From positions 9,199 through 73,198 of the forward strand of contig DASPZU010000069.1 in assembly GCA_035636095.1 (NCBI GenBank): a stretch of 64,000 bases of DNA, in the 5' to 3' direction. Positions 1-64,000 of this stretch are shown here, piece after piece. The notes under the pieces are model-generated. The model ran no database searches, was not told the origin of the DNA, and was given only the letters and a program-made list of their open reading frames with translations. Positions within the stretch are counted from its first letter, which is position 1; the number at the start of each line of letters is the position of its first letter. The stretch comes from Thermoanaerobaculia bacterium. Its GTDB lineage: Bacteria; Acidobacteriota; Thermoanaerobaculia; Gp7-AA8. Both the position numbers and the translations under genes were made by a program.

Positions 1-643
1 ACGGTGTCCAGATCGACATCACTCCGGTGCTCGAGCAGCTCGAACAGTGAGGGATCGCCGATCACACCGCCTTTCAGCGTTTCATACAGTCCGCTCAATT
101 TTTCGCGGGGCGGGAGTGTGGCCAGAACGGCGGTGTCAGAGAGGACTGCCCGCGGGGGAAAAAAGCTGCCCATCAGGTTTTTCCCGAGCTCGTGATTGAC
201 CGCGACCTTTCCTCCGATCGAGCTGTCGACCTGCGCCAGAAGCGTCGTCGGAACATGCACCAGATCGATTCCGCGCAGAAAAATCGAAGCCGCGAAGCCG
301 GCGGTGTCTCCGATCATGCCTCCGCCCACGACCACCGCCATCGAATCGCGTCTGCCTCCGCGATCGAGAAGCTGGGTGACGATGGTATTGACGGTCGCGA
401 GCGTCTTGTTGGCCTCCCCTTCCTCGATTGTCACGATCTCCGCTGATGGCTCAAACGAGGTGGCGACGCCCACTCCGAACCTCGTCAGCCCGCGCGAGGT
501 GATCACGAAGACCTTGCCGCGCGGCTTGACCAGTTTGCCGACCGAGTCGAGCAGACCGGGTCCGACGTAAACCGGGTGGTTCTGTACCGTCAGAAAGGGA
601 AGAGGGATGAGGGATGAGGGCTGATCGATTTTTTCATCCCTCA
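1..643 (-). CDS. aroB: 3-dehydroquinate synthase, N-terminal portion (gene runs off window start)
   Basis: Own minus-strand translation of 1-600 gives ...GGGMIGDTAGFAASIFLRGIDLVHVPTTLLAQVDSSIGGKVAVNHELGKNLMGSFFPP, the AroB signature. No stop before position 1. Start ambiguous (ATG at 643 lies inside repeat element; alternative start near 615-630). Confidence 0.8.
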
Positions 644-665
644 TCCCTCTGCCCTCATCCCTTCA
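596..665. repeat. heptamer-palindrome element family A copy 1: (GGGATGA)x3 - centre GGGCTGATCGATTTTTT - (TCATCCC)x4
   Basis: Direct reading. Right arm ccctcatccctctgccctcatcccttcaa identical (29 nt) to copy at 2441-2469. Contains stop codon of aspS. Confidence 0.9.
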
Positions 666-2436
666 ATCGAATTCCCAGCTCATCCAACTGTTTCGGGCCG
701 ACGCGCGAGGGCGCCTCGCTCATGAGGTCCTGCGCGCGCGCCGTTTTCGGGAAGGCGATGACGTCGCGCAGCGACTCGCCGCGGGCCATGAGCATCACGA
801 TGCGGTCGAATCCGAGGGCGATGCCGCCGTGGGGAGGAGCGCCGTAGCGGAAGGCTTCCAGAAGAAAACCGAATCGCTCCTTCGCTTCCGCTTCGTCGAT
901 ACCGAGCGCACGAAACATTCGCGACTGGATCTCGGGACGGTTGATCCGAATGGATCCGCCACCCAGCTCCAGGCCGTTGAGCACGACGTCGTAGGCGCGT
1001 GCCAGCGTTCCGCCGGGATCGCTTTCGAGTTTGTCGATATCCGACACTTTCGGCGACGTGAATGGATGATGACGCGCGAAATAGCGCCGCGTCTCTTCGT
1101 CCCATTCCAAGAGTGGAAAATCGACGACCCACAGGAAGTTCCACGTCTCGGGCTTGATCATCTGCTGCTCTCGGGCAACGCGCGTGCGAAGGCTTCCAAG
1201 GACATCCCACACGACTGTGGTTTTGCCGGCCACGATCAGCGCGAGATCACCTTCGTTCGCGCGAAGGGCGTGCCGGAGCACGTCGAAAGAAGAGTCGGTC
1301 AGGAACTTTTTGATCGAGGAACCGCGCTGCGCGTCGTATTTGACCCAGATCAGGCCTCCCGCGCCCAGCTTCTTGGCCTCTTCGGTCAGATCATCGATCT
1401 TCTTGCGCGAGAACGTCGCGCCGCCGGGCACGACAATGGCGCGGACGCTCTGCGCCTCGCGGAAGGCCGGAACCTCGATCGATTGCGCAGCGCTGCTGAT
1501 GTCGATCAGCTCCATCCCGAATCGCGTGTCGGGACGGTCGCTGCCGAAACGATCCATGGCCTGCTGCCATGGCAATCGCGGAAAGGGTGTGCTGACGGGG
1601 ATGTTGGCCAACGGGAAAATATATGCGAAAAGTCCTTCTATTAATTGATACACAAATTCTTCGTCAATGAAGGAGCTCTCGATGTCGACCTGCGTGAACT
1701 CCGGCTGACGGTCGCGCCGGAGGTCCTCGTCGCGAAAGCAGCGCACGATCTGGTAGTAGCGCTCCATGCCCGAGACCATCAGCAACTGCTTGAAGATCTG
1801 CGGCGACTGCGGCAGCGCGTAGAACATCCCGTGATGGATGCGGCTGGGTACGAGGTAGTCGCGCGCACCTTCGGGGGTCGATCGCGTCAGCATCGGCGTC
1901 TCGATCTCGAGGAAGCCTTGCCGGTGCATGTAATCGCGAACGCCGAACGCCACCTTGTCGCGCAGGGCGATGTTGTGCGTCAGCGACGGGCGTCGCAAAT
2001 CCAGATAGCGATACTTCAGCCTGAGCTCCTCGGCCGCCTCCGTTTGGTCTTCGATCGGAAAGGGCGGAGTCTCGGAGGTATTCAGAATCTCGATGCTTCT
2101 TCCGAGGACCTCGACATCCCCGGTCGGCAGCTTCGGATTGCGCGACTCTTCGGCGCGCGCGATGACATCGCCGTCGATGCGCACGACAAATTCCGCGCGA
2201 ACCTGCTTGGCCGCCGACAGCAGCGTCTCGCCTGCTCCGCGCGCCTTGTCGATGACGACCTGACAGAGGCCGCTCCGGTCGCGAAGATCGATGAACAGCA
2301 GATCGCCGAAGTCGCGCTGTTTCTGCACCCAGCCGGCCAGAGAGACCGAGCGGCCAACGTGTTCGGTGCGGAGCGTCCCGGCAGGAATTCGATTCATAGG
2401 GCTGAGGGATGAGGGATGAGGGATGAGAGTCTCCAT
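655..2436 (-). CDS. aspS: aspartyl-tRNA synthetase
   Basis: Translation matches AspRS throughout (LRTEHVGR..LAGWVQKQRDFGDLLFIDLRDRSG; class II motifs). N-terminal 13 codons are encoded by the repeat element, so the true start may be the internal Met at 2397. Confidence 0.93.
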   Translation of the reverse strand: METLIPHPSSLSPMNRIPAGTLRTEHVGRSVSLAGWVQKQRDFGDLLFIDLRDRSGLCQVVIDKARGAGETLLSAAKQVRAEFVVRIDGDVIARAEESRNPKLPTGDVEVLGRSIEILNTSETPPFPIEDQTEAAEELRLKYRYLDLRRPSLTHNIALRDKVAFGVRDYMHRQGFLEIETPMLTRSTPEGARDYLVPSRIHHGMFYALPQSPQIFKQLLMVSGMERYYQIVRCFRDEDLRRDRQPEFTQVDIESSFIDEEFVYQLIEGLFAYIFPLANIPVSTPFPRLPWQQAMDRFGSDRPDTRFGMELIDISSAAQSIEVPAFREAQSVRAIVVPGGATFSRKKIDDLTEEAKKLGAGGLIWVKYDAQRGSSIKKFLTDSSFDVLRHALRANEGDLALIVAGKTTVVWDVLGSLRTRVAREQQMIKPETWNFLWVVDFPLLEWDEETRRYFARHHPFTSPKVSDIDKLESDPGGTLARAYDVVLNGLELGGGSIRINRPEIQSRMFRALGIDEAEAKERFGFLLEAFRYGAPPHGGIALGFDRIVMLMARGESLRDVIAFPKTARAQDLMSEAPSRVGPKQLDELGIRLKG

Positions 2437-2469
2437 TCAGCCCTCATCCCTCTGCCCTCATCCCTTCAA
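2400..2469. repeat. heptamer-palindrome element family A copy 2: (GGGATGA)x3-4 - centre - (TCATCCC)x4
   Basis: Direct reading. Fills the whole aspS / gamma-CA intergenic space. Contains gamma-CA stop codon. Confidence 0.9.
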
Positions 2470-2970
2470 ATACTTCTCCTTGTATCCGACGTAGTTCTTC
2501 CACGACTGCTCGAGATGCGCCAGCTCGTCGGTGGTGAGCTGGCGTTTGATGCGCGCCGGCACACCGACCACCAGCGTCCGCGCCGGCACCTGCATCCCCT
2601 CCGGAACGAGCGCGCCCGCGCCGACCAGCGCCAGCTCCCCCACCAGAGCGCCGTCCAGCACGCGCGATCCCATCCCGATCAGCGCCCGCCGCTCGATGGT
2701 GCAGCCGTGCACCACCGCCGCGTGTCCGATGGTCACTTCCTCCGCGATCCGAACCGGATGCGTGCCTTGCGTGACGTGCAGCGTGCAGTTGTCCTGAATG
2801 TTCGTTCGCGCGCCGATGCGGATCGAGTGCACGTCGGCGCGGACGACGGCGCTGTACCAGATCGAGCAGTCATCGCCCACCTCGACATCGCCGATCACAG
2901 CCGCGGTCTCGGCCACGAACACACGAGCGCCGAAACGCGGCTCTTTCCCCTCGTAGGCGCGGACGATCAT
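2458..2970 (-). CDS. gamma-class carbonic anhydrase family / hexapeptide-repeat protein
   Basis: MIVRAYEGKEPRFGARVFVAETAAVIGDVEVGDDCSIWYSAVVRAD..ARTNIQDNCTLH is a typical gamma-CA (YrdA/PaaY) left-handed beta-helix. ORF track extends to 3123 but the upstream part is low-complexity. Start taken at Met 52. Confidence 0.8.
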   Translation of the reverse strand: MIVRAYEGKEPRFGARVFVAETAAVIGDVEVGDDCSIWYSAVVRADVHSIRIGARTNIQDNCTLHVTQGTHPVRIAEEVTIGHAAVVHGCTIERRALIGMGSRVLDGALVGELALVGAGALVPEGMQVPARTLVVGVPARIKRQLTTDELAHLEQSWKNYVGYKEKYLKG

Positions 2971-3004
2971 GCCGGCGGAGATTAGCACGATTAGAATCGT
3001 GGCC

Positions 3005-3685
3005 ATGGCGCACAAGATGCCGTTTCGATATCGCTCGCACGAGGTGTCGCGACTGGAGGCATTCAGCGATGTGATCTTCGGGTTCGCGCTGTCGCTGATC
3101 GTCGTCTCGCTGGAGGTTCCCAAGACTTACGATGAGCTGATCGAGACCGTGCGCGGCGTTCTCCCCTTCGGATTCTGCTTCCTGATTTTTATCGGACTGT
3201 GGCTGGCGCACCATGAATTCTTCCGACGCTACGGACTGCAGGACAAGATCACCATGGCGTTGAACATCACGCTGCTCTTCCTGATCCTGTTCTACGTCTA
3301 TCCGCTGAAGTTCATGTTCGTGTTGATGGCCAAGGGGATCTACGGTCACCCGGTGGCCACCTCACTTGATCAGGCTCGGATCTTGTTCACGATCTACGGA
3401 GCGGGCTTCGCGGCGGTGAACGGGCTGCTGGCGGCGATGTATTGGCACGCGGAACGTCAGGCCGACAAGCTCGATCTCAACGCGGTCGAGCGGCTCGACA
3501 CGCGCGAGAGCATCTACGATTTCATCTGCACCGGCGCGTTCGGCGTTCTCTCGATCATCCTGGCGTATACCGCGATCCAATTCGCAGGTCGGGTTTACTT
3601 TCTTCTCGCGATTCCGAAAACCGCTGTGCCGTGGATCATGGGCGTGAGGAGAAGCAAACTCGAGGAAGCGTTGTCGCCCCTGTAA
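3005..3685 (+). CDS. TMEM175/DUF1211-family membrane protein (putative K+ channel)
   Basis: RLEAFSDVIFGFALSLIVVSLEV motif and a second RxxxFxD-like TM repeat. About 6 TM helices. Start uncertain (3005 or 3017). Confidence 0.6.
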   Translation: MAHKMPFRYRSHEVSRLEAFSDVIFGFALSLIVVSLEVPKTYDELIETVRGVLPFGFCFLIFIGLWLAHHEFFRRYGLQDKITMALNITLLFLILFYVYPLKFMFVLMAKGIYGHPVATSLDQARILFTIYGAGFAAVNGLLAAMYWHAERQADKLDLNAVERLDTRESIYDFICTGAFGVLSIILAYTAIQFAGRVYFLLAIPKTAVPWIMGVRRSKLEEALSPL

Positions 3686-3730
3686 CGCTTGCGCTTCTGT
3701 GGGAACTGACAAGCTGATGCGGGTCTGGCG

Positions 3731-4240
3731 ATGGCCGTCCTCCTCGCTGCAGCGCAATCTCCCCCTATCGATTACTCGGTCTCGTTCTGGCCAGCTCCGG
3801 GCGTCATCCCCGACAAGAGGATGGCGGGAGTCGAGCGTCAGTTCGCGGTGGTGATCAACCTCGCTGACGGCGCGGGGACGCACCCATACAAGCTGCTGCT
3901 GCGCGCATTCGCGCCCGACGGATCGCTAGCCTGCGAGACGACCACCACCGTCGCGCCGTGGCCGGGAAAATCGACGATGAAACGCGTGGCGTGGTTCGAA
4001 GCGGCCTACTCCGACAAGGCCGGGGACCGAAAAGTGCGCCCGGGAAAGTATCTCCTGCGGGCGTACCTCACCGAACAAATCGCCCAGGGCCAGCAGGCCG
4101 AGGACGCCAATCTGAGCAACAATCAATTTCCGTTGGAGCCGCCGCAGTACACGCCGGTCGAATTCGAGGTGCGTCCGGGCGCCGCCGAGATCCGTTGCGC
4201 GGTGCCGTCGTTCGCGCCCGCGCCTGAGCCGCCACACTAA
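3731..4240 (+). CDS. small secreted protein, CARDB-like (tentative), paralog of 13167-13640
   Basis: Shares PPxDYxVS..., ...YLL/FK... and D.D.N.SNN C-terminal motifs with the ORF at 13167. Confidence 0.5.
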   Translation: MAVLLAAAQSPPIDYSVSFWPAPGVIPDKRMAGVERQFAVVINLADGAGTHPYKLLLRAFAPDGSLACETTTTVAPWPGKSTMKRVAWFEAAYSDKAGDRKVRPGKYLLRAYLTEQIAQGQQAEDANLSNNQFPLEPPQYTPVEFEVRPGAAEIRCAVPSFAPAPEPPH

Positions 4241-4737
4241 GCCAGTTTCCCGGCGCGCTCGTAGGTCAGAAACGAGTAGGGATACTGATTCTTTTCGTCG
4301 GCCTCGCGATGCTCGGCGTCGACGAGGTCCCACTCCGTGACGTCGTCGAATTCGGGGAAGAACGCGTCGCCTTCGATCTCGGCGTGGACGCGCGTCAGAT
4401 ACATGCGATCGGCGCGATGCAACGACTGCTCGAAGATTTGTCCGCCGCCCGCGATGAATGGCTCGTCGTCGAGCCGCGCCAGATCGATGGCGCGCTCGAT
4501 GGACGGGGCGGTCAGGATGCCGTCGGGATGGAATTCGCGGTCGTGCGTGATCACCACGATGGTGCGGCCGGGAAGCGGATACTCCAGCGACTCGTAAGTC
4601 TTCCGTCCCATCAGCAGGTGATGTCCCATGGTCAGCGCTTTGAATCGCTTCAGATCATTCGATTGTCGAAAGGGCAGCCGATTTCCTCGGCCGATCACAT
4701 TGTTATCCGACAGGATCGCGATGATCGACAGCGTCAT
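4237..4737 (-). CDS. folA: dihydrofolate reductase
   Basis: [51 protein letters not shown]. 166 aa. ATGA overlap with thyA stop. ORF-track ORF 4237..5349 is an upstream over-extension. Confidence 0.92.
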
Positions 4738-5528
4738 ACGGCAATGGGAGCCTTGATGCTCGGATGGGGATCGTAATTCTCGAGCGTGAAGTCGCCGAAG
4801 CGGAAATCGAAGATCGACTTCACGTCCGGATTCAATGTCATCGACGGCAGCGGTCTCGGGTCGCGTGTCAGTTGCAGGTTCGCCTGCTCGAGATGGTTCA
4901 GATACAAATGCGCGTCGCCCAGCGACAGAATCAGTTCGCCCGGGCCAAGGTCGCACACCTGCGCGACCATCATGGTGAGAAGCGCGTACGAGGCGATGTT
5001 GAAGGGCAGGCCCAGGAAAACGTCGGCGCTGCGCTGGTACATCTGACACGACAGCCGACCATTGCCGACCCAGAACTGCATGAAGGCGTGGCAGGGCGCC
5101 AGCGCCATTTTGTCGATGTCGGCCACATTCCAGGCGCTCACCATCAGGCGTCGCGAGTCGGGATTGCGCCGGATCTGCTCGATCACCTGCGAAATCTGGT
5201 CGATATGTTGACCATTTGGGGCGCTCCACGATCGCCACTGGTAGCCGTACACCGGACCGAGCTCGCCGCTGGCGTCCGCCCATTCGTTCCAGATCGTGAC
5301 GTTGTTTTCCTGCAGCCAGCGCACGTTGGTCTCGCCGCGCAGAAACCACAGCAGCTCGTAGATGATCGACCGCAGATGCACTTTCTTGGTGGTCACCAGC
5401 GGGAATCCGGCGCTCAGATCGAATCGCAGTTGATAGCCGAAGGTGCTCAGTGTGCCGGTGCCGGTGCGATCCGATTTCTTGGTGCCGTGATCGAGGATGT
5501 GACGGACGAGTTGCAGGTATTGCTGCAT
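4734..5528 (-). CDS. thyA: thymidylate synthase
   Basis: [48 protein letters not shown] is canonical ThyA. Confidence 0.95.
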
Positions 5529-5529
5529 G

Positions 5530-5553
5530 ATTAATTTTAGCGCGCAGAACCTA
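5530..5553 (+). promoter_or_regulatory. candidate sigma70-type promoter for lysA (perfect TATAAT at 5547-5552, weak -35 TTAATT)
   Basis: ttaattttagcgcgcagaacctataat with lysA ATG 15 nt downstream of the -10 implies a near-leaderless transcript. Confidence 0.35.
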
Positions 5554-5566
5554 TAATCCGCGCTCC

Positions 5567-6784
5567 ATGCTCAAAGTCGGTGAGCTCGCTGCCGAAGATC
5601 TCGCTGGCAAATACGGAACCCCACTCTACGCTTACGACGCCGCCATCATCCGACGACAGATCGCGCGGGTCAAAAAAGCTTTTGCTTCCCTCCCCTTCCG
5701 CCCGTTCTACGCCATGAAGGCCAACGGCGCACTGGCGATCCTCGACCTGATTCGTGACAATGGCTTCGGATGCGATTGCGTCTCTCCGGGCGAGATTTAC
5801 CTCGCGCGTCAGGCCGGCTTCACTCCCGACGAAATCTGGTTCACATGCTCGAATGTTTCCGACGAGGATCTTGGCGCGATCGGCGATCCGCGCATCGTCG
5901 TGAATGTCAACTCCGTCTCGGAGATCGACCGGGCCCTGACCCTCGACCTGCACAACCCGATCGCCTTGCGCGTGAACACCGATGTCGGTGCCGGGCATCA
6001 TGCCGACGTCGTCACGGCCGGCGGCGGCGTGAAATTCGGAATCGATCTCGCCCAGATCCGCGATGCCCGCATGATCGTGGAGGACTCCGGACGAAAAGTC
6101 GTCGGCCTGCACGCGCACATCGGATCGGGCATCGATGATCTCGCGCCGCTCATCGAGTCCGCACGCCGTCTGCTCGAGCTCTCTGGTGATTTTTCGAATC
6201 TCCGCTGGCTCAATTTCGGAGGCGGCATTTCGATTCCTTATCGTCCGGGCGATCCGGAGTTTCCGATCGACGACTACGGACGCGAGCTGACGCGAATTGC
6301 CGACCGCCTTCTGCGCGGGCGTGATCTGACTGCCATTCTCGAGCCCGGACGCTACGTCGTTGCGCAATCGGGCTACCTGCTTGCGCGCGTGACCGCCAAG
6401 CGAGTCAGCGGAGGATTGTGGTGGCTCGGCTGCGACACCGGATTCAATCATCTGGTCCGACCGTCGAAGTACGGCGCCTATCACCACATCGTGAACGCCT
6501 CCCGCAAGGCCAAGACGAAAGAGGAGTACGTTGTCGCCGGCAATCTGTGCGAGTCCGGCGATGTCTTTACGCGCGACGCCATGGGCAACGTGATTCCGCG
6601 CAAGCTCGATCACACCGAGGTCGGCGATCTGATCGCCTTTTGCGATGCCGGGGCGTACGGCTTCTCGATGGCCTCGCATTACAACGCGCGGCTGCTGCCG
6701 CCTGAGATCATGGTCGACGGCGCAGCGTCTCGACTCGTCCGTGAGCGGCAAACGCTCGAAGATCTCGTGAAAGGACAACGATGA
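5567..6784 (+). CDS. lysA: diaminopimelate decarboxylase
   Basis: PLP fold-III decarboxylase motifs ([29 protein letters not shown]). Confidence 0.9.
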
Positions 6785-8406
6785 AGCGACTGGCGATCCT
6801 CGCGATTTTTCTCGCGGCGTGCGCGACGACGCAGCAGAGGAAGATGCTCGATCTCAAAATTACCAACGGCCGCATCCTCGACGGCACGGGAGCGCCCTGG
6901 TATCGCGGCGACATCGGCGTTCGCGGCGACGCCATCGTCGCGATCGGCGACCTTTCCTCGACCTCTGCCGCGACGACTCTCGACGCGCGCGAGAACATCG
7001 TTTCCCCCGGCTTCATCGACCTCCTCGGCCAATCGCAAATGTCGGTGCTGATGGATCCGCACCTGGAAGCGAAAGTGCGGCAGGGCGTGACGACCGAGGT
7101 CACCGGCGAGGGAACATCGCCCGGTCCGGCCATTGCGAATCGCGAAACGGGACAGGCGCCGCGTTTTCCGCGCTTCGCGGACTACCTCGAGGCGCTCGAG
7201 AAGAATGGCAGTGCCATCAACTTTGCGTTGTTCGTCGGCGCGTCGAATCCGCGCGAGATCGTGATCGGCAATATCAACCGCCCGCCCACTGCCGACGAAG
7301 TGCGCGAGATGGAGAAGATCATCGATCAGGCCATGCGGGAAGGCGCGATCGGCATCTCGACTTCGTTGATCTATCTGCCCGCCATGTTTTCGACGACCGA
7401 GGAAATCATCAACATGGCCAGGGTCGCTTCGAAGTACGGCGGCGTGTACTTCAGCCACATTCGCGACGAGGGAGAGAAGATCGACTCTGCGCTCGACGAG
7501 GCATTTCAAATCGGCCGCGAGACCCACATCCCCATCAATATCTGGCACATGAAAGTCAGCGGTCCCGCGAACTGGGGACGGATGCCGCACGTCATCGACC
7601 GCATCATCGCGGCGCGCGGCGAGGGGATCGACGTTGCCGCGAATGTCTATCCCTACATCGCATCGTCGACGTCACTCAGCACTCTGGCGCCCGACTGGGC
7701 GCTGGAAGGCGGCTACTCGGAATTCAAAAAACGTCTCGCCGATCCGGAACAACGCGCGAAGATCGCGGCGGCGTTGCGCGATGAGGTGGCGCGGCGACGC
7801 GAACGCGGGATCTACGTCGCGCGCATTCCCAATCCTGCGCTGGCGCAGTACGAGAAGAAATTCATCGAGCAGATCGCGAGCGAGATGGGCGTGACCACCG
7901 AAGAGGCGCTGATGCGGCTGTTCAGCGAAACGCCCATGTCGCCGAGCGTGATCTATTTCTCGATGAACGAGGATGACGTCCAGTACGCGCTGAAGCAGCC
8001 CTTCGTCTCGATCGGCTCCGATTCGGGGTCGCCCACGCCGCAGGCCCGCGCCACCCAGGCGGGAGTGCATCCTCGCGCCTACGGTACGTTTCCCCGCGTT
8101 CTCGGACGCTACGTGCGCGACGCAAAACTCTTCACGCTCGAAGAGGCTGTCCGCAAGATGACCTCACAAGCCGCCGATCGCGCACAGCTCAGCGACCGCG
8201 GCGTACTGCGTCCGGGCATGAAGGCGGATATCGTGGTCTTCGATCCCGAGAAAATTCGAGATGTCGCGACTTACGAGGACCCGCATCATTTCAGCGAAGG
8301 CGTGATCGACGTGATCGTGAATGGAGTGCCGGTGCTGCGGGACGGCGAAATGACTGCGGCGCTGCCGGGACGAGCATTGCGAGGACGAGGATGGGAGAAA
8401 AAATGA
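6781..8406 (+). CDS. N-acyl-D-amino-acid deacylase (D-aminoacylase) family amidohydrolase, lipoprotein
   Basis: Lipobox LAAC. DITNGRILDGTGAPWYRGDIGVRGDAIVAIGDL and SPGFIDLLGQS metal-dependent hydrolase motifs. ATGA overlap with lysA stop. Confidence 0.8.
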   Translation: MKRLAILAIFLAACATTQQRKMLDLKITNGRILDGTGAPWYRGDIGVRGDAIVAIGDLSSTSAATTLDARENIVSPGFIDLLGQSQMSVLMDPHLEAKVRQGVTTEVTGEGTSPGPAIANRETGQAPRFPRFADYLEALEKNGSAINFALFVGASNPREIVIGNINRPPTADEVREMEKIIDQAMREGAIGISTSLIYLPAMFSTTEEIINMARVASKYGGVYFSHIRDEGEKIDSALDEAFQIGRETHIPINIWHMKVSGPANWGRMPHVIDRIIAARGEGIDVAANVYPYIASSTSLSTLAPDWALEGGYSEFKKRLADPEQRAKIAAALRDEVARRRERGIYVARIPNPALAQYEKKFIEQIASEMGVTTEEALMRLFSETPMSPSVIYFSMNEDDVQYALKQPFVSIGSDSGSPTPQARATQAGVHPRAYGTFPRVLGRYVRDAKLFTLEEAVRKMTSQAADRAQLSDRGVLRPGMKADIVVFDPEKIRDVATYEDPHHFSEGVIDVIVNGVPVLRDGEMTAALPGRALRGRGWEKK

Positions 8407-8492
8407 ATTAAGAATTTCGAATTTCAAATGAAAAATTGAGAATGGGCTGATCTTTCATTTTTCATTCTTAATTTGAAATTTGAAATTTCATA
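8407..8492. repeat. heptamer-palindrome element family B copy 1 (AT-rich): (GAATTTC/AAATTTC)n - AAATGAAAAATTGAGA - centre GGGCTGATC - mirror
   Basis: Direct reading. Roughly 25% GC island in a 65% GC genome. Shares the GGGCTGATC centre with family A copy 1. Confidence 0.9.
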
Positions 8493-8498
8493 TTTCGC

Positions 8499-9767
8499 AT
8501 GGCAGATACGAAAAACGAGAAGCTCGTCCGCGCGGTCGGCCTTTGGGGCCTGGTGGCGATGTGCATCAACGCCGTCATCGGCAGCGGCGTGTTCCTTCTG
8601 CCGTCCGAGTCCTACAGACTCCTCGGTCCGTTTTCACTGTGGGCGCCGCTGATCTTCGCGCTTCCGGTTTTCATTCTGGCGCTGTGCTTTGCGGAAGCGG
8701 CCAGCCATTTCAGCGAGCCTGGCGGTGCGTACCTCTACGCACGGACAGCGTTCGGCGATTTCATCGGATTCGAGACTGGATGGATGAACTGGCTGGCGCG
8801 CGTCACCTCGCTGGCGTCGCTGTCGAACGGATTCGTGGTCTCGCTGGCGCGATTCTATCCACCGCTCGGCTCCGGCGTGCTGCGTTGGAGCCTCATCATC
8901 GGCTCGCTGCTCATCCTCGGAATCATCCACTTCGTCGGCGTCAAGTACGGTGCAGTTTCGATCTACGTCTTTACGTTCGGCAAGGTCGTGCCGCTGGTGG
9001 GATTCATCATCATCGCCTTGATTCTGTTTCGCCACAATCCGATTCCGGGGTCGCTGCATCTTCCGGGGCGGGGGACTGACTGGGGCGGCGCTGCCCTGTT
9101 CATGCTCTTCGCCTACGCTGGTTTCGAAAACCTCGGCGTTCCGGCGGGCGAGTACAAAGATCCGCGACGCGATCTTCCAAAAGCGCTGCTGATCGGACTG
9201 TTGATCATCGGCGTGATCTACGTTCTGGCGCAGCTCGGCGCCATGTCGGCGCTGACGAATCTCGGCGACAGCAAGACCCCGATCGCCGACGCAGCTGCGG
9301 CGCTGGTCGGCACGTGGGGCGCGGTCATTATCACGCTCGGCGCGGTGCTGTCGATGGCGGGAACGAATTCGGGCACCGTGCTCGAAGGCTCGCGCATGCT
9401 GTACGCGCTCTCGCTCGATCGCAAGTTGGGGCCGATCAGCTACGTGCATCCAAAGTTTCGGACGCCGTCCTACGCCATCGTCGTGCACGTCATCGTCGCG
9501 ACCGTCCTGGCGCTGATCAGCACCTTCGCAAACATGGCACTTTTTTCGGCCGGCGCGCGCCTGACGACGTATCTCTTCACCTGCGCCGCGCTTCCGCGTT
9601 TGCGGAAAATCAATCAAGGATTTCGAACGCCGGGGCTGTGGATGCCGATCCTCGGCACGCTGATCTCGATCGCCCTCGTGGTGAGCCTGGATAGGCAGAA
9701 GCTGATCGCCGGCGCGGTCGCTTTAGCCGTCGGCGCGGCGATCTGGCTCGGGACGCGCCGCAGTTAG
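8499..9767 (+). CDS. APC-family amino acid permease
   Basis: 12-TM permease with AVIGSGVFLLPSE signature. Confidence 0.85.
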   Translation: MADTKNEKLVRAVGLWGLVAMCINAVIGSGVFLLPSESYRLLGPFSLWAPLIFALPVFILALCFAEAASHFSEPGGAYLYARTAFGDFIGFETGWMNWLARVTSLASLSNGFVVSLARFYPPLGSGVLRWSLIIGSLLILGIIHFVGVKYGAVSIYVFTFGKVVPLVGFIIIALILFRHNPIPGSLHLPGRGTDWGGAALFMLFAYAGFENLGVPAGEYKDPRRDLPKALLIGLLIIGVIYVLAQLGAMSALTNLGDSKTPIADAAAALVGTWGAVIITLGAVLSMAGTNSGTVLEGSRMLYALSLDRKLGPISYVHPKFRTPSYAIVVHVIVATVLALISTFANMALFSAGARLTTYLFTCAALPRLRKINQGFRTPGLWMPILGTLISIALVVSLDRQKLIAGAVALAVGAAIWLGTRRS

Positions 9768-9768
9768 G

Positions 9769-10047
9769 CGTAAGGGCGCGCACCGCGCGCCCAACTCTTC
9801 AGACGGTAGAGAAATCTTGACGGCGAGGCCGCCGAGGTACTCTCGCTCGATGCTGACGAGTGCGGGCAGACCCTATCGTCGAACGATACGGCTGAAGGAT
9901 TTCAACTATCGAGGCGCGATCTATATTTGTGACGATCAACTTGCAACACCGTCGAACATACATCGCAGAGAATCCTCGACGGTGGCAGGATCGGCGGCGA
10001 GGTCTGTTGGCCCGATAGGTTGCGGGCGCGCGCTGCGCGCCCTTACC
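9769..10047. mobile_element. MITE-like orphan segment bounded by inverted GC hairpins (GTAAG-GGGCGCGCaccGCGCGCCC ... GGGCGCGCgctGCGCGCCC-CTTAC)
   Basis: 22-bp near-identical inverted termini at 9769-9792 and 10024-10047. Interior of about 230 bp is lower GC, non-coding, and has a TTGACG-N16-TACTCT promoter-like motif. Sits between convergent genes. Confidence 0.3.
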
Positions 10048-10579
10048 CGAACATCCACGTGCACACGGCGACCGCGACGATGGCCGCGACGAGATCGCCG
10101 ACCAGCGCTGCTGGAATCGCATGGCGTGTCCGCTTGACGCCGATCGCGCCGAAGTAGACCGCCAGCACGTAGAACGTTGTCTCCGATCCGCCGTAGATCG
10201 TCGCGGCCGTGCGGCCGATCAGCGAATCGGGCCCGAATTGTTTAACGATGTCGGTGGTCAGTGCCAGCGATCCGCTGCCGGAAAGCGTTCGAAGGATCAC
10301 GAGCGGGAAAATGTCGGGCGGAAAGCGCGTCGCGCGGAGCAATGGGGCAAGCGCAAAGGTGAGGATGTCCATCGCTCCGGAGGCGCGGAACATTCCAATC
10401 GCCACCAGAATCCCCACCAGGAACGGGATAATCCGCACAGCGACCTGAAATCCTTCCTTTGCGCCTTCGATGAAAACGTCGTAGACCTTGATGTTTCGAG
10501 CCATCCCGATGAGTGGGATGCCGACCAGGAGGACGGGGATCGCCCACAGCGAGATGGCGCCGAGGATCTGGCGAATCAT
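10043..10579 (-). CDS. spmB: spore-maturation protein B-like nucleoside-recognition membrane protein
   Basis: SpmB-like Gate-domain membrane protein. Overlaps spmA by 4 bp. Confidence 0.7.
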   Translation of the reverse strand: MIRQILGAISLWAIPVLLVGIPLIGMARNIKVYDVFIEGAKEGFQVAVRIIPFLVGILVAIGMFRASGAMDILTFALAPLLRATRFPPDIFPLVILRTLSGSGSLALTTDIVKQFGPDSLIGRTAATIYGGSETTFYVLAVYFGAIGVKRTRHAIPAALVGDLVAAIVAVAVCTWMFG

Positions 10580-11196
10580 TGTGGAGCGCCGCTGACCTCA
10601 GCGGCGGCGTTCTCCTGGTACGGAAAGAATCGCTGCAGGATCTTCGAGGTCGTCACTGCGGCGATCGCGCCGCATACTGTCGCGATGACGGTGGTGGAGA
10701 TGATCGCCGTCGGATTCTTCGATCCCGACGCCGCGAGAACTCCGATGATCGTGGCGGGGATGAATTGAATGCCGGCGGTATTCAGTGTCATGAACGTCAC
10801 CATGGCGTTCGATGCTGTTTCTTTCTGCGGATTGAGCTCCTGCAGCTCCTCCATCGCTTTGATGCCCAGAGGCGTAGCGGCATTCGAGAGGCCGAGCATG
10901 TTGGCGGCGATATTCAGGATCATCGCGCCGACTGCCGGGTGGTCGGGCGGGATCTCGGGGAAAAGCAGCCGGCTGATCGGACGCAGCGCGCGACCGAGAA
11001 GCGAGATCAGGCCCGCCTTTTCCGCGACCCGCATGATGCCGAGCCACAGCGTCATGATGCCGACCAGGCCGAGCGCGATCTCGACCGCCGTCTTTGCAGA
11101 ATCGACGCCGCCCTTGGTGAGCGCAGCCGCAGTTCCGTTGAACGCGGCGACCAGCAAGGCGATCGCCATCAGGGCGAACCAGATGTAGTTGAGCAT
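10576..11196 (-). CDS. spmA: spore-maturation protein A-like nucleoside-recognition membrane protein
   Basis: SpmA-like Gate-domain membrane protein. Confidence 0.7.
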   Translation of the reverse strand: MLNYIWFALMAIALLVAAFNGTAAALTKGGVDSAKTAVEIALGLVGIMTLWLGIMRVAEKAGLISLLGRALRPISRLLFPEIPPDHPAVGAMILNIAANMLGLSNAATPLGIKAMEELQELNPQKETASNAMVTFMTLNTAGIQFIPATIIGVLAASGSKNPTAIISTTVIATVCGAIAAVTTSKILQRFFPYQENAAAEVSGAPQ

Positions 11197-11201
11197 GCGC
11201 G

Positions 11202-13124
11202 ATGTTAACCTGCGGGCCGATGCGCAAGCTCCTCATTCTGTTCGCGCTGAGCGCATGCGCGAAAGTCGAGACGCCGCCTCCCCGCCCGTCAATTCTGCTC
11301 ATCACCCTCGACACCACGCGCGCTGACGCGATGCGGCCCGAGGTCGCGCCGAATTTCACCGCCATCGCGAAGCGCGGCTTGCGATTCACGCAGGCCTACA
11401 CACCTGTTCCGCAAACCCTGGCCGCGCATTGTTCGATGATGACCGGACTTTATCCGGCGGGTCACGGCGTGCACGAGAACGGACGCTATCTCTCCGATCG
11501 CGTTCCCGTGCTGGCCGAGGAAATGAAGGCGGCCGGTTATCGAACAGCGGCGTTCGTTTCTGCTTTTGCGCTGGCACGTCGATTCGGCCTGGGGCGCGGT
11601 TTCGACGTTTACGACGAGGATTTCGGCGACGGCCGCGCCGAGCGGAACGCCAAGGAGACGACTGACCGAGTGGTCCAGTTTCTGACTCATCAGTCAGGTG
11701 CTCCGCTCTTCCTGTGGGTGCATTACTACGATCCGCACTTTCCCTACACTCCCCCGCCGCCCTTCCACGGATACCACGGCGAAGTCTCGTTCATGGATCA
11801 GCAGCTCGCGCGCGTCGTATCGGCGTTTCGGGGCGCGGTCATCATCGTCGGCGACCACGGCGAGGGGCTCGGCGAGCACGGCGAGGCACAGCACGGCGAT
11901 CTTCTGTATCAGGCGACGATGCACGTGCCGCTGTTGTTGATCGGACCGGGCATCAGTCCGGGCGCGACCGACACGCCGGTGAGCACGCGCCGCGTGTTTC
12001 ACACCATCCGCGACTGGGCGGGCCTCGATGCGACGCATTCACTGCGGCGCAGCGAAAACGAAGTCGTGGTCGGCGAAGCGATGAAGCCTTTCCTCGATTA
12101 CGGATGGCAGCCGCAGGTCATGGCGCTGGAAGGGCGGCTGAAGACGATCTCGGCGGGAAAGATCGAAGTCTACGACGTCGTCGCCGATCCGGCGGAAGGG
12201 CACGATCTTTCGTCATCGGCGAATCTTTCGCGTCCGGTTCGCGCCGCGATTCAGCAGTATCCGATTCCGTCGTTCGCTCCGCCGCCGAACGATGAAGAGT
12301 CGCACAAACAGCTTGCAAGCCTCGGCTACGTCGCATCGGTGGCCAGGCCGGTCGTGCGAAAAGATGCGCCGCGGCCCGCCGAGATGGCGCATCTTTTTCC
12401 GCTACTCGACGAGGCCGCGCATCTGTTCGTGGAGGAGCGCTATCGCGAGGCCATTCCGCTGCTGGAGCGGATTCTCAAAGATGATCCGCACAATCTCGAT
12501 TCGGCGCTTCGGCTCGCTACCGCGGAATCTTCCCTCGGTCACGACGCAAAAGCCGTGGCCGCATTTGAGAAAGCGCAGGCGATCGATCCGAGTTCAGAAG
12601 ACGTCCGCACCTACCTCGGTCTGCACTACGCCCGCGGCAAGAATTGGCAAAAAGCAGCTCCGCTTCTCGAGGAAGTTGTTGCGAAGAATCCCGCGCGTCT
12701 CCCGGCTGTGGAAGGGCTAGCGATGATTCGCGAGCGACAAGGCCGGCTCGAGGATGCCATTCGACTTCGACAACAGATCCATGCGCAGCGCACGCCGACG
12801 GCCGCGGAGCTCGTTCGCCTCGGCAGGATGGCCATGGCCGTCGGGCAAACGTCGGTCGCCATCGATGCATTCGAGAAAGCCCACAGCGATCACGACCTCG
12901 AATTAGGCGTGCTGTATCTGGCCGCAGGACGGCTTCAGGAAGCTCGCGACGCGCTCGACCGCGTTCCGCAGACGAGTCCCGATTATCCGATGGCGTCGTT
13001 CAAGCGCGCGCAGGTCAGCGTGCTGCTGCATGAACCGGATGCGTCGGCGCACATCGAGAATGCGCGACAGCACGCCGATGCGACCACCAGAGAGTTGATC
13101 GCGCGCGAACGTTTGTTTCGGTAA
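11202..13124 (+). CDS. sulfatase (alkaline-phosphatase superfamily) fused to C-terminal TPR repeats, lipoprotein
   Basis: SILLITLDTTRADAM ... CSMMTGLYPAGHGVHENG ... GDHGE sulfatase motifs, then TPR-like helices. Probable start MRKLLILFALSAC at 11220. Confidence 0.75.
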   Translation: MLTCGPMRKLLILFALSACAKVETPPPRPSILLITLDTTRADAMRPEVAPNFTAIAKRGLRFTQAYTPVPQTLAAHCSMMTGLYPAGHGVHENGRYLSDRVPVLAEEMKAAGYRTAAFVSAFALARRFGLGRGFDVYDEDFGDGRAERNAKETTDRVVQFLTHQSGAPLFLWVHYYDPHFPYTPPPPFHGYHGEVSFMDQQLARVVSAFRGAVIIVGDHGEGLGEHGEAQHGDLLYQATMHVPLLLIGPGISPGATDTPVSTRRVFHTIRDWAGLDATHSLRRSENEVVVGEAMKPFLDYGWQPQVMALEGRLKTISAGKIEVYDVVADPAEGHDLSSSANLSRPVRAAIQQYPIPSFAPPPNDEESHKQLASLGYVASVARPVVRKDAPRPAEMAHLFPLLDEAAHLFVEERYREAIPLLERILKDDPHNLDSALRLATAESSLGHDAKAVAAFEKAQAIDPSSEDVRTYLGLHYARGKNWQKAAPLLEEVVAKNPARLPAVEGLAMIRERQGRLEDAIRLRQQIHAQRTPTAAELVRLGRMAMAVGQTSVAIDAFEKAHSDHDLELGVLYLAAGRLQEARDALDRVPQTSPDYPMASFKRAQVSVLLHEPDASAHIENARQHADATTRELIARERLFR

Positions 13125-13166
13125 CGCTTCCGCCGCAACGGGAACTCACATTGCGGAGGAAGTCAC

Positions 13167-13640
13167 ATGAGAACCGTTCGCTTCGCGTTTTTCGCGTTGG
13201 GAGTAACCGTCGCGGTCAGTGCTGCTACCCCGCCCTACGATTACTTCGTCAGCCTCTATCAGCCACCCGGAACAACTCAGGTCGCCGTCAACCTCGGCAA
13301 CAATGCGTTCACTGGCGCGGCGCCGGCCGGTCCCGCCTACAACGCGTACGTGCGGGTGTCGAATGCCGCTGGCCAGGTTTGTACCGCGGAGGATGGACAG
13401 GCACCCCCGATTCCGACCGGCAAGGCGTGGGGGGCGTACCTATTCAAGGTGACGTATCCAAAGATCGTCGGCGGACCCCTCAAGAAGGGGACGACGACGT
13501 ACACGATTACGGCAGCGATCAATCCCGAACACTTCGACGCCGACAAAAATCATTCGAACAACATGGCGACACAGACTTTCACCTTTCCGGCCGGTGGAAC
13601 AGCTTCGTGCACGCCACTGCCCCGTCCGACATTTCACTGA
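13167..13640 (+). CDS. small secreted protein, CARDB-like (tentative), paralog of 3731-4240
   Basis: Signal peptide MRTVRFAFFALGVTVAVSA. GGAGGA RBS. Shared motifs with 3731-4240. Confidence 0.55.
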   Translation: MRTVRFAFFALGVTVAVSAATPPYDYFVSLYQPPGTTQVAVNLGNNAFTGAAPAGPAYNAYVRVSNAAGQVCTAEDGQAPPIPTGKAWGAYLFKVTYPKIVGGPLKKGTTTYTITAAINPEHFDADKNHSNNMATQTFTFPAGGTASCTPLPRPTFH

Positions 13641-13643
13641 AAA

Positions 13644-13680
13644 TAAAAAGGCCCGGCGTCGCCGCCGGGCCTCTTCGCGA
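13644..13680 (-). terminator. rho-independent terminator (GGCCCGGCG-tcgc-CGCCGGGCC followed on the minus strand by TTTTTATTTT), possibly bidirectional
   Basis: Direct reading. Lies 3' of the minus-strand TonB receptor and 3' of the plus-strand ORF at 13167. Confidence 0.7.
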
Positions 13681-13693
13681 GATTTCAATCGTC

Positions 13694-16600
13694 TCAGAAC
13701 TGAACGCGAGCTGTGAGCTGGAACCGGCGCGGTGCGTAGTGCGACTGTGCGAAGGGCGCTCGCACCGCCCAATCCGCGCGGTTGAATGTTGCGTTCGGCG
13801 AGAGCAGCGGCTTCAGCACTGCATCGGAAATCGAATCCGGAATCGGAACGGTCTTCGTCGTCGAGTTCTGCGTGATGTTGACGAAGCCGAGAGAGTTCGT
13901 CGAAACCGCCGTTCCTGTACCGATGCGCGTCTCGAAGTTGTAGCCGGTCTGCCTGTTCAGCAGATTGAAGACGTCGGCCGCCAATTGGAAGTTGAGACCC
14001 TTGGGCAGCCGGAAGCTCTGCGTGTAGTTGAAGTCGAATTGGTAATGCGACGGCGAGGTGCGGTTCCCAGCCGGTTCTGCGTAGCGGTTCGTATCGCTCG
14101 CTGACGTCGTGAACTGACGGTACGGCAACACGCTCTCGAGCTGATAGGGCTGGCCGGTCTGGTATAGGAAGAACAGGCCGCTCGTCGCCTGCCAAGGAAG
14201 CGCATACGTACCGTTGAGTTTCAGATTGTTGCGACGGTCGCCGCGAAGGTTTCCGTACTTCATGTTCCACAACTGCCGGCCCGGTCCATCACCGATGTTC
14301 GATGAACCAATGAAGATGGCCGCGTCATTAGCAAAGCTGAACGAGGAGTTGTCCTGGTCGAAGTTTCCGTAGTAGTGGCTCCAGGTGTACGAGCCGCCGA
14401 CGGTCAAATTCCGCGCGCGGTACTCCGACTCCGCGGTGGCCTCGTAGTACTTCGTGAAGGCGCCGTCGAGATTGGCGATGACGTAAGTCGAACCGCTGCC
14501 GATCGCGCCACGAATCGTGTTCGGGCCGCAGGTCGCAATTCCGGTATTGCAAAGGTTCGGAACGTAGTCCGTGGTTGGGATTCCCGCGGGCGCTCCGAAA
14601 TCGGCGCGAGCGGTGTTGTTGGTGTCCTCGAGGTAGTGATCGCCCTTGCGGTAGCGTGTGTAGAGGCGCGACGACCAGTTCGAGCTAATCTGGCGGCTCG
14701 TGCCGATCATGAACTCCTTGATCTCGGGATGCTTGATCCCGTCCTGCCACCACTTGCCGGACGACGACGCATTCGGCGCGATGCCAAGCAGATTGGCGTT
14801 CTGGTCGAAGTAGACATTGAGCTGCTGGACGAGATTGCGGTCCCACGATGCGGCGCGGGCGTCGGAATTCGCCGGGGGCATGTAGCGTGCGAAGCTCGCC
14901 CACACCGTGCCCGACGGGTTGTACGCCCACGTCGCGCCGAGGCGCGGCTGGATCATGTCCCCGAAGCTGAATCGGTGCATGAGGTACTTCGTGCCGGGCG
15001 ATGCGATGAAGCCGGCGACGTTGTCCGCCTTCTTCAAACCCTGTCCGTAAAGCGTGTCCTGGCTATCGAGGACGCCGACGTTGAACGTCCAGTTGTTGAA
15101 GTGGATCGTGTCGTTGAGCTCCAGGTTTGTGGTGTGGATCTCGGAGTGAATCGTCGGAACGCCGGTGGCACCCTGCTGACTGACCTGCGCGCGGAAGTAC
15201 GAATTGGTGGCCGTCCCGCAAACGGTTGCCGGGCACACCGTGCCCGCCGCACCGGTCCCTGCCGGTACGTCGATGACTCCCCATCCGTTCGACAACTGAA
15301 ACCGATCCTCGGAATCCTTGAGTTGCTGGAAGCCGATGTGCAGGTCATTCGCGACATTCGTTCCCAGCGTGTAGTTGTAACCGGCCTGCCCGGCCTTACG
15401 ATAGAAGCTGTCGTCGTCGCGCGAGAACTGTCCGAAGCCGACCGTCCCGCCGCCGGTCTTCGCACCCGGAGTGCAATTGAGATTGAGCTGCGCCGGGTTC
15501 TGCGGGCAGATGAATCCATATTGATTCACGAACGGCGCGACGAATGCGCTTTGCGCCGCATTCGACGAGATTGGGCTCGGAATGATGAGACGTCCCTGGT
15601 TCGCGAGCTGCGTGATGTCGAGGTGTGTGCCCTTCGCGAAGTTCGGAACAACGGAGGCGACATTTGACGCCGTGCCTGTTCCCGGATTGCGGTAGTCATA
15701 AACCTTTGCGGTCGCGAAGCTCTTCGGGTTAATAACCCACGAGCCCTCGAGGGTGCCGATCTTTAGTTTGACCTTCGAGTCGGTGCCGGTCGTCGCGGCC
15801 TGTGTCGAACCGAATGACGACGGCGTTTCATCAGTCTTTGAGTCGCGATAGCTTCCGTTGATCAGCAGCGATCCGAGCGGTGTGAAGGTAGCTTTGCCGA
15901 ACCAGTCCGTCCGCTTCAGCTCGTACTTCGGCAGATCGCCGTAGACGTTCGCCTGATTCGACTTCGTGAACTGCGGACGGTAGTAGGAGCCGTAGAAATA
16001 GAGCCGGTCGCGGAGGATCGGACCGCCGGCGTTCACGGTCGCCCACGTGCGGTCCTGCTGATAGGTCAGGATCTGCGATCCGCTCTGATTCGCGATGAAG
16101 TTCTTGTTCAGCACTTCGTAACTGGCTTCGCCGGTGAGCTTGTTCGTTCCCGACTTCGTGACAGTGTCGATCTGGAAGCCGCCGGCGCGATCGAAGTCCG
16201 TCGCCTTCGCGCCGCCGCGAATGACGGTGACCTGCGCGATGTCGTGATTGTTGGGATCGGACGATGTCGCATTCAGGACGCCGAACAGCGGCATGGTGAT
16301 ATTCACGCCGTCGAACAAGTACACGTTGTCCTGACCGCTCGCGCCGGCGCTCGGGCCGCGGAACGTGTCGGGGTTGTACATGACGCCTGGGATGAATTTC
16401 TGGAGGTCGCTGTAATTCTGCGTGATCGGCAACTGGCGGATCTGATCGCTCGTCAAGCCGCTCTGCAGCGCGGTCGACTCTTTATCGACCAGCGTGGCCG
16501 CGGCGGTGACAGTGATTGTTTCGGCCACCCCCTGCAGTCCGAGCTTCACGTCGGCGACCACGTTTTGCGAAAGAACGACTGTCGCCTTCCGTGTCACGGT

Positions 16601-16858
16601 CTGCATCCCGGCGAGACTGTATGTGACGGTGTAATCGCCCGGCACGAGTGCCGGAAGCCTGTAATCCCCGTTCGTGTCGGTGGTGGTGAGGCGAGGCTGG
16701 GGCAGCACGTTGGACCGCGCTTCGATAGTGACACCCGGGAGCGCCGAGTTATCGGTGGCGGTCACTCGGCCGCTGATCGAGCCGGTTTGCTGGCCCAGGA
16801 GTGCGGTACAGCAAAGTAATGTGATGACGAAGATGCATAGCGGAGCACGCAAGCGCAT
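13694..16858 (-). CDS. TonB-dependent receptor with carboxypeptidase-regulatory-like N-domain
   Basis: Signal peptide. CarbopepD_reg-like segment (ISGRVTATDNSALPGVTIEA..TDTNGDYRL). Plug (DNVYLFDGVNI). Long beta-barrel with C-terminal F. AAGGAGAG RBS. Confidence 0.85.
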   Translation of the reverse strand: MRLRAPLCIFVITLLCCTALLGQQTGSISGRVTATDNSALPGVTIEARSNVLPQPRLTTTDTNGDYRLPALVPGDYTVTYSLAGMQTVTRKATVVLSQNVVADVKLGLQGVAETITVTAAATLVDKESTALQSGLTSDQIRQLPITQNYSDLQKFIPGVMYNPDTFRGPSAGASGQDNVYLFDGVNITMPLFGVLNATSSDPNNHDIAQVTVIRGGAKATDFDRAGGFQIDTVTKSGTNKLTGEASYEVLNKNFIANQSGSQILTYQQDRTWATVNAGGPILRDRLYFYGSYYRPQFTKSNQANVYGDLPKYELKRTDWFGKATFTPLGSLLINGSYRDSKTDETPSSFGSTQAATTGTDSKVKLKIGTLEGSWVINPKSFATAKVYDYRNPGTGTASNVASVVPNFAKGTHLDITQLANQGRLIIPSPISSNAAQSAFVAPFVNQYGFICPQNPAQLNLNCTPGAKTGGGTVGFGQFSRDDDSFYRKAGQAGYNYTLGTNVANDLHIGFQQLKDSEDRFQLSNGWGVIDVPAGTGAAGTVCPATVCGTATNSYFRAQVSQQGATGVPTIHSEIHTTNLELNDTIHFNNWTFNVGVLDSQDTLYGQGLKKADNVAGFIASPGTKYLMHRFSFGDMIQPRLGATWAYNPSGTVWASFARYMPPANSDARAASWDRNLVQQLNVYFDQNANLLGIAPNASSSGKWWQDGIKHPEIKEFMIGTSRQISSNWSSRLYTRYRKGDHYLEDTNNTARADFGAPAGIPTTDYVPNLCNTGIATCGPNTIRGAIGSGSTYVIANLDGAFTKYYEATAESEYRARNLTVGGSYTWSHYYGNFDQDNSSFSFANDAAIFIGSSNIGDGPGRQLWNMKYGNLRGDRRNNLKLNGTYALPWQATSGLFFLYQTGQPYQLESVLPYRQFTTSASDTNRYAEPAGNRTSPSHYQFDFNYTQSFRLPKGLNFQLAADVFNLLNRQTGYNFETRIGTGTAVSTNSLGFVNITQNSTTKTVPIPDSISDAVLKPLLSPNATFNRADWAVRAPFAQSHYAPRRFQLTARVQF

Positions 16859-16911
16859 CGATCTCTCCTTCTGCTAAAAAAAAGTGACGAGCTGCGCGGG
16901 ATTCTACACCG

Positions 16912-17933
<1,022 letters not shown>

Positions 17934-17937
<4 letters not shown>

Positions 17938-18032
17938 CCTCTCCCCGCTTCGCGGGGCGAGGGACCTCGAGATCGTCCGAGATCCTTCTCCCCGCCTGCG
18001 GGGAGAAGGTGCCGCGAAGCGGCGGATGAGGG
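17934..18032. repeat. GC-rich REP-like multi-hairpin element (family F copy 1): CCACCCTCTCCCCGCTTCGCGGGGCGAGGG ... CTTCTCCCCGCctgcGGGGAGAAG ... GCCGCgaaGCGGC
   Basis: Direct reading. First 30 nt identical to the copy inside leuS (52573-52662). Confidence 0.85.
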
Positions 18033-18037
18033 GCTCT

Positions 18038-19315
18038 TCACGCCCTCTGCTCTTCTTCGATTTCCTGCCATTCCGGATCGCGCGTCACTTTTACGCGGTA
18101 GATACGGCGACGGTCGGCGCGGTCGACCTCGAATCGATATCCGTTCTTGCTGATCACCGTCCCGGCTTTCGGAACGCGTCCTAGGGTCGTGAAGATCATT
18201 CCGGCGACAGTTTCGTAATCCTCGCCTGCGAAGCTGGCATCGAGCATCTCTTCCAGCGTGTCGATGGGAAGCATGCCGCTGATCAGGTATTCGTCGTTTC
18301 CGAGATCGACCACCGTCGCTTCGACCGACTCGTGCTCGTCGGCAATCTCCCCGACGATGTCCTCGACGATGTCTTCGATGGTGATCAAGCCGGCCGTCCC
18401 GCCGAACTCGTCGACCACGATGGCCAACTGCATGTGCTCGCTCTGAAATTCGCGCAGCAAGTCGGAGACCTTTTTCGTCTCCGGGACGAAGTAAGGCGGA
18501 CGCGCGAGATCAGCGACCGTTTTCGGCTCCTTTCTCATGACATAATCAAATACATCTTTAATGTGTACAATTCCTGTGATGGCGTCGATGCTCTCCTGAT
18601 AGATCGGAATTCGTGAGAATTTCGATTCGCTGAATAGCCGCGCCAGTTCATCCAGCGACTTGCGTGCATCGAAGGCCAGCATGTCGATGCGCGGCGTCAT
18701 CAGCTCGCGCGCCATGCGATCGCCGAACTCCACCACCGAGGCGATCATCTTCCCTTCGCTGGGCTCGAGGATCCCTTCCTCCTCCCCCACGTCGATGAAG
18801 GCCTGCACCTCTTCGTCAGTCACCGTCTCCGGCTCCGCCTCTTCCTCTTCCTGACGATCGAGGCGCGCGAACATGCGTCGCATCGGAAAGAGCACCGGCC
18901 AGAATAGGTAGTAGAAAAAATGCGAGAACGGGATCATGTGTTTCAGCGCGATCTCACCGATGTCATCCGGCACGAGCGCAAGGCCGAACTTCCACAGAAT
19001 CACGATTGCCAGCCACAGGCCTCCCGCGATCGCGACGGCACGAGCGATCGGGCGCGGCTGAACCGCCATCACGGTGCATGCAAACGACACCACCAGCGCG
19101 GTCTGCAGAAGCGCGCCGCTCATGAGCTGCAGGTTGCGCGGATCGTAGGAAAACCAGCGGCTGCCGCGCTCCAGCTCCGGATCGCCGCTCCATCGTCGGA
19201 GCGTGACCGCGCTGACCTGCTGCGCGAAATGGCGGACGGCATCGAAGAGGAGGTAGAAGACGCCGCTGACGACGGTCGCGGCAATCCATTCTCCGTGCGA
19301 GAGGCTACTTCCCAT
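18038..19315 (-). CDS. corC: CNNM/CorC-family protein (DUF21 TM + CBS pair + CorC_HlyC)
   Basis: Domain order is evident from the translation. Confidence 0.8.
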   Translation of the reverse strand: MGSSLSHGEWIAATVVSGVFYLLFDAVRHFAQQVSAVTLRRWSGDPELERGSRWFSYDPRNLQLMSGALLQTALVVSFACTVMAVQPRPIARAVAIAGGLWLAIVILWKFGLALVPDDIGEIALKHMIPFSHFFYYLFWPVLFPMRRMFARLDRQEEEEAEPETVTDEEVQAFIDVGEEEGILEPSEGKMIASVVEFGDRMARELMTPRIDMLAFDARKSLDELARLFSESKFSRIPIYQESIDAITGIVHIKDVFDYVMRKEPKTVADLARPPYFVPETKKVSDLLREFQSEHMQLAIVVDEFGGTAGLITIEDIVEDIVGEIADEHESVEATVVDLGNDEYLISGMLPIDTLEEMLDASFAGEDYETVAGMIFTTLGRVPKAGTVISKNGYRFEVDRADRRRIYRVKVTRDPEWQEIEEEQRA

Positions 19316-19336
19316 CGGGCGTGGGGCGGAATTCTA

Positions 19337-19798
19337 TCAACTGAGGAAGAGCGCAACTATGGCAACAACAAGTGCCGATTTCATCAGTAGTTCCGCGCGA
19401 TGATGAAGCTTTCCGAACACGGCGGCGTCCCCCCGATTCCGCTCCATCGCCGGTTCGAGATAGGCAATTTCGTAAACGACGGTCAGGGCAAGCAGCGCGA
19501 TCGCGACCCATCGAACGGCGATCCAGGGACTCTCGGCATTGCGCTCCCACCCGACATACTTCGCGGCCGCGCCTGTGATGATCAGGACCACGGCGATGAC
19601 TCTTAACCGCGAGAACCGGCGCAGCGTCGGACCGAAAATTGCCCCCGCCTCCGCCCTCGGAAGGGCCTTGAACAGGGCCGGCGCGACCAGGGCACCGAGG
19701 GCGATGCTTCCTCCGATCCAGAGGGCCAGGCCAACTTGATACAGGAAATTGATCGCTAGATACGACCAGTTTGGCATACTGAAGGCTAACAGCTTCAT
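19337..19798 (-). CDS. DUF4149-like small membrane protein
   Basis: Four hydrophobic helices. Start taken at MKLLAFSMPNW. ORF track over-extends to 19939. Confidence 0.55.
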   Translation of the reverse strand: MKLLAFSMPNWSYLAINFLYQVGLALWIGGSIALGALVAPALFKALPRAEAGAIFGPTLRRFSRLRVIAVVLIITGAAAKYVGWERNAESPWIAVRWVAIALLALTVVYEIAYLEPAMERNRGDAAVFGKLHHRAELLMKSALVVAIVALFLS

Positions 19799-20447
19799 GA
19801 CCGCGTTGCTCCTCATCACCGCCCTGACAATCCAGACCAACACGCTGGTGCTGCGCACCGGAGATCGCATTGCAGTGGAGGGAGTGGTGCGCGTGGACGG
19901 CCCGCAAGTTCTCTTCCGAGCCGGTGGCGCGCTGTACACGATTCCGACGCAAGACGTCGACCTCGATGCCAGTCGCAGCGAAGTGTTGCCGGCACCGATT
20001 CGGGCAGAGACACGGGGAAGGTTGCGCGTGACGCCTGAAGAGCGCGATCGGCTGCTTCGCGATCTCGAGCAGAATCACACCGGAACTGCGCCGCCTCCCG
20101 CGCCGCTCGAGGTTGTCGCTTCGCAAGCTCCTTACGAGCGACGACAGATCAACGAGGACGAGTGGTCTTGGCGGAATCGGGTCCACGCTTACGAAGAAGA
20201 CATCCGTCGCGCTCAGGAAGACGTCGATTACCTGGAGAACAAAGCGCAAGCCCTCAAGGCCCACATCGCCGGTCTTCTGTCCCTCGGATTCAAACCGAGT
20301 CAGTTTACATACGACACGACGCTGCTCGTGAACACGGTCGACCAGATTCCGCGCGCGCAACTCGAAGTCGTGCGCGCACAGCGGCTGTACGACCAATTCC
20401 GCGACGACGCGCGCAAGCAGGGCGTGACGCCGGGCTGGCTGCGTTAG
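19797..20447 (+). CDS. hypothetical secreted protein
   Basis: MTALLLITALTIQ signal-like N-terminus, then a charged coiled-coil-like region. Confidence 0.45.
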   Translation: MTALLLITALTIQTNTLVLRTGDRIAVEGVVRVDGPQVLFRAGGALYTIPTQDVDLDASRSEVLPAPIRAETRGRLRVTPEERDRLLRDLEQNHTGTAPPPAPLEVVASQAPYERRQINEDEWSWRNRVHAYEEDIRRAQEDVDYLENKAQALKAHIAGLLSLGFKPSQFTYDTTLLVNTVDQIPRAQLEVVRAQRLYDQFRDDARKQGVTPGWLR

Positions 20448-20460
20448 CGCGCTTCGCGGG

Positions 20461-20514
20461 CGTTGTCGGTTGTCGGTGTTCGGTTGTCGACAACTGACAA
20501 CCGACAACTGACAA
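20461..20514. repeat. heptamer-palindrome element family D: (GTTGTCG/G)x4 abutting (CAACTGA/CAACCGA)x4, centred on GTCGAC
   Basis: Direct reading. Loopless 54-bp palindrome between convergent genes. Confidence 0.85.
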
Positions 20515-20516
20515 CG

Positions 20517-21170
20517 TCAAGGCTCCGGTCCAAAGCTCTCCACGATCACTTCCGCGGTGTCCATCCCGTTCGCGCGCAAGGCCGACTGCACGCGCGCCAG
20601 GAAGCCATCGAATCCGGCCGTCATCTTCAGCGAGCCTTCGAGTGTTTTTCGATTGCGTCCGATGAGCATCTCGATCTTGCCGCTTTCGTGAACGATCGCG
20701 CCCGTGCGCGCGAGCGGATCGAAATCGCCCGCGTACAGAATGTGCCGCTGATCGGGCTCATACAGCACGGTGATCTTGCGGCGATCGCCGACGGCCAGCA
20801 TGTGCAGCACGATGCTCCGAATCGGCGCGATTCCGGTGTCCCCGGCCAGGAAAACCACCGGACGGCCATCGGCCTGCGGTAGGACGAAGTCGCCGTAGGG
20901 CCCGTCGATGGAGACATCCGCGCCGGGCTCGAGCCTCTTGAGAGCTTCGCCCCCCTTGCCTGCTCCGACGCGGACGCATAGCTGCACGGCTTCCGGTAGT
21001 TGCGGCGCCGACGCGATGGTGTACGCACGCGAAACCCCTTCCGGAAACCCGAAGTTCACCCATTGCCCGGGCTCGAAGTGGAAATCGCGATCGTTCAACG
21101 CCACCGTCAACTGAACGACCGAGGGGGCGAGCTCTTCGATCTCGGTGACGGTCGCGGTGTGCTCCGGCAT
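20517..21170 (-). CDS. ferredoxin-NADP reductase-like FAD/NAD(P)-binding oxidoreductase
   Basis: RAYTIAS...GKGGEAL...FLAGDTGIAP motifs. Confidence 0.7.
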   Translation of the reverse strand: MPEHTATVTEIEELAPSVVQLTVALNDRDFHFEPGQWVNFGFPEGVSRAYTIASAPQLPEAVQLCVRVGAGKGGEALKRLEPGADVSIDGPYGDFVLPQADGRPVVFLAGDTGIAPIRSIVLHMLAVGDRRKITVLYEPDQRHILYAGDFDPLARTGAIVHESGKIEMLIGRNRKTLEGSLKMTAGFDGFLARVQSALRANGMDTAEVIVESFGPEP

Positions 21171-21183
21171 GCAGCCGAAACGT

Positions 21184-21696
21184 TTACCACATCCCGGCCT
21201 TGGCGAGTTTCTGAATCTTCTTCACGATGCGGTCGCGCTTGAATCCGCGCAGGCGATCGACGAAGAGTTTGCCATCGAGATGATCGATCTCGTGGGAGAT
21301 GGCACGGGCCATCAGTCCCTCTCCCCACATGTCGCGCGGCTCGCCATTGCGGTCGAGAAAGCGAACGTGCACGCGTTCCGGCCGCACCAGCGTCTCGGTG
21401 AAATCGGGGACCGACAGGCAACCCTCGTCTTCCGTCAGCTTTCCTTCCAGGGCATCGATTTCGGGATTGACCAGAACGTGCAACTCCCCCGGACGTTTGC
21501 CGACGGAGAGATCGATGACAGCCAGGCGCTTGCTGACCCCGATCTGGTTCGCAGCGAGCCCGATCCCGGGCGCGGCGTGCATCGTCTCGACCATGGCGTC
21601 GATCAGCTTCTGCAGCGATGGATCGAATGATGTGACCGGATCCGTCCGGCGGCGCAGGACCTCGTCGCCGAATTTGCGAATCGGGAGGACCGACAA
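21184..21696 (-). CDS. def: peptide deformylase
   Basis: GIGLAANQIG, EGCLS and HEIDHLDG motifs. Confidence 0.93.
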   Translation of the reverse strand: MSVLPIRKFGDEVLRRRTDPVTSFDPSLQKLIDAMVETMHAAPGIGLAANQIGVSKRLAVIDLSVGKRPGELHVLVNPEIDALEGKLTEDEGCLSVPDFTETLVRPERVHVRFLDRNGEPRDMWGEGLMARAISHEIDHLDGKLFVDRLRGFKRDRIVKKIQKLAKAGMW

Positions 21697-22455
21697 TCAG
21701 CTTCCCCGTTTTTTGAGACTCTCGATCATGGCCTCGACGGTGTGCTTCGCGCGTTTCTTGTAAAACTCGTCGAGAACTTTCTGGATGCCGGGATACTTGC
21801 CGAGGGCGTTGTCGAGTTTCTCCTTATCGAGTCGCAGAAGCTCGGTGGGCTGCGAAGCCGTGATGGTCGCGGTGCGCGGCTTTCCAGTCAGGACGCTCAC
21901 TTCGCCGAAGAAATCGCCCTCGCCCAGCTTGGCGAGATAGACGCTGCCGCCCGTCTGGCCTGTGCCGCGCGTGTAAACCTTCACTTCACCGTGGGCGATG
22001 ATGTACATCGAGGAGCCGGACTCCCCCTCCGAGATGATGATGTCTCCTTCGCGATGCTGCTCCAGGTCCATCTCCTTGACCAGCGCGGCGCGTTCTTCGT
22101 CGCTCAACACCTCGAACAACGGACTTTGAGGCAAGTCGCGGCTGAACATCGGTTCGCCTTTGGCTGGCGCACCGCCAGGGGGCGCTGCCGTGCCCGACGA
22201 TTCGCGAACCTTCTCGGCCTTCTTGCGGACGGCGATCGCCTGCACGGTCAGGCCGTTGTCTTCATAGTACTTGGCGGTGTGCTCGTATTGCGCGGCCGCT
22301 TCTTCGAAGTCTCCGTGGCCGGCCAGCGCGTCGGCGTACTGCAATCGGATGCGCGGATTGCTGGGATATTTGTCGAGGTCGTCTTTCAGCAGAGGAATTG
22401 CCTTGGCGTAATCCTTCCGCGCGAGCAGATTTGCGCCACTAGTCTCTTCAGCCAT
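21697..22455 (-). CDS. TPR + cyclic-nucleotide-binding domain protein
   Basis: N-terminal TPR-like helices. C-terminal cNMP-binding fold (GDIIISEGESGSSMYIIAHGEVKV...FGEVSVL). Confidence 0.7.
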   Translation of the reverse strand: MAEETSGANLLARKDYAKAIPLLKDDLDKYPSNPRIRLQYADALAGHGDFEEAAAQYEHTAKYYEDNGLTVQAIAVRKKAEKVRESSGTAAPPGGAPAKGEPMFSRDLPQSPLFEVLSDEERAALVKEMDLEQHREGDIIISEGESGSSMYIIAHGEVKVYTRGTGQTGGSVYLAKLGEGDFFGEVSVLTGKPRTATITASQPTELLRLDKEKLDNALGKYPGIQKVLDEFYKKRAKHTVEAMIESLKKRGS

Positions 22456-22481
22456 GCGTCGTTATTGTATCGGACGGCGCG

Positions 22482-23180
22482 CTAGTACTTGATCCGCTGC
22501 AGTTCCTGCTTCGCGGACGCGGCGGCAGTCGAGTAGGGATATTTGCGGATACATTCCTCGAACGTCTTCCGCGCCATTCCCAGGTCGCTGATTTTCTCGT
22601 AGGTAACGCCGAGTTTGAGCATCGCGTCGGGGGCTTTGTTCTCGGTCGCGAACTCTTTGGTGACCCGTTCGTAGAAACGCATCGCTTTGTTGTAGTCGCC
22701 GGCAGCAAAGTAGGTTTCGCCGATCCAGAAAAGGGCGTTGTCGGCGAGCTGGCCGGTCGGGTCGCCGTCGAGCACCTGCTGGAACATCGCGCGCGATTCG
22801 GCATGCTTTCCCTGGCTGAACAGCATCAGCGCGCGGCGGTAAGTTTCGGCGACGTCGGCGACGTGGAGCGCCGGCGACCTCGCCGGCGCGGTCGTGGAAG
22901 TCGCCGCCGGGGTCGGCGGCGCTCCACCTTCCAACTTCGAGATGCGGGCATTGAGGACGTCGAGGCGGTCGAGCAGCTCGGTGAGCGACGTCTGAAGGTC
23001 GACGAGCTGTTTGTCGACCGTAGGAGAGGAAGCCGGCTGGGGCGGCGGGACGAGTGACGGCTCATCCGCTGGCTGCTTGGAGGAAGCGCATGACAAAGTC
23101 AGAAGGCAGAAGGCAGAAGGCAGAAGGAAGCGGAGCGCGGCTCTTACTGCTGCCTTCTGCTTTCTGCCTTCTGCCTTCAT
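22482..23180 (-). CDS. ybgF: Tol-Pal system YbgF/CpoB-like lipoprotein (coiled coil + TPR). Signal peptide encoded by a palindromic repeat
   Basis: ATG at 23180 overlaps bamD TGA (ATGA coupling). N-terminus MKAEGRKQKAAVRAALRFLLPSAFCLLTLSC (lipobox LTLSC). C-terminal TPR with GETYFAAGDYNKAMRFYE. Confidence 0.7.
   Translation of the reverse strand: MKAEGRKQKAAVRAALRFLLPSAFCLLTLSCASSKQPADEPSLVPPPQPASSPTVDKQLVDLQTSLTELLDRLDVLNARISKLEGGAPPTPAATSTTAPARSPALHVADVAETYRRALMLFSQGKHAESRAMFQQVLDGDPTGQLADNALFWIGETYFAAGDYNKAMRFYERVTKEFATENKAPDAMLKLGVTYEKISDLGMARKTFEECIRKYPYSTAAASAKQELQRIKY
23099..23178. repeat. heptamer-palindrome element family C copy 1: (CAGAAGG)x4 - centre - (CCTTCTG)x4, located inside the 5' coding region of the ybgF-like gene
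   Basis: Direct reading. Confidence 0.9.
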
Positions 23181-23965
23181 GCCGTCTTCATCTGATCGAG
23201 CCACCGTTTCGCCCGGTCGGCGTAGTTGCTCTTGGGAAACTCCGAGATCACGCGCTCGAAGTAGAGTCGCGCTTCCGCTTTTCTACCCAGTCCCGCCAGC
23301 GCCGTGCCCATGTCGTAGAAAACGGCATCGCGCTCGCGATAGTTCGGATAGGTGTCGATGATGTAATTCAATCGCTGGATCGCCGAGGGGTAGCTGCGCC
23401 GCTTCATGTAAAAGCGCGCGATGATGTGCTCATGTTTCGCGAGACGATCCAGCGCGTCCTGCAGCCGCTTATCCGCTTCGGGACGCAAGGCGCTGTTCGG
23501 GAAGGTGTGGATCATGTCGTTGAACTTCTCGACCGCTTCGCGAGTTTTCTGCTGATCGCGGTCGGGCTTTTCCATCTGTTTGTACGCCACCATCGCGATC
23601 TGCAGCATGGCGTAATCGGCGCGGTCGCTTCCGGGATAGCGATTGATGAAGTCGCGGTATTTGTACTGCGCTTCGACGAGATTCACCGGATCGCCCTGCG
23701 CGTAGTACGTGTCGGCAACCCGCAGAAGAGCGCGGCGTCCCAGCGGATCGTTGGGATGGTTTTCGTAGATGTAGCTGTAGTAGGTCCGCGCTCGCGGGTA
23801 CCGCTTTTTCCCGAATTGCTCCTCGCCGCGGTCGAAAAGCTGCTCTTTGCTGAGCTTCGTCAGCTCAGGATCGACGGCCGGCCGGATCGGACGTGGTCCG
23901 CCGTGACGGCAGGCTGCGAGCGACAGCGCGATCGCTGCCAGGAGAACGATTCCAGTTCGTTTCAA
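23177..23965 (-). CDS. bamD: outer membrane protein assembly factor BamD (YfiO) lipoprotein
   Basis: Lipobox LAAC. TPR-like repeats typical of BamD. Confidence 0.8.
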   Translation of the reverse strand: MKRTGIVLLAAIALSLAACRHGGPRPIRPAVDPELTKLSKEQLFDRGEEQFGKKRYPRARTYYSYIYENHPNDPLGRRALLRVADTYYAQGDPVNLVEAQYKYRDFINRYPGSDRADYAMLQIAMVAYKQMEKPDRDQQKTREAVEKFNDMIHTFPNSALRPEADKRLQDALDRLAKHEHIIARFYMKRRSYPSAIQRLNYIIDTYPNYRERDAVFYDMGTALAGLGRKAEARLYFERVISEFPKSNYADRAKRWLDQMKTA

Positions 23966-23970
23966 TTGAT

Positions 23971-24636
23971 TTACACCTTCAATGCTGTAACAGAGGCGCG
24001 GATCAACTCCATTGCCGCTGTTCGGTCCTGATGCCCGAAGATCGCCGATCCCGCCACCAAAATCGTGGCGCCGGCGGACACCACCCTGGGCGCCGTCTTG
24101 GCGTCAATGCCGCCGTCGACCTCGATCTCCACCGGAAGTCCGCGTTCGCGGATCATCTGAGCGATATGACGTATCTTGGGCACAACAGGTTCGATGAAGT
24201 GCTGTCCGCCGAATCCGGGATTGACGGTCATCACCAGAACGAAATCGCAGAACTCGATCGAGGTGCTCAGGGATTCCGCCGGGGTAGCGGGATTGATGGC
24301 GATCCCCGCCCTGGCCCCCCCGTCCCGGATCAACTGCAGCGCTCGCTGGAGGTGCGGCTCGGCCTCCTGGTGGATGGAGATCATGTCGGCGCCGGCGTCG
24401 ATAAACCGCTCGATGTAGAGCTGCGGCTGCTCGATCATCAGGTGGCAGTCGAAGGTTAGTTTGCTGACCGCGCGACACGCTTTCACGACCGCCGGTCCCA
24501 TGGTGATGTTCGGGACGAAATGTCCGTCCATGACATCGAGATGCAGCAGGTCGGCCGATTTCTCGACGCTCGCGATCTCCTCCGAGAGTTTCGCGAAATT
24601 TGCGGAGAGCAGTGATGGAGCGATTTTGATGTTCAC
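23971..24636 (-). CDS. rpe: ribulose-phosphate 3-epimerase
   Basis: SLLSANFAKL, HLDVMDGHFVPNIT, MTVNPGFGGQ motifs. Confidence 0.93.
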   Translation of the reverse strand: MNIKIAPSLLSANFAKLSEEIASVEKSADLLHLDVMDGHFVPNITMGPAVVKACRAVSKLTFDCHLMIEQPQLYIERFIDAGADMISIHQEAEPHLQRALQLIRDGGARAGIAINPATPAESLSTSIEFCDFVLVMTVNPGFGGQHFIEPVVPKIRHIAQMIRERGLPVEIEVDGGIDAKTAPRVVSAGATILVAGSAIFGHQDRTAAMELIRASVTALKV

Positions 24637-24638
24637 AT

Positions 24639-25390
24639 TTAACCCGGTGGCGGCTGTTCGACGATGGCAGTCTCTTCGTGTCGGCAGACGACGATGCTGA
24701 TCGGATCGCGCGCGCTTACCGGCGCGCCACGAAGCGGGAACTGCCGGATGATTATGCCATCGGCGATTCCCGGATAGGCCTCGAACTTGACGTTCGACAC
24801 GACCAGGCCGTGCGCCTCCAGATACGGCCGCACCTTGTCGAGTGGACGATCGATGATGTCGGGCATGATGAACGTCAGCGGCGGAGGCGTCGCACCGACC
24901 AGCAATGACACCGGCGTTTGCGCCGCTACCACCGTTCCTTTGGGCGGATCGGCGGCTAGAATTCCCTGCTCCGGCCCCTCGACATAGGACATGCTGCCGG
25001 GCTTCAGATTTTGCTGGCCGAGGCGCAACACGGCGGTCCCGGCGCGTTCACCCCTGAAATCGGGAACGCGCAGCACCAGCGGACCTGTGCTCAGCTCGAC
25101 CTGGATTGTCGTGCCGCGTTTGATCAGATTCGTCGCGCCCGGCGCGCGGTTCTGCCACACGATGTTGCCGGCTGCCACCTTGTCCGAATTGCGGCGGTGC
25201 TCGGTGTCGACCTGCAGGGTGACGCCGAGGTCCGAGCAGATCGCTTTCGCTTCATCGACGGATTTTCCGATCAGATTTGGCGTCGACACCGATTTGCCGC
25301 GGATGAAGAAGGTGAAGCAGACGTAGCTGCTCACACCGAAAAGAAGGACCGTGAGACAGGCGAAGAGTAAGTTTCCCAGGCAGCCGGACT

Positions 25391-25394
<4 letters not shown>
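24639..25394 (-). CDS. PASTA-domain membrane protein
   Basis: N-terminal TM, then three PASTA-like repeats. Confidence 0.7.
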
Positions 25395-27859
<2,465 letters not shown>

Positions 27860-27949
27860 CGTGCGCTACACTGATTTGTGACCGCGCTCAACTACATCGG
27901 CATACAAATTGTAGAAAATGCCGGTGGGTTGAACAATCATTCTGAACCA

Positions 27950-28924
27950 ATGAGTGCACCGGCTTCGACGGTCGTGGTGTCCGATCCGACGCTCAAACGC
28001 GCCGATTTGCACTGTCATAGCCGCTTTTCGATCTTCAAGTATTTCCGGCGGGCCAACACCCGAGACTGCTACAACGCCCCGGAAGACGTCTACAGGATCG
28101 CAAAAGAGCGAGGAATGAGCTATGTCACCCTCACCGATCACGACTCGATTGATGGCGCGCTGTACCTGTTGAACAAGCATCCCGATCTAAAGGATTTCTT
28201 CATCGGTGAAGAAGTCGAAACCTACTTCCCCGAGACCGGGCAGCGCATCCACGTGGGGGTGTGGGGTCTCAGCGAAGCGCAGCACCGGGAGATTCAGCGA
28301 TTGCGGCCCAACATCCGGGAGCTCATCCCTTACATGAAGTCGGAGCGGCTGCTGTTCGGCGTCAATCACCTCTTCCAAAACTACCGGATGAAAAACGTGG
28401 CGGGCCGCTATATCGCGGAGCTGCTCGACATGTTCGACGTTTTCGAAGTGCTCAACGGTGCCATGGCGTCGTTCCACAATCGGATGGTGCAGCAGCTCAT
28501 CGACACGGTGCAGCGAGAGCATGGCCGTCGCATTTCGATGGTCGGCGGCTCCGATGCCCACACCCTCAAACACGTCGCGAAAGTGCACACCGTTTCGAAG
28601 GGCGACACCGTCCCCGAATTTCTTGCCAGCGTCCGCGCCGGCGATTGCTTCGGCTGGGGCGAAGAGATGCGCTTCCGCGACCTGGTTGCCGACATCTACA
28701 TTCTGTTCCTCGCCTATCACGGCGAAACCGGCGCCGATCTCCGGTCGCGCGACTACACGCCCGCCGACAAGATGATCCAGCTCGCGACGCGCCTGGCGTC
28801 GATTCCGACCGCGATCTCAGGTCTGCCCGCCGCGATCACGTCGCTGAACTACCTCAAGCAGATCGTGATCACAAAAGGCATCTCGATGCGCTTCGATCGC
28901 CTGCGCGAAGAAATCCGCCGCTAG
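27950..28924 (+). CDS. PHP-domain metal-dependent phosphoesterase
   Basis: ADLHCHSRFS...LTDHD motifs. Start at 27950 (MSAP) or upstream 27878. Confidence 0.7.
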   Translation: MSAPASTVVVSDPTLKRADLHCHSRFSIFKYFRRANTRDCYNAPEDVYRIAKERGMSYVTLTDHDSIDGALYLLNKHPDLKDFFIGEEVETYFPETGQRIHVGVWGLSEAQHREIQRLRPNIRELIPYMKSERLLFGVNHLFQNYRMKNVAGRYIAELLDMFDVFEVLNGAMASFHNRMVQQLIDTVQREHGRRISMVGGSDAHTLKHVAKVHTVSKGDTVPEFLASVRAGDCFGWGEEMRFRDLVADIYILFLAYHGETGADLRSRDYTPADKMIQLATRLASIPTAISGLPAAITSLNYLKQIVITKGISMRFDRLREEIRR

Positions 28925-29022
28925 TAGGTGCCGCGCCTACAGTTTTCAGTTTTTTCCACCTATGGGAGAGACGTTCTACGACCTGCAGAACAAGGCGAAA
29001 ACTGTAGGCGCGGCACCTACTA
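28921..29022. repeat. long hairpin with perfect 26-bp arms (CTAGTAGGTGCCGCGCCTACAGTTTT ... AAAACTGTAGGCGCGGCACCTACTAG); likely bidirectional terminator
   Basis: Direct reading. Each arm contains the TAG stop of one of the convergent genes. Confidence 0.8.
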
Positions 29023-30849
29023 GAAATTGACGGCCAGGCCGCCGATGTACTTCCGGGTCGTTCCGTCGGGATCGACGGTGTCGAGCAGGAAGGGCGAATT
29101 CGCGGCCCGCACGACTTCGACGCCCAGAAGCACTTTGAGGTCCAAGGGCAGATGGAGGTCTTGCGCGACCCGCACGTTCACGCGCTGCGACCGGTACTCG
29201 GCGTTGGCGTTGGGCCTCGGCTCATGGAGTTGTCGGTACGAGACGGCGAGGGTCGTGCCGGATGGATGGTAAGTCGACTCGACATCGCCGGTGACGTAGA
29301 CCTTCTCGGATCCGCCGATTGCCGGCGTCGCCGCTCCGGCACTCGATGACATGTCGATCAGGAGATACCGGCCCAGCTCCTTGCGATAAGTCAGGCGCAA
29401 GTCGCGGCGGATGTCGCCGGTGTCGACGTAGAAACCATCCCAGAACTGCTGGAAGCCATCGGTGAACACAACGCGCAGAGGCGAGTCTGCGGCGCTGACC
29501 GTGGCGATTGCGGAAACGTGATTGCGCGCGTCATCGCTGGAAACAAATCCGAACGAGTACGCGTACCGCGGCAGCACGCGCGATTCATCGGTCCACACCA
29601 CGATGCTCGGCATCATGTTCTGCCGCTGCTGGTCGTAGACCTTGTACATGCCGGTGACGATGAAGGAGGTGTCCTTCGACAACTTGAATTGCGCTCCTGT
29701 TCGTGGGGCCCACTCCGTACCGTAGAGTCCCAGCCGGCTGGACACTCCGTAGCGGAGAATGAACGACGGCACGATCTCGAGGTTCGCGTTGGCGGTGAGG
29801 TCCGCCGTCCGGAAAGTCGCGTTGGCGGTGTTGTGCAGACTCTCCTGCGTCACGCGCAGTGCGACGCCGACTTCGTTGCGCCGCGTCTGCATCACGGTGG
29901 TGTTGCCGGCGATCTCGATCAGATCCGATCCTGGATTGCCGACGAACAGATTCTGCTGCGCCAGGTACCGCACTTCGACGCGCGCGTCGCCGTGCTCCCA
30001 TTCCAGATTGTGCGCGCGGATGTCGGCCTCATGCTGCGGGCCCGGTTCGCCATCTCTGTAGCGCCACCAGCTCTTCATCGACCCGACCCGATACGCTTCG
30101 GTCGCCGAGGAGCGCAGCTCCATCTGCATGGCGCTCGATTGCGCGATCGCACCGCCGAACGGTGTGTCGTCGGTCGGATCGTCGATGCGATGGATGTTTC
30201 CTTTGAATCCGAGCTGCCACGAGTCGCCCAGTCTGCTCTGAACACCGACCGCAGTCTGTGCGAAGCTGGGAGTCGACTGATCGGCGACCCCGGTCATCGA
30301 AACCATCTCGCCCTTCAGGCGCGGGATCTGATAATCGGCGGCCGCGCCAACCGAGAGGGGCTGCGCCATGGCCATGTCGAGCTCGCGAAGGATGTCGGGC
30401 GGAAGCGAGCCGCGAAGCTCCCAGATTTCCTGATTGGTACTCCTGCTGGCGCGCTTTTCGTTCTCGAGACGAATTGCGAGCTTCACATCTTTTCGCGTCG
30501 GAACGATCATCGCGACGGTCGGCGCGAAACCCTGCTTCACCGCGATGACGCGATAGACCGCCGCCGGAAGTGCAGGAAGCGAGAAGGTGCCGTTGTTGGC
30601 GCTGAAGGTCTGCATCGCTTCGAGCGTGTTGAGATTGAGCGCGATCACAAGCACGTGCTCGACGGGCCGTGCCGCCGTCGTGACGATGCCGATGATGTTG
30701 AGGGCGGTCGGGAGCGGCAGGGAGTCAGGGCGAGCAGTGCCCGCCATAGCGAGCGTGGCGCAGATGACGGTGGTGAAGTTTCGGCGCAAAGCTCCCCTTT
30801 CTATCCGCTCGGGCGAGTCTACGGATTGCTCGCACGCGAAGTCAAACAC
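29020..30849 (-). CDS. outer-membrane beta-barrel protein with carboxypeptidase-regulatory-like N-domain
   Basis: Signal-like RRNFTTVICATLAMAGTA. Prealbumin-like segment. C-terminal ...GGLAVNF. Confidence 0.6.
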   Translation of the reverse strand: MFDFACEQSVDSPERIERGALRRNFTTVICATLAMAGTARPDSLPLPTALNIIGIVTTAARPVEHVLVIALNLNTLEAMQTFSANNGTFSLPALPAAVYRVIAVKQGFAPTVAMIVPTRKDVKLAIRLENEKRASRSTNQEIWELRGSLPPDILRELDMAMAQPLSVGAAADYQIPRLKGEMVSMTGVADQSTPSFAQTAVGVQSRLGDSWQLGFKGNIHRIDDPTDDTPFGGAIAQSSAMQMELRSSATEAYRVGSMKSWWRYRDGEPGPQHEADIRAHNLEWEHGDARVEVRYLAQQNLFVGNPGSDLIEIAGNTTVMQTRRNEVGVALRVTQESLHNTANATFRTADLTANANLEIVPSFILRYGVSSRLGLYGTEWAPRTGAQFKLSKDTSFIVTGMYKVYDQQRQNMMPSIVVWTDESRVLPRYAYSFGFVSSDDARNHVSAIATVSAADSPLRVVFTDGFQQFWDGFYVDTGDIRRDLRLTYRKELGRYLLIDMSSSAGAATPAIGGSEKVYVTGDVESTYHPSGTTLAVSYRQLHEPRPNANAEYRSQRVNVRVAQDLHLPLDLKVLLGVEVVRAANSPFLLDTVDPDGTTRKYIGGLAVNF

Positions 30850-30910
30850 ACGCCTGCAAATTATTGTCCGCTTCCAAATTTAGCGGTGAACAATGAGCAA
30901 ACTCAACTAC

Positions 30911-30988
30911 TTGAAGGCAGAAGGCAGAAAGCAGAAGTCAGAAGGGCTAACCGTTCTACTTCTGCCTTCCGCCTTCTGCCTGCTGCTT
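30911..30988. repeat. heptamer-palindrome element family C copy 2: (GAAGGCA)n - GGGCTAACCG - (TGCCTTC)n, intergenic 3' of pyk
   Basis: Direct reading. Confidence 0.85.
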
Positions 30989-30989
30989 T

Positions 30990-32420
30990 TCAGATGCGAA
31001 CCCTGTGAACTCTGAGGAGATTGGTCTTGGCGCGCTGGTAGATCGGGGATCCCATGAGGATCACCAGCGGGTCGCCCGGGGCGACGATGTCGCGGCTCAG
31101 GAGGAAATCGTCGACGCGCTCGACGATTTGCTCGTGGTACTCGCCTACCTCGCGAAGGACGAACGGCTGCACGCCCCACAAAATGTTCATGCGCCGCGCA
31201 ACCCAGCTCGACGGCGTCAGCGCGATGATGGGCTGCATCGGACGGAACTTGGACATCAGTCGCGCCGCGAAGCCTGTCTGCGTGAAGACGACGATGTACT
31301 TCGCATCGAGCTGCTCGGCGGCGTAATTGGCAGCGCCCGCCAGCGCGTCGGTGAATTCATCGGCTTCGGAGACCTTCCGGAACGGCTCGCGTCTGACGCG
31401 AGCGACCAGCTCGCGATTCTGTTCCGCGGCCATGATGATGCGGGCCATCATCTGCACGGCTTCGGTCGGATAATTTCCCGACGCCGTTTCTGCCGACAGC
31501 ATCACGGCATCGGATCCGTCGAAGATCGCATTGGCGACGTCGGACGCTTCCGCGCGCGTCGGCCGCGAGCTGACCGTCATCGACTCCAGCATCTGGGTGG
31601 CCGTGATCGCGAATTTTCCCCAGCGGCTGGCGCTGGCAAGAATTTTTTTCTGCACGATCGGCACGTCTTCCGGCGGCAGCTCCACGCCCAGGTCGCCGCG
31701 CGCGACCATGACGCCGTCGGAGACCTCGAAAATCTCCTCGAGCTGCTCGATGGCCTGCGCCTTTTCGAGCTTGGCGATGACGTTGATCTCATCGCCGCCC
31801 AGCGCACGCAACAGCGCGCGAAGCTCCTCGATATCCGAGCGTCGCCGAATGAATGACGCCGCGATGTAGTCGAGTTGATGCTCGACTACGAACTTCACAT
31901 CTTCGCGGTCCTTTTCGGTGATCGCCGGGATCTTCAGGTCGGTGTCGGGAAAATTCATCCCCTTCCGCGACGAGATCGGGCCGCCGTGCAGCACCCGCGT
32001 CGTCACTCTCTTTTCGTCGATCGCGGTGACGACCAGCTCCACCAGTCCGTCGTTGATGAGAATGCGATGGCCAAGCTGCACTTCCTGCGGCAGGTGCGTG
32101 AATGGAGTCGACATCATCGTGGCATTTCCCTGCACCGGCTCCGTCGTGATCACGAAGGTCATGCCGTTTTGCAGTTGCACGACCCCATCGACTTCGCCGA
32201 TGCGCAGCTTCGGTCCCTGGATGTCGCCGACGATCGGAATGTACTTGCCATGCTCCGTGGCGGAATGGCGAATGATTTCGATCAGACGCACCCGCTCCTG
32301 CGGAGTACCGTGCGAGAAATTGAGGCGGAAGACGTCGACGCCGGACGTTAAAAGACGCTGGATCGTTTCTTCAGTGCTACAGGCGGGACCGAGGGTGGCG
32401 ATGATTTTGGTTCTTCTCAA
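30990..32420 (-). CDS. pyk: pyruvate kinase
   Basis: MRRTKIIATLGPA..FRLNFSHG...MVARGDLGVE. Confidence 0.95.
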   Translation of the reverse strand: MRRTKIIATLGPACSTEETIQRLLTSGVDVFRLNFSHGTPQERVRLIEIIRHSATEHGKYIPIVGDIQGPKLRIGEVDGVVQLQNGMTFVITTEPVQGNATMMSTPFTHLPQEVQLGHRILINDGLVELVVTAIDEKRVTTRVLHGGPISSRKGMNFPDTDLKIPAITEKDREDVKFVVEHQLDYIAASFIRRRSDIEELRALLRALGGDEINVIAKLEKAQAIEQLEEIFEVSDGVMVARGDLGVELPPEDVPIVQKKILASASRWGKFAITATQMLESMTVSSRPTRAEASDVANAIFDGSDAVMLSAETASGNYPTEAVQMMARIIMAAEQNRELVARVRREPFRKVSEADEFTDALAGAANYAAEQLDAKYIVVFTQTGFAARLMSKFRPMQPIIALTPSSWVARRMNILWGVQPFVLREVGEYHEQIVERVDDFLLSRDIVAPGDPLVILMGSPIYQRAKTNLLRVHRVRI

Positions 32421-32434
32421 TTTTTTCGCAGTTT

Positions 32435-32528
32435 ATCCTGAGCGAAGCGAAGGATCTCCGGTGCAACAGCTGCGCAGTTAGCCGCAGCGGCAGCTGCTCC
32501 ACCGGAGATCCTTCGCTTCGCTCAGGAT
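32435..32528. repeat. long hairpin with perfect 29-bp arms (ATCCTGAGCGAAGCGAAGGATCTCCGGTG ... inverse) and a nested palindromic loop
   Basis: Direct reading. Lies between pyk start and DAHP-synthase stop, in the pyk 5' leader. Confidence 0.8.
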
Positions 32529-32532
32529 GAAG

Positions 32533-33567
32533 TTATCGCGCAGCCAGCGCCGGTTGCAGCGTCCGCCCCAGCACCTGCGCGATCGCGTCGACCTCGCGCA
32601 CGAGTTGCTCGAACGCCTCCGGCAGAATCGCCTGCGGCCCGTCCGACAACGCCTCCTCGGGCTTGTGGTGCACTTCGATCAGGACGCCGTCCGAGCCCAC
32701 CGCGATCGCCGCGCGCGACATCGGAAGCACTTTGTTTCGCTTGCCAGTGCCATGGCTGGGATCTACCAAAATTGGAAGGTGCGACATTCGCTTGATCGCG
32801 GGCACAACCGACAGATCAAGCGTATTGCGGGTGTGATCGGCGAATGTGCGGACGCCGCGCTCGCAGAGGATCACGTTGTAGTTGCCTTCCGACATGATGT
32901 ATTCGGCGGAAAGCAGCAGCTCTTCGAGCGTCGCCGACATGCCGCGCTTCAGCAGCACAGGCTTTCGGGCGCGGCCGGCCGCCTTGAGGAGCGCGAAATT
33001 CTGCATGTTGCGCGCGCCGATCTGGATGCAGTCGGCGTAGCGATCGACGAGGTGTAGCGACTCCTGATCGATCGCTTCGGTCACGATGGGCAGATCGAAT
33101 TCGTCGCGGACGCGCGCCAGAATCTCGAGGCCGGGTTCGCCGAGGCCCTGAAACGAATACGGTGAGGTGCGCGGCTTGTACGCGCCGCCGCGAAAGAGCT
33201 GCCCGCCCGCGCGCTTGACGCCCTCCGCGATCGTGCGCGTCTGATCGAGCGATTCCACTGCGCACGGCCCACCCACCACGACCACCCCGTTGCCCCCGAC
33301 GTCCACGCCTCCGACACTGATCACGGAGTCGTCGGGCTTGGCCTCTCGACTGACGAGCTTGTACGGCTGCGTGACGAGAATGACTTCCTTGACGCCCGGG
33401 AAGTTCTCGACGTTGGCCGGGTCTTTGGTGGCCTGCTGACCGGTGACGCAGACGGCTGTCCGGAAAGCACCCGGAATCGGGAGCGCTTTGAGCCCCAGCC
33501 GTTCGATGTGCCGTACGACGGCATCGATCTGTTCCGCCGAGGCGGCGGCTTCCATCACGACCAGCAT
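32533..33567 (-). CDS. aroF: 3-deoxy-7-phosphoheptulonate (DAHP) synthase, class I-beta with N-terminal regulatory domain
   Basis: KdsA/AroG-type TIM barrel ([25 protein letters not shown]) after a roughly 90-aa N-domain. Confidence 0.85.
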
Positions 33568-33593
33568 CGCGAGCCAGTATAATCGACGGTCTA

Positions 33594-34313
33594 ATGCGGA
33601 AATTGCTCGTCACCGTCGCCGCGTCGTTTCTCCTTTCGACTCAGGCATTCGCAGCGTACTTCATCGTTCTGAAAGACGGCACGCAGTACAAGGCCCGACA
33701 GAAATGGACGGTCGTCGGTGGCAAGGCGACCTTCCAGCTCGAGAACGGACAGACGTTGCAGCTCGATCCTGCTTCCATCGACGTCGCGAAATCCGAAGAA
33801 GCTACCAAGTACGGCGGCGGATCGGTCCTCGGACAAGAGCAGCTACAGCCCACCGGCGGGACCAAGCCGGCGCAGTCAAACCTCGGCGGCGCGTTCAAGC
33901 TCCGCAAACTGCCCACCGAGCAACCTGCCGTCACGAATCCGAATGCACCGCCGCCGGTCGCGCCCATCAGCGGCATTCCGCTTTCCAGCGATGTGATCGC
34001 CAAATTCGAGCGCGCCTACGAGAACGTCGGGATCTTCGAGCACAAACTGACCCCGACCGGAGCGCACACATTCCGAGCCGAGCTGGTGACCGATAACGAG
34101 GAAAAAGTCTTCAACGCCCTCAGCGCGACCGCATTCCTGATGATGCACGAAGCGGGTGTTCCGGGGACGAAGATCGACATGGCGGAGCTGTTCATGCAAA
34201 CGACCATCGGCGTCGCGGCCGGTCGCTTTCAAATGACGCATGCCGATGCCGAGACGCTCGATTCGAAGAAGATGACACGCGAAGAGTATTTCATTCGCAA
34301 AGTGGTTTTCTGA
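33594..34313 (+). CDS. hypothetical secreted protein
   Basis: Signal peptide. No recognised domain. Confidence 0.5.
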   Translation: MRKLLVTVAASFLLSTQAFAAYFIVLKDGTQYKARQKWTVVGGKATFQLENGQTLQLDPASIDVAKSEEATKYGGGSVLGQEQLQPTGGTKPAQSNLGGAFKLRKLPTEQPAVTNPNAPPPVAPISGIPLSSDVIAKFERAYENVGIFEHKLTPTGAHTFRAELVTDNEEKVFNALSATAFLMMHEAGVPGTKIDMAELFMQTTIGVAAGRFQMTHADAETLDSKKMTREEYFIRKVVF

Positions 34314-34322
34314 CGCCCGCGT

Positions 34323-35279
34323 CTACTGAATGACGGCCACGCTCGCCTGACCCCCGTACACCATCACATAGCGAAACGAGCGTTCCTCGGGGTCAAGGAT
34401 CGTTTTTTCACCGGCCGCAAAAACAAATTCTTCGACCGGGCCTTCGACGGTGATCAATTCCAAGCGATCGTTCGCAAACCGCACCTGAATGGAGCGCGCC
34501 ACTCCGTTGTCGTAGTTGATCGCGAATCGCGCACGCCCGTGGATCCCGCCGAAATCGTAAGCCGTCGCGGCGCTCGGTCGCGATCCGACAACCGGAACGC
34601 CGTTGACATCGCGGATTTCCGGGATGGCGGTCTTGAAACTGAACGCCGTCTTGGGCGGAACGATCTTCTGCGGCGGTGAAGCGAAGATGCCCGCGCGCTG
34701 CGACAGGAAGTTCCAACGTCCAATCGGTGGACGCCCGATCAGCATCGGTGGCGTCATCCACGATCGGGGGGGATCGCGAGTCAGCAGATCGTCGCGCCAC
34801 GCGCGCACGATGGTCCAGGTGCTGCCGGTCGGTTCGACATTCTTGTAGGCGTCGGTGATGTCGATAGAGGCGATCACGCCGCCGACGCCGTTCGCGCTGC
34901 GGGCCGCGATCACGATGCGGTTGCCGCGGTCGCGTGCGAGCTTGCTGACATCGTAGACATCGAGCGCGCTGTCCTCGCGAATTCGCCGGCCGCCAATCTG
35001 GACACCGTTGAAATAAAGCGTGTACTCCGGATCGACCGCGACTTTGATTCGGGTGAATTGGCGATTGGGAGGGAGATCAAAGTTGTGAGTCGCGAAGAAC
35101 GCGACCGGAATGTTGCGGCTGAGCTGATGCTGCGCCCAGATCCACTGCGCCCGGCCGGAGACATCGAAGAATTTGTGGGCGTAAAGCAAATAGAGACGAT
35201 CGTACGCGGCGACGAAACCGAAAATCGCGAGGACCCCCATGGCCATGCGGCGCATCAGGCTATGATCGGACGCGTTCAT
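34323..35279 (-). CDS. membrane-anchored hypothetical protein with galactose-binding-like (rhamnosidase-N-like) repeats
   Basis: N-terminal TM. TRIKVAVDPEYTLYFNGVQIGG...DVYDVSKLARDRGNRIV pattern. Confidence 0.5.
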   Translation of the reverse strand: MNASDHSLMRRMAMGVLAIFGFVAAYDRLYLLYAHKFFDVSGRAQWIWAQHQLSRNIPVAFFATHNFDLPPNRQFTRIKVAVDPEYTLYFNGVQIGGRRIREDSALDVYDVSKLARDRGNRIVIAARSANGVGGVIASIDITDAYKNVEPTGSTWTIVRAWRDDLLTRDPPRSWMTPPMLIGRPPIGRWNFLSQRAGIFASPPQKIVPPKTAFSFKTAIPEIRDVNGVPVVGSRPSAATAYDFGGIHGRARFAINYDNGVARSIQVRFANDRLELITVEGPVEEFVFAAGEKTILDPEERSFRYVMVYGGQASVAVIQ

Positions 35280-35288
35280 GAACGCAGT

Positions 35289-36050
35289 TTAATGCGGCGT
35301 TATGACAGTCACATGCTGCGTTTCATTGTTCGTGACACTAACGAAAGCCCAGAATCGCATGCCCGGAGAGACTGGCTCGATTTCGATTCGCAGCAATGTC
35401 GTCGAAAGAAGCTGCGGGAAATCTCTGGTGAGCCATAGGTACTGCGCGAATCCCGGTTCGAACTCCGATCCGCTCGCCGACGGCAGAGCGACATTGATAT
35501 CGACAAGCGGCGTTTTCCCGTCGAGCTCGAACATTCGAAGCCGTGCGACGCCGGCGCCTCGCAAGTCGGTCTCGTAAATCCGGAGCGCTTGTCGGAAGCG
35601 AGAGTCGGTCGGAATTCCGAGAAGGACGATCTTGCGCGTTGAGAGCTCCGATTCGCGTACGACCGGAATCTCTGTCCCCCACGTTTGCGCTTGCCGCGAG
35701 ACATCCTGGACGCGAAGATTGAAGTGAAGGTTCGCTTTGTCGAATCCCTCCGGATATCCCAGCCAGAAAATCGTTCCAGGCACGTCACTGTGGTCGAATC
35801 GGACCGAGAGAAAACCGTTGACCGTGCTTAACGGCGCGATGCGGAAACCTGGCGATGTAGGAGTAATGCCGACTTCGACGGACGAATCATTGCGGATCAA
35901 ATCCTTTGTTTCCCATAACGAACCGTTGACGCCCTTCACGTTCTGAACGGAAACCGGGACAAGGATTCGCTCGCTCACGATCACGATATTCTGGCCGGCA
36001 AGACGAATCGTTGAACATGCCACAATGATTGAGAGCAGAGCGCGGTGCAT
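35289..36050 (-). CDS. hypothetical secreted protein (inside lower-GC islet)
   Basis: Signal peptide MHRALLSIIVACSTIRLAG. Confidence 0.5.
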   Translation of the reverse strand: MHRALLSIIVACSTIRLAGQNIVIVSERILVPVSVQNVKGVNGSLWETKDLIRNDSSVEVGITPTSPGFRIAPLSTVNGFLSVRFDHSDVPGTIFWLGYPEGFDKANLHFNLRVQDVSRQAQTWGTEIPVVRESELSTRKIVLLGIPTDSRFRQALRIYETDLRGAGVARLRMFELDGKTPLVDINVALPSASGSEFEPGFAQYLWLTRDFPQLLSTTLLRIEIEPVSPGMRFWAFVSVTNNETQHVTVITPH

Positions 36051-36062
36051 TCGTTCCCCTTT

Positions 36063-36905
36063 TCACCAGCCGATTTGTAACGGCGTGTCGCCGCATAGTC
36101 CGGTCCAGTCGACTGCTCCGTTCATGATGCAGGCCTGTGGGCCGATACACTGGCCAACTTCGCAATTGCGATTTGGAGCGGTTGGTCTCGGGCCTCGTCC
36201 CCGTGTACACGAATTGCAGCCTGTGCGGAAACAGCCAGCGTTATATTCATCGCACGCCCAAAAAACGTGGCCAGTTTCATGGCTTAGCACACGATCAAAA
36301 TTGTTGGATCCCCAGTAATCGTTGATAAACAACGTCTGCACCCAGGGGCCGCTAAGGTCGTACGTATAGGCGTAGATGCCACCGGAACCCGGAAAGAAGC
36401 TCGGCGCCCCGGGAGGATTATAGGCAACGAATACGGAGAAAGCGCCGTCGTAAGGCGGCGATACGCGATTCAGCTGATCGTGATTGTATTCCTCGACTCT
36501 GGTCGCCACGTTATCGCGACTGAAGATGAGCGCCGGCGGCGCGCTTACACCGTATCCCTCGGCCCTGCAACCGCTAAACGGTGGTCGACACTGCTCCATG
36601 ATTTGATTGATCCAGCGAAAATCATCGAGGACGTTATGAGTTATCGGCTCGTAACGCTGGTTCACCAAGCTGTTGTATGGCTCCCAGACGCCAATGATAA
36701 AACCGAGACTGATACCGCGAGCGGCTGCTTGGTTACGCCAGAAACTGAGGCTATAAATAGCCTGATTGGTAATGTTGCTGTACTCGGCGCCAGTCCAAGT
36801 ATAGGTGTTGAGATCACCGGGACTCTGGTCCGGATCGGAGGGTGTGGGTGTCACTTGGCCAGAGCTTTCGACTTCGAACACTTCGACGTTAATCAAGCCC
36901 CGCAT
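36063..36905 (-). CDS. putative zinc metalloprotease (HETGH...DEY) with Cys-rich C-terminus; possibly frameshifted continuation of 36893-37528
   Basis: SHETGHVFWACDEY HExxH motif. No own signal peptide. Upstream ORF has signal peptide and is +1 out of frame. Confidence 0.45.
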   Translation of the reverse strand: MRGLINVEVFEVESSGQVTPTPSDPDQSPGDLNTYTWTGAEYSNITNQAIYSLSFWRNQAAARGISLGFIIGVWEPYNSLVNQRYEPITHNVLDDFRWINQIMEQCRPPFSGCRAEGYGVSAPPALIFSRDNVATRVEEYNHDQLNRVSPPYDGAFSVFVAYNPPGAPSFFPGSGGIYAYTYDLSGPWVQTLFINDYWGSNNFDRVLSHETGHVFWACDEYNAGCFRTGCNSCTRGRGPRPTAPNRNCEVGQCIGPQACIMNGAVDWTGLCGDTPLQIGW

Positions 36906-37528
36906 CTGCGGGTTAGCCCGCCTAAGTGGTCATTTGGAACGACAGCTTGCCTGGCAATTCTCCGTGGACCCGTCAGATTTCCGCTGTTACTCGGCGGGCT
37001 GGAGACATTCGCGGTGACGGCCGAATTCCACTCCGCAGAGATGCAACCGGTAATTGGACGAGGCGTCACCTGCAGCGCGGCTTCCTTCTGTCGAGCGATT
37101 TCGCCGGAAACCACTGCGTTGAAGAAACGTAGAGCGATTCCTGCCTGCTTTTCTAGGAACGGGAGTTGCGGCAGACTTGGTTCGTCGAGGCGCAGTGAGC
37201 GCGCGTCGACGGCCGCCCGTGTTATCGCGAGAATTCCATGTTGACCAATAAGAGTACGGTCAAGTGCAGGATTAACCCAACCGAGCATGATACGCGGCGT
37301 AATGACAGCAATTCGTGCGCCTTGCTGCTCGGCAAAGTCCCGTGCCGCGCGGGCTTCAGTTTCTGTCGCGTTTGTCGTGATTATTGCCGTGTAACCTTGG
37401 AGCCAGGCAGTAGCGCGCAGACAGCGCTCGGTTCTACATTGCGCGAATGCATTACCTGCAAAGAAGGTACAAGTGATTACGGTCAAGATGCGGACAGCAA
37501 CCGTGAAGTCGCGATTAAACCTACTCAT
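36893..37528 (-). CDS. hypothetical secreted protein (possible N-terminal part of a frameshifted metalloprotease gene)
   Basis: Signal peptide MSRFNRDFTVAVRILTVITCTFFAGNAFA. Confidence 0.4.
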   Translation of the reverse strand: MSRFNRDFTVAVRILTVITCTFFAGNAFAQCRTERCLRATAWLQGYTAIITTNATETEARAARDFAEQQGARIAVITPRIMLGWVNPALDRTLIGQHGILAITRAAVDARSLRLDEPSLPQLPFLEKQAGIALRFFNAVVSGEIARQKEAALQVTPRPITGCISAEWNSAVTANVSSPPSNSGNLTGPRRIARQAVVPNDHLGGLTRRCGA

Positions 37529-37611
37529 ACCGCCTCCTTTTCAGCGAGTGGGAAGCAAACTGCATTCCCTCCGTATTTACACTTAGACGGCACGAATCAG
37601 ATGAGAAACCA

Positions 37612-37747
37612 GCTGCTAGATAACGGTGACATCCAAGAATTTGTGGGCATAGAGCAGCTAGAGGCGGCTGTACGCGGCAACCAGCGCGAAGAGCACGAGC
37701 ACCCCGATCGCTATGCGGTGCATCAAGCTATGATCGGACGCCTTCAT
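37612..37747 (-). pseudogene. N-terminal relic of a paralog of the 34323-35279 gene (MKASDHSLMHRIAIGVLVLFALVAAYSRL*) with in-frame TAG
   Basis: Own translation of the minus strand. Part of the duplicated junction. Confidence 0.5.
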
Positions 37748-38453
37748 GAATGCCGTGATTGTAATTCCCGCGCGCTGGGCGTCGACGCGCTTCCCTGGAA
37801 AACCTCTGGCGATGATCGCGGGAACTTCGCTGATCCGGCGCGTTTACGAGCGCGCCAACCTTGCACGTCGCGCGAGCGCCATCTTCGTCGCCACGGATGA
37901 CGATCGCATCGCCGATCACGTGGCCAAGTTCGGCGGAAAGGTCGTGCAGCCCAAAGGCGATTTTCAGTCGGGTACCGACCGCATCGCCGCCTCGCTCGAT
38001 CTACTGGGTGGAGAGTTCGATCAGGTCATCCACCTCCAGGGCGACGAGCCGCTGATCGATGCCGCGAGCATTGATGCTCTCATCGAGAATCTGCAGAGGA
38101 CCAAGGCCGACATGGTGACGCTGGCCTGTCCCTTTGAGAATGACGGAGAGCGAGAGTCACGAGACATCGTCAAAGTCGTCACCACCCTCGACGGCACCGC
38201 TCTCTACTTCTCGAGGGCACCTCTCGCGGGCTCCCGGCATCACATAGGACTCTACGGTTACCAGACTGGGGTGCTCCGCGCTCTGGCGAAGCTCGAACCC
38301 TCTCCGCTGGAGCGTGCCGAATCTCTCGAACAGTTGCGAGCACTGCAAAACGGTTTTAGAATCCAAGTGCTCCACACCCGACGGCCTCACCTCGGAATTG
38401 ATCGACCGGAGGACGTTTTGCGTGTGGAGCAGGAGTTGGCGAAACATGGCTGA
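37746..38453 (+). CDS. kdsB: 3-deoxy-manno-octulosonate cytidylyltransferase (CMP-Kdo synthetase)
   Basis: MNAVIVIPARWASTRFPGKPLAMIAGTSLIRRVYERA is canonical KdsB. Confidence 0.93.
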   Translation: MNAVIVIPARWASTRFPGKPLAMIAGTSLIRRVYERANLARRASAIFVATDDDRIADHVAKFGGKVVQPKGDFQSGTDRIAASLDLLGGEFDQVIHLQGDEPLIDAASIDALIENLQRTKADMVTLACPFENDGERESRDIVKVVTTLDGTALYFSRAPLAGSRHHIGLYGYQTGVLRALAKLEPSPLERAESLEQLRALQNGFRIQVLHTRRPHLGIDRPEDVLRVEQELAKHG

Positions 38454-38530
38454 TCGGGAGGCAAATTCGTGAGCGTAAGGCTCACGATCATCGAAGTAAA
38501 ACAAGCTCAGCCGGACTTTCCCCCCTCAAA

Positions 38531-40299
<1,769 letters not shown>

Positions 40300-40300
<1 letters not shown>

Positions 40301-40713
40301 TGGTCTGGCGAAGAATCGGCGCCACCATCCTCGGAATCATCGTCGCCGCGCTGATCGTTCAGTGCGCCGAGTTGATCGTCCATTTCTTGTACCCGCCGCC
40401 GCCCGGCTACAACATGCGGAACATGGATGAGGTGAAAAAGTTCGTGGCGGCACTGCCGGCGCTCGCGATGGTAGTGGTGCTGATCGGCTGGTTGATCGGA
40501 ACGCTGGCGGGAACATTCCTGGGCGCGAAAATCGGACGCAGTCGCGTGCCTGCCTACATCATCGGTGCATTGCTGTTCCTGGGCGGAATCGCGAACGCGA
40601 CGATGATTCCGCAGCCGGTGTGGTTCTCGGTCGCGTCGTTCGTGATTTACATCGGCGGGACCATCGCCGGCGCCATGCTCGGGCGGCCTGCGGTACCATC
40701 CCCGGCGGGATGA
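40300..40713 (+). CDS. small 2-4 TM membrane protein of unknown function
   Basis: GTG start overlapping pyrG stop. ATGA overlap with kdsA start. Hydrophobic. Confidence 0.45.
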
Positions 40714-41540
40714 CCACGCGCACGATTCGGATCACCAACGACATCGCGTTCGGCGGTGATCATCCTCCCCTCTTCATCGCCGGACCGTGTGTGATCGAGT
40801 CGCGCGAGCACGCACTTGCGATGGCACGTACGCTGCGGAAGCTGCGGGACGCGCTGAAGATCAACCTGGTCTACAAATCGTCATTCGACAAAGCGAACCG
40901 CTCGTCGATCGACTCCTTCCGCGGACCCGGGCTCGAGGAAGGGCTCGACATTCTCCGCGCTGTGAAAGAGGAGACGGGCTTGCCGCTGATCTCGGACATC
41001 CACGAACCCGATCAGGCGGAGCCGGCCGCGAAGGTTCTCGACATCCTCCAGATCCCGGCCTTTCTCTGCCGCCAGACCGATCTGGTCGCGGCGGCGGCGC
41101 GCACCGGAAAGCCGGTCGGCGTGAAAAAAGGCCAATTCCTTTCTCCGGAGGAAACCAAGAACATCCTCGAGAAGGGCCACGAAGTCGGCAACGACCGCAT
41201 CTTCATCACCGAGCGCGGATCGTCGTTCGGCTATCAGAATCTGGTGGTCGACATGCGCGCGTTTCCGATCATTCGCGGATTCGGCGCGCCGGTGGTCTAC
41301 GACATCACGCATTCGATGCAGAAGCCGGGCGGCGAAGGAAAGCAGACCGGCGGCACGCCTGAGTTCGCGCGGCCGCTGGCGCGCGCGGCGGCGGCGGTGG
41401 GCGCGGACGGATTTTTCATGGAGGTGCACGACAATCCGCCAGCGGCGCTGTCGGACCGCACCACGCAGATCCGTCCCGACGCGGCGCGGTCGATCATCGA
41501 GGACGTGCTCGCAATTCGGGCGGCGCTGCAGCCCATCTGA
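40710..41540 (+). CDS. kdsA: 3-deoxy-8-phosphooctulonate synthase
   Basis: MTTRTIRITNDIAFGGDHPPLFIAGPCVIES...ITERG..HDNP. Confidence 0.93.
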   Translation: MTTRTIRITNDIAFGGDHPPLFIAGPCVIESREHALAMARTLRKLRDALKINLVYKSSFDKANRSSIDSFRGPGLEEGLDILRAVKEETGLPLISDIHEPDQAEPAAKVLDILQIPAFLCRQTDLVAAAARTGKPVGVKKGQFLSPEETKNILEKGHEVGNDRIFITERGSSFGYQNLVVDMRAFPIIRGFGAPVVYDITHSMQKPGGEGKQTGGTPEFARPLARAAAAVGADGFFMEVHDNPPAALSDRTTQIRPDAARSIIEDVLAIRAALQPI

Positions 41541-43246
41541 TGATGCGACGCGTCATCGCGATCGTCATCGCCGCCTACCTTGTGCTAGTTCTTTTCAACG
41601 GCTTCGTCCTGGTCGAGCTGTTTCTGCGGCGTGTCGGGATCCCGATTCTCTTCGCGGTCGCGGCGTCTCTCGCCTGCATCGGCAGCGGTTTTCTCGCGCG
41701 ACGGCTGCGCCCCGACATCGCGCTGAACTTCATCGTCGGATATCCGATTTTCGGCGCGATTTGTTTTCTGGCCGCGCTGATGAAGATCTCCGCCTGGACG
41801 ATGGTGCCGATGGTGGGGATCCTGGGTGGTGTGGGAGCGGCCGCCCTCGGCCGCTCAGCAGCGGGCGAGGCGCCCGCCGCCACACCGAAGCCCGCCACCA
41901 CGCTCGCCCTCGCGCTCATCGGCCTCTCGGCATTGATCGAGGCGCAAGCACCCCCCTCCACGCTCGACGAGCTCGCCTATCACCTCGCGGTGCCGTGGAC
42001 GTGGGTGAAGGAAGGGCGTGCGATCGATCTTCCGCTCGTTTCGCATTCGTACTTCCCTCTGGGCATCGAGTCGGCTGACATTCCCTTTCTCGCGATCCTC
42101 GGAACCGGCGGCGGCGTGGCGTCGCATTTCCTGCATCTCTTCGCGGCGATTGCCGTCGTCGTTGTCCTGCTTCGCAATACCAAGGATTGTCCGATCATGA
42201 CCGTCGCGATCGTCGCGACTCCGGCTCTGGCGCTGACCGCCGGCTGGTCGCTGGTCGACTGGATCGTTCTCGGCGTTTCGCTCGCGCTCGTGAACGCTCT
42301 CGAGAATGATGATGTCGCCACCGTTTCGGCAGCCGTCGCTGCCGGGCTGCTGACGAAATACACCTTCGTTCCGATCGCGCTGATTGCGATTCTCGTTACG
42401 CGAAGATTTCGGGGTGTGCTGCCTGGGGTAGCGGTCGGATCGATCTTCTTCATCCGAAATCTGATTCTGACCGGCAATCCGATCGCCCCCTTCTTCGGCG
42501 CGTTGGCACCGCACGTCGCCCACTATCGGGCCGGAGCGTTTTTCTCCGATTACGTTTTCGACGGCCGATTTATCGACGAGAGCCTGGGCGCGTCGCTCTT
42601 CATCGCATGCACGTTAACGGTTGGATTGCTGCCGTGGATCCTGATGGCAGCCGGTGCGCTTCTGTTTCTCCTCGCGCCCTCGGCGCGTCTTCTCGTCCCG
42701 TTCTTCGCGATCCCCGCCGCCCGCGCCCTCCCGCCCACCCGCCCGATCCGCGTGGCGCTCGCGATGGCGGTGGTCATGCAGCTTTTCCTGGTCGCATTTT
42801 TCACCGATCGCACGGAAGCATTCGCGCTGCTCTCCGGGCGTCTGGACGAAAAGCAATATCTGGCGACCATGCGGCCATCGACGACGACCATCGCGTCGGT
42901 CGACGCCGCGCTGCCGCCCAACTCGTGCACGCTGCTGATCGGTCTCAACGAGACCTACTGGTTTCAACATCGCGTGCGAGGAGGCGGCAACTTCGACGGT
43001 CAGCGCATTTCGGCGTATCTCGACGCCGGCAATTCCGATGCGCTTTACGCGCGGCTGCGTCGGGACGGGATCACGCACATCGCGGTATTCGCGACGCCAC
43101 CACCAACGGCAGTGGAGACCAAAGTCGAAGAGCGCCAGACCATTCTGTCGACGGGAGCAGGGCGCACGCTAGCGCAGACTCTCGATCGTCACACGCTCAG
43201 CGTCACGCAGCGCGGAAACGCAACTCTGTTCGCGCTTAAACCGTGA
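41540..43246 (+). CDS. polytopic membrane protein, ArnT/PMT-like glycosyltransferase (GT39/GT83-like), tentative
   Basis: About 11 TM helices then a soluble C-domain. DE motif in first loop. LPS context. Confidence 0.4.
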
Positions 43247-44402
43247 CCACTTCGCGCACGCCCGACGCCGATCGCAGCGCTGCCGCCTTGTCGGCGGCCT
43301 CCCACGAGAATTCCGGCTCCGTGCGGCCGAAGTGGCCGTACGCAGCCGTCTTCTTGTAGATCGGGCGTCGCAGGCGCAGCGACTCGATGATGCCGCGCGG
43401 CGTGAGCTGGAAGTGTTCGCGGACGAGGTCGGACAGGCGCTTCGGATCGATGCGGCTCGTCCCGAACGTCTCGACGTAGACCGAGACCGGGTCGGCCACC
43501 CCGATGGCGTAGGCCAGCTGCACCTCGACTTCATCGGCCAGGCCGGACGCGACGATGTTCTTGGCGATGTAGCGCGCCATGTAGCACGCCGAGCGATCGA
43601 CCTTGGTCGGATCTTTTCCTGAGAAAGATCCGCCGCCGTGACGTCCGCGTCCGCCGTAGGTATCGACGATGATCTTGCGTCCCGTCAGGCCGGTATCGCC
43701 CTGCGGACCGCCGATCACAAATCTGCCGGTCGGATTGATGTGGAACACCGTTTCCTTATCGAGAAATTCGGCTGGGACGGTCGGCTTGATCACCTTCTCG
43801 GTGATCACTTCGCGCAGATCGCGATTGCTGACGTCGGGCGAATGCTGCGTCGAGATCACGATCGCCTGCGCGCGCACGGGACGTTTTCCTTCGTACTCGA
43901 TTGTGACTTGCGACTTGCCATCAGGGCGCAGGAAATCGAGCTCGCCCGATCTGCGTGCTTCAGCCAGACGACGCACCAGCTTGTGCGCCAGCGTAATCGG
44001 AAGCGGCATGAGCTCGGGAGTCTCGCGGCACGCAAAGCCGAACATCAGACCCTGATCGCCCGCGCCACCGGTGTCGACGCCCTGCGCGATATCGGGCGAC
44101 TGGGGATCGATCGATGAAATCACGGCGCACGTTTCGCTGTCGAAGCCGTACTTGGCGCGCGTGTATCCGATTTCTTTGATGGTGTTGCGAACGATGGAAG
44201 GGAAATCGACGTAGGTCTTGGTCGTGATTTCGCCGGCGATCATGGCCATGCCGGTCGTCACGAGCGTTTCGCAGGCCACCCGGCCCACCGGATCCTCGGC
44301 CAGGACGGCGTCGAGGATGGCATCGGAAATCTGGTCTGCGATCTTGTCCGGATGACCCTCGGTCACAGACTCCGAGGTGAATAAAGTTCGATGCATCGCC
44401 AT
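43236..44402 (-). CDS. metK: S-adenosylmethionine synthetase
   Basis: [26 protein letters not shown]...GGGAFSGKD. Confidence 0.95.
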
Positions 44403-44448
44403 GGTCGGGGAAGCTCCTTCGAGGAAATCGACGAATCGTAGCATACGA

Positions 44449-44520
44449 GTGCTTAGTGCTGAGTCCTGAGTGCTGAGTCCCGCCCACTCAGGACTCAGGA
44501 CTCAGCACTCAGGACTCAGA
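44449..44520. repeat. heptamer-palindrome element family E copy 1: (CTGAGTC/CTGAGTG)x3 - CCGCCC - (ACTCAGG/ACTCAGC)x4
   Basis: Direct reading. Contains lptE TGA stop. Lies in the metK leader. Confidence 0.9.
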
Positions 44521-45025
44521 ATCCCTCGAGCAGATTCGTCACCAGCGTCTCCGCGAAGCGCTGCGCGATCTCGGCGATGGCGCGTGTTTCCTGGTCGAAG
44601 GCGTCCGTCGATTCGAGGTTGACCTGGTAGTTTTCGGCGAAACGGTATTGATCGTTCTTCCACAGCACCTTGTCTTCGTTGCGGTGGTCGACCAGCTCGA
44701 TCTTGGCGGTGATCGAGATCTGATACTGCGTCGCGCGCCCTTGCGGATTGAAGGCGATCGGAAAGATCCCGAAGCTGTCGATGGAGCCGCGCAGGATGGC
44801 GTCGGCGCTGTTGGGATTGCTGACCAGCTTCAGGCGGCCGCGCGCGACCACCTCGTCGGCCACCGATTGCGTGACCAGCTGCTCCAGGCCCACGCGCGTG
44901 GTGCGATTGACAAAGGCCGGTACCTCGACCGTGTGAATCTTCGGATCGAGAGAATTGCTGCGGCCCACGAGCGCATAGCCGCACGCGGACAGCATCGCGA
45001 GTGGCGCGAGGAGCGCTTTTTTCAC
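44516..45025 (-). CDS. lptE: LPS-assembly lipoprotein LptE-like
   Basis: Lipobox LSAC followed by GYAL (as in CGWHLR of LptE). Size and beta-rich pattern fit. Confidence 0.5.
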   Translation of the reverse strand: MKKALLAPLAMLSACGYALVGRSNSLDPKIHTVEVPAFVNRTTRVGLEQLVTQSVADEVVARGRLKLVSNPNSADAILRGSIDSFGIFPIAFNPQGRATQYQISITAKIELVDHRNEDKVLWKNDQYRFAENYQVNLESTDAFDQETRAIAEIAQRFAETLVTNLLEGF

Positions 45026-45045
45026 ATCGAAGAGGTTAGCACGCG

Positions 45046-45852
45046 CTAAAGCCCGGGCGCTGTCGCTTTCGGTCGGCTCAGCTCCGCATCAATCACCTTC
45101 GCGAACTCTTCGTACGGCTTCGCGCCGGACAAGAAATGACCATTCACGAAAAACGCCGGAGTTCCGCTGACCCCGAGCCCTTTGGCCTCGGCAATGTCTG
45201 CATCGATGGCACTCTTGCCGCGCGTGCCGTCAAGGTCGGATTCGAAGCGCTTCATGTCCAGGCCGAGGTCGCGCGCGTACTGGAGCAAGTACTGACGTTG
45301 AATCTTCGGCTGATTCGCGAACAGCTTGTCGTGATACTCCCAGAATTTTCCCTGATTCTGTGCGGCCATCGCTGCGAGATGCGCCAATGGTGAGTCTTTG
45401 TGAAAATCGAGCGGATAGTGTTTCCAAACGATTCGCACCTTGTCCCCGTAGGTTTTTCGGATCTGCTGGAGAGTCGGACCGACTCTCGAACAGAACGGTC
45501 ACTGGAAATCGGAGAATTCGGCGATCGTGACGGCTGCCGTGATCGGGCCTTCCATCGGCGCGCCGTCGATCTTGACAGGATAGACGCGATTGGGATCAGG
45601 TCCACGCTGTCCAGGCGCCGCGCTGCGCGCTGCGACCCGCTCCACGTTTGCGGAGAGCTTCGCAAGGCGAGAATCGATCTGGTCAAGTCGAGACTCGAGG
45701 TTGTTAGCTGCCGTGCGAGTCGATCGGGCATTGAAGTAACTGGAGACGAGGAGAACGGACAAAACCGCGATCGTCGCACCCTGCACCATGACCGCGAGCG
45801 AGGATCGGCGCTCCTCGGATTCGATTTTGGGTGGTTCTCGATGTTTACCCAT
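45046..45852 (-). CDS. DsbA-like thioredoxin-fold oxidoreductase with in-frame TGA at the first CxxC position (candidate selenoprotein, UPFC)
   Basis: ORF-track pieces 45499..45852 and 45046..45438 are one reading frame joined through TGA at 45501..45499. EFSDFQ[TGA]PFC aligns to EFSDFQCPFC of the upstream paralog. 7-bp hairpin GAGAGUC-GGUCC-GACUCUC lies 11 nt 3' of UGA. Confidence 0.6.
45469..45487 (-). ncRNA. candidate bacterial SECIS hairpin inside coding sequence
   Basis: Perfect 7-8 bp stem, apical loop GGUCC (contains GGUC), 11-nt spacer from UGA. Confidence 0.45.
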
Positions 45853-46644
45853 CTAGCGAGTTCCCCCACCTCCGCCTGGCGGCATCAGAACAGAGTCGAT
45901 CGCCGACTTGAACTCCGCGTACGATTTGGCGCCAACGAGCTTTTTGGTGATTTTCACGGAACCGTTTGGCTGGACGACACCGATGAGAAATGACGGCGTT
46001 CCCGAGATGCCTGCACCGCCCGCGTCGGCGATGTCTTTCTTGATCTCGGTGGCGAAGCGCCCGCTGTCGAGACATTGCTGAAAGAGCGAAACATTCAGTC
46101 CCAAAGCTTCAGCGTGCTTGGGAAGATCGGCGGCTGCGATGTTCTGCTGATTGGCGAAGAGGCGATCGTGCATGTCCCAGAATTTCCCTTGCTCGCCGGC
46201 ACAATGCGCCGCCTCGGCCGCCTTTTCGGCGTTCTGATGAAAGTCGAGCGGATAGTCGCGCCACACATACTTCACCTTGCCGGTGTCTACGTAGTCCTTG
46301 AGGATTGCGGGATATGTGTCTTTGTCATACCGGCCACAGAACGGACACTGAAAGTCGGAGAACTCAATGACGGCCACTTTCGCGTTTGGGTTCCCCTTGA
46401 ATGGTTCTTTGTCGACATTGACAGGCGCAATGGGAAGCGCATCGGCCGCGGGTCGCCCTTGCCCCTGCTGCGCGAGTAATTTGTGAATCTCTTGCAGTTC
46501 TTTCAGGATCGCCTTCTGGCTCTCACTTAGAGAATCGATTGCCTTCTTAAAGTCATCGGTCTGTGTCCCTTGGGCCGATGCGGCAACCGGTGCGATCACC
46601 ATCAGCAATGCAACCATCGTTCGAGCGAAACGCGCCTTCTTCAT
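45853..46644 (-). CDS. DsbA-like thioredoxin-fold oxidoreductase (Cys paralog, CPFC)
   Basis: VIEFSDFQCPFCGRY...GTPSF motifs. Signal/TM MKKARFARTMVALLMVIAPVAASA. ORF track over-extends to 46695 through a hairpin. Confidence 0.8.
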   Translation of the reverse strand: MKKARFARTMVALLMVIAPVAASAQGTQTDDFKKAIDSLSESQKAILKELQEIHKLLAQQGQGRPAADALPIAPVNVDKEPFKGNPNAKVAVIEFSDFQCPFCGRYDKDTYPAILKDYVDTGKVKYVWRDYPLDFHQNAEKAAEAAHCAGEQGKFWDMHDRLFANQQNIAAADLPKHAEALGLNVSLFQQCLDSGRFATEIKKDIADAGGAGISGTPSFLIGVVQPNGSVKITKKLVGAKSYAEFKSAIDSVLMPPGGGGGTR

Positions 46645-46685
46645 GAACCCCCCTCGTTTGGGCGATGACGATTCAAGAATGAGGC

Positions 46686-46719
46686 CCGTCCGCACGTGCG
46701 GGCGCGCACGTGCGGACGG
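46686..46719. repeat. perfect 15-bp-arm hairpin CCGTCCGCACGTGCG-ggcg-CGCACGTGCGGACGG
   Basis: Direct reading. Intergenic within minus-strand operon. Confidence 0.8.
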
Positions 46720-46723
46720 AACC

Positions 46724-47206
46724 CTATTGGATCGTCATGCTCCCCTGATTGACCGTTGCCGTCGGCAGCGCGGTCTGGCCCAGGAGCACGCCGATCGTCC
46801 CTTGATCGTTGGCGTTTGTCGTGATCGTGGCCGTGAACGGGACACCAAGAAGCGGCGGGGTGCCGTCGCCCATGTTGATCGTGCACGTGCCGGAGAAAGT
46901 AGCGATGTTCGCCGCGTTTCGGGAACCGCTGGTGGCCTTGCCTTCAATCACGATGTTTTGCTGCAGACCTCCAAGAGAAACACCGAGCAGAATTGTGCAA
47001 AACTGGCCAAGCGATCCCGTGGTATCGATCTGCACGCCGTAGCCGGACTGCAGGCCGTTGATCGGAACTCCATTGAAAGTTGTACCAGGCGGAAAGATCC
47101 CGCCCGCGCCGGCCGTCACCGAGGTCTGCGCGAGGGCGGGCGGACTCCCGCCGAAAATCACGCCGAGGGCGATGGCGGTGAGCAAAACTGCAAACCTGAT
47201 CTTCAT
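46724..47206 (-). CDS. small secreted Gly/Thr-rich hypothetical protein
   Basis: Signal peptide MKIRFAVLLTAIALGVIFGGSPPALA. Confidence 0.5.
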   Translation of the reverse strand: MKIRFAVLLTAIALGVIFGGSPPALAQTSVTAGAGGIFPPGTTFNGVPINGLQSGYGVQIDTTGSLGQFCTILLGVSLGGLQQNIVIEGKATSGSRNAANIATFSGTCTINMGDGTPPLLGVPFTATITTNANDQGTIGVLLGQTALPTATVNQGSMTIQ

Positions 47207-47217
47207 CTCTAGTCTCC

Positions 47218-50200
47218 TTAGTTCGTCGGATGCTTCTGGATGTTTCCGTTGCTCAGCGTATGGCAGCCGGTATCCATCATCAGGGTGCAGGAAGTGGGCG
47301 CATTGGGATCCTGGTCGCTCGGGAGGCGCTGAATGCGGATCCTGTCCGAATTTGCTCCAGGCTCTGTGTTGTCTTCGACTGTAACCCTGTAGATGCAGCC
47401 CGTCTTCTTATCCCTCACCTTGAACGTGATGCAGTTGGTGCAGCTGGGGCAGTCGCCGTTATTGCCGCAAGGAGTTACCAGTCCGATGACTGGCCCATTG
47501 ATGTGGAACCCCGATGTGTGGTCGAGGCCGTTGAACTCGCCATCGGTGGGCCCGTTCGAGGGTGTCCTGAAGTTGAAACCGAAGCTCCACTTGTTGCCGT
47601 TGGTGGCGATGAATTGACCGCCGCCGGTGTACTTAACGGCCGTGGGGGTACCGGTGCAGATGCCGCCGCTACAGGTGTCGTTGCTGGTGCAGGCATCCCC
47701 GTCGTTGCACGGAGCGGTGTTGTTGTTGTGCACGCAGCCCGTCGCTGGGTTGCACGAGTCGTCGGTACAGACGTTGTTGTCGTTGCAGTTGGGCGGCGAC
47801 CCGCCCACGCACGAGCCGAGGGCGCAGGTGTCGTTGGTGGTACAGGCGTTCCCGTCGCTGCACGGGGCGGTGTTGTTGGTGTGCGCGCATCCCGTGGCCG
47901 GGTTGCACGAGTCGTCGGTGCAGACGTTGCCGTCATCGCAGTTGGGCGCAGGCCCGCCTATGCAGGTTCCACCACTACAGGTGTCATTGGTCGTACAGGC
48001 GTTGCCGTCGCTACAAGGATTGGTGTTGTTGGTGTGCACGCAGCCCGTGACCGGGTTACAACTGTCATCGGTGCAGACATTGTTGTCGTTGCAATTGGCA
48101 GCCGGCCCGCCGACGCATGCGCCCGCGGCGCAAGTGTCATTAGTCGTACAGGCGTTCCCGTCGTTGCAGGGGCCGGTGTTGTTGGTGTGCACGCAGCCTG
48201 TGGCCGGAACGCAGCTGTCGTCGGTGCAGACGTTGCCGTCATCGCAGTTGGGCGCCGGCCCGCCGACACAGGTTCCACCACTACATGCGTCATTGGTCGT
48301 ACAGGCGTTTCCGTCGCTACACGGGTTGGTGTTGTTGGTGTGCACGCAACCCGTCTGTGTGTTGCAGGTGTCGGTCGTACAGACGTTGCCGTCGTCGCAG
48401 TTGGGCGCCGGCCCGCCGACGCACGTTCCGTTGGCGCAGGTGTCGCTCGTGGTGCAGGCGTTCCCGTCATTGCACGGGTTGGTGTTGTTGATATGTGTAC
48501 ATCCGCTGGCCGGGTTGCAGGCGTCGGTCGTACAGACATTCCCGTCGTCGCAGTTAGGCGCAGGCCCGCCGACGCAGGTTCCACCACTACAGGTGTCATT
48601 GGTGGTACAGGCGTTCCCGTCGCTACAGGGATTGGTGTTATTGGTGTGCACGCAGCCCGTGGCCGGGTTACAACTGTCGTCGGTGCAGACATTGCCGTCG
48701 TCGCAGTTGGGCGCAGGCCCGCCTACGCACGCGCCACCCGCGCAGGTGTCATTGGTAGTACAAGCGTTCCCGTCGCTGCAGGGGTTGGTGTTGTTGACAT
48801 GCGTACACCCACTGGCGGGGTTGCAGCCGTCGGTCGTACAGACATTCCCGTCGTCGCAGTTAGGCGCAGGCCCGCCGACGCACGCTCCCGCGGCGCAAGT
48901 GTCGTTGGTCGTACAGGCGTTCCCGTCGTTGCAGGGGGCGGTGTTGTTAATGTGCACGCAGCCCGTGGCCGGGTTACACGAGTCGTCGGTGCAGACGTTA
49001 TTGTCATTGCAGTTGGGAGCTGGCCCGCCGACACACGTTCCACCCGCGCAGGTGTCGTTCGTGGTACAGGCGTTCCCGTCGTCGCAGGAGGCGGTGTTGT
49101 TGGTGTGCGTGCATCCGCTCGCCGGATCGCACGCATCGTCGGTACAGACGTTGTTGTCGTTGCAGTTAGGCGCTGGCCCGCCCACGCACGTCCCACCCGA
49201 ACACGTGTCATTGGTGGTGCAGGCGTTCCCGTCGCTACAGGAGGCGGTGTTGTTAGTGTGCACGCAGCCTGTGGCCGGATTACAGCTGTCGTCAGTGCAG
49301 ATGTTGCCGTCGTCGCAGTTGGGCGCAGGCCCTCCTACGCACGTGCCACCCGCACAGGTGTCATTGGTGGTACAGGCGTTCCCGTCGTTACAGGGGGCGG
49401 TGTTGTTGGTGTGCACGCAGCCTGTGGCGGGGTTACAGCTGTCGTCGGTGCAGACATTGTTGTCGTTGCAGTTAGGTGCAGGCCCTCCAACGCAGGCTCC
49501 ACCGCTACAGGTGTCATTGGTGGTACAGGCGTTCCCGTCGTTGCAGGGGGCGGTATTGTTGGTGTGGAAGCATCCGCTCGTCGGGTCGCAAGCATCATCG
49601 GTACAGACGTTGCCGTCGTCGCAGTTGAGTGGGGCGCCGGGGTTACAGGTCCCCCCACCGCACACCTCATGGCCATTGCACACCGTGTTGTCATCACATG
49701 AGGCGGTATTGTTGGTGTGTACGCACCCTGTCGCGGGATTGCAGCTGTCGTCAGTGCAGACGTTGTTGTCGTTGCAATTGACCGCGCTGCCCTCGCAGAA
49801 CCCCAGGGAGTTACAGGTGTCGTTGGTGGTGCAGGCGTTGCCGTCGTTGCAGGAAGTCCCAGTGGCCGGAGTGTGGCGACAGGCATGCAAAGTCGTATCG
49901 CATGTATCGGTGGTACACGGGTTGCCGTCGCTACACTGCGAGGCGTCGGTGCATCCCTGAAAAAGGATACAGTCCGAAGGGTCGGAGTTTGGTATCTCGG
50001 ACGGATAGGAGCACGCGTCAACCAACGTGGCGCTCGTGCCCGCCCCGAAGTCGGCAAGATCGACCGAGCAAGTGGCGACTGTGTCCGAGGGGTAGGCGTC
50101 ATCGGGTGGGAAGGGATCGGTGTTCTGCTGCGACACCGAGCACGTGGTGTTCTTGCCTGGCCCCGGCATACAGGCACCACCGCCGAGGCAGCCCGATTCG

Positions 50201-50772
50201 CTTGAGCAGGGGGCGCCGGCATTGGTCCCGCCGACACACATGTTCCCAGCGATCTGTACACTACCAGTACACCTGTCAGGCCTACTGTCGCTGCAGTTGA
50301 ACAGCCTCACTGCTCCCAGTGTGGCGAATTGGCCATGGTCCCTTATGGTCACGCAGACCGCGAGGTTGACATTGCCATTACCGTTGGTGTCATAGAGGGA
50401 GCAGGCATCGCCGGTGTTTCCGCCGGAGAGAGTTACGAGGTCCCAGTCCCACTGTGTAAAGACCTCGAACGGGCTAGTTCCGGGCTCCACACAGAATCGT
50501 GTCAGGTCCTTCTGACCAGGTACGTCGTTGGCCCCTTGCACGTCGTTTTGACAACTAACGAACACGGGCTGGGCAGCCGCCGGAGGTGCGGCCAGCGCAA
50601 TCAGCGAAATCAAAGTCGCTATGAGACAAAGAGACCGGAAGGTCAGCCCGAAGCTTCTATTACGGCTGCATCGGGTCAACCTTCCGGCGTTGCTTCTATA
50701 GCTGCTTTGAGGGGCGTTAAGTAGAGAGGCTGCGCACAGCCGCGTACAGCGGCAGGAATCTGGGTCTCGCAT
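47218..50772 (-). CDS. giant secreted cysteine-rich protein with about 17 tandem 46-aa Dictyostelium-CTDC-type repeats (CxDGNxCTxDxCxxxTGCxHTNNTxPCxDGNACTTNDTCxGGxCVGGPAPN)
   Basis: Translation is strongly periodic with about 190 Cys. Signal-like LCLIATLISLIALAAPPAAAQP. N-terminal start uncertain (first Met far upstream of signal peptide). Confidence 0.85.
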   Translation of the reverse strand: MRDPDSCRCTRLCAASLLNAPQSSYRSNAGRLTRCSRNRSFGLTFRSLCLIATLISLIALAAPPAAAQPVFVSCQNDVQGANDVPGQKDLTRFCVEPGTSPFEVFTQWDWDLVTLSGGNTGDACSLYDTNGNGNVNLAVCVTIRDHGQFATLGAVRLFNCSDSRPDRCTGSVQIAGNMCVGGTNAGAPCSSESGCLGGGACMPGPGKNTTCSVSQQNTDPFPPDDAYPSDTVATCSVDLADFGAGTSATLVDACSYPSEIPNSDPSDCILFQGCTDASQCSDGNPCTTDTCDTTLHACRHTPATGTSCNDGNACTTNDTCNSLGFCEGSAVNCNDNNVCTDDSCNPATGCVHTNNTASCDDNTVCNGHEVCGGGTCNPGAPLNCDDGNVCTDDACDPTSGCFHTNNTAPCNDGNACTTNDTCSGGACVGGPAPNCNDNNVCTDDSCNPATGCVHTNNTAPCNDGNACTTNDTCAGGTCVGGPAPNCDDGNICTDDSCNPATGCVHTNNTASCSDGNACTTNDTCSGGTCVGGPAPNCNDNNVCTDDACDPASGCTHTNNTASCDDGNACTTNDTCAGGTCVGGPAPNCNDNNVCTDDSCNPATGCVHINNTAPCNDGNACTTNDTCAAGACVGGPAPNCDDGNVCTTDGCNPASGCTHVNNTNPCSDGNACTTNDTCAGGACVGGPAPNCDDGNVCTDDSCNPATGCVHTNNTNPCSDGNACTTNDTCSGGTCVGGPAPNCDDGNVCTTDACNPASGCTHINNTNPCNDGNACTTSDTCANGTCVGGPAPNCDDGNVCTTDTCNTQTGCVHTNNTNPCSDGNACTTNDACSGGTCVGGPAPNCDDGNVCTDDSCVPATGCVHTNNTGPCNDGNACTTNDTCAAGACVGGPAANCNDNNVCTDDSCNPVTGCVHTNNTNPCSDGNACTTNDTCSGGTCIGGPAPNCDDGNVCTDDSCNPATGCAHTNNTAPCSDGNACTTNDTCALGSCVGGSPPNCNDNNVCTDDSCNPATGCVHNNNTAPCNDGDACTSNDTCSGGICTGTPTAVKYTGGGQFIATNGNKWSFGFNFRTPSNGPTDGEFNGLDHTSGFHINGPVIGLVTPCGNNGDCPSCTNCITFKVRDKKTGCIYRVTVEDNTEPGANSDRIRIQRLPSDQDPNAPTSCTLMMDTGCHTLSNGNIQKHPTN

Positions 50773-51147
50773 TTCTGGGCCTCCTCGAACCCAAAGGCGC
50801 CCGGAGCCGAAACTACCTTCTGTGGTGAGGTTGTGTGCGCGGGCCTGGCGGCAGCACTACGAACACCGGACACCCGCTGTGCATGAGGTGTGCCGCAAAT
50901 GTTGCGATTTTGTGCCAGGCCTCGATTGCATTGCGCATCCTGAAAATCGGTGACCGAGTTTTGTGCAGGCCAATGTTCCGTCAATGCAACGGTTCTTGTG
51001 CAACCGAAAGGATTTGAACCTGCACGAGTTCGTTTGCACCTATCGCAAAAGAAACTGCACAATTGTTTTTTCGCGATCGAAGGCCGTAATGATGGAAGAC
51101 AATGAGGTTGGAAAGTTATCGCCGCTCGCGCGCGTCAAAAATGTTAC
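50773..51147. promoter_or_regulatory. lower-GC upstream region of the giant gene with an array of TGTGCA/TGCACA hexamers and three imperfect direct repeats of about 35 bp (TTTTGTGCAGGCC...TTGCAnTGCA)
   Basis: Direct reading. About 8 TGTGC/GCACA-type sites in 250 bp. Confidence 0.4.
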
Positions 51148-53739
51148 TCAGCGAACGACAACGTTTACCAATTTTCCTGGTACATAGACCGTTCTTACAA
51201 CTTGCTTCCCGCTCACCCATTGTTGAATCTTGTCGTTGCTCTGCACTGCAGCCAGGATCTGCTCCTCGACCGGAGGATTCGGCACCTCGACGTGCCCGCG
51301 CAGCTTTCCGTTGACCTGCACCACGATCGTGATGATGTCCTCCTGCATCAGCTTCGGATCGGCGACCGGCCACTTCGACTGCAGGACGAAGCGCTTGTTG
51401 CCGAGCATCTCCCACAACTCTTCGGTGATATGCGGCGCGAACGGATGCAGCAGCTGCAGTAGAACGGTGTAGCTTTCGCGCACGTTGGCGCCGGCGGCCA
51501 GCGCCTCGCCGATCGCGTTGGAGAGCTCCATCAGCGCCGAGATGGCGGTGTTGAACTCGAAACGCTCGATGCGCTGCGTCACGGCGGCGATGGTCTGGTG
51601 GATTTTGCGGATGAGTGCCGCCGAGGCCGGCGGCGCTCCACCGGCGGCTGCACTGTCGGCCATGTTCCACACGCGGCTGAGGAAGCGATACGCGCCGATG
51701 ACGCCCTCGTCCGACCAGGCCGCTTCCTTCTCGGGCGGGGCGATGAACAGCGTGTACACGCGTTCGGTGTCGGCGCCGTAACGTTCGATCAGCGCGTCGG
51801 GCGGCACGACATTGAACCGCGACTTCGACATCTTCCCCACCTCGGGAATCAACTCGACGCCGTTGCGAAAGGGTTTTTTGTCGCGAAACTCGACCTCATC
51901 CAGCGGAACCCAGCTCAGACCGCATGACGGATCGCGAAAACCTTCCTTCGTGATCATGCCCTGGTTGAAGAGCCGCGCGAATGGCTCTTCGAAGCTGACC
52001 AGGCCCATGTCATACAGCGTGCGGCAGATGAACCGCGAGTACAGCAGATGCAGGATGGCGTGCTCGATGCCGCCGATGTATTGATCGACGGGCAGCCAGC
52101 GATTGGCCATCTTCGTATCAAAGATTCTTGTTTCGTCGCGCGGCGAGATGAATCGCAGGTAGTACCACGACGAGTCGACGAATGTGTCCATCGTGTCGGT
52201 CTCGCGGCGAGCCTGGCCTCCGCAGGTCGGACAGGTCGCGTTGACGAACTTGGGATCCTTGGCGAGCGGATTTCCCTCTTTGCCCGTGAACTGGACGTCC
52301 ACCGGCAGCACGACCGGCAAGTCCCTTTCTTGTACCAGAACAATTCCGCATTTGTCGCAGTACAAAACCGGAATCGGCGTTCCCCAATATCGCTGGCGCG
52401 AAATCAGCCAGTCGCGCAGCCGATAGCGCACCATCTTTTTGCCGATTTTGCGACGCTCGATCTCCGCGATGATTTTCTCGATCGCCTTCGGCGTGGGAAG
52501 GTCGGTGATGATGCCGGAGTTGACCGAGATACCGTTTTCTTTGTCGACGTAAGCCCCCTCACCCGGCACTTCGTGCCACCCTCTCCCCGCTTCGCGGGGC
52601 GAGGGCCCTCCCGCCGAACTCCCTCGCCCCGCTTGCGGGGAGAGGGACGGGGTGAGGGGTGCCACCACCATCCGGACCGGCAGCCCGTACTGTTTCGCGA
52701 ACTCGAAGTCGCGTTCATCGTGTCCCGGCACGGCCATGATCGCGCCGGTGCCGTACTGCATCAGCACGAAGTTGCCGAGCCAGATCGGGATCTTTTCTTC
52801 CGTGAAGGGATTGATGGCGTACTTGCCGGTGAAGCGGCCTTCCTTCCCCGCCTCCTGGCGCTCGAGCGCGCTCTGATTGCGCACGCCCGCGATCCAGCGC
52901 TCGAGCGCGGTCCGGTCCGGACTGTCCGCGATGAGCGCAGCAACGTCGGGATGCTCCGGCGCGAGCACCATGAAGGTCGCGCCGTAGATCGTGTCGGGGC
53001 GCGTTGTGAAGACGCGAATCGGATGACCGAGGTCGGGTATGGGGAAGTCGACGTCGGCGCCGAGGGACCGGCCGATCCAGTTGCGCTGCATGACTTTGAC
53101 CTGCTCGGGCCAGTGCTCCAGCGCGTCGAGGCCGTCGTCGAGGCGATCGGCGTAGGCCGTGATCTTGAGGAACCATTGCTCCAGCTCGCGCTGCACGACT
53201 TCCGTACCGCAGCGTTCGCATCGGCCGTCGATCACCTGCTCGTTCGCGAGCACGGTCTGATCGCTGGGGCACCAGTTGACCGGAGCCTTGCCGCGGTACG
53301 CCAGGCCGCGTTTATAGAGCTGGATGAAGAGCCACTGGTTCCACTTGTAGTAGCCGGGATGGCATGAGGCGATCTCTTTGGACCAGTCGTAGAGGATCCC
53401 CCATCGCTGGAACTGTTTTTTCTCGCGCGCGATGTTCGAGAGCGTCCACTCGCGTGGATGGACGCCGCGATTGATGGCCGCGTTTTCGGCCGGCAATCCG
53501 AAAGCGTCCCAGCCCATCGGATTGAGGGCCGCGCGGCCGCGCATCATCAGATATCGATAGAGCGCATCGCCGAGGATGTAGTTGCGTCCGTGCCCGACGT
53601 GCAGATCGCCCGACGGGTACGGAAACATGTTGAGCATGTAGTACTTCTGGCCGGGCTTCGAGACATCGATCTCGGCCACGCGGGCATCGGCCCATGCGCG
53701 CTGCCATTTCTCTTCGATTGCTTTTGGGTCGTACGGCAT
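51148..53739 (-). CDS. leuS: leucyl-tRNA synthetase (contains in-frame REP-like insertion)
   Basis: HVGHGRNY...KMSKS and editing domain. ORF track start 53799 is translated repeat, so start taken at [13 protein letters not shown]. Confidence 0.95.
52573..52662. repeat. GC-rich REP-like element (family F copy 2) inserted in-frame in leuS, encoding roughly [29 protein letters not shown]
   Basis: First 30 nt CCACCCTCTCCCCGCTTCGCGGGGCGAGGG identical to intergenic copy at 17934. Second hairpin CCCCGCTTGCGGGG. Confidence 0.8.
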
Positions 53740-53755
53740 GAGGATCGCGAAGTAT

Positions 53756-53829
53756 AAGTCCTGAGTCCTGAGTGCTGAGTCCTGAGCACGCCCACCCACT
53801 CAGGACTCAGGACACAGGACTCAGGACTC
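53756..53829. repeat. heptamer-palindrome element family E copy 2: (TCCTGAG)x4 - CACGCCCACCC - (ACTCAGG)x4
   Basis: Direct reading. Contains dtd TGA stop. Lies in the leuS leader. Confidence 0.9.
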
Positions 53830-54258
53830 GTAGACGAACGTCACCGGCCCGTCATTTTCGAGCGAGACGATCATCATTTCGCGAAAGCGTCCGGTCTTGA
53901 CGGGAATTCCTGTGGCGCCAAGCTCGGCGACGAAGACGTCGAACATCGCGCGCGCCTTCTCCGGCTCCTCGGCATTGTCGAAGCTGGGGCGACGTCCGCG
54001 CGCCAGCGAGCCCGCCAGAGTGAATTGAGAAACAGCCAGGATCGATCCGCCGATTTCTGCGACGTCGCGATTCATCTTGCCGGCGTCGTCGCTGAAGACT
54101 CGAAGCTCGCGGATCTTGCGCGCGGCATCCCGCATGGTCTGCTCGCCATCTCCTTTCTCCACTGCCGCCAGCACCAGGAGTCCCGCGCCGATCTCCGAGA
54201 TGACTTCGGCCGCCACCGAGACGGACGCGCGCCGCACGCGCTGAATGACACATCGCAC
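53821..54258 (-). CDS. dtd: D-aminoacyl-tRNA deacylase
   Basis: MRCVIQRVRRASVSV...SQFTL..GRRPSF is canonical Dtd. Confidence 0.9.
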   Translation of the reverse strand: MRCVIQRVRRASVSVAAEVISEIGAGLLVLAAVEKGDGEQTMRDAARKIRELRVFSDDAGKMNRDVAEIGGSILAVSQFTLAGSLARGRRPSFDNAEEPEKARAMFDVFVAELGATGIPVKTGRFREMMIVSLENDGPVTFVYES

Positions 54259-54287
54259 AAATCGGATTCTATGTGCTAGGGTGAAGC

Positions 54288-54917
54288 ATGGTCCGCGGCG
54301 AGCGATTCAACAGCATTACCCACCTGGTCGGCACCGTACTGGCGCTGATCGCGACAGCGGTTGTGGTCACGCTGGCATCCCTGCGGGCCGACGCCCGTGC
54401 GGTCACGGCGGTCGCGATCTACGGCACGATGCTGGTCGTGCTCTACCTCAGCTCGACGCTCTATCACAGCCTGCGAGGCAAGGCCAAGAACGTGTTCCGG
54501 GTGTTCGATCACACCTCGATCTATCTGCTGATCGCCGGAACGTACACGCCCTTCACGCTCGTCACGCTGCGCGGTCCGCTGGGATGGACGCTGTTCGGCA
54601 TCGTCTGGACGCTCGCGATCCTCGGCGTGACGAAAGATGCCGTCTTTCACGGACGGTTCCGCGGGGTGTCGGTGACGCTCTACGTGATGATGGGTTGGCT
54701 GATCGTGCTGGCGTTCGTGCCGCTGCGTCGCGCGCTCCCGCCGGCGGGCATTGCGTGGCTCGTTGCCGGCGGCATCGTCTACACGGTCGGAATTGTTTTC
54801 TATGCGCTCGGGAAACGCGTCGCGTTCACGCACGGTGTGTGGCATCTGTTTGTGATTGGCGGCAGCGTGTGCCACTACGTCGCTGTGCTCCGATACGTGG
54901 CACTCTACACGCCGTAG
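54288..54917 (+). CDS. hemolysin-III/PAQR family membrane protein
   Basis: 7 TM helices. HSLRGKA...FDHTSIYLLIAGTYTPF...HLFV motifs. Confidence 0.85.
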   Translation: MVRGERFNSITHLVGTVLALIATAVVVTLASLRADARAVTAVAIYGTMLVVLYLSSTLYHSLRGKAKNVFRVFDHTSIYLLIAGTYTPFTLVTLRGPLGWTLFGIVWTLAILGVTKDAVFHGRFRGVSVTLYVMMGWLIVLAFVPLRRALPPAGIAWLVAGGIVYTVGIVFYALGKRVAFTHGVWHLFVIGGSVCHYVAVLRYVALYTP

Positions 54918-54967
54918 AAAAACGACGGTTGTGCGTCCGTTCGCAGTAAACTGCCACTCGGAGACTA

Positions 54968-55402
54968 ATGATGATCAACAAAGTCATTCTCGTGGGTCGC
55001 CTTGGAAAAGACCCGGAGATCCGCTCGACACCGAATGGCAGCACAGTCGCGAAGTTCACGATGGCCACGGACGAGCGCTTCACCGACAAGAGCGGAGAAA
55101 AGCAGGAACGTACCGAGTGGCATGACATCGAGGCGTGGGATCGGCTGGGAGAGATTTGCGGACAGTACCTTCGTAAGGGCAGCCTCGTGTACATCGAGGG
55201 GACACTTCGTACCGATACTTGGGACGATAAAGAGACCGGCCAAAAGCGATCCCGAAAGAAGATCGTCGCGCGCGAGATGAAAATGCTCGATAAGAAACGC
55301 GACGATAGCGGCGCTCCCAGCGGCGGCAGCTACGCCGGCGCACGCAAGGGCGGCGCCGCGACGGCGACTCAGGTCGAAGAAGAGGACGAAGTTCCGTTCT
55401 AG
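54968..55402 (+). CDS. ssb: single-stranded DNA-binding protein
   Basis: [19 protein letters not shown]...TEWH OB fold. Acidic tail EEEDEVPF. Confidence 0.93.
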
Positions 55403-55409
55403 TCTGCTG

Positions 55410-56633
55410 TTGACCGCTCTCCTGGTCGCGTCGATCGCGCGCGGGCAGGACATCGTCGTCGTCGACTCCGACAACTTCGCGCGCGGCTTTCATCCTCCCT
55501 CCATGGAGCAGAGCGTTTCGTGGACGGCGGCCTTCTACGACCTCTCGCATCGCGCCATCGCCCGCGCATGGGGAGATCGCGAACAGTGGGCAAGGACGAG
55601 CATCGCGCTGTTCGACGGCGCCGCCGAAATCGTCCTTGCTCTCCCGCTGAGCGACGCGTGGGTGCACGAAGAATTTCATCGCGCCGTCCTCGGCAATCGC
55701 GGTGTGGCGAGCTTCAATGATGTCTATCGCTTCCGGCCTTTTGCGGACGCGATCGCGGTCAGTCACGTCCGCGACGACAATCTCGCGCGGATGAAGCGCG
55801 AGCATCCGGCGGACCTCGTTCGCGCGCACGAGGCCGGCATCGAGGGCGAACACGCGCTGGTGCTGCGCCTGGAGCGGCAACATTTCTTCAACGGCGCAAC
55901 GTCGTGGAACGTGCCCCTGTACTGGCTGGTGAAGCTGAATTCGATCGCGTATATCGCTTCCGGAACGACCAACGAGGCCAACACCGCTACCGACAAATGG
56001 GAACGCGACGAAGGCGCCCACATGAGCCGGCGCGATTTCACCGGTCACGATTTCACGGCCTGGGTCTACGATCTTTTTCGCCCCAACGAACCCTACCCCG
56101 CTCGCGGACCCCATCCCTCCGGCGTCGGCATCCGTCGCTACATTCGCGAACGCGATCTGACTCCGGCGGAACATGACTTCTTGCATCGACAGGGACAACT
56201 CTCGCTCATCAATCTCCTCGATCCGAACTTGATCGGTTTGACGGGCACCAGCCGTTTCAACATGTCGGCCGGACACCTTCTCACTCCGTTCGGCTACTCG
56301 ATCGACGGCAATCTTTTTTTGCGGAAGCCGAGATTGTTCGTGACGCTGCACGACTACGTGAACCACGAGCGCAATTTCGTGGGCGTCGATGCGACGCTCG
56401 ACGAGCGTTATCGCGTCGCGCTGTGGCGTCAGCCCGAGCATCAGATGTTCCGCGATCGCGACGGGCGGTTGGGCGGGTTGGTGGCCGCGCGCATGCAGCG
56501 CGGCAAATGGTTCGGAGAGGTGGAGGCCAAGAGTGCCGGGTGGGTGGAGGGGAACGTTCACCTCGACCGCAGCATCACACTCCGTATCGGTCGTGCAATA
56601 CTTTCAAATGATGCCGTTCGTGGCCGAGGATGA
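55410..56633 (+). CDS. hypothetical exported protein, no recognised domain
   Basis: TTG start per ORF track. Hydrophobic N-terminus LLLTALLVASIARG. 3' end overlaps convergent DinB gene by 59 nt. Confidence 0.45.
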   Translation: MTALLVASIARGQDIVVVDSDNFARGFHPPSMEQSVSWTAAFYDLSHRAIARAWGDREQWARTSIALFDGAAEIVLALPLSDAWVHEEFHRAVLGNRGVASFNDVYRFRPFADAIAVSHVRDDNLARMKREHPADLVRAHEAGIEGEHALVLRLERQHFFNGATSWNVPLYWLVKLNSIAYIASGTTNEANTATDKWERDEGAHMSRRDFTGHDFTAWVYDLFRPNEPYPARGPHPSGVGIRRYIRERDLTPAEHDFLHRQGQLSLINLLDPNLIGLTGTSRFNMSAGHLLTPFGYSIDGNLFLRKPRLFVTLHDYVNHERNFVGVDATLDERYRVALWRQPEHQMFRDRDGRLGGLVAARMQRGKWFGEVEAKSAGWVEGNVHLDRSITLRIGRAILSNDAVRGRG

Positions 56634-57090
56634 TGTAGGCCAGGCCGAGGACATTGACCGCGACTTCATTGGCCACGCCTCTGCGCGCCCAAGCGGCGTC
56701 GGGAATTCCGCGAAGCATCGCGATGGTCGAGCGCCGCGCAGCTTCGTAGTCATCGGCGAGATCGCGAATGGAGCGGCGATCGAAGTCACCGGCCTCTCCG
56801 TATGAGTTCTCGTCGAAGCCCGGAAGCGACTTGGTCTCGCCGCGCGCGATCGCCAGCGTCCGGTAGCAGAAGATGCGCTCGGCATCGGTGAAATGGCCGA
56901 CCACCCCCTTCACGCTCCACTTTCCCGGCGCGTATTGGAAAGCAGCCTTCTCCTCGCTGATCCCGCGCAGGATGGCGGCGGTCTTCCTGGCCTGATCGAC
57001 AATCGCTTTTTGAATGTCCTCTTCCGGAACGAGATCGACATAGCGTTGATAGACCGGAGGAATTTCGGTGGCGGCAGGTCGCGTGCTCAT
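56575..57090 (-). CDS. DinB/YfiT-family (DinB_2) metal-dependent protein
   Basis: HFTDAERIF...HERHHL motifs. Start taken at MSTRPAATE. Confidence 0.7.
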   Translation of the reverse strand: MSTRPAATEIPPVYQRYVDLVPEEDIQKAIVDQARKTAAILRGISEEKAAFQYAPGKWSVKGVVGHFTDAERIFCYRTLAIARGETKSLPGFDENSYGEAGDFDRRSIRDLADDYEAARRSTIAMLRGIPDAAWARRGVANEVAVNVLGLAYIILGHERHHLKVLHDRYGV

Positions 57091-57104
57091 GACAACATCA
57101 TCGC

Positions 57105-57575
57105 ATGGTTGCGATCCGGCCTCCGGCCGGCGAAAAAGAAGCACGGCGATGCGCCGAGATGATGTGTTCCACCGAGCCGTGGATCACGATCGGCCGCAAT
57201 TTCGACGAATCGTTCGCCATCGTCAGCGATCCCACGCGCGAAGTCTATGTCGCCGAGAATGATGGCCGCATCGAGGGCTTCATCATTCTCAACATGCGCG
57301 GCGCGTTCATCGGTTACATCCAGACCGTGTGCGTCGATGCTGCGGCACGGGGCGGCGGACTCGGCACGCAGCTCGTGCAATTCGCCGAGGAGCGCATCTT
57401 CCGTGAGACGCCCAATATTTTCCTGTGCGTTTCGTCGTTCAACCCGCGCGCTCGCCAGCTTTATGAACGACTCGGATACGAGCTGATCGGCGAGTTGAAG
57501 GACTATCTGGTCCGCGACGCGTCCGAATTGTTGATGCGCAAAACCATCGGGCCGCTGCGCGAATCTCTGTGGTGA
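57105..57575 (+). CDS. GNAT family N-acetyltransferase
   Basis: VCVDAAARGGGLGTQLV acetyl-CoA-binding motif. Confidence 0.8.
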   Translation: MVAIRPPAGEKEARRCAEMMCSTEPWITIGRNFDESFAIVSDPTREVYVAENDGRIEGFIILNMRGAFIGYIQTVCVDAAARGGGLGTQLVQFAEERIFRETPNIFLCVSSFNPRARQLYERLGYELIGELKDYLVRDASELLMRKTIGPLRESLW

Positions 57576-57579
57576 CCTG

Positions 57580-59001
57580 TTAGTGTGACTCGAGGCGTTT
57601 CAGAGCTTCTTCACCATTCGTATTTTTCGGATTCAGCTCCAGCGATTTGCGGTAGTTCTTCACCGCCAGGTCCCGATCGCCATGAGCCGCATAGGCCTCA
57701 CCGAGGCTGTCGTAGACGTTCGAAGATTGCGGAAATTTCTCGACGTTGAGTTGAAAGATTTCGATGGCGTCGGCGATGCGGCCGCGCTGCAGGAGCATGT
57801 AGCCGAGGCGGTTCATCTCTGCTTCCCGGAAATCCGCCTTCGACTCCCGATAGTGCGCGACTGCCTGTTTGGCATCCGTGGTCGCGAGACTCTTCATCAA
57901 CTCATCGACGACCGACGCCCGCGCCTGCGGCGCTTCGACATCGTGGAGGATGTCGGCGATTCCGCGGCCGAGATCGTCGATCTTGTCCCCGCGCGAAGTG
58001 TTGTCGAGAAGGACGATCAGATCCTGGGTGTCGGGGAATCGAACGATGGTGGAGTTGAAGCCGTTGATGCCGCCGTCGTGTGAGATGACATTCACTTCGC
58101 TCTTGTCGTCCAGCTTCACTTTGTGGACCGCCCAGCCGAAGGCGTAGTTGTTCAGCACAGGAGTAAAAACGATCTTCTCGAGCTCAGGCGACAGCAGCTT
58201 GTCGGAGTAGAGCGCGCGATCCCATTTGTAGAGATCTTCGACCGTCGAGTAGAGCGAACCGGCAGCGAACGGAATCGTCATGTCGAGATAGGTCGCATTC
58301 TGGTAGCCGTCCGGCGTGAGGAGATATCCCGATGCGCGCCTGGGGATCACAACATCGGAGCGATCGTATCCGCTGTTCTTCATGCCGACCGGATCGAAAA
58401 TGCGTTCCTTGAGATTCTGCTCGTACGACTTTCCGGTAACGCGCTCGATGATCGCGCCGATGAGAAAATATCCGGAGTTATCGTAGGAGAACTTTGATCC
58501 AGGCTCGAACTCGAGATCGCCGCTGGTGTACTTCTTCACGAAATCAGCGACCGTGTACGGGTCTCGCGACTCATTCTTGAAGAATCCCGGCTTGCTGGTG
58601 TAGCTCGGGATTCCCGATGTGTGGCTCAGAAGGTTCCGCACCGTCACCTTCTCACCGGTGTCCTTGCGGTAATCCGGAAGATAAGTCGCGATCTTTTCGT
58701 CGAGCTTGATTTTTCCTTCGCTCACCAGCTGCATCACCACCATGGACGTGAACTGCTTCGTGATCGAGCCGATGCGGAATTTCGTGTCGGGCGTGTTCGG
58801 AATCTGCCACTCCATGTTGGCGAGTCCGTAGCCCTTGGCGAGGATGACGCTCCCTTTTTCCGCCACCAGCGCCGAGCCGTTGAACTGCCGCAATTTGTTG
58901 TAAGAGGAGATCAGCGCATCGATGCGTTCGGCACGCGTTGCGGCGAACGTTGGCAGAGCGAAGAGAAAGAGGGCTGTAACAAGCCGCGTGATTCTCGACA
59001 T
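57580..59001 (-). CDS. beta-lactamase-related serine hydrolase with C-terminal TPR
   Basis: Signal peptide. SITKQF (SxxK) motif. C-terminal TPR-like helices. Confidence 0.8.
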   Translation of the reverse strand: MSRITRLVTALFLFALPTFAATRAERIDALISSYNKLRQFNGSALVAEKGSVILAKGYGLANMEWQIPNTPDTKFRIGSITKQFTSMVVMQLVSEGKIKLDEKIATYLPDYRKDTGEKVTVRNLLSHTSGIPSYTSKPGFFKNESRDPYTVADFVKKYTSGDLEFEPGSKFSYDNSGYFLIGAIIERVTGKSYEQNLKERIFDPVGMKNSGYDRSDVVIPRRASGYLLTPDGYQNATYLDMTIPFAAGSLYSTVEDLYKWDRALYSDKLLSPELEKIVFTPVLNNYAFGWAVHKVKLDDKSEVNVISHDGGINGFNSTIVRFPDTQDLIVLLDNTSRGDKIDDLGRGIADILHDVEAPQARASVVDELMKSLATTDAKQAVAHYRESKADFREAEMNRLGYMLLQRGRIADAIEIFQLNVEKFPQSSNVYDSLGEAYAAHGDRDLAVKNYRKSLELNPKNTNGEEALKRLESH

Positions 59002-59011
59002 GGGCGAGATT

Positions 59012-61180
59012 CTAAACGGCGCGCACGACGACGAATGTTACGTCGTCGTTAGGAGGTTGCTCCCCGTGCCAGCGGCGCACCGCGTCCGCGAGTGCGGCAA
59101 TCACGCTGTTGCTGTCGCCCGCCTTTGCGGCATCGGCGAAGGCATCGGCGGCCGCTGTGTAACCGAGCTGCTGGGCGGCGGCGTTCATCAATTCGGGGAA
59201 GCCGTCGCTCATGAGCAGCAGCGTGTCGCCGGCCGCCAGATCGAGCTCGATGTCGTCGTAGGTATCGCCGAGTGTTCCCAGCGGAGTGGCGCTGTGCGCG
59301 ATTTCTTCGACGGCGCCCGTGGAGCGACGATGGATGTACGCCGGCGGCATTCCGGCCGACGCAATGGTCACGCGGCGATTCTTGAATCGCGCCAGCTGGA
59401 GTGCCATGGCCATGCGGCCGAGGTCCATGCGCCGGATTTTTTCGGTGGCGTCGTGGAGAAAATCAGCGGGCGTCTGCGCGCCGCTGTAGCCCGCAAAGAG
59501 AGCTTTGATGACCGCGACCATCGTTCCGGCGCGCGCGCCGTGGCCGGTGGCATCGCCGATGGTGATCGACAGCGTGCCGTCCGCGTCGACGTGAAAGTCG
59601 TAGTAGTCGCCGCCGACCTCAGTGGCCGTCTGCGTGAAAACCGCGATGTCATAGTCCCCAAGCCGCGGCACTTCCTTCGGCAGCATCGACAACTGGAAGC
59701 GTCGGGCTTCCTCCAGCTCCGCCGATTTGCGTTCGTACTCGATGGCCGCGCGTTCCTGCTCGACGATCCGCTCCTGCTGCAGGCTGAGGTCTTCGGCCAT
59801 GCGATTGAAGGCCGATGCTAGATGTCCGATCTCGTTTCTCGAGCGCACCGGAATGCGCGTGGTCAGGTCGCCGTGCGCGATGCGTTCCGCTCCCCCTTTG
59901 ACCAGATCGACGTCGCGCGTGATGTGGTTTGCGATGGGCATGATTCCGATCAATGCCACGAAGATGAGCGCGATGCCGTATCCGAAATTCTTCGCCGCCG
60001 TTTTGCGGAGTTCCTCCAGGTCCTCACCGAATGGACGAGCGACGCCCACCCGCAACTGACTCTGCGGATCCTGATGCAGAACCACGACCCAGTTCGGGAT
60101 GTCGTTGAGAGGCCTCCCGGTCGCGACGCGCGCCAGAACGCCGAGATTCTCCAGCGTCTTGCGGTCCTCGGGCGTCCGGATGTAGACGTTTTTCTCGCGA
60201 TCGATCGCGAACGTGATCTCGCTGCGATCCTCATTCGATGCGTCCAGGACGCGGCGGATGACTTCTTCGCCGCTGACCATGGCGTGCACTTGTCCGATCA
60301 CCGTGCCCTGATTGGTGAGCGGAACGTTGAAGCGTTGACCGAACAGCAGGTTCGCCTGTTTCTCACGCATTCTCCAATGCTGTTTCTGCTGCTCGCTGGC
60401 TTGCGCTTCCTCGACGACGTTGGCGGCCGCTTCTTCCTGTGCTTCCTGTACGGCCTGGGCGGCGTCGGCCGCCTTTTCCTGTTCTTTCTCGTTGCGATCC
60501 TGCTGCGCCTCGCGTTGGGCATCCTGGCGCCGTTTCTGACGGAGTTTCAAGTGCTCATCGCGCGCCTCGAGCGCGGCCGACAGATCCTCATTGAATTTCT
60601 TCGATGTCACTTTCATCGACTCGCTGAAGGCGGCCTGTGCGGCGTTGAGCTCCTTCTGCAGCCGATCGCGCTCTTGCGGAGTCAGCTCGTTGCGCCGCCT
60701 TCCCAGCTCGCTTCCGAGCTGGGACATTTTTTTCAGATACTCGCGCTGCTGATCGGTAAAGGTGAATCGCGGCAGTTTCGGCGCCGTCGGCATGTCGATG
60801 ACAATCGGGTGAGACGGCGGCGGTGGGACGGCCGATGCGTGTGCCGCCGGCGCGGCCGAGGCCATGGGCCGGATTTCGATCGAATCGATGAGCGATGCAG
60901 CATCGCCCATGGTCATCAGGACGTTCTTGACGATCGGAGCCTTCTGCTTCTCCGCGGCCGACAGATCCGGCAGAGCCGAGACTTCGGCCAGCCGCTGTTC
61001 GAGCACATCGCGAATGTTGCCGAGGCGGCGATCCATCTGCGCCGTCAGTCGTGCCGCTTCGGCGTGATACGCGTTCCGCAGCGCGGACCGCGAGCTGTAG
61101 TACGAATAGACCACCAGTCCGCCCAGCGGAAGCGCGGAGAGGAGAAAGAGCGCGATCACCAGGGAGGTGCGGATCTTCAT
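59012..61180 (-). CDS. membrane sensor with HAMP and PP2C/SpoIIE phosphatase domains
   Basis: N-terminal TM, long coiled-coil region, second TM, then HAMP (GDLTTRIPVRSRNEIGHLASAFNRM), then PP2C (GGDYYDF...GDATGHG...SDG). Confidence 0.85.
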   Translation of the reverse strand: MKIRTSLVIALFLLSALPLGGLVVYSYYSSRSALRNAYHAEAARLTAQMDRRLGNIRDVLEQRLAEVSALPDLSAAEKQKAPIVKNVLMTMGDAASLIDSIEIRPMASAAPAAHASAVPPPPSHPIVIDMPTAPKLPRFTFTDQQREYLKKMSQLGSELGRRRNELTPQERDRLQKELNAAQAAFSESMKVTSKKFNEDLSAALEARDEHLKLRQKRRQDAQREAQQDRNEKEQEKAADAAQAVQEAQEEAAANVVEEAQASEQQKQHWRMREKQANLLFGQRFNVPLTNQGTVIGQVHAMVSGEEVIRRVLDASNEDRSEITFAIDREKNVYIRTPEDRKTLENLGVLARVATGRPLNDIPNWVVVLHQDPQSQLRVGVARPFGEDLEELRKTAAKNFGYGIALIFVALIGIMPIANHITRDVDLVKGGAERIAHGDLTTRIPVRSRNEIGHLASAFNRMAEDLSLQQERIVEQERAAIEYERKSAELEEARRFQLSMLPKEVPRLGDYDIAVFTQTATEVGGDYYDFHVDADGTLSITIGDATGHGARAGTMVAVIKALFAGYSGAQTPADFLHDATEKIRRMDLGRMAMALQLARFKNRRVTIASAGMPPAYIHRRSTGAVEEIAHSATPLGTLGDTYDDIELDLAAGDTLLLMSDGFPELMNAAAQQLGYTAAADAFADAAKAGDSNSVIAALADAVRRWHGEQPPNDDVTFVVVRAV

Positions 61181-61223
61181 CGAGCCTCAGGTAAGACGAA
61201 AAACTACGTAGAAAGTTTGGGCA

Positions 61224-62357
61224 TCAGGTCCATTCCTCGCGTCCCGTCCGCCCGCCCCGTGGTTTTTTGCGCTGCTCCGCTTCCGAGACGTAAACCTCAT
61301 GCGGACCGCGGGTCTTCTCGAAGGCCTCGACAAAACGTTTGACCTCCTCCGCCACGGCCTCGAAACTCGTTGCCGGCGGTGCCTCGCGTCGAAAATGGTC
61401 AACATATTGACGATATTGCGCCGCCCGCTGTGCGGCTTCATTCACACGCGAGCGCAAGATGGCGTCGGTGCGCGTCCTGGCCTCCAGGAATCGATGAATG
61501 TCGGGAACGCGCTCGATGTGACTGGCGAACATCACCACATCGTTGCCGGCCAGTACGGCGCGCTCGGAGATGTCTTCGTACGATCCGAAATCGGACACCG
61601 CGTGCATCTCCATGTCATCGGTGATCGCGAGGCCCTCGAATCCGGCGACCTGGCGGAGCAGATCGAAGGCGATGCGGCGGCTCAAGGTCGCCGGAAGGTC
61701 GGGTTCATCGATCTGGGGATAGGTGCCGTGTCCGATCATGATCGCTCCCGATTCGTTGCCGAGGCGCGCATAGGGAACGAGGTCGCGCTGGACGAGCGCA
61801 TCGAGTGAGATGTCGATGACGGTTGCACCGTAATGCGGGTCGGCCGATCCGATGCCGATCCCCGGAAAATGTTTGAGGCACGAGCCGGTGCCGGCTGAAT
61901 GCAGACCGCGCATGAACGCGCCGGCGAGATCGATCACCGTTTCGGGATCGGCGCCGAAGGTTCTTCGCTCGAGTCCTTTCGGCGCCTGCGGGCCGCGCAC
62001 ATCGACCACCGGCGCGAGATCGACTTCGATGTCGAAATACCGCAGCGCGGCGCCGATGACTTTTCCCATCCATGTGGAGAGCTCCACCGACTGATTCCCT
62101 TCCCCGAACAATTCCGCGCTCGGCAACCCGGGGATGAGATGACGCAGCCGATCGACGCGTCCACCTTCTTCATCGATCATGAGCATCGGCGGCCGCTTCG
62201 CGATCGATTTCACTTCCCGGACCAGATCGGACAGCTGCTTCGGGTCGGCGATGTTGCGGCCGAACAGTACGATGGCGCAGGGCTCGACCTCTTTGATGAT
62301 GGTTTTTTCAAGATCGCTCAGAGCCTTGTCTGTCAAGCCGATGCCGAGGATGCCCAC
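61224..62357 (-). CDS. nagZ: beta-N-acetylhexosaminidase (GH3)
   Basis: IDEEGGRV...KHFPGHG-like (KHFPGIGIGSADPH) ... ITDDMEM. Confidence 0.88.
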   Translation of the reverse strand: MGILGIGLTDKALSDLEKTIIKEVEPCAIVLFGRNIADPKQLSDLVREVKSIAKRPPMLMIDEEGGRVDRLRHLIPGLPSAELFGEGNQSVELSTWMGKVIGAALRYFDIEVDLAPVVDVRGPQAPKGLERRTFGADPETVIDLAGAFMRGLHSAGTGSCLKHFPGIGIGSADPHYGATVIDISLDALVQRDLVPYARLGNESGAIMIGHGTYPQIDEPDLPATLSRRIAFDLLRQVAGFEGLAITDDMEMHAVSDFGSYEDISERAVLAGNDVVMFASHIERVPDIHRFLEARTRTDAILRSRVNEAAQRAAQYRQYVDHFRREAPPATSFEAVAEEVKRFVEAFEKTRGPHEVYVSEAEQRKKPRGGRTGREEWT

Positions 62358-62366
62358 CGAGAAATG

Positions 62367-64000
62367 CTAACTTAGCTTGTCTTTCAGGCGTTGAAGTTCG
62401 TTCAAAGCCTGAATGGGCGTCATCGCGTCCGGCTGCAGCACTCGGAGAGCATCGACCACTTCGCGTTCGCGCGAGTCGAACAGCGAAAGCTGCCGCGACG
62501 GCATAGCAGTCTCTTCCACCAGATCGCGCTCTTTGCGCTCGAGGGTGTTGAGGATCTCGCGGGCGCGGTCGGTGACCGATCGCGGAATGCCGGCCAGCCG
62601 CGCCACCTGGATGCCGTAGCTCTTGTCGGCCGCCCCCGGCAGGACCTTGCGCAGAAAAATGATCTGATCGTTCCACTCCTTCACCGCCACGTTGAAGTTC
62701 GCAACGCGCGCTTTCGTCCTGGCCAGATCGGTGACCTCGTGATAGTGCGTCGCGAACAGCGTGATGCCGCTGCGATTGGGATGGTCGTGCAGGAACTCGA
62801 TGATGGCCCAGGCCAGCGAAAGGCCATCGAAGGTGGCCGTGCCGCGACCGACTTCATCGAGAATGATCAGCGATTGGTCGGTGGCGTTGTTGAGAATGTT
62901 GGCGGTTTCGTGCATCTCGACCATGAACGTCGACTCGCCGCGCGCGAGCTGATCCGAGGCGCCCACGCGCGTGAAGATCCGATCGAAGATGCCCAGGCGG
63001 GCCGAGCCGGCCGGGACGAAGCTGCCGGCCTGATTCAGCAGCACGATCAACGCGACCTGCCGAAGATAGGTCGACTTTCCTCCCATGTTCGGCCCGGTGA
63101 TGATCTGGATGCCGTTGCGGTCGCGGGCGATGTCGCTGTTGTTGGGAATGAAACGTTCTCTCGCGATCGACTCGATGACGGGATGGCGGCCGTCTTCGAT
63201 CACGATCTCCGACTCCTCGGTCAGCGTCGCACGGACGTATCGATTGCGGGTCGCGATCGACGCGAACGAGCAGAGCGCATCGATCTGCCCGACCGCGCTG
63301 GCGGTGGCCAGAATCCCGGCCGCCGATTGCGAAGCGAACTCCAGCAGCGCTTCGTAGAGCCGGATCTCGATGGCCTTCGACTTTTCTTCAGCGCCGGTGA
63401 TCTTCTCCTCCAGCTCTTTCAGATCGGGCGTGATGAATCGCTCGGCATTCACGAGCGTCTGTTTCCGGATGTAATCGCCCGGCACGCGAGCGAGGTTCGA
63501 TTTGGAGACTTCGATGTAGTAGCCGAAGACGTTGTTGAATCGCACCTTCAGCGAGTGAATGCCAGTGCGTCCACGCTCGCGGGCTTCAATGTCCATCAGG
63601 ATCGATTTCGAATCGCGGGCGATGGCGCGGAGCGAATCGAGCTCGGCATCGACGCCGCTCTTGATCACGCCGCCCTCGCGAGCGCTGAGCGGCGCGTTGT
63701 CGGCGATGGTGGTGGCAATGCGGCCGACAACAGCGGGGACTCCATCGAGGCCATCGCGGATCGACTTGAGCAGCGGACCGCGCAAGGGCGTGGTCACCTC
63801 ACGAAGATCGTCGACCGCCATGAGCGAATCGGCCAGCGTCAGGCATTCGCGGGGCGAGGCACTCCGAAGCGTGACGCGGGCCGCCAGCCGTTCCAGGTCC
63901 GCGATCGATGCCAGGCGCTGCGCCATCGGTTCGAGAATGGCGCGCGATCGCGTGAGCTCGTCGACGGCGTCGTGCCGATCGAAGATGGCCTCGCGCTTTT
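62367..64000 (-). CDS. mutS: DNA mismatch repair protein MutS, C-terminal two-thirds (gene continues beyond window end)
   Basis: Walker A GPNMGGKSTYLRQ. DE..RGT. Frame open to 64000 with no upstream Met. Confidence 0.93.
   Translation of the reverse strand, partial: KREAIFDRHDAVDELTRSRAILEPMAQRLASIADLERLAARVTLRSASPRECLTLADSLMAVDDLREVTTPLRGPLLKSIRDGLDGVPAVVGRIATTIADNAPLSAREGGVIKSGVDAELDSLRAIARDSKSILMDIEARERGRTGIHSLKVRFNNVFGYYIEVSKSNLARVPGDYIRKQTLVNAERFITPDLKELEEKITGAEEKSKAIEIRLYEALLEFASQSAAGILATASAVGQIDALCSFASIATRNRYVRATLTEESEIVIEDGRHPVIESIARERFIPNNSDIARDRNGIQIITGPNMGGKSTYLRQVALIVLLNQAGSFVPAGSARLGIFDRIFTRVGASDQLARGESTFMVEMHETANILNNATDQSLIILDEVGRGTATFDGLSLAWAIIEFLHDHPNRSGITLFATHYHEVTDLARTKARVANFNVAVKEWNDQIIFLRKVLPGAADKSYGIQVARLAGIPRSVTDRAREILNTLERKERDLVEETAMPSRQLSLFDSREREVVDALRVLQPDAMTPIQALNELQRLKDKLS

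Follow-up and report, generated by a model that had tools for sequence, protein, structure and literature searches.

Intergenic hairpins with arms of tandem seven- or eight-nucleotide units in Thermoanaerobaculia

The window analysed here, a 64-kb stretch of DNA from a Thermoanaerobaculia bacterium (Acidobacteriota), contains nine intergenic palindromes. They are members of an extensive class of hairpins, so far hardly studied, with arms made of tandem seven- or eight-base units. They were probably built by slips of DNA copying rather than by a dedicated mobile-element enzyme.

All nine elements noticed in the sequence-only reading of the window were recovered, with boundaries off by 1–3 nt at most, and each contains three to four tandem heptamers, a centre, and the same heptamers inverted. 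Family A includes A1 (596–665; unit GGGATGA/GGGCAGA; arms 596–617 and 634–655 around a 16-nt centre) and A2 (2398–2469; unit GGGATGA; arms 2398–2426 and 2437–2465), which are 1.8 kb apart and have 28 of 28 nucleotides in common (TTGAAGGGATGAGGGCAGAGGGATGAGG). Family B has degenerate AAT-NNNN heptamers (AATTAAG AATTTCG AATTTCA AATGAAA in B1) and is represented by B1 (8407–8492; arms 8413–8436 and 8464–8487) and B2 (38531–38633; arms 38541–38565 and 38599–38623, with a GC-rich centre of 33 nt); 22 of 22 nucleotides are common to the two (AATTTCAAATGAAAAATTGAGA) and their loops are unrelated. The GAAGGCA unit forms C1 (23099–23178; arms 23102–23131 and 23149–23178) and C2 (30911–30988; arms 30915–30938 and 30958–30981). 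The single element D (20461–20516; unit GGTTGTC) has no loop between its arms (20461–20488 and 20489–20516). Family E, with units GAGTCCT/GAGTGCT, comprises E1 (44447–44520; arms 44447–44478 and 44486–44517) and E2 (53756–53829; arms 53757–53786 and 53799–53828).

Predicted RNA folding energies of the nine elements range from -26 to -58 kcal/mol, with z from -4.2 to -8.5: A1, -47.5 (z -6.6); A2, -48.4; B1, -26.3 (z -4.2); B2, -40.3 (z -7.1); D, -43.3 (z -7.7); C1, -55.6 (z -6.8); C2, -50.7 (z -6.8); E1, -53 (z -6.6), with the register shifted by whole units; and E2, -57.9 kcal/mol (z -8.5). The centres had been described as different between copies of a family, and this holds for A, B and C, but not for E, where the loops are related (GGGYGGG). 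The families had also been taken to be unrelated in sequence; this fails for A (GGGATGA/GGGCAGA) and C (AGGCAGA), which are variants of one xGGxxGA unit, and the A2 arm can be aligned with a C-type arm at the orthologous site of the relative L003. A 9-mer is common to the loops of A1 and B1. A search against Rfam at the gathering threshold and a tRNA scan gave no matches.

The heptameric periodicity is far above the random expectation. The window contains 13 period-7 tandem runs, compared with a mean of 0.21 and a maximum of 2 in 100 dinucleotide shuffles, and every other period from 4 to 12 has zero to two runs. Hairpins with a score of at least 14 number 13 in the window and zero in 12 shuffles; nine of the 13 are heptamer-periodic. 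Variant units tend to be mirrored between the arms (206 mismatches versus 322 expected), by a test that is biased by register selection.

The elements are not isolated cases. In 869 kb of related loci we found 81 further elements, 59 heptameric and 22 octameric, so that the window and related loci together (933 kb) contain 90 periodic palindromes, 68 with period 7 and 22 with period 8. They occur throughout the Thermoanaerobaculia loci, and there is none in 18 outgroup loci (295 kb). The set comprises 56 distinct units in about 60 genomes, with three to six families per 20–64 kb; 7-mers and 8-mers coexist in one genome (L058). The period is quantised: of the 94 periodic hairpins, 90 have units of 7 or 8 nt. 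The median arm length is 27–28 nt, or 3.6–3.9 units, independent of the unit; the GC content of the arms varies from 12 to 81%, and the centre between them from 0 to 57 nt. The polarity is nearly uniform: on either strand, the 5' arm has more G than C in 82 of 87 elements (82:5), whereas the ratio for aperiodic hairpins is just 54:34. The length of the unit itself drifts, as seen from GGTTGTC (7 nt) and AGGTTGTC (8 nt) in L003. The 7/8 period, the single polarity, the constant arms of about 27 nt and the lineage-wide spread suggest a common generating or maintaining process, which had been proposed from the window alone.

The GGTTGTC unit of element D is also present in L004, L010, L036, L037, L055 and L058, and in 21 IMG/VR contigs. 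Genuine phage contigs carry elements of identical architecture and polarity (G-first ratios of 57:2 and 6:1 in the phage sets), placed at gene junctions of structural operons; some of the analysed IMG/VR contigs (L165) also contain solo heptamer arrays. A blastn search with a phage-like contig gave no match among GenBank phages. Period-7 runs number 119 in 858 kb. Among the 7/8-mer arrays, 73% lie within strong hairpins, and 5 of 169 are inside called genes. The families cluster locally, with pairs of the same family making up 16% of pairs within a locus versus 4.4% between genomes. The divergence of units shows no gradient from the outer to the inner end of the arms in the Thermoanaerobaculia set. 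No loop motif is common to all elements; ATCAGG/CTGATC recurs, mostly at one orthologous site. Period-6 runs in the relatives are a conserved thyA coding motif and were not counted as elements. Selection of units for stop codons in all frames (21 of 56, versus 20.0 expected from base composition) or as Shine-Dalgarno-like motifs (10 of 56 versus 8.0) was not supported.

The elements can occupy entire spacers, from stop codon to start codon. They had been said to carry the stop codon of the upstream gene often, and a stop indeed lies inside, or at most 1 nt from, the outer edge of eight of the nine window elements, the exception being B2. A1 separates two minus-strand genes, aspS and an aroB-like gene; the aspS stop TGA (655–657, minus strand) falls in the first A1 heptamer that aspS reads, and the best start of the aroB-like ORF (642–644, minus strand) falls within the element. 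A2 lies between a hexapeptide-transferase gene, which terminates within its arm as TTG AAG GGA TGA, and aspS, whose ATG (2395–2397, minus strand) adjoins the other arm without a gap. B1, between amidohydrolase and amino-acid permease genes, adjoins a stop TGA (8404–8406); B2, between kdsB and pyrG, is 78 nt downstream of kdsB. D is located between convergent genes, with the stop of the minus-strand gene (20517–20519) adjoining its right edge. The bamD stop overlaps the outer edge of C1, which separates bamD from a TPR gene, and the stop of pyruvate kinase (pyk; 30990–30992) is 1 nt from the edge of C2, which lies between pyk and a CarboxypepD_reg-domain gene. E1 lies between lptE and metK, and the lptE stop is in its first unit; E2 lies between dtd and leuS, with the dtd stop within one arm and the leuS ATG 16 nt past the other.

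Over the whole set, 70 genes read into an element, and the stop codons of 53 of them fall between -12 and +21 nt relative to the stem edge. The flanking genes are co-directional in about 58 of 79 cases, convergent in 6 and divergent in about 15, by approximate gene calls; among background gene pairs, 104 of 632 are convergent. Units containing ATGA or GTGA are about three-fold enriched at co-directional junctions (15 of 51 versus 5.4 expected) and not at divergent ones, although most of the enrichment comes from two neighbouring junctions and from related genomes, so that the effective sample is small. The gene context was derived with a self-trained codon model, which misses the hexapeptide-transferase gene; two GC3-based heuristics mis-called known genes and were dropped.

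Comparison of orthologous sites demonstrates gain and replacement of elements. Three junctions are overlapping (ATGA/GTGA) or abutting in some relatives and carry more than ten different palindrome units in others. The site of A1 is empty (TTGAAGTGAAnCCCTTC, a GTGA overlap) in L001, L003, L004 and L036, the four closest relatives, so A1 is a recent gain; its junctions have microhomology at both ends (TTGAAG, CCCT) and no target-site duplication. The genes flanking B1 overlap or nearly overlap in L009, L028, L036 and L039, and the junction is occupied by other families in L004, L015, L019, L026, L042 and L049. Intermediate stages include a native 8-bp inverted repeat in L023, two-unit proto-arrays in L028, and one-sided arrays paired with native codons in L028, L029 and L003. 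All eight units of A2 read GGG../..CCC, and the homologous element of L003 reads AGG../..CCT; this uniform difference suggests concerted evolution. In four genomes aspS is flanked on both sides by one family, which differs between the genomes. At one site, L005 and L013 have wholly different families from L010, yet the flanks are 92–94% identical. Besides B1 and B2, 13 copies of family B were found in soil metagenome contigs. The family thus numbers 15 copies or more, which lie at unlinked loci and retain a complex ordered arm sequence, and a B-like arm is present in L043, where AspRS is just 71% identical. Copies have arms and not centres in common, and they are clustered locally.

Paired inverted arrays of hepta- or octanucleotides have been reported (PMC2700814, PMC4692102), so the earlier remark that this is not a described class stands with respect to REP, BIME and MITE only. 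In Geobacter metallireducens, 'putative global regulator binding sites' of classes 1–3 contain three to five tandem octa-, nona- or heptanucleotides per site (GTTGCTYN, TCTCCGTS[Y], MTYCTGA; Aklujkar et al. 2009, PMC2700814). As in our set, several sequence-unrelated intergenic families coexist per genome, mostly as opposite-strand pairs with variable spacing that were drawn as hairpins. In contrast to our elements, these sites belong to a different phylum, appear in supplementary figures only, were read as IHF/HU sites, and lack polarity, turnover or phage data; class 1 is IS-associated, and such association is not seen here. The GGGAATC heptamers of Xanthomonas occur mostly in arrays of four units, and each genome has 70–75 inverted pairs in convergent orientation (Rehm et al. 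2015, PMC4692102). These arrays too lie between co-directional ORFs, where they overlap a stop codon or are at most 50 bp away from one. Transcripts cover them, and the repeat type is kept between species while lengths differ (PMC4692102). The Xanthomonas arrays are one G-rich family read as G-quadruplex-forming, whereas the set described here includes dozens of units, most of them unable to form G-quadruplexes, as well as octamers and demonstrated unit turnover at fixed sites. By the description drawn from these reports, the arms are three to five tandem units of 7–9 nt, on opposite strands with variable spacing, in intergenic regions near stop codons and mostly between co-directional genes; our elements agree with it. 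The G-rich arrays converge in 82 of 87 elements, as in Xanthomonas if its orientation is taken from the wording of PMC4692102. The cyanobacterial STRR, Nostoc GGGGA(C/T)T and Beggiatoaceae TAACTGA repeats (PMC4679880) are also intergenic tandem heptamers of two to six or more units abutting start or stop codons, but most of them are direct arrays of a single unit or a few, unpaired and without a hairpin.

The placement at gene ends could reflect selected RNA structures, either bidirectional terminators or attenuators independent of a U-tract, RNase III processing sites or barriers to 3' exonucleases, with the repeats as a by-product of stem building. This is unlikely in our opinion, although the stems are very stable, genes stop close to their edges, and phage structural operons have them at junctions. 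Xanthomonas transcripts start or stop more often in such repeats (PMC4692102), and the G-first polarity would never leave a C-rich arm single-stranded, which would avoid Rho loading. Rho-independent terminators likewise place a stable stem-loop directly past the stop codon, but their stems are roughly 5–14 bp, compared with 24–32 bp here, and a U-tract is absent here. No run of T follows the stem in any of the nine elements, and a consensus terminator scan, which identified a canonical terminator at 13645–13676, reported 0 of 9 whole elements and only a 5-pair fragment in the C1 loop (23137–23153); both results agree with the earlier view that these are not independent terminators. Unlike such terminators, the elements also occupy operon-like junctions and divergent spacers, and by the approximate gene calls they are not enriched at convergent ends. 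Stem mismatches on the sense transcript have no G·U bias (21 versus 38), which speaks against wobble tolerance at the RNA level. The neighbours of many elements overlap in relatives, and to end transcription at such places would do harm; a functional role by itself leaves the 7/8 period unexplained.

Non-autonomous mobile elements similar to REPINs or MITEs, whose periodic arms would be recognised by a transposase or recombinase encoded elsewhere and acting in trans to copy them into junctions, are a rather unlikely explanation. In REPINs, too, the ends are better conserved than the middle. Dispersed copies of the elements keep their arms and are sharply bounded on the outside, with flanks that are unrelated. 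REP and REPIN sequences, which RAYT (Y1) transposases mobilise, are also abundant intergenic palindromes arranged as inverted doublets, with species-specific families. The mobile reading would further suit the ordered, non-trivial arm of family B at its many loci, the identical families in distant genomes and phage contigs, A1 as a datable new copy, and the overlapping junctions, which carry an element in over half of the genomes despite being a tiny target. In Geobacter metallireducens, the distance of ISGme8 and ISGme9 from arrays of this type is constant (PMC2700814). On the other side, the window encodes housekeeping genes only and no mobile-element genes; a Pfam scan of its approximately 50 genes found neither a Y1 nor any other transposase. 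Paired inverted arrays 120–6000 bp apart enclose no transposase, only the ordinary genes between two separate elements. A REP/RAYT-like system, suggested earlier, is not supported, given the lack of the GTAG/CGTC head that marks REP arms (short imperfect palindromes of 20–40 nt, here replaced by tandem repeats), of a RAYT gene (typically flanked by REPs) in the window and of a target duplication at A1, and families per genome are far more numerous here. MITEs were rejected, as target duplications are missing at A1 and at the family B flanks and the centres are unrelated between copies. Moreover, sequence-specific recognition of 56 units in about 60 genomes would take enzymes by the dozen, or else a recogniser that reads nothing but periodicity, and proto-arrays and one-sided arrays exist. 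CRISPRs (no regular repeat-spacer series), integron attC sites (no integrase) and invertible segments (centres too short for inversion) were also rejected. Binding of double-stranded DNA by a protein that reads 7–8-bp periodic sites, such as IHF/HU or a ribbon-helix-helix protein, is improbable. Ribbon-helix-helix proteins such as omega (7-bp heptads; omega/parS of pSM19035) and MetJ (8-bp boxes) bind cooperative arrays, and a 7/8-bp period with about four units per arm would match these. The conservation of some units across deep divergence and the absence of any trace of RNA-level wobble tolerance point the same way, and the Geobacter authors proposed IHF/HU binding (PMC2700814). Although the architecture is compatible with the omega/parS arrays, unit diversity argues against a single reader: 56 unrelated units with such a range of arm GC are unreadable by one sequence-specific protein, the inverted arrangement, mirrored variants and G-first polarity would have no obvious role, and the arm spacing varies. 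The G-quadruplex-forming regulatory repeats proposed for the Xanthomonas arrays are hardly credible as a general explanation and are largely refuted by the unit list. Family A (GGGATGA x4) matches the G3-N4 quadruplex motif on both strands, and Xanthomonas oligonucleotides form G4 structures in vitro (PMC4692102), but family A alone has G3 tracts in the window, and such tracts are absent from AAATTTC, GGTTGTC, GAAGGCA, CTGAGTC and the majority of the 56 units.

The reading that we tentatively favour, at somewhat less than an even chance, is that the elements are palindromic microsatellites driven by slippage and template switching and subject to concerted evolution. Among the mechanisms suggested by the sequence-only reading, slippage on hairpins fits best, short of proof. 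A short tandem duplication of non-3n length could arise in a harmless place, either a spacer or an overlapping ATGA/GTGA stop/start junction, where it would leave both genes intact. The array would then grow and shrink by unit steps via replication slippage, and template switching or conversion between the arms and nearby similar arrays would maintain arm complementarity, homogenise the units and seed new copies at sites of microhomology. Growth would be halted at stop and start codons by purifying selection on the flanking genes, so that elements would fill spacers exactly. Once transcribed, an element would fold into a very stable stem of 24–32 bp, at whose base the stop codon of the preceding gene meets the start codon of the next. 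Coupled cistrons would therefore tolerate an element between them, and its RNA may have a role in the processing or stability of the message or in the coupling itself; the elements are not canonical terminators. The arrays agree with the description of long simple-sequence repeats (head-to-tail units of 5–11 nt, non-3n in non-coding DNA; Mrazek 2007); among such repeats in prokaryotes heptanucleotides are the commonest, and a polymerase contact of 7 nt has been suggested to promote slippage (Mrazek 2007, summarised in PMC4679880). Slippage alone, however, accounts for neither the restriction to 7–8 nt nor the G-first polarity. The unlinked copies of family B and the arm in L043 look more like efficient dispersal or sequence-specific constraint than local drift, and different families between nearly identical flanks require wholesale replacement or recombination. 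We see a small chance that a hitherto undescribed enzyme activity writes the arrays, for instance a repeat-adding polymerase or telomerase-like activity, or a recombinase recognising periodicity rather than sequence. In the former case G-rich 7–8-nt repeats would be added to both 3' ends at a break or an opened hairpin tip, which would result in universal G-first inverted polarity and random centres. Such an activity would act in Thermoanaerobaculia, Xanthomonas, some Geobacter and their phages.

That heptanucleotide repeats dominate the long microsatellites of prokaryotes has been known since 2007, and the paired, hairpin-forming version has hitherto been mentioned just in passing. The lineage is a natural experiment: its unit families number in the dozens, the 7/8-nt quantum is strict, and the strand-symmetric polarity has very few exceptions; gains can be dated, units are replaced at fixed junctions, and the design recurs in phages. 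It would allow one to test whether the pattern comes from the replication machinery itself, from selective filtering (Rho, translational coupling) or from an unknown enzyme. The elements could explain how overlapping, translationally coupled genes become separated in evolution. Such repeats may plausibly also hamper short-read assemblies of metagenome-derived genomes.

The sequence-only reading described palindromes in which tandem heptamers are followed by a centre and then by their inverted copies, and this layout, with 3–4 heptamers per arm, is present at all nine positions: family A (units GGGATGA/GGGCAGA) at 596–665 (A1) and 2398–2469 (A2), family B (AAATTTC-like) at 8407–8492 (B1) and 38531–38633 (B2), family C (GAAGGCA) at 23099–23178 and 30911–30988, family D (GGTTGTC) at 20461–20516, and family E (GAGTCCT/GAGTGCT) at 44447–44520 (E1) and 53756–53829 (E2). 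A period scan of the window yields 13 period-7 runs and 0–2 runs at each of the remaining periods between 4 and 12. One hundred dinucleotide-preserving shuffles contain on average 0.21 period-7 runs (maximum 2). Gap-free hairpin detection with fixed thresholds found 13 hairpins scoring at least 14 in the window and none in twelve shuffles; nine of these 13 have heptamer periodicity. RNA folding of the nine elements gives −26 to −58 kcal/mol (z-scores of −4.2 to −8.5).

Copies of a family within the window have arms alike down to non-periodic detail (28/28 in family A, 22/22 in family B) and unrelated flanks. Central spacers had been said to differ between copies; they are unrelated in families A, B and C, but related in family E. 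A1 and B1 are members of different families; both of their loops contain the 9-mer GGGCTGATC (620–628 and 8453–8461; chance probability roughly 0.002).

The neighbour genes examined are all housekeeping genes (aroB, aspS, hexapeptide transferase, folA, thyA, lysA, Era, def, rpe, lon, pyk, DAHP synthases, kdsB, pyrG, metK, lptE, leuS, dtd and ssb), with no transposase or reverse transcriptase among them. Eight elements lie between co-directional genes, and D lies between convergent genes. The suggested association with stop codons holds for eight of the nine, the codon lying inside the element or at most 1 nt from the outer edge of the arm read into. Both aspS and the hexapeptide transferase gene end in TTG AAG GGA TGA within the first heptamer. 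The far arm of A2 directly adjoins the aspS ATG with zero gap, and the leuS ATG is 16 nt away from E2. None of the nine elements has a T-run after the stem, none was reported whole by a consensus terminator scan of the window, and Rfam gave no match to them. A canonical intrinsic terminator, a 14-bp GC-rich stem followed by TTTTTATTTT, is found just past a TonB-type receptor gene (13645–13676, minus strand); the organism therefore uses canonical terminators that are distinct from the heptamer elements.

Scanning species-representative genomes by AspRS provided 63 related loci from Thermoanaerobaculia (Acidobacteriota, 'gp7') and 17 from other phyla; handles such as L003 denote these loci. The Thermoanaerobaculia loci (869 kb) contain 179 strong hairpins, namely 59 of period 7, 22 of period 8, four of other periods and 94 aperiodic, and the outgroup loci (295 kb) contain five, all aperiodic. 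Genomes of the relatives were assembled from metagenomes, where repeats may have been collapsed or may break contigs, and because many loci are syntenic, elements that share a site do not count as independent samples. Gene calls there are approximate, the hexapeptide transferase gene having been missed. The 90 periodic palindromes, window included, comprise 56 distinct units. Typically, 3–4 families occur per ~20-kb locus, and 7-mers and 8-mers can occur together within one genome. The median arm is 27 nt for heptamers and 28 nt for octamers, or about four units; stem pairing is 91% Watson-Crick, the GC content of the arms spans 12–81%, and loops are 0–57 nt long. Strong hairpins hold 73% of all 7/8-mer arrays, and almost no arrays are found inside genes. 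The class is thus real, abundant and lineage-wide, with a quantised period and a fixed arm length and polarity. Units of ~9 nt (ATAGGACNN / GTAGGAC...) form palindromes at like sites in the amidohydrolase|permease spacer of L044 and at 16229–16317 of L034; hence the quantum is not strictly 7–8 nt.

Three orthologous junctions (hexapeptide transferase|aspS, aspS|aroB and amidohydrolase|permease) were compared over about 20–45 genomes. At each, the genes overlap or abut (ATGA or GTGA) in some genomes and are separated by a periodic palindrome in others, with more than ten different units per junction, octamers included, and the stop codon almost always within the first unit. In the four closest relatives the aspS|aroB junction reads TTGAAGTGAAnCCCTTC, which makes A1 a recent gain; compared with them, ~4–5 nt were replaced, with microhomology at both junctions and no target duplication. 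The element that L003 carries at the A2 site is homologous to A2, which relates families A and C; every unit differs alike (GGG/CCC versus AGG/CCT), a case of concerted evolution. At one site, L005 and L013 carry a heptamer family and L010 an octamer family despite 92–94% identical flanks, the exchanged stretch running exactly from the last conserved codon to the ATG. Intermediate stages also exist: in L023 the stop region and conserved Pro-Phe-Ile codons form a native 8-bp inverted repeat, L028 has two-unit proto-arrays, and L028, L029 and L003 have one-sided arrays. Larger-scale rearrangement also occurs at the elements: a GAAGAAT-type palindrome is nested within the centre of a GAAGGAT palindrome (L038, 9790–10023), and a ~60-nt tandem duplication covers one arm and part of the loop (L042, 3433–3580).

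According to a self-trained gene caller, ~58 elements lie between co-directional, ~15 between divergent and six between convergent genes, versus 406, 122 and 104 background pairs. The context tracks the background, so transcript ends show no concentration of elements. Stem mismatches show no G·U bias on the sense RNA (21 versus 38), and stop codons and Shine-Dalgarno-like motifs occur in units at the base-composition expectation. Units with ATGA or GTGA are enriched about threefold at co-directional junctions (15/51 versus 5.4 expected), these cases being non-independent and mostly belonging to a pair of neighbouring junctions among related genomes, and are not enriched at divergent junctions (1/16 versus 1.1). 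The enrichment fits an origin by tandem duplication across the stop/start overlap, since this is the only place in an operon where a duplication of a length other than 3n spares both genes.

The 5' arm has more G than C in 82 elements and fewer in five (G 932, C 360; A and T balanced). A palindrome reads alike on either strand; the polarity therefore does not depend on which way transcription or replication runs, and it is present in every gene context. Aperiodic hairpins of the same loci are G-first only 54:34, so the polarity is specific to the periodic class. Candidate explanations are that an exposed C-rich Rho-loading segment would be avoided, that a weak rC:dG hybrid could be more easily invaded by the hairpin, that polymerase might stall on the G-rich template past the centre and fold-back correction follow, or that an enzyme could add G-rich repeats at both 3' ends of a break.

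Comparable arrays are known elsewhere. Geobacter metallireducens has sites of 3–5 tandem octa-, nona- or heptanucleotides, mostly in opposite-strand pairs with variable spacing, and a constant distance separates its IS elements from class 1 sites (PMC2700814). Rehm et al. reported about 185 GGGAATC arrays per Xanthomonas genome, mostly of four units and including 70–75 convergent pairs, which are transcribed, adjoin or cross stop codons and were interpreted as G-quadruplexes (PMC4692102). From that description we read the convergent G-rich pairs, one per strand, as having the same polarity. Mrazek 2007, as summarised in PMC4679880, found heptanucleotides to be the commonest long microsatellite and raised the idea of a 7-nt polymerase contact. 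Our literature search found no description of such elements for Acidobacteriota or phages.

Exact triple arrays occur in 21 IMG/VR stretches for GGTTGTC, 76 for GAAGGAT, six for GAGTCCT, and eight and six for two permuted controls, sets that were picked for containing an array and so demonstrate presence, not frequency. The GGTTGTC and GAAGGAT sets (884 kb) contain 364 period-7 versus 11 period-8 runs and 60 periodic palindromes that match the above in geometry (arm 27 nt, loop 23.5 nt) and polarity (G-first 57:2). The other three sets contain 82 period-7 runs and eight palindromes (G-first 6:1). Two contigs checked carry genuine phage modules (tape measure; portal and tail assembly), with elements at gene junctions. 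The IMG/VR contig L165 has eight direct AATGCAG/AAATGCA arrays (4–5 units) at 859–5550, all in one orientation and each ending in ATG before an ORF; these are nearer to solo STRR and TAACTGA arrays than to the palindromes.

Element position thus persists while units turn over fast, with concerted evolution within elements; new copies are gained without target duplication, and the elements cluster locally, fill spacers exactly and occur in phages. Four genomes have one same family on both sides of aspS, the family differing from genome to genome. Same-family pairs amount to 16% within a locus and 23% if adjacent, versus 4.4% between genomes, and the adjacency of same-family copies within the window gives P = 0.047. 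Variant units tend to be mirrored between arms (206 mismatches versus 322 expected, in a test biased by register choice). We suggest that the engine could be slippage combined with inter-arm and local ectopic template switching or conversion, that selection on the flanking genes may set the element boundaries, and that the stem would hold stop and start codons adjacent, so that coupled genes could tolerate the insertion. This model leaves the 7 or 8 nt, the ~27-nt arms and the G-rich-arm-first order unexplained.

A serious rival is a trans-acting enzyme that mobilises the elements. The main reasons for it are their wide dispersal and the conservation of complex arms, as in family B: the inner arm of B, used as a metagenome query, retrieved 13 further loci on soil contigs of 55–62% GC, with conserved arms and centres of 0–36 nt that are all different and GC-rich versus the AT-rich arms. 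The search pattern itself partly accounts for the fixed inner boundary of the B 5' arm.

Several other features were observed. The window region 47218–50772, where the gene caller called nothing, has very long ORFs on both strands, the minus-strand product (1184 aa) having 14 Dicty_CTDC Cys-rich repeats, and a ~153-nt periodic motif in the terminator scan. Two convergent genes are separated by an aperiodic palindrome (28921–29023) whose arms are 27 nt (CTAGTAGGTGCCGCGCCTACAGTTTTC) and whose loop is ~49 nt. Another, at 32435–32528, separates the pyruvate kinase gene from a DAHP synthase gene and has arms of 39 nt (ATCCTGAGCGAAGCGAAGGATCTCCGGTGCAACAGCTGC...). It belongs to a separate dispersed family, TCATCCTGAGCGnAGCGAAGGATCyCCGG, also found at L026 8131, L029 5560, L042 11820, L030 4709 and L034 5157, and downstream of aspS in L005, L011, L013, L017 and L019. 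A third palindrome family (TACGTAGGTCGGACTCTCCAGTCCGAC ... inverted) has four tandem copies in L018 (1–618) and occurs singly or nested at L020 7146 and L022 7093.

What the first reader, a model, noticed from the sequence alone, without database searches (positions are those of the whole stretch)
23099..23180. A heptamer-repeat palindrome lies inside a coding region and encodes a lipoprotein signal peptide, one arm for the basic n-region and the mirror arm for the hydrophobic h-region
The ybgF/cpoB-like gene starts at an ATG (23180) that overlaps the bamD TGA in an ATGA arrangement, so this start is well supported. Its first 30 codons are M-K-A-E-G-R-K-Q-K-A-A-V-R-A-A-L-R-F-L-L-P-S-A-F-C-L-L-T-L-S-C.
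- On the minus strand the GAAGGCA repeats of one arm translate to KAEGRKQKA.
- The inverted CCTTCTG repeats of the other arm translate to LLPSAFCLL.
- These are followed by a lipobox (LTLSC).
- A second copy of the same repeat family (30911-30988) is purely intergenic, 3' of pyk. The element is therefore mobile or repeated, and here it has apparently been captured as, or inserted to form, a functional signal peptide.
Basis: partly seen in the sequence, partly recalled or inferred. Interest (0 to 1): 0.7.

Follow-up and report, generated by a model that had tools for sequence, protein, structure and literature searches.

The report
Repeat hairpin encoding a signal peptide
A small repeated DNA hairpin built from 7-base units, which in these soil bacteria normally sits right on the stop codon of a gene, landed where two genes overlap and now encodes most of the export signal of the second gene, and the same thing has happened in several other exported proteins.

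Summary
Window 23094-23182 holds 4 x GAAGGCA, a 23-nt centre and 4 x CCTTCTG. On the minus strand it encodes residues 1-30 of a YbgF/CpoB lipoprotein, whose ATG overlaps the bamD TGA.

About 115 of 120 orthologues have a short native signal peptide (MKRLLGLALLLASC|ASS). Only the window and three relatives (72-83% identical) carry the palindrome, joined at the same lipobox Cys. So it is an old insertion that replaced the n- and h-regions.

- **The gene is still functional:** dN/dS is 0.11-0.20.
- **The hairpin arms are constrained beyond the peptide:** they show 0 synonymous changes where about 9 are expected.

The element belongs to a dispersed class of period-7 hairpins with many different units, abundant in Thermoanaerobaculia.

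- **Position:** members sit on stop codons (77 of 125 GAAGGCA copies, against 7 by chance), usually as T|GAAGGCA.
- **Mobility:** the pyk copy is a clean presence/absence polymorphism.

GAAGGCA has no stop in any of the six frames. In every frame it encodes a basic repeat followed by a hydrophobic repeat. The same family forms the N-termini of other exported proteins (PBP4-like, rhodanese, HlyD, GGT and others).

Precedents exist (Rickettsia RPEs, Yersinia RU-2), so this is a new variant of a known kind.

The parts
23177..23965 (-). bamD (YfiO-family outer-membrane lipoprotein). Its TGA stop (23179-23177) is the T|GA of the first GAAGGCA unit.
   Evidence: Pfam YfiO E = 1.1e-34. ORF. Synteny with L001-L008.
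22482..23180 (-). ybgF/cpoB-like gene, 232 aa, with its ATG at 23180-23178 in an ATGA overlap with bamD.
   Evidence: 100% identical NCBI protein named tol-pal system protein YbgF; 1224 homologues. TPR Pfam hits. dN/dS 0.11-0.20.
23088..23180 (-). Signal-peptide coding region, 31 codons up to and including the lipobox Cys (TGC, 23090-23088). The n-region MKAEGRKQKAAVRAALR has net charge +5. The h-region is FLLPSAFCLLTLS.
   Evidence: The Cys and downstream sequence align with orthologues.
23151..23178 (-). Arm 1: GAAGGCA GAAGGCA GAAAGCA GAAGGCA. Encodes the basic KAEGRKQKA stretch.
23128..23150 (-). Central, loop-proximal part of the element (GCAGTAAGAGCCGCGCTCCGCTT). It is the most variable part among relatives.
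   Evidence: Six differences in 24 nt against L004, compared with one in the 66 nt of the arms.
23100..23127 (-). Arm 2: 4 x CCTTCTG. Encodes the hydrophobic LLPSAFCLL stretch.
23088..23099 (-). ACTTTGTCATGC (T-L-S-C). This is the junction and lipobox, shared by all filled alleles. It pairs with GCAUGA at the foot of the RNA stem.
30911..30988 (.). Second GAAGGCA-family copy. Its outer TGA (30992-30990 on the minus strand) is the pyk stop codon. Absent from syntenic relatives.
593..657 (.). Hairpin of the same class with unit AGGGATG/TCATCCC. It supplies the last codons and the TGA of the gene at 655-2436(-).
2395..2459 (.). Hairpin of the same class with unit AGGGATG. It supplies the stop of the gene at 2458-3123(-).
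20461..20517 (.). Hairpin of the same class with unit GTTGTCG/GACAACT. It abuts the stop of the FAD-binding gene at 20517-21170(-).
44447..44522 (.). Hairpin of the same class with unit GAGTGCT/ACTCAGG. It overlaps the stop of the gene at 44516-45025(-).
53753..53831 (.). Hairpin of the same class with unit AGTCCTG/ACTCAGG. It overlaps the stop of the gene at 53821-54258(-).

Best explanation
The palindrome is one copy of a dispersed, apparently mobile family of hairpins built from tandem heptamers. Its consensus is (A)TGAAGGCAG(AAGGCAG)n - centre - (CTGCCTT)nCTGCCTTCA(T). The family is abundant in Thermoanaerobaculia.

**Where family members sit.** They characteristically lie with their outer TGA serving as the stop codon of the upstream gene.

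**What happened here (inferred).** The bamD stop overlapped the cpoB start (ATGA). The element therefore entered the cpoB signal-peptide coding region. It replaced about 11 ancestral codons (MKR plus most of the h-region) with about 28 element codons, a net gain of 51 nt. The lipobox Cys and the mature protein were kept.

**Why the product still looks like a signal peptide (shown from sequence).**
- 3 x 7 nt equals 7 codons, so all three frames encode the same cyclic 7-residue repeat.
- GAAGGCA and its complement have no stop in any frame.
- The purine arm gives K/A/E/G/R/R/Q and the complementary arm gives L/P/S/A/F/C/L.
- On either strand the purine arm comes first.
- Translation therefore always gives a positively charged n-region followed by a hydrophobic h-region.

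**Inferred consequences.**
- The chimeric peptide directs export of CpoB, probably as a lipoprotein.
- The -62 kcal/mol stem buries the AUG. cpoB translation should therefore depend on ribosomes terminating at the overlapping bamD UGA.
- The stem may also protect or attenuate the bamD 3' end.
- The arms are kept at the nucleotide level, either by selection on the hairpin or by conversion from sister copies.
For: **The short signal peptide is ancestral and the insertion is shared.**
- About 115 of 120 orthologues have a 14-16-residue lipoprotein signal peptide.
- Only P0001, P0002, P0003 and P0005 carry the long form.
- The Cys and the mature part align.
- The DNA alignment shows all filled alleles sharing the junction CTTCTGACTTTGT(C/T)(A/C)TGC.

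**The gene is still functional.**
- The mature region has dN/dS 0.11 (against L004), 0.13 (L125) and 0.20 (L001), at pS 0.46-0.54.
- Only in-frame indels separate the filled alleles.

**Nucleotide-level constraint on the arms.** Across 16.3 synonymous sites there are 0 synonymous differences, against about 8.8 expected. The centre has 6 differences in 24 nt.

**Hairpin strength.** The filled alleles fold at -62, -70 and -50 kcal/mol (z -5.9, -7.8, -4.3). The empty sites fold at -25 to -35 kcal/mol with z near 0.

**Family and mobility.**
- The element termini are ATGAAGG...CCTTCAT.
- The pyk copy is absent from four relatives, and its TGA replaces the ancestral TAG/TAA.

**Stop-codon anchoring.**
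- 77 of 125 GAAGGCA hairpins lie against a coding-like stop codon, against 6.9 +/- 2.7 at random. The modal arrangement is T|GAAGGCA, seen in 27 cases.
- For hairpins with other units the figure is 31 of 51, against 2.9 +/- 1.7.

**Recurrence.**
- Hairpin-encoded N-termini occur on rhodanese, S13/PBP4, HlyD, GGT, CrtC and DUF255 proteins.
- About 20 of 120 PBP4 orthologues carry hairpins of at least three unit types at the same site. This was confirmed in the DNA.

**Signal-peptide features.**
Against: - **No experimental or predictor evidence for export.** No SignalP/LipoP tool was available.
- **Non-canonical lipobox.** T-L-S-C fails the classic L-[ASTVI]-[GAS]-C pattern. The L001/P0005 allele has F at -1 and a net n-region charge of only +1.
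- **Insertion event not reconstructed.** A simple insertion of the roughly 84-nt element does not give the observed +51 nt, so an accompanying deletion of about 33 nt must be assumed.
- **Monophyly unresolved.** Filled lineages group together in 50% of bootstraps, against 49.6% for the alternative. The single-origin claim rests on the shared junction.
- **No mobility machinery identified.** No transposase, target-site duplication or insertion mechanism was found.
- **Arm conservation is ambiguous.** It could reflect gene conversion rather than function.
- **A very stable stem over the AUG.** One would naively expect it to block translation. Coupling is an inference.
Confidence: 0.8

Rival explanations
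1. The insertion is recent and disruptive. Under this reading cpoB in this genome is a pseudogene, or is mis-started by annotation.
For: Orthologues have an unrelated, shorter native signal peptide. The stem buries the start codon.
Against: - The same in-frame insertion is present in four lineages separated by pS about 0.5.
- The mature region is under purifying selection, dN/dS 0.11-0.20.
- All filled alleles are full length without stops.
Confidence: 0.03
2. The real start lies downstream of the palindrome. The element would then be only an intercistronic hairpin, and the protein would use another signal or none.
For: For cytoplasmic genes such as mutL (L061) and a deoxynucleoside kinase (L015), the hairpin lies in the 5' UTR. 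The mechanical ORF merely extends through it because the unit has no stops.
Against: - The only in-frame start-type codon between arm 2 and the Cys is the TTG (Leu29) two codons before the Cys. Starting there would leave no n- or h-region.
- After the Cys there is no hydrophobic segment.
- All orthologues are lipoproteins with the Cys at the aligned position.
- YbgF/CpoB is periplasmic (established knowledge of the Tol-Pal system).
Confidence: 0.04
3. The palindrome arose in place. The naturally purine-rich n-region and pyrimidine-rich h-region codons of a signal peptide would have been amplified by slippage into heptamers. Intergenic copies would then be derived from signal peptides.
For: Lys, Arg and Glu codons are complementary to Leu, Ser and Phe codons, so signal peptides are weakly self-complementary. 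Different heptamer units occupy the same PBP4 site in different lineages, which could reflect local turnover.
Against: - Most copies are intergenic at gene 3' ends, with the same termini and the same inner stem (GAAGTGAGAA/TTCTCACTTC).
- The pyk copy is a clean insertion.
- Empty cpoB sites show no incipient heptamers and fold no better than shuffled sequence.
- Hairpins whose units contain stops cannot derive from coding sequence.
Confidence: 0.07
4. The element-encoded segment is an uncleaved signal anchor, or is cleaved by signal peptidase I. CpoB would then be exported but not lipidated in this clade.
For: The lipobox is non-canonical (T-L-S-C). In L001 it is T-L-F-C, with F at -1, which is not accepted by the usual lipobox rules. 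E. coli CpoB is a soluble periplasmic protein (own knowledge).
Against: - The Cys is strictly kept in all four filled alleles and in the empty-site orthologues examined.
- T-L-S-C satisfies the PROSITE-type lipoprotein rule.
Confidence: 0.2
5. The nucleotide-level conservation of the arms comes from gene conversion with the many sister copies, or from self-correction within the palindrome. It would not reflect selection for a hairpin function in this mRNA.
For: There are hundreds of near-identical arms per genome lineage. The more distant L001 allele has decayed arms (about 9 of 66 nt changed, -50 kcal/mol), yet it still encodes a hydrophobic h-region.
Against: No test run here separates the two readings. 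Hairpins of this class are positioned non-randomly at stop codons, which suggests the structure matters there.
Confidence: 0.35

Closest known systems
Rickettsia palindromic elements (RPEs; Ogata et al. 2000, 2002, as summarised in PMC10969869)
   Same: Dispersed palindromic repeats inserted in frame into functional protein-coding genes. They add an element-encoded peptide while the host gene stays functional.
   Different: RPEs are about 150 bp, are not built from heptamers and insert at internal surface positions of proteins. They are not reported to form signal peptides or to anchor on stop codons.
Enterobacterial RU-2 (MITE-like) element in Yersinia pestis YPO1552 (Delihas 2007, PMC2759123)
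   Same: [quoted passage not shown] Orthologues elsewhere have unrelated signal peptides.
   Different: It is a 168-bp element with no heptamer structure. The reported fusions are a handful of mostly small or hypothetical ORFs. There is no evidence of purifying selection on a conserved host gene, no stop-codon anchoring and no frame independence.
Xanthomonas GGGAATC heptamer repeats (Rehm et al. 2015, PMC4692102)
   Same: Intergenic tandem heptamers, mostly four units. 70-75 cases per genome are convergent pairs able to form stem-loops, which is the same 4 x 7 / inverted 4 x 7 architecture.
   Different: One G-rich unit, interpreted as G-quadruplex-forming. No coding use is described. The organisms are Gammaproteobacteria.
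TAACTGA heptamer direct repeats of Beggiatoaceae and Cyanobacteria (PMC4679880) and cyanobacterial STRR heptamers (own knowledge)
   Same: Period-7 repeats at gene boundaries. The forward orientation gives stops in all three frames and sometimes overlaps the upstream stop codon. The reverse orientation is translatable as a 7-residue repeat.
   Different: These are direct repeats, not hairpins (only one inverted case was reported), and lie mostly just upstream of start codons. No signal-peptide use is described.
REP/BIME elements and REPINs
   Same: Short, abundant extragenic palindromes at gene 3' ends. In E. coli, REPs close to a stop codon influence translation and mRNA stability (Liang, Rudd and Deutscher 2015; own knowledge, not retrieved here).
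   Different: REPs are 20-40 bp with a GTAG/CGTC head, have no heptamer periodicity and are associated with RAYT transposases. None of these features was seen or could be tested here.

Membership tests
Bacterial lipoprotein (SPase II) signal peptide | Positively charged n-region at the N-terminus | tested here: met
   MKAEGRKQKAAVRAALR has net charge +5.
Bacterial lipoprotein (SPase II) signal peptide | Uncharged hydrophobic h-region of about 7-22 residues | tested here: met
   FLLPSAFCLLTLS is 13 residues with mean Kyte-Doolittle 1.92. Native orthologues score 2.4-2.8.
Bacterial lipoprotein (SPase II) signal peptide | Lipobox L-[ASTVI]-[GAS]-C, with the Cys at the position conserved in orthologues | tested here: inconclusive
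   T-L-S-C fails the classic pattern but fits the PROSITE-type rule. The Cys aligns with the orthologue lipobox Cys. The L001 allele has F at -1.
Bacterial lipoprotein (SPase II) signal peptide | Actual export, cleavage and lipidation | not testable with these tools
   Needs proteomics, reporter fusions or globomycin assays.
YbgF/CpoB (Tol-Pal associated TPR protein) | N-terminal coiled-coil region plus C-terminal TPR domain, with homology to annotated YbgF | tested here: met
   TPR Pfam hits. 1224 homologues, many named tol-pal system protein YbgF. Conserved synteny bamD-cpoB.
In-frame palindromic coding insertion (RPE-like) | Member of a dispersed palindromic repeat family | tested here: met
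In-frame palindromic coding insertion (RPE-like) | Inserted in frame in a gene that stays under purifying selection, with empty-site orthologues | tested here: met
Heptamer-repeat hairpins (Xanthomonas-type inverted heptamer pairs) | Tandem 7-nt units (about 4) followed closely by the inverted array | tested here: met
   Across about 1 Mb there are 175 period-7 hairpins, against 0-16 for periods 5, 6 and 8-10.
Heptamer-repeat hairpins (Xanthomonas-type inverted heptamer pairs) | G-rich unit GGGAATC with G-quadruplex potential | tested here: not met
   The unit is GAAGGCA, with no G-runs. Units vary widely between copies.
MITE | Target-site duplication flanking the element | tested here: not met
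   The filled/empty comparison at the pyk site shows no duplication. The element replaces the stop codon and about 5-8 nt. This is a single case.
MITE | Terminal inverted repeats matching an autonomous IS with a transposase | not tested
   The whole element is a palindrome. No parent IS was searched for, and only 64 kb of this genome is available.
REP / REPIN | GTAG or CGTC tetranucleotide head and 20-40 bp imperfect palindrome | tested here: not met
   The termini read (A)TGAAGG...CCTTCA(T). The element is about 75-90 bp with heptamer periodicity.
REP / REPIN | Associated RAYT (Y1 transposase) gene in the genome | not tested
   A whole genome was not available.
Intrinsic (Rho-independent) terminator | Short GC-rich stem, 3-8 nt loop and a U-tract | tested here: not met
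   The terminator scan does not call the heptamer hairpins as whole elements, and no T-run follows them.
Any Rfam RNA family | Score at or above the family gathering threshold | tested here: not met
   No hits at gathering threshold over the whole window. Only sub-threshold hits to eukaryotic miRNA-precursor models, i.e. a generic long hairpin.

The most novel reading that the evidence does not exclude
Period-7 hairpins would be a distinct, cross-phylum class of mobile or templated elements that integrate precisely at stop codons. Each end would carry a built-in ATGA stop/start junction. The stop-free GAAGGCA-type members would act as portable 'start codon + n-region + h-region' cassettes. They would repeatedly replace or create export signals, working in any frame because 3 x 7 nt equals 7 codons, while also imposing a translation-coupling hairpin between cistrons.
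Probability: 0.4. Interest if true: 0.85.

Novelty: new variant of a known kind. Interest (0 to 1): 0.68.

Why it matters
**For protein evolution.** It shows a concrete route by which selfish or structural repeat DNA becomes an essential protein part. A palindrome whose two arms are complementary automatically encodes a charged segment followed by a hydrophobic one. This follows from how the genetic code pairs hydrophilic codons with hydrophobic complements. The heptamer period makes the outcome independent of reading frame.

**For cell-envelope biology.** Here the hairpin has rewritten the export signal of a conserved envelope protein (CpoB). It has done the same in at least half a dozen other periplasmic proteins in the same bacterial class.

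**For the element class.** Heptamer hairpins are strongly anchored on stop codons in several phyla, and their mechanism of spread and their function are unknown.

**For annotation.**
- Gene callers produce spurious small ORFs on these elements.
- They may mis-start genes next to them.
- Signal-peptide predictors may not be trained on such N-termini.

Tried and rejected
- **Peptide census.** A search of the 5.8-billion-protein database with a consensus hairpin peptide returned only 17 small hypothetical ORFs of 49-70 aa. It was useless for counting captured genes. It shows only that gene callers call ORFs on intergenic copies.
- **Metagenome scan with the cpoB junction** CTTCTGACTTTGTYMTGCGC. 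Of 58 hits, 57 carried no GAAGGCA repeat beside the match and were mostly from human-gut assemblies, so they look like chance matches. The one real allele (L152) differs from L004 at 4 of 696 nt, so it adds no independent lineage.
- **Phylogeny of 8 concatenated syntenic proteins** (2335 aa). It could not resolve whether the filled lineages are monophyletic (50% against 49.6% of bootstraps).
- **Rfam.** Nothing at gathering threshold. The sub-threshold miRNA-precursor hits are a generic-hairpin artefact.
- **Intrinsic-terminator reading.** Rejected: no U-tract, and the elements are not called by the scan.
- **First repeat detector.** It allowed at most one mismatch per 14 comparisons and missed most hairpins. 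It was loosened.
- **Pseudogene and downstream-start readings.** Rejected.
- **Citation for stop-proximal REPs.** I could not retrieve the paper on REPs near stop codons. It is cited as my own knowledge only.
Full report
**1. The observation**

On the minus strand the window reads ATG AAG GCA GAA GGC AGA AAG CAG AAG GCA GCA GTA AGA GCC GCG CTC CGC TTC CTT CTG CCT TCT GCC TTC TGC CTT CTG ACT TTG TCA TGC, from 23180 to 23088.

The anatomy is as follows.
- Four GAAGGCA-type units occupy 23178-23151.
- A 23-nt centre occupies 23150-23128.
- Four CCTTCTG units occupy 23127-23100.
- Then comes ACTTTGTCA and the Cys codon.
- The arms are 30-35 nt at 89-93% complementarity.

The feature is not chance.
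- The 14-mer with up to 2 mismatches occurs 13 times in the window, against 0.44 expected.
- The RNA folds at -62.2 kcal/mol, z = -5.9.

The bamD stop (Pfam YfiO, E = 1.1e-34) overlaps the ATG as ATGA. The second copy at 30911-30988 is real.

**2. What the gene's relatives show**

The 232-aa product is identical to an NCBI protein named tol-pal system protein YbgF, from a Thermoanaerobaculia (Acidobacteriota) MAG.

Of the 120 best homologues, about 115 begin with a short lipoprotein signal peptide, such as MKRLLGLALLLASC|ASSQPK or MKRSLVFGLLLVSC|ASSKQK. Only the window protein and P0002, P0003 and P0005 (82, 83 and 72% identical) begin MKAEGR(K/R)QKA...LLP(S/A)A(F/L)(C/S)LLTL(S/F)C|AS.

Syntenic DNA was fetched for three filled lineages and five empty lineages.
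- All empty sites read GC ATGA AG CGT CTC CTC ... TCG TGC.
- In the filled alleles everything between ATGAAG and the Cys codon is replaced, a net gain of 51 nt.
- All filled alleles share the right-hand junction CTTCTGACTTTGT(C/T)(A/C)TGC.

The short signal peptide is therefore ancestral. The palindrome is a single old insertion that overwrote the n-region and most of the h-region.

A concatenated tree of eight neighbouring proteins cannot resolve whether the filled lineages form a clade (50% against 49.6% of bootstraps). The single-origin claim rests on the shared junction.

**3. Is the gene still working?**

Between the filled lineages, synonymous sites in the mature region are nearly saturated (pS 0.46-0.54). 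Even so, dN/dS is 0.11-0.20, the same range as between empty-site relatives at 0.09-0.13. All indels among the filled alleles are in frame.

The only in-frame start-type codon between the second arm and the Cys is the TTG two codons before the Cys. Starting there would leave no n- or h-region. Nothing hydrophobic follows the Cys.

The pseudogene and downstream-start readings are therefore rejected.

The N-terminus has the following features.
- The n-region has net charge +5.
- The h-region is 13 uncharged residues with mean Kyte-Doolittle 1.92.
- The lipobox is T-L-S-C. It fits the PROSITE-type rule but not the classic L-[ASTVI]-[GAS]-C.
- One relative has F at -1.

Export is well supported by inference. 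Lipidation is less certain.

**4. The hairpin itself is constrained**

Between the window and L004 or L125, the 66 nt of the two arms contain 16.3 synonymous sites. They show 0 synonymous differences, where the rest of the gene predicts about 8.8 (0.46^16 is about 3e-6). They show one non-synonymous change. The 24-nt centre has six differences.

| Alleles | Fold energy (kcal/mol) | z-score |
|---|---|---|
| Filled (window, L004, L001) | -62, -70, -50 | -5.9, -7.8, -4.3 |
| Empty sites | -25 to -35 | about 0 |

The stem foot pairs GCAUGA with UCAUGC, which buries the AUG.

Either the structure is selected, or the arms are homogenised against sister copies. I could not separate these two readings. 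The most distant allele (L001) has partly decayed arms while keeping a hydrophobic h-region.

**5. What the element is**

The window contains at least five more hairpins with the same 4 x 7 / centre / 4 x 7 plan but different units: AGGGATG (two copies), GTTGTCG, GAGTGCT and AGTCCTG. None is found for periods 5, 6 or 8-11. Across about 1 Mb of related DNA I found 175 period-7 hairpins, against 0-16 for the other periods tested (5, 6, 8-10).

- Most are Thermoanaerobaculia.
- Others are Verrucomicrobia, Planctomycetes, Blastocatellia, Gemmatimonadaceae, Chloroflexi and Latescibacterota.

In Thermoanaerobaculia the copies end in ATGAAGGCAG...CTGCCTTCAT, with a common inner stem GAAGTGAGAA/TTCTCACTTC.

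Mobility is shown by the pyk copy. It is absent from four syntenic relatives. Its TGA sits exactly where their TAG or TAA stop was, and there is no target-site duplication.

**6. Stop-codon anchoring**

| Hairpin set | With a stop codon at a foot | Expected at random |
|---|---|---|
| GAAGGCA unit | 77 of 125 | 6.9 +/- 2.7 |
| Other units | 31 of 51 | 2.9 +/- 1.7 |

'At a foot' means that the stop codon of a coding-like ORF of at least 100 codons lies within -12 to +25 nt of a hairpin foot.

The modal arrangement, in 27 cases, is T|GAAGGCA. In it the element's own TGA is the stop, exactly as for bamD and pyk.

Many units contain TGA or TAA (GGGATGA, CCTGAGT, GGTTAAC). These give a stop in every frame and visibly supply the last codons and the stop of window genes.

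The hairpins are not canonical intrinsic terminators. They match no Rfam family.

The bamD-cpoB copy therefore sits in the family's normal position. What is special is that bamD's stop overlapped cpoB's start.

**7. Why translation of this palindrome gives a signal peptide**

This part follows directly from the sequence (peptides listed).
- Three heptamers are 21 nt, or seven codons. All three frames therefore read the same cyclic seven-residue repeat.
- GAAGGCA gives K-A-E-G-R-R-Q.
- Its complement gives L-P-S-A-F-C-L.
- Neither has a stop in any frame.
- Because the element is a palindrome, the purine arm comes first on both strands.
- The termini read ATGAAGG. This contains ATG and, one base later, TGA, which is a ready-made ATGA stop/start junction.

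**8. It is recurrent**

Among the fetched loci, the hairpin ATG opens genes for the following proteins.

| Protein | Loci | N-terminal junction |
|---|---|---|
| Rhodanese lipoprotein | L040, L086 | ...FCLLPSAFCLLLASC\|KTVG |
| Peptidase S13/PBP4 lipoprotein | L028, L035 | ...LLLTAC\|TTT |
| HlyD-type adaptor | L059 | |
| Gamma-glutamyltranspeptidase | L123 | ...LLPFAAQA\|QITAKS |
| CrtC/AttH lipocalin | L074 | |
| DUF255 thioredoxin | L052 | |
| TPR proteins | L087, L110 | |

In contrast, next to cytoplasmic genes (mutL, a deoxynucleoside kinase) the hairpin is only upstream of the real start.

For the PBP4-like gene, most of 120 orthologues have a short signal peptide. About 20 carry hairpin-encoded N-termini of several unit types:
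- KAEGRRQ/LLPSAFC;
- NAERRTQ/FCVLRSA;
- NEEFRMK/FFILHSK.

The DNA confirms hairpins with units GAACGCA (-77 kcal/mol) and GAATGAA/GAATTTC (-56 kcal/mol). They sit on the ATGA overlap with the upstream gene. An empty allele has an overlapping TTG start instead.

**9. Mechanism**

Shown:
- insertion into the ancestral signal peptide;
- retention under purifying selection;
- nucleotide-level conservation of the arms;
- family membership, mobility and stop-codon anchoring.

Inferred:
- The chimeric peptide exports CpoB.
- cpoB translation depends on ribosomes terminating at the overlapping bamD UGA, because they would open the stem foot. No good Shine-Dalgarno sequence precedes the ATG in either filled or empty alleles.
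- The stem may stabilise or attenuate the bamD 3' end. This is by analogy with stop-proximal REPs in E. coli (own knowledge; I could not retrieve the paper).

Unknown:
- how the elements spread;
- why the period is 7;
- how +51 nt arose from an element of about 84 nt. An accompanying deletion of about 33 nt must be assumed.

**10. Comparison with what is known**

- In-frame palindromic repeats in functional genes are known from Rickettsia (RPEs; PMC10969869).
- Four-unit heptamer arrays in convergent pairs were described in Xanthomonas (PMC4692102).
- Heptamer direct repeats with stops in all frames at gene boundaries were described in Beggiatoaceae and cyanobacteria (PMC4679880).

I found no description of the following points:
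- heptamer hairpins in Thermoanaerobaculia;
- stop-codon anchoring of such hairpins;
- their repeated use as signal peptides of conserved envelope proteins;
- the frame-independence argument.

Hence the rating is a new variant of a known kind.

**11. Verdict**

Both the observation and the interpretation are supported. The finding is a clear example of a wider and apparently undescribed pattern. Interest is 0.68.

Noticed in passing
window 593-657 and 2395-2459: Two AGGGATG-unit hairpins bracket one 593-codon ORF (655-2436, minus strand). They share an identical 29-nt end, TTGAAGGGATGAGGGCAGAGGGATGAGGG. Each supplies the last codons (L-K-G) and the TGA stop of a different upstream gene.
   Followed up: partly
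window 8420-8500 and 38533-38625: Two AT-rich period-7 palindromes (units CAAATTT/AAATTTG). They share AATTTCAAATGAAAAATTGAGA and sit in a GC-rich genome just upstream of genes at 8499 and 38651. The hairpin detector did not call them, and they were not studied further.
   Followed up: no
L127 1501-1610, L128 1501-1600, L028 and L035 (PBP4-like gene start): The same gene boundary carries hairpins of at least three different heptamer units in different lineages: GAACGCA, GAATGAA/GAATTTC and GAAGGCA. Each encodes the signal-peptide n- and h-regions. This means either repeated independent insertion or concerted change of the unit on both arms.
   Followed up: partly
FAD-binding gene 3' end: window 20461-20517, L007 2689-2771, L006 12670-12754. 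CNNM/era junction: L006 15229-15304, L008 15330-15416.: Orthologous intergenic sites hold hairpins with different units in different genomes: GTTGTCG against GAATGTT, and GGCAGAA against GGATTTT. This suggests insertion hot spots or turnover.
   Followed up: no
L009, L017, L018, L025, L033, L039, L042, L070, L071 and others: GAAGGCA hairpins with the same architecture occur in MAGs labelled Verrucomicrobia, Latescibacterota, Planctomycetia/Gemmataceae, Anaerolineales/Chloroflexi, Gemmatimonadaceae and 'Clostridia'. This could be convergence, horizontal spread or binning errors.
   Followed up: no
L001/L002 10001-10093 (P0005): The most divergent filled cpoB allele has an extra ATG codon (MMKAEG...), a 6-nt in-frame deletion in the centre, F at lipobox position -1 and an n-region net charge of only +1. 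Its maturation may differ from the others.
   Followed up: partly
window 47666-49853: A large tandem array with a 153-nt period (12.8 copies; also scored as 459 nt x 4.8), about 76-78% matches. Probably a repeat-domain protein gene. Not examined.
   Followed up: no
P0121-P0137: Public annotations contain small 'hypothetical proteins' of 49-70 aa that are simply translations of intergenic GAAGGCA hairpins starting at the element's own ATG. They are likely annotation artefacts, although translation coupled to the upstream gene through the ATGA end is not excluded.
   Followed up: no

Follow-up and report, generated by a model that had tools for sequence, protein, structure and literature searches.

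Two DsbA-like genes were found in tandem on the minus strand of the window (the whole 64 kb stretch of DNA that was analysed; Table 1), with the ATG of the downstream gene beginning immediately after the TAG of its upstream paralog. The downstream gene (45852..45046) comprises 268 codons, and retranslation confirmed the observation in an earlier note that its frame is open through a TGA at 45501-45499, which is the single internal stop and falls at codon 118. The residues flanking this TGA are AAVTIAEFSDFQ before and PFCSRVGPTLQQIRKTYGDKVRIVWKHYPLDF after, and the paralog (46644..45853) reads AVIEFSDFQCPFCGRYDKDTYPAILKDYVDTGKVKYVWRDYPLDF, with its active-site TGT at 46347..46345. Alignment of the two proteins by BLASTP (38% identity, E 9e-51) placed the TGA opposite the paralog's Cys, as expected from the proposal that the TGA occupies the position of the first redox Cys of a CxxC motif.

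Table 1. Coordinates of the tandem DsbA-like genes and of the elements around the in-frame TGA
Feature	Coordinates	Strand	Remarks
Complete DsbA-like gene, predicted selenoprotein	45046..45852	-	267 residues; residue 118 predicted to be Sec
Start ATG / stop TAG	45852..45850 / 45048..45046	-	Ends of the Sec-form gene
UGA codon 118, putatively read as selenocysteine	45499..45501	-	First position of the UPFC redox motif
TGT codon 121, resolving Cys of UPFC	45490..45492	-	Cys invariant in all homologs
DSBA-like thioredoxin domain, residues 109-254	45091..45528	-	Pfam match spans the TGA
G-T-P cis-Pro loop	45165..45157	-	Inside the DSBA-like domain; VSGTPAF aligned to 4pwo_A
N-terminal hydrophobic segment SLAVMVQGATIAVLSVLLV, residues 18-36	45745..45801	-	Charged stretch before the segment
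Putative SECIS upper hairpin GAGAGUC-GGUCC-GACUCUC	45469..45487	-	Codes for part of S-R-V-G-P-T-L
Apical loop GGUCC, or GUC triloop with the outer G-C closed	45476..45480	-	GGUC starts 18 nt past the UGA
Extended stem, lower helix UCUGUU/AGCAGA around the upper hairpin	45462..45494	-	This sequence only
Tandem paralog, 263 residues, signal peptide MKKARFARTMVALLMVIAPVAASA, CPFC motif	45853..46644	-	NCBI: DsbA family protein HYS54556.1

The product of the downstream gene scored above the gathering cutoffs of two Pfam families, PF01323 (E 2e-29; 103 bits vs. a cutoff of 25.6) and PF13462 (E 1e-27; 97.6 bits vs. 23.2). Whole-domain matches (E 3e-24 to 1e-15) were also obtained to the solved Cys-type oxidoreductases 4pwo_A (DsbA), 7unn_A, 3gyk_A, and 3eu3_A (BdbD), with 4pwo_A (E 3e-24) aligning over the motifs EFSDF-x-CPFC and VSGTPAF. 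Based on this match to solved DsbAs, in which UPFC corresponds to the CPFC of 4pwo_A, residue U118 would sit at the active site, although all four structures have Cys at this position and none of them is a selenoprotein. The entry 3gyk_A is described as a 27 kDa outer membrane protein. Residues 18-36 have a mean Kyte-Doolittle hydropathy of 2.2 over 19 residues, and hydropathy suggests that this segment is a signal-anchor placing the DsbA domain in the periplasm. The gene architecture of Sec-form orthologs is the same as that of the window gene.

The hairpin that the earlier note had described 3' of the UGA was reproduced in position and fold, with a spacer of exactly 11 nt (45498..45488) followed by GAGAGTC (45487..45481), GGTCC (45480..45476), and GACTCTC (45475..45469), forming a stem of 7 bp with the loop GGUCC or of 8 bp with the loop GUC. 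Folding energies were -10.6 kcal/mol for the 19-mer and -24.7 kcal/mol for its 71-nt context (z = -2.2 vs. shuffles), and hairpin variants of orthologs ranged from -9.6 to -12.7 kcal/mol. Chance alone would give 0.14 copies of the conserved apex GTCGGTCCGAC in the window, which contains one. Because the lower helix was absent from the RNAalifold consensus across orthologs, it is unlikely to belong to the conserved element. No SECIS-like hairpin was found 3' of the Cys codon of the upstream paralog.

In the bacterial SECIS (bSECIS) consensus model of Zhang & Gladyshev, taken here from PMC13188914 (Fig. 2), an upper stem of 4-16 bp carries an apical loop 3-9 nt long that has at least one G among its first two positions (typically N1-G-[G/U]-N-N2, with N1 and N2 pairable); this loop lies 16-37 nt from the UGA, and the minimum free energy does not exceed -7.5 kcal/mol. 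The hairpin agrees with the model in all four respects, in line with the earlier view that its GGUC loop and spacing are SECIS-like: loop and stem lengths lie within the ranges, with a 6-pair core conserved in 26 sequences; G-G-U-C-C matches the loop pattern exactly, GGU being present in 26/26 Sec forms; the distance of 18 nt (11-nt spacer plus 7-nt arm) is constant in all Sec forms; and the energy of the 19-mer is below the limit. The SECIS of Escherichia coli fdhF likewise has an 11-nt spacer and an apical GGUC 18 nt past the UGA, and the offset of GGUC from the U of UGA is 21 in both. However, the upper stem of fdhF is interrupted by a bulged U and less stable (-4.2 kcal/mol for the 17-mer), whereas the window hairpin consists of 7-8 perfect pairs, bulge-free, with the loop GGUCC. 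In Rfam, a search of 45300..45650 at E up to 10 left the hairpin without a family match, and a scan of the whole window at gathering thresholds returned neither SECIS nor any other relevant family.

A protein-based homolog scan with one genome per species showed that another 21 species genomes, from Acidobacteriota, Planctomycetota (Phycisphaerae), and Myxococcota, have a TGA aligned with the Cys. Together with the window, these genomes hold 26 Sec-form domains, alongside 143 distinct Cys-form domains, and TGA was present at the same codon in >120 metagenome contigs. Two complete chromosomes are among the sequences with an ortholog, namely OZ252293.1 (Vicinamibacterales, L075) and CP070744.1 (Phycisphaerales, L031). 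Cys forms are nested within, and next to, Sec clades. In a close relative (L011; MetK 90% identical) the TGA and the hairpin are both kept, and another relative (L056) has TGT in place of TGA with the hairpin retained. One myxococcotal genome (L044) encodes a protein with four DsbA domains, four UGA codons, and as many SECIS copies; multi-Sec proteins of this kind are unusual in bacteria. A search with the full-length protein was dominated by two-domain Myxococcota DsbA fusions and shed no light on Sec.

It is these homologs of other genomes, rather than the tandem pair, that provide the strong Cys/Sec evidence. The earlier note had taken the pair as the footprint of a selenoprotein; the pair exists, but the paralog falls in a different clade from the Sec form, grouping with the Cys forms of L011 and L017, and the two are not recent Cys/Sec twins. 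Given this separate clade and the 38% identity, the tandem layout is weak evidence.

The reading frame after the TGA remained open for 142-166 codons in 22/22 single-domain genes (the window plus 20 genomes, the 21st genome, L044, being multi-domain), and 90 of 92 metagenome copies had at least 141 open codons. Downstream dN/dS was 0.10-0.37, with dS mostly >1 and synonymous sites thus saturated. These values indicate that the region past the TGA is probably translated and under purifying selection. Constraint was also evident at the RNA level: no synonymous variation was present in the hairpin apex GUC-GGU-xCG across 26/26 Sec forms, third-base entropy being 0 at codons +6, +7, and +8 (GTC GGT xCG), and of the 15 always-fourfold-degenerate columns +6 and +7 alone were invariant. 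By comparison, Cys forms with the RVGPT peptide used GGC for Gly in 8/10 cases (Fisher p = 1.5e-6). Among 25 distinct Sec forms (the 26 with one identical pair merged), the loop was GGUCC in 23 and GGUGC in 2. Covariation was observed in the stem, where three pairs were altered on both sides and 92.9% of stem cells pair, vs. 24-52% with the partner slid; at stem pair 4, 112 distinct metagenome copies had GC (87), GU (12), or AU (13) and no mismatch. The window itself has AGA/ACT vs. the consensus AGG/ACC, a doubly synonymous compensatory change. Cys forms have on average ~4/7 stem pairs at the same positions, and because the R-V-x-P-T-L codons are already partly self-complementary, the stem alone is weaker evidence than the frozen loop.

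Machinery for Sec was searched for in the 64 kb window and in ~9.3 kb beyond its start, the latter obtained from the near-identical sister-sample contig Ga0137389_10000007, and no tRNA-Sec, selA, selB, or selD was found there. With ARAGORN, the window yielded no tRNA of any kind and 26 loci yielded no tRNA-Sec; in L036, a 94-nt 'tRNA-Trp' was called but set aside for want of Rfam support. Approximate E. coli SelA, SelB, and SelD queries gave no tblastn match in the window or in L001-L089, and a Pfam scan of 20 large window open reading frames (ORFs) identified housekeeping genes only, with no sel genes among them. The window therefore offers no view of the machinery, as the earlier note had anticipated. 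SelA, SelB, and SelD are known from several Acidobacteria, and selenoproteins from Planctomycetes; we assume that the host genome of the window encodes Sec machinery. TGA is the stop codon of 11/25 Pfam-supported window genes, which rules out reassignment of the codon. A search of the whole window for further in-frame TGAs accompanied by SECIS-like hairpins yielded only adjacent-gene junctions and antisense ORFs, and hence no second selenoprotein candidate in the window.

A sequencing or assembly error, with TGT or TGC as the real codon, is conceivable beforehand for any single metagenome contig, and nothing more speaks for it. JGI samples 3300012189 and 3300012096 share one and the same gene sequence, TGA included, and this codon recurs in JGI 3300009089, ENA ERZ27253178, NCBI GCA_009772495.1, and two Logan SRA assemblies, the ENA, NCBI, and Logan contigs being from the same population (L001-L008). 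With at least seven independent assemblies in agreement, we rejected this explanation, whose probability is negligible. A true nonsense mutation would turn the gene into a pseudogene, one of two redundant DsbA paralogs, and leave the hairpin as a by-product of the RVGPTL codons; the adjoining Cys paralog and the partial complementarity of Cys-form homologs at the same positions would fit. Against this stand the same TGA in three phyla and in the metagenome contigs, an intact downstream frame under purifying selection, and synonymous sites frozen at the hairpin apex only. Neither is the neighbor a redundant twin, given its identity and clade. The conserved TGA and the selected downstream frame thus rule out such a mutation, leaving a pseudogene extremely improbable.

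Termination at the UGA would instead yield two products, a 117-residue anchored N-terminal peptide and a C-terminal fragment of 107-130 residues translated from an internal GTG or ATG. Exactly such pieces were called by the JGI, NCBI, and ENA gene callers, yet the ~20 codons between the TGA and the restart, which are conserved and selected, would then be untranslated. Moreover, the N-terminal piece would stop one residue short of the active site, the C-terminal piece would lack the entire CxxC motif and an export signal, and all lineages would be split at one and the same catalytic codon, all of which makes two products highly unlikely. It is also improbable, if somewhat less so, that, although the family is genuinely a Sec family, its machinery was recently lost from this lineage or the UGA is decoded otherwise (near-cognate Cys or Trp readthrough), so that the protein would be inefficiently made or absent. 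Acidobacteria have the Sec trait in patches, the ~74 kb covered show no machinery, and L056 has already replaced its TGA. However, the AGA/ACT change implies that the hairpin structure was still under selection in the window lineage, and the close relative L011 retains both elements.

Taken together, the conserved UGA, the selected downstream frame, the covarying hairpin fitting the SECIS model, and the ordinary stop function of TGA in the rest of the window support the selenoprotein reading. The gene 45852..45046 thus very probably encodes a membrane-anchored, periplasm-facing DsbA-like thiol-disulfide oxidoreductase with Sec as the nucleophile at the first position of the CxxC motif (U118-P-F-C121). 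The hairpin at 45487..45469 of its mRNA would serve as a bacterial SECIS during translation, with SelB, carrying GTP and Sec-tRNA(Sec), predicted to bind the apical GGUC 18 nt past the UGA. Once the UGA is in the ribosomal A site, SelB would hand over Sec, and the ribosome would then continue for ~150 more codons. The product may cycle between selenenylsulfide and selenol/thiol states and exchange disulfides in envelope proteins; as with SelB binding, Sec insertion, and topology, we infer the direction of this redox flow.

The first DsbA-like selenoproteins (UxxC, PF01323) to be described came from the Sargasso Sea (Zhang, Fomenko & Gladyshev 2005; PMC1088965). Further cases are documented for Anaeromyxobacter, Desulfovibrio, and Desulfotomaculum (PMC1794560) and for 41 organisms (PMC5029168), and the family is listed as 'DsbA-like protein form 1' in a 2026 review (PMC13188914). 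The claim that such proteins are known elsewhere is thus well founded, and the window gene is very probably a mis-annotated new member of a family known since 2005. By description, the published proteins resemble it in their DsbA-like thioredoxin fold, in Sec replacing the first CxxC Cys, in an in-frame SECIS hairpin directly 3', and in widespread Cys homologs. Unlike the Sargasso set, which was assigned to COG2761 (FrnE-type), the window protein best matches Thioredoxin_4 and BdbD/Corynebacterium-type DsbA (FrnE at E ~9e-4), and its host, unlike those of the published cases, is a soil Thermoanaerobaculia metagenome-assembled genome. Our literature search found no paper pairing Thermoanaerobaculia with selenocysteine.

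In the NCBI annotation, a 117-residue "hypothetical protein" (HYS54555.1, locus tag VER58_12430) corresponds to the N-terminal part of the 267-residue protein, and the same mis-call was found in every ortholog checked and in the >120 metagenome contigs. The top NCBIfam match of both paralogs is NF041057 (Rcas_1661 family thioredoxin-like (seleno)lipoprotein), a family that is likewise DsbA-like and exported, with Sec and Cys forms. However, the window protein scored 115.4 bits vs. a cutoff of 190, which places it outside the family, and its N-terminus is a predicted signal-anchor without a lipobox Cys; Sec was probably left unannotated by the NCBI pipeline for these two reasons. The reading proposed here corrects the public annotation, in that HYS54555.1 would belong to a 267-residue selenoenzyme, and gives the Thermoanaerobaculia, a class of soil Acidobacteriota about which little is known, a predicted periplasmic selenoprotein, while knowledge of the Sec decoding mechanism is unchanged. 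As a natural experiment, the comparative set shows with unusual clarity how a SECIS constrains coding sequence, both in synonymous sites that are frozen and in compensatory changes that are doubly synonymous, and the compact 19-nt element with its fdhF-like geometry is a candidate for recombinant selenoprotein expression.

Tentatively, this DsbA subfamily might be a hot spot of repeated Cys/Sec switching, a possibility that we consider less likely than its opposite. The spacing between the active site and the conserved peptide R-V-G-P-T-L is constant, and even Cys forms encode this peptide with codons that come close to self-complementarity. One or two synonymous changes would make or break a working SECIS with GGUC at the fdhF-like offset. 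Such switching would explain why the same GUCGGUCCGAC core is found in separate Sec clades of three phyla, why Cys forms occur inside and beside Sec clades, and how L044 came to have its four UGA codons and four SECIS copies.

We regard the DsbA-like gene with an internal TGA (Sec-DsbA) as very probably a genuine selenocysteine (Sec)-encoding gene. Re-deriving its frame, the alignment of its TGA and the hairpin position bore out the earlier note's observation in all details: the TGA lies opposite the first Cys of the CPFC motif in the upstream tandem Cys paralog (38% protein identity, E 9e-51), and the perfect hairpin behind it was found exactly as described. With Cys substituted at the internal stop, a Pfam search returned one DSBA domain spanning the TGA (residues 109–254, E 2e-29); Thioredoxin_4 was matched as well (E 1e-27). 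The closest solved structures are DsbA-type (4pwo_A, E 3e-24, then 7unn, 3gyk and BdbD 3eu3), and their EFSDF-x-CPFC and VSGTPAF cis-Pro regions align with Sec-DsbA. Because residues 18–36 are strongly hydrophobic (mean hydropathy 2.2) after a charged N-terminus, a signal-anchor is predicted that would place the DSBA domain in the periplasm. The Cys paralog has a classical signal peptide.

Features of the DsbA gene pair, its surroundings and a second in-frame TGA
Feature	Position	Strand	Description
Sec-DsbA gene	45852..45046	-	single 268-codon frame, one internal stop
Sec-DsbA internal TGA	45501..45499	-	context ...EFSDFQ*PFCSRVGPTLQQ...
Hairpin	45487..45469	-	GAGAGUC-GGUCC-GACUCUC, starts eleven nt past TGA
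Sec-DsbA terminal TAG	45048..45046	-	end of frame
Cys paralog	46644..45853	-	translation ...EFSDFQCPFCGRYD...; its TAG directly abuts the Sec-DsbA ATG
Inverted repeat	46685-46720		UCCGUCCGCACGUGCG-CGCC-CGCACGUGCGGACGGG
160-residue protein gene	46724-47206	-	exported protein
Repeat-protein gene	47218-50772	-	1184 residues
Second TGA	20517-20519	-	closes 217-residue ORF 21170..20517
ORF in frame with second TGA	20507..19305	-	no Pfam match

Sequencing error, one alternative raised in the earlier note, is excluded because the TGA recurs across independent samples and assemblies: the gene shows no difference in a second sample, whose contig differs from the first one at 2 positions over 12.7 kb, and the TGA is also present in a third JGI sample, one ENA assembly, one NCBI metagenome assembly and two Logan assemblies. 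The window sequence is itself contained in JGI soil contig Ga0137388_10000008 (160,857 bp). TGA reassignment is likewise excluded, since TGA ends 11 of 25 Pfam-supported window genes. The other alternative raised, a simple nonsense mutation, was weighed with a homolog scan (one genome per species, protein query with X at the stop, search patterns that left out the active site). The scan gave 80 loci, and in each of their DsbA domains the codon opposite the active-site Cys was read. This codon is TGA in 21 genomes beyond the window's population, namely ten nearby Acidobacteriota-type MAGs (L010-L018, L025) and two farther ones (L071, L075), along with eight MAGs from Planctomycetota/Phycisphaerae and one from Myxococcota. 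Past the TGA, 142–166 codons stay open in every one of the 22 single-domain genes (from the window and 20 of these genomes, the multi-domain Myxococcota locus L044 being omitted); there, relatives share 47–71% amino-acid identity with the window at dN/dS 0.10–0.37, with synonymous differences saturated (dS mostly >1), and closer pairs give dN/dS of 0.08–0.31. An exact-pattern metagenome scan matched at least 120 contigs, and among the matches listed 90 of 92 copies with the stop inside the contig have at least 141 open codons past the TGA. A decaying pseudogene could not give rise to this combination of conserved TGA, open frame, low dN/dS and metagenome pattern, and the nonsense-mutation reading is rejected.

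Public annotation favors termination at the UGA. The window's proteins also appear at NCBI in a MAG assigned to Thermoanaerobaculia (Acidobacteriota) (MetK, HYS54553; LptE, HYS54554; Cys paralog, HYS54556), where HYS54555.1, a 117-residue "hypothetical protein," is the N-terminal fragment of Sec-DsbA up to the TGA, and JGI and ENA gene callers likewise break the gene into pieces. Two separate genes as annotated, however, would mean that conserved codons go untranslated and that both products lack function. Under the Sec reading, the UGA would be decoded by the standard bacterial mechanism. No sel genes were detected among 20 large window ORFs, in ~9.3 kb lying outside the window on the side of its start, or by tblastn of the window and loci L001-L089 with E. 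coli SelA, SelB and SelD queries; the 64-kb window holds no tRNA. In the literature, SelA, SelB and SelD occur in several but not all Acidobacteria (11 selenoproteins in Koribacter, 8 in Solibacter), and selenoproteins are reported in Planctomycetes. At locus L036, ARAGORN called a 94-nt "tRNA-Trp (cca)" (14485-14578), ~5 kb from a Sec-DsbA gene; the call is probably false, since an Rfam search of this stretch at E up to 0.01 gave no tRNA.

The hairpin is selected as RNA, as judged from comparison of Sec-form and Cys-form sequences. It folds alone at -10.6 kcal/mol, and its 71-nt context is more stable than shuffles (z = -2.2). Across 26 Sec-form domains, chosen by protein and not nucleotide similarity, the apex GTC GGT xCG is present in all 26, and third-base entropy is 0 at codons +6, +7 and +8 (neighbors, 0.5–1.9 bits). 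Among 15 columns fourfold-degenerate in all 22 single-domain genes, invariance is confined to +6 (Val GTC) and +7 (Gly GGT), whereas Cys forms with the RVGPT peptide have Gly as GGC in 8/10 (Fisher p = 1.5e-6) and different loops. Both sides change in three of seven stem pairs, 92.9% of stem cells pair compared with 24–52% when the 3' arm is slid 1–3 columns, no shuffle reached the observed covariation score, and RNAalifold recovered a six-pair stem core. In place of the AGG...ACC usual among relatives, the window has AGA...ACU, a double synonymous change that preserves the pair; among the metagenome matches listed, 112 distinct copies carry this pair as GC (87), GU (12) or AU (13), with 0 mismatches. 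Cys forms have about 4 of 7 stem pairs on average, the R-V-x-P-T-L peptide giving some codon-level complementarity even there, so the frozen loop and compensatory changes outweigh mere stem presence.

The earlier note's likening of this hairpin to a bacterial SECIS (bSECIS) is supported. All four criteria of a published bSECIS model (PMC13188914) encompass it: an apical loop of 3–9 nt (GGUCC with 5 nt, or the triloop GUC) on an upper stem of 4–16 bp (7–8 bp), at least one G among the first two loop positions (GG in GGUCC), UGA to loop 16–37 nt (18 nt) and free energy of -7.5 kcal/mol or lower (-10.6 kcal/mol). The E. coli fdhF SECIS, whose sequence matches 100% inside fdhF (checked against 5,419 E. 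coli genomes), also has GGUC beginning 21 nt from the U of UGA, although its stem has a bulged U that the window stem lacks. An Rfam search, however, matched no family to the window hairpin. Sec-DsbA is a newly found, mis-annotated member of an already known type: DsbA-like UxxC selenoproteins were first described in 2005 (PMC1088965), later in Anaeromyxobacter, Desulfovibrio and Desulfotomaculum (PMC1794560), were counted in 41 organisms in 2016 (PMC5029168) and are named in a 2026 review (PMC13188914). Annotation likely missed the Sec because the related (seleno)lipoprotein model NCBIfam NF041057 scores it at 115 bits, below the cutoff of 190.

A neighbor-joining tree of 188 DsbA domains, which gives a rough evolutionary picture, resolves Sec forms into several clades following phyla, with Cys forms nested inside or sister. 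The tandem arrangement had been taken as a Cys/Sec pair; the paralog's Cys does align with the TGA, but at 38% identity it sits in a different clade. Adjoining Sec and Cys genes in two Planctomycetota (L042, 10259 + 11488; L048, 9069 + 10259; tree distance 0.12–0.18) look like true backup pairs, unlike the window's. The ortholog at L056 10286 (Deltaproteobacteria-labelled MAG, JAUYMQ010000446.1), nested beside Sec form L018, has TGT (Cys) at the active site yet keeps the hairpin AAGGGUC-GGUCC-GACCCUG, apparently after a recent switch from Sec to Cys. One ORF in the Myxococcota MAG (L044 9824-12460, JBBTFH010000117.1; ~878 codons, N-terminal anchor) has four tandem DsbA domains with active-site UGAs at 10052, 10709, 11363 and 12014, each followed by its own GGUCC hairpin, while its terminal TGA has none; four-Sec proteins seem unusual in bacteria. 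Between the related L011 MAG and the window, the housekeeping neighbors MetK and LptE are 85–90% identical and the Cys paralog 77%, but Sec-DsbA only 64%, and local gene order is rearranged; the Sec-DsbA gene may be either faster-evolving or exchanged.

The second TGA is followed after 21 nt by a 9-bp hairpin; the region is treated as two adjacent genes because Cys-homolog evidence is absent. Directly upstream of both DsbA genes lies the repeat-protein gene, with ~20 Cys-rich repeats (…CNDGNACTTNDTC…NCDDGNVCTDDSCNP…GC…; Pfam Dicty_CTDC/DUF7107), followed by the 160-residue gene. Homologs also lie near Sec-DsbA in other loci: L010 has both, L011 has that of the 160-residue protein and L025 that of the repeat protein. 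The disulfide-rich repeat protein is a possible client of the two DsbA proteins. JGI splits its gene and calls an overlapping antisense ORF. The near-perfect 14-bp GC-rich inverted repeat (-32.8 kcal/mol), situated between that 160-residue gene and the start of Cys-DsbA, could be a terminator or regulatory hairpin.

Follow-up and report, generated by a model that had tools for sequence, protein, structure and literature searches.

In uropathogenic Escherichia coli, DsbL and DsbI are encoded next to assT, a sulfotransferase gene; SrgA of Salmonella, which is plasmid-encoded, has its gene inside the pef fimbrial cluster. Such accessory DsbA paralogues supplement the general system, or are encoded apart from it, and are believed to act on a particular set of substrates (PMC6067686). 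The catalogue of DsbA-like selenoproteins goes back to 2005-2006, yet the biological functions of the family are said to be, for the most part, still uncharacterised (PMC13188914). We describe here a locus in which a DsbA gene and a gene that very probably encodes a DsbA-like selenoprotein stand behind the gene for a giant, Cys-rich secreted protein.

The source of the DNA is a soil acidobacterium, and the gene block is real. The window, by which we mean the whole 64-kb stretch that was analysed, is part of a 160-kb metagenome contig. Four consecutive genes on its minus strand encode, in order, a 1184-aa Dicty_CTDC repeat protein (hereafter the giant), a 160-aa secreted protein (the small protein), and two DsbA-like oxidoreductases, DsbA1 and DsbA2 (Table 1). 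Open reading frames and translations give gaps of 11, 79, and 0 nt between these genes, in agreement with the 0 to about 80 bp reported in an earlier note on this DNA. The co-oriented block extends past the four genes of that note: lptE, also on the minus strand, starts a further 20 nt 3' of DsbA2. Signal peptides or an N-terminal membrane anchor were seen in the proteins of the block by reading their sequences.

Table 1. Features of the locus, with positions in the window
Feature	Position	Strand	Basis and remarks
lptE	44516..45025	-	Pfam LptE 1.8e-18; context, outside the cassette
DsbA2, 268 codons, in-frame TGA at 45499-45501	45046..45852	-	translation, Pfam, homologue column
SECIS-like hairpin	45462..45494	-	begins 5 nt past the UGA; fold, conservation, covariation
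DsbA1, 263 aa from an ATG behind a GAGGGGGG ribosome-binding site	45853..46644	-	Pfam
16-bp G+C-rich hairpin, then CAUUCUUGAAUC	46685..46720	-	terminator scan; right behind the stop codon of the small gene
Small secreted partner protein, 160 aa, signal peptide ending PALA before QT	46724..47206	-	ORF, relatives, AF2, hhalign
Giant secreted Cys-rich repeat protein, 1184 aa from ATG	47218..50772	-	ORF and translation; Pfam Dicty_CTDC; Cys count
C-terminal post-COAP-1 domain of the giant (residues 1048-1181)	47230..47631	-	NCBIfam NF041523
CTDC repeat array of the giant: 14 full 51-aa units (residues 333-1046) and a partial leading unit	47635..49926	-	repeat dissection
N-terminal Cys-containing region of the giant (residues ~68-282)	49927..50571	-	no family recognised
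leuS	51148-53799		upstream of the giant; neighbourhood gene calls

The giant matches Pfam Dicty_CTDC (PF00526) in 15 stretches, with an E of 6e-86 and 282 bits; its signal peptide, read from the sequence, ends AAAQ before P near residue 67. Translation could also begin further on, at an in-frame TTG near 50676. The secreted 1184-aa protein with CTDC-type repeats is thus as first described, and its dimensions are corrected. The earlier note had given about 17 repeats of 46 aa with 8 Cys each: the 8 Cys per repeat stand, but the unit is 51 aa long, in the copy number of Table 1, and is built from two 4-Cys CxDxNxCTxDxC-type half-units. Tandem Repeats Finder returns a period of 153 nt, 12.8 copies, and 78% matches. 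In place of the roughly 190 Cys once counted, the protein has 147 (12.4%); 142 of them fall in the mature protein, a predicted capacity of up to ~71 disulfides. Residues 58-290 match no Pfam family. The C-terminus matches post_COAP_1 (NF041523) at 45.2 bits, over a cut-off of 40, and is modelled by AF2 as an all-beta small barrel (pLDDT 74); a search of the giant for the choice-of-anchor P domain (NF040603) gave no hit. Public gene callers report the giant whole in L002 and L003, and an antisense ORF instead in L001 and L004.

The small protein is predicted by AF2 to form an 8-stranded beta-barrel (pLDDT 89), similar to the small barrel modelled for the giant's post-COAP-1 domain. It is matched by no Pfam or NCBIfam model, and NF040603 does not hit it even at E up to 1. 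Its relatives (106 word-index hits and 282 representatives from an exhaustive search) include 104 of full length, none of which carries a Pfam family. Alignment of the small family with post-COAP-1 gives an hhalign Prob of 84% and an E of 7e-6; the same family aligned with the COAP protein of L012, a bona fide choice_anch_P plus post_COAP_1 protein, gives a Prob of 0.8%. Alignment and predicted fold together make the small protein and the post-COAP-1 domain distant paralogues. In every recovered case, the upstream partner of the small-protein family is a large secreted protein that ends in a post-COAP-1-type domain; for five sister proteins put to the NF041523 model the scores run from 37.7 to 141 bits, and two fall slightly short of the 40-bit cut-off. 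Cargoes ahead of this domain are diverse: Dicty_CTDC, Disintegrin-like, Beta_helix, SBBP, DUF11, Big_3_5, and Kelch. The small domain is fused directly behind post_COAP_1 in nine of the ten long hits from the exhaustive search (post_COAP_1 scores of 72.7-93.2 bits in the nine), and because the two are fused in other organisms, the small protein and the post-COAP-1 barrel would be expected to act together physically. By the company that it keeps across genomes, the small protein is an obligate partner of the giant's C-terminal domain and no bystander; paralogy, invariable position, and fusion speak against its earlier treatment as an incidental secreted protein. An outer-membrane barrel of the OmpX/OmpA/PagP type was considered for it and rejected: the best Foldseek matches, OmpX and PagP, have an E of at least 0.04 and a TM of 0.29-0.38, the C-terminus (...GSMTIQ) has no aromatic beta-signal, and the protein has no Trp, one Tyr, and six Phe.

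Both oxidoreductases exceed the Pfam cut-offs of 23-26 bits, which upholds the pair of periplasmic DsbA-like enzymes first proposed. DsbA1 scores with Thioredoxin_4 (PF13462; 1e-32, 114 bits) and DSBA (PF01323; 8e-18, 65 bits); DsbA2, with U replaced by C, scores with DSBA (2e-29, 103 bits) and Thioredoxin_4 (98 bits). DsbA1 is a secreted, MdbA/BdbD-like protein whose active site reads CPFC; its N-terminus carries a cleavable signal peptide and a helical extension. DsbA2 is membrane-anchored; a TGA occupies the first Cys position of its CxxC, giving a predicted UPFC in a 268-aa product (FSDFQ-TGA-PFC, against FSDFQ-CPFC in DsbA1). The cis-Pro loops in the translations of DsbA1 and DsbA2 read GTPSF and GTPAF. 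The best solved relatives of the two enzymes are 4PWO/4PWP, deposited as 'DsbA' (E 3e-24, and 6e-22 for DsbA1, of which this chain is the nearest), and Bacillus subtilis BdbD (~1e-15). Assignment to the Rcas_1661 family thioredoxin-like (seleno)lipoproteins (NF041057) was rejected: the two proteins reach 135 and 115 bits against a cut-off of 190, and neither N-terminus has a lipobox Cys, so that they are related to this family and not members of it.

Between the small gene and DsbA1 lies a hairpin that, like the giant's post-COAP-1 domain, had been missed in the earlier note. The hairpin region folds with a dG of -53.6 kcal/mol over 101 nt (z -4.95). The T-rich run that follows reads CATTCTT in the window, a weak version, and TTTTT in relatives; a hairpin of different sequence, followed by CGTTTTTGAATG, stands at the matching place in L096, L097, L100, L012, L099, and L109. 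The element looks like an intrinsic terminator or attenuator. A terminator between the genes is what the earlier note had named as evidence against its operon, and a conserved terminator-like hairpin ahead of DsbA1 is what we find; co-transcription of the four genes is therefore unproven. No sigma-70-like promoter was found in 44.3-51.4 kb, in a scan whose coverage does not extend to acidobacterial promoters.

The order of post-COAP-1 protein, small protein, and DsbA recurs in other genomes and in metagenome contigs. At 12 or more dereplicated loci a DsbA gene stands directly behind the cassette (after the small gene in L011, L012, L091, L093, L097, L099, L100, L108, L109, L115, L176, and L177), and near the small gene in L113, L178, L179, and L180. 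The neighbourhoods are unrelated: fumarate reductase in L091, nitrate reductase in L093, a two-component system in L176, and ilvD in L178. The linkage that the earlier note wished to see in relatives is thus kept, in several genomic contexts. Sister cassettes carry Disintegrin-like repeats in place of CTDC repeats. Across 31 dereplicated cassettes, with Cys-rich defined as at least 5% Cys in the cargo, a DsbA or TlpA-like gene lies downstream of 16/20 Cys-rich and 1/11 Cys-poor cassettes (Fisher p = 3.5e-4, in a test that ignores phylogeny and with many short contigs). The single Cys-poor positive is L117, a close relative with a DUF11 cargo and an lptE 89% identical to that of the window. Its lptE is intact; it lacks DsbA2 and keeps only a truncated, decayed remnant of DsbA1. 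Within the closer clade, where the small protein is at least 56% identical, an oxidoreductase accompanies 15 of the 16 Cys-rich cassettes, against one pseudogene in the remaining three. A PDZ-TlpA-like WCxPC protein serves as the alternative oxidoreductase at the Cys-rich cassettes L113, L127, L178, and L179; none was found within 4.5 kb of the Cys-rich cassettes L092, L112, L123, and L175. These distributions suggest that disulfide enzymes accompany the cassette mainly when its cargo is Cys-rich.

We lean towards reading the block as an acidobacterial cassette for a surface or secreted protein, polymorphic and represented here by one of its alleles, together with accessory oxidative-folding enzymes, and hold this to be somewhat better than an even guess. 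The cassette core would comprise a large Sec-exported protein with variable cargo and a constant C-terminal post-COAP-1 beta-barrel, followed by the small paralogous protein; the barrel pair may act in docking, anchoring, or export. Here the cargo would be ~15 CTDC repeats, and the two MdbA/BdbD-like enzymes behind the cassette, soluble CPFC DsbA1 and membrane-anchored UPFC DsbA2, would catalyse disulfide formation and reshuffling of that cargo in the periplasm, the selenocysteine of DsbA2 possibly speeding thiol-selenenylsulfide exchange. The giant and the small gene would form the main transcription unit, and a leaky hairpin terminator would probably pass lower-level read-through to DsbA1, DsbA2, and lptE; we infer read-through to DsbA1 because the 35-60 nt ahead of its start would hardly accommodate a promoter. 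Re-oxidation of the DsbAs would have to rely on a DsbB or VKOR encoded elsewhere: the precomputed Pfam hits for genes called up to 10 kb away in each direction include no family of either type, and several of these genes, including one for a 568-aa membrane protein, have no family at all. The dedicated disulfide-forming pair of the earlier note survives in part: the presence of the enzymes tracks cargo Cys and the linkage is conserved, but some Cys-rich cassettes do without them and Sec-type DsbA2 occurs on its own elsewhere. The description of the system as self-contained is not borne out, given the hairpin, the lack of a neighbouring DsbB/VKOR family, and those solitary homologues. A broader version of the proposal, tentative and in our view doubtful, is that the two-barrel post-COAP-1/small module is an unrecognised docking, anchoring, or export device by which soil Acidobacteriota display interchangeable adhesin-like cargo, whose Cys-rich alleles bring their own folding kit (DsbA, often UxxC, and/or PDZ-TlpA), with the Sec DsbA specialised for proteins that have dozens of tandem disulfide knots; such proteins would then be the first defined substrate class of its selenoprotein family.

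DsbA2 is very probably a selenoprotein. The opposite reading, that its TGA is a true stop, the gene split or dead, and DsbA1 alone functional, appears to us highly improbable. Public callers do split DsbA2 into ORFs of 117 and 130 aa (or 96 and 107 aa), and Sec machinery was not found in the 64-kb window: it holds no tRNA, hence no tRNA-Sec, and no SelD-like ORF by tblastn with a single SelD query. In 28 homologues, drawn from three phyla, however, the TGA coincides precisely with the column of the catalytic Cys, at which 174 others have TGC or TGT, and frame and flanking sequence are conserved on both sides of it. The SECIS-like hairpin downstream has 14 bp, interrupted, in a 6-bp lower stem, a 1x1 internal loop, and an 8-bp upper stem with an apical GGUCC/GUC; it folds at -20.8 kcal/mol (z -3.7, 0/200 shuffles), against a z of -0.5 for the matching region of DsbA1. 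No Rfam model matches it at the gathering threshold, though Rfam may have no model for such an element. The GTCGGTCCGAC hairpin is present in 26/28 Sec forms versus 1/174 Cys forms, with hairpin-specific codon choice. Sec forms also show synonymous-site constraint at the hairpin and compensatory pairs (covariation 0.130 versus 0.097, 0/500 shuffles), and the top of the DsbA2 element is near-invariant across Acidobacteriota, Planctomycetota, and Myxococcota. In addition, selenoproteins of the DsbA-like UxxC type have been recognised as a family (PMC1794560, PMC13188914). What had been put forward as a putative Sec-containing DsbA now has a column and a hairpin behind it. Related DsbA1-type proteins in L113 and L115 have a second, different Sec hairpin.

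Whether the enzymes belong with the giant is the more contested point. They could instead be housekeeping periplasmic oxidoreductases at a variable leuS-lptE region into which cassettes recombine, their adjacency being positional; we consider this rather unlikely. In L014, L016, and L029, all from other Acidobacteriota, a Sec-DsbA2 homologue occurs on its own in a housekeeping neighbourhood, and DsbA2 may therefore be a general periplasmic oxidase that merely lies beside lptE. The leuS...lptE-metK site holds differing combinations of cassette and oxidoreductase in the window, L012, L117, L177 (the same leuS...lptE site, with DsbA1 only), and L179; the terminator-like hairpin ahead of DsbA1 and the four Cys-rich cassettes that have no neighbouring oxidoreductase fit as well. 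Mere position, however, would not account for the small gene-then-DsbA order in settings away from lptE, for the way in which oxidoreductases follow cargo Cys, or for the decay of DsbA1 at the lptE site next to a Cys-poor cargo, which is unexpected of a sole housekeeping oxidase. The proximity of lptE raises a different assignment, in which the DsbA pair belongs to LPS transport and forms the disulfides of LptD, not those of the giant. E. coli LptD has non-consecutive disulfides that need DsbA and DsbC, and DsbA adjoins lptE in L177, L179, and L012 as well as here, on the same strand. We nevertheless regard this as improbable: of the 80 DsbA2-homologue loci that come from genomes, no more than 4 could adjoin lptE, a bound set by a tblastn search with LptE that matched L012 alone among the loci listed, four being absent from the listing. 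DsbA also stands behind cassettes with no lptE nearby (L091, L093, L176, L178), and L117 keeps lptE while its DsbA genes are degraded or gone.

For DsbA-like selenoproteins, giants built of tandem disulfide knots, as in this locus and its relatives, become a candidate substrate that can be tested. A Cys-type and a Sec-type DsbA side by side provide a natural comparison for asking why selenium should be spent on a disulfide catalyst. The uncharacterised two-barrel C-terminal module (post-COAP-1 and the 160-aa partner) occurs fused or split and with seven or more unrelated kinds of cargo; it could be a new device for surface display or sorting, in a phylum about whose envelope biology little is known. 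Such systems are near-invisible in current annotation, since public gene callers break up the selenoprotein and some assemblies show an antisense ORF in place of the giant.

Several parts of the locus can be set beside described systems. As in choice-of-anchor P/post-COAP-1 proteins (NF040603, NF041523), the giant ends in post_COAP_1 above the curated cut-off; it differs in having no COAP domain, and post-COAP-1 here follows many unrelated cargoes and never occurs without the small barrel paralogous to it, whether separate or fused. With its 15 Pfam matches the giant resembles Dictyostelium CTDC proteins (PF00526), yet it is bacterial, with a bacterial signal peptide and a bacterial-type C-terminal domain. 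The chain in 4PWO, which we take to be MdbA of Corynebacterium diphtheriae, with an N-terminal membrane anchor like that of DsbA2, has the same active-site context as here (EFSDF-CPFC). 4PWO/4PWP and BdbD are general Cys oxidases of monoderms, whereas here the enzymes occur in a diderm acidobacterium, paired, with Sec in one copy. As with DsbL/DsbI and SrgA, extra DsbA genes lie close to a presumed substrate, here directly behind its gene. In contrast to those systems, there are two oxidoreductases, one a predicted selenoprotein, the presumed substrate could hold ~71 disulfides in tandem repeats, and the enzymes are closer to the actinobacterial/Firmicute-type MdbA/BdbD than to the enterobacterial DsbA clade; unlike DsbL/DsbI, they have no re-oxidase family of the DsbB/DsbI type among the neighbouring gene calls. 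DsbA2 is most like DsbA-like selenoprotein form 1 (PF01323, UxxC), with which it shares the DSBA thioredoxin fold, Sec at the N-terminal CxxC position, Cys homologues, and a SECIS right after the UGA (PMC1794560, PMC13188914). It stands apart from the catalogued members in having a genomic partner, the Cys-rich cassette, in several lineages.

Four co-oriented genes lie between leuS and lptE (see table), separated by intergenic gaps of 11, 79 and 0 nt. The sequence belongs to the soil-metagenome contig Ga0137388_10000008 (160 kb); other soil assemblies contain near-identical copies, and the nearest genomes are Acidobacteriota MAGs. An Rfam scan of the entire window at the gathering threshold returned zero matches. 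On the same contig, JGI calls place a 723-aa antisense ORF and a 196-aa fragment where the giant gene lies (loci L001, 7247-9989, and L004, 5549-8291), and all gene callers cut DsbA2 at its TGA; these annotation artefacts conceal both the giant and DsbA2. Beyond the block, at 41540-43246 on the plus strand, a gene kept in the near-identical contigs encodes a 568-aa multi-pass membrane protein of no Pfam family; it is convergent with metK, with an 11-nt overlap at the metK 3' end.

Genes of the cysteine-rich block and its flanks
Feature	Position	Strand	Remarks
leuS	51148-53799	minus	upstream flank of the four-gene block
giant gene	47218-50772	minus	1184 aa
small gene	46724-47206	minus	160 aa
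DsbA1 gene	45853-46644	minus	263 aa counted from the ATG with GAGGGGGG ahead
DsbA2 gene	45046-45852	minus	268 codons including one in-frame TGA
lptE	44516-45025	minus	start 20 nt past DsbA2

The giant matches Dicty_CTDC of Pfam in 15 stretches (E 6e-86). Its array consists of 14 full 51-aa units and a partial leading unit, with 8 Cys per unit and a period of 153 nt (12.8 copies by Tandem Repeats Finder); the protein holds 147 Cys, 142 of them past the predicted signal peptide. An earlier note had described the four-gene block largely correctly but overestimated its counts: by these measurements, its 17 repeats of 46 aa and roughly 190 Cys are too high. The N-terminal residues, about 215 in number, matched no family, and the C-terminal 135 match post_COAP_1 of NCBIfam (45 bits; cut-off 40). 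The giant is a Dicty_CTDC plus post-COAP-1 protein, as distinct from the choice-of-anchor P proteins. GC skew (+0.10) and AT skew (-0.24) are maximal at 48001-50000, over the array, which probably reflects monotonous repeat codon content and not a replication feature.

The small protein belongs to a rare family, with 106 hits in a word-indexed search and 282 representatives among 1.84 billion in an exhaustive one. None of 104 full-length relatives from the former (about 155-168 aa) carries a Pfam domain, and the two Cys of the small protein are not conserved across the family. We surveyed its gene context in 2 genomic loci, 80 metagenome loci and 10 contig look-ups. Wherever there was enough upstream sequence, the directly upstream same-strand gene ended in a post-COAP-1-type domain (TGGGQ...FGFNAK...GHxNYxNH...F.G.C...VEDNGEPG...GNIQIH). 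Apart from this domain, the upstream proteins differ without constraint; examples are CTDC repeats, Disintegrin-like repeats, right-handed beta-helix, SBBP propeller, DUF11, Big_3_5, and Kelch with CTDC.

In profile-profile comparison, the small family matched a 45-sequence post-COAP-1 alignment over 95 columns (Prob 84%, E 7e-6), the one significant result being this alignment-versus-alignment run; against the giant's single-sequence C-terminus the small-protein profile was negative (Prob 0.2%). We provisionally accept homology between the two families. AlphaFold2 predicts small all-beta barrels for both: the small protein is modelled at pLDDT 89, the post-COAP-1 domain at pLDDT 74 from 4 sequences, since the word-indexed search yielded only 3 hits for the giant's C-terminus. 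Neither has a close solved relative. Two other identities were rejected for the small protein: an outer-membrane barrel (it lacks a beta-signal, is poor in aromatic residues and gives low TM-scores) and a COAP homologue (Prob 0.8% against the choice-of-anchor P protein of L012, the closest MAG, in a single-sequence profile comparison). That L012 protein (6063-7091) is a bona fide choice-of-anchor P plus post-COAP-1 protein (NF040603, 138 bits; NF041523, 141 bits) and is placed between DsbA1 and an inverted Sec-DsbA2. Among longer exhaustive-search hits, 9 of the 10 examined carry the small-protein domain directly behind post_COAP_1 in one polypeptide. This pattern of fusion and fission argues for physical cooperation, and we read the small protein as the partner of the domain that ends the giant. 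The module of post-COAP-1 and small barrel had no match to a characterised family in the libraries and literature searched; this two-barrel module, split or fused and bearing polymorphic cargo, is among the most interesting additions to the earlier description.

Many of these cassettes carry a DsbA1-type or DsbA2-type gene downstream of the small gene. Arrangements differ among loci: DsbA1 alone (L177), Sec-DsbA2 right behind the small gene (L011, L131, L146), DsbA1 with inverted Sec-DsbA2 (L012, L097, L176, L178), or both enzymes in the Sec version (L113). In the Cys-rich cassettes L113 (1689-4115), L127 (1580-4171) and L178 (1858-4212), a protein of about 800 aa is encoded 3' of the small gene, instead of or besides DsbA; read from its sequence, it begins with a caspase/legumain-like region, contains a PDZ domain and ends in a TlpA-like WCxPC thioredoxin domain. 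L179 (4835-5650) encodes a TlpA-like protein that is shorter. Cargo in L112 (11-2146), L123 (4656-6950), L176 (3135-5981) and L011 (22-1674) consists of tandem CRxxxGxCDxAExCxGxSxxCPxD repeats; Pfam Disintegrin aligns to them over its C-terminal half (E 3e-58 to 3e-67), so we read them as a bacterial disintegrin-like repeat. LuxR/GerE-type response regulators recur beside cassettes (L012 5244-5915; L091 10355-10945; L092 2013-2654; L176 577-2941, the last accompanied by a HisKA_3 kinase) and may be dedicated cassette regulators; none lies inside the window's block. A Bryobacteraceae MAG (L018, 1999-9418) encodes, in this order, a 699-aa 7%-Cys protein, two proteins that read as FGE-sulfatase-like, a DsbA1-like protein and Sec-DsbA2, with the pair ordered as in the window and the small protein missing.

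The presence of these oxidoreductases tracks the Cys content of the cargo. A Cys-rich ORF scan of 80 DsbA2-homologue loci proved unusable as a test because high-GC DNA made it too noisy, so a sample anchored on the small protein was adopted. Cassettes were dereplicated at 90% small-protein identity and required at least 60 cargo residues and enough downstream sequence, leaving 31. A Dsb or TlpA-like gene lies within 4.5 kb downstream in 16 of 20 cassettes with cargo Cys of at least 5% and in 1 of 11 below that value (Fisher p = 3.5e-4, uncorrected for phylogeny; many of the contigs are short). In the closer clade (small protein at least 56% identical), our own tally from the same table is 15/16 versus 1/3. 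Four of the 20 Cys-rich cassettes have no oxidoreductase within that distance. This version supersedes a DsbA-only table (9/13 versus 2/12, p = 0.015) that predates six further loci and the recognition of TlpA-like proteins behind some cassettes.

Could the linkage instead be positional, through hitch-hiking in the variable stretch from leuS to lptE? We regard this as a plausible though less likely account. The sole Cys-poor positive, L117/L120, carries DUF11 cargo and an lptE 89% identical to the window's; its DsbA1 is truncated, having lost the N-terminus and an internal segment, and DsbA2 is absent. The order small gene then DsbA recurs in unrelated neighbourhoods, beside fumarate reductase (L091), nitrate reductase (L093), a two-component system (L176) and ilvD (L178). 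That the pair serves LptD/LptE is unlikely; this reading was weighed and largely rejected.

Both DsbA1 and DsbA2 score far over the DSBA/Thioredoxin_4 cut-off and do not reach the one set for the Rcas_1661 (seleno)lipoprotein family. Among solved structures they are closest to the DsbA chains 4PWO/4PWP, which share the EFSDF-CPFC context, and to B. subtilis BdbD. By reading, DsbA1 starts with a signal peptide that can be cleaved off, and DsbA2 with a membrane anchor. DsbA2 has FSDFQ-TGA-PFC where DsbA1 has FSDFQ-CPFC, and the earlier proposal of a Sec-containing DsbA is strongly supported by comparison. TGA occupies exactly this column in 28 non-identical homologues, and TGC or TGT in 174 (all fetched loci); TGA-bearing genome hits are spread over Acidobacteriota, Planctomycetota and a single Myxococcota MAG with four tandem copies. 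The 48 nt past the UGA form an interrupted 14-bp hairpin starting 5 nt downstream (-20.8 kcal/mol, z -3.7, 0/200 shuffles), and the equivalent DsbA1 stretch has no fold (z -0.5). Of the Sec forms, 26/28 carry the hairpin top GTCGGTCCGAC; of the Cys forms, 1/174 do. The codons AGG-GTC-GGT-CCG-ACC are near-invariant in Sec forms; Cys forms use CGC, GTG, CCC/CCG and ACG there, and the residues encoded at these positions are often different ones. Compensatory changes are seen in three stem pairs, and no slid control and none of 500 shuffles reaches the covariation score. The apical GGUC resembles the SelB-binding loop of E. coli fdhF. A tblastn search with an E. coli SelD query gave no hit in the window, and tRNA-Sec was not found within the 64 kb; a true stop codon is nevertheless very unlikely.

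DsbA2 is a predicted member of the DsbA-like UxxC selenoproteins, a family that is established on bioinformatic grounds and described as largely uncharacterised in its function (PMC1794560; PMC13188914). Its cross-phylum SECIS is well supported and among the most interesting additions to the earlier note. Where a DsbA1-type gene has TGA as the Cys codon of CxxC (L113, ~4459; L115, ~2243), the hairpin downstream is another one, UUCUGCG...GGCACGUCCGUGAGACGGCC...CGCAGA (-24.5 kcal/mol, z -3.5), a candidate second SECIS variant carried by the sister paralogue. Myxococcota loci hold tandem arrays of 3-9 DsbA paralogues (L062 10052-12100; L032 6233-11113; L033 5240-11086; L082 6875-10183); the L062 MAG has four consecutive UxxC selenocysteine DsbAs with a SECIS top identical to the Sec-DsbA2 type.

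A 16-bp G+C-rich hairpin (46685-46720; z -4.95) starts 3 nt past the stop codon of the small gene. In relatives this position is likewise taken by a hairpin, of other sequence and with compensating arms, ahead of CGTTTTTGAATG; the window has a weaker T-run (CATTCTT) behind its own. The element is conserved and resembles an intrinsic terminator. Because only 35-60 nt are left ahead of the DsbA1 start, attenuated read-through into DsbA1 would be favoured over a separate promoter. A sigma-70 promoter scan of 44.3-51.4 kb gave 0 sites, a result that is uninformative for Acidobacteriota. Among gene calls up to 10 kb away, no precomputed Pfam hit is to a DsbB/VKOR-type family, several of these genes being without any family. 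Sec-DsbA2 homologues in L014, L016 and L029 stand alone amid housekeeping genes, so DsbA2 could be a general oxidase merely beside the cassette. The earlier interpretation is partly supported by comparative evidence: dedicated folding of the giant gains support from a Dsb linkage that recurs with Cys-rich cargo, but the hairpin, the missing re-oxidase family and the standalone homologues speak against a self-contained operon.

DsbL/DsbI and SrgA are accessory DsbA paralogues with a presumed set of specific substrates of their own (PMC6067686). By analogy, the block may behave in the same way; unlike those systems, it shows no cognate re-oxidase among the neighbouring gene calls and has MdbA/BdbD-like enzymes, one of them a predicted selenoenzyme.
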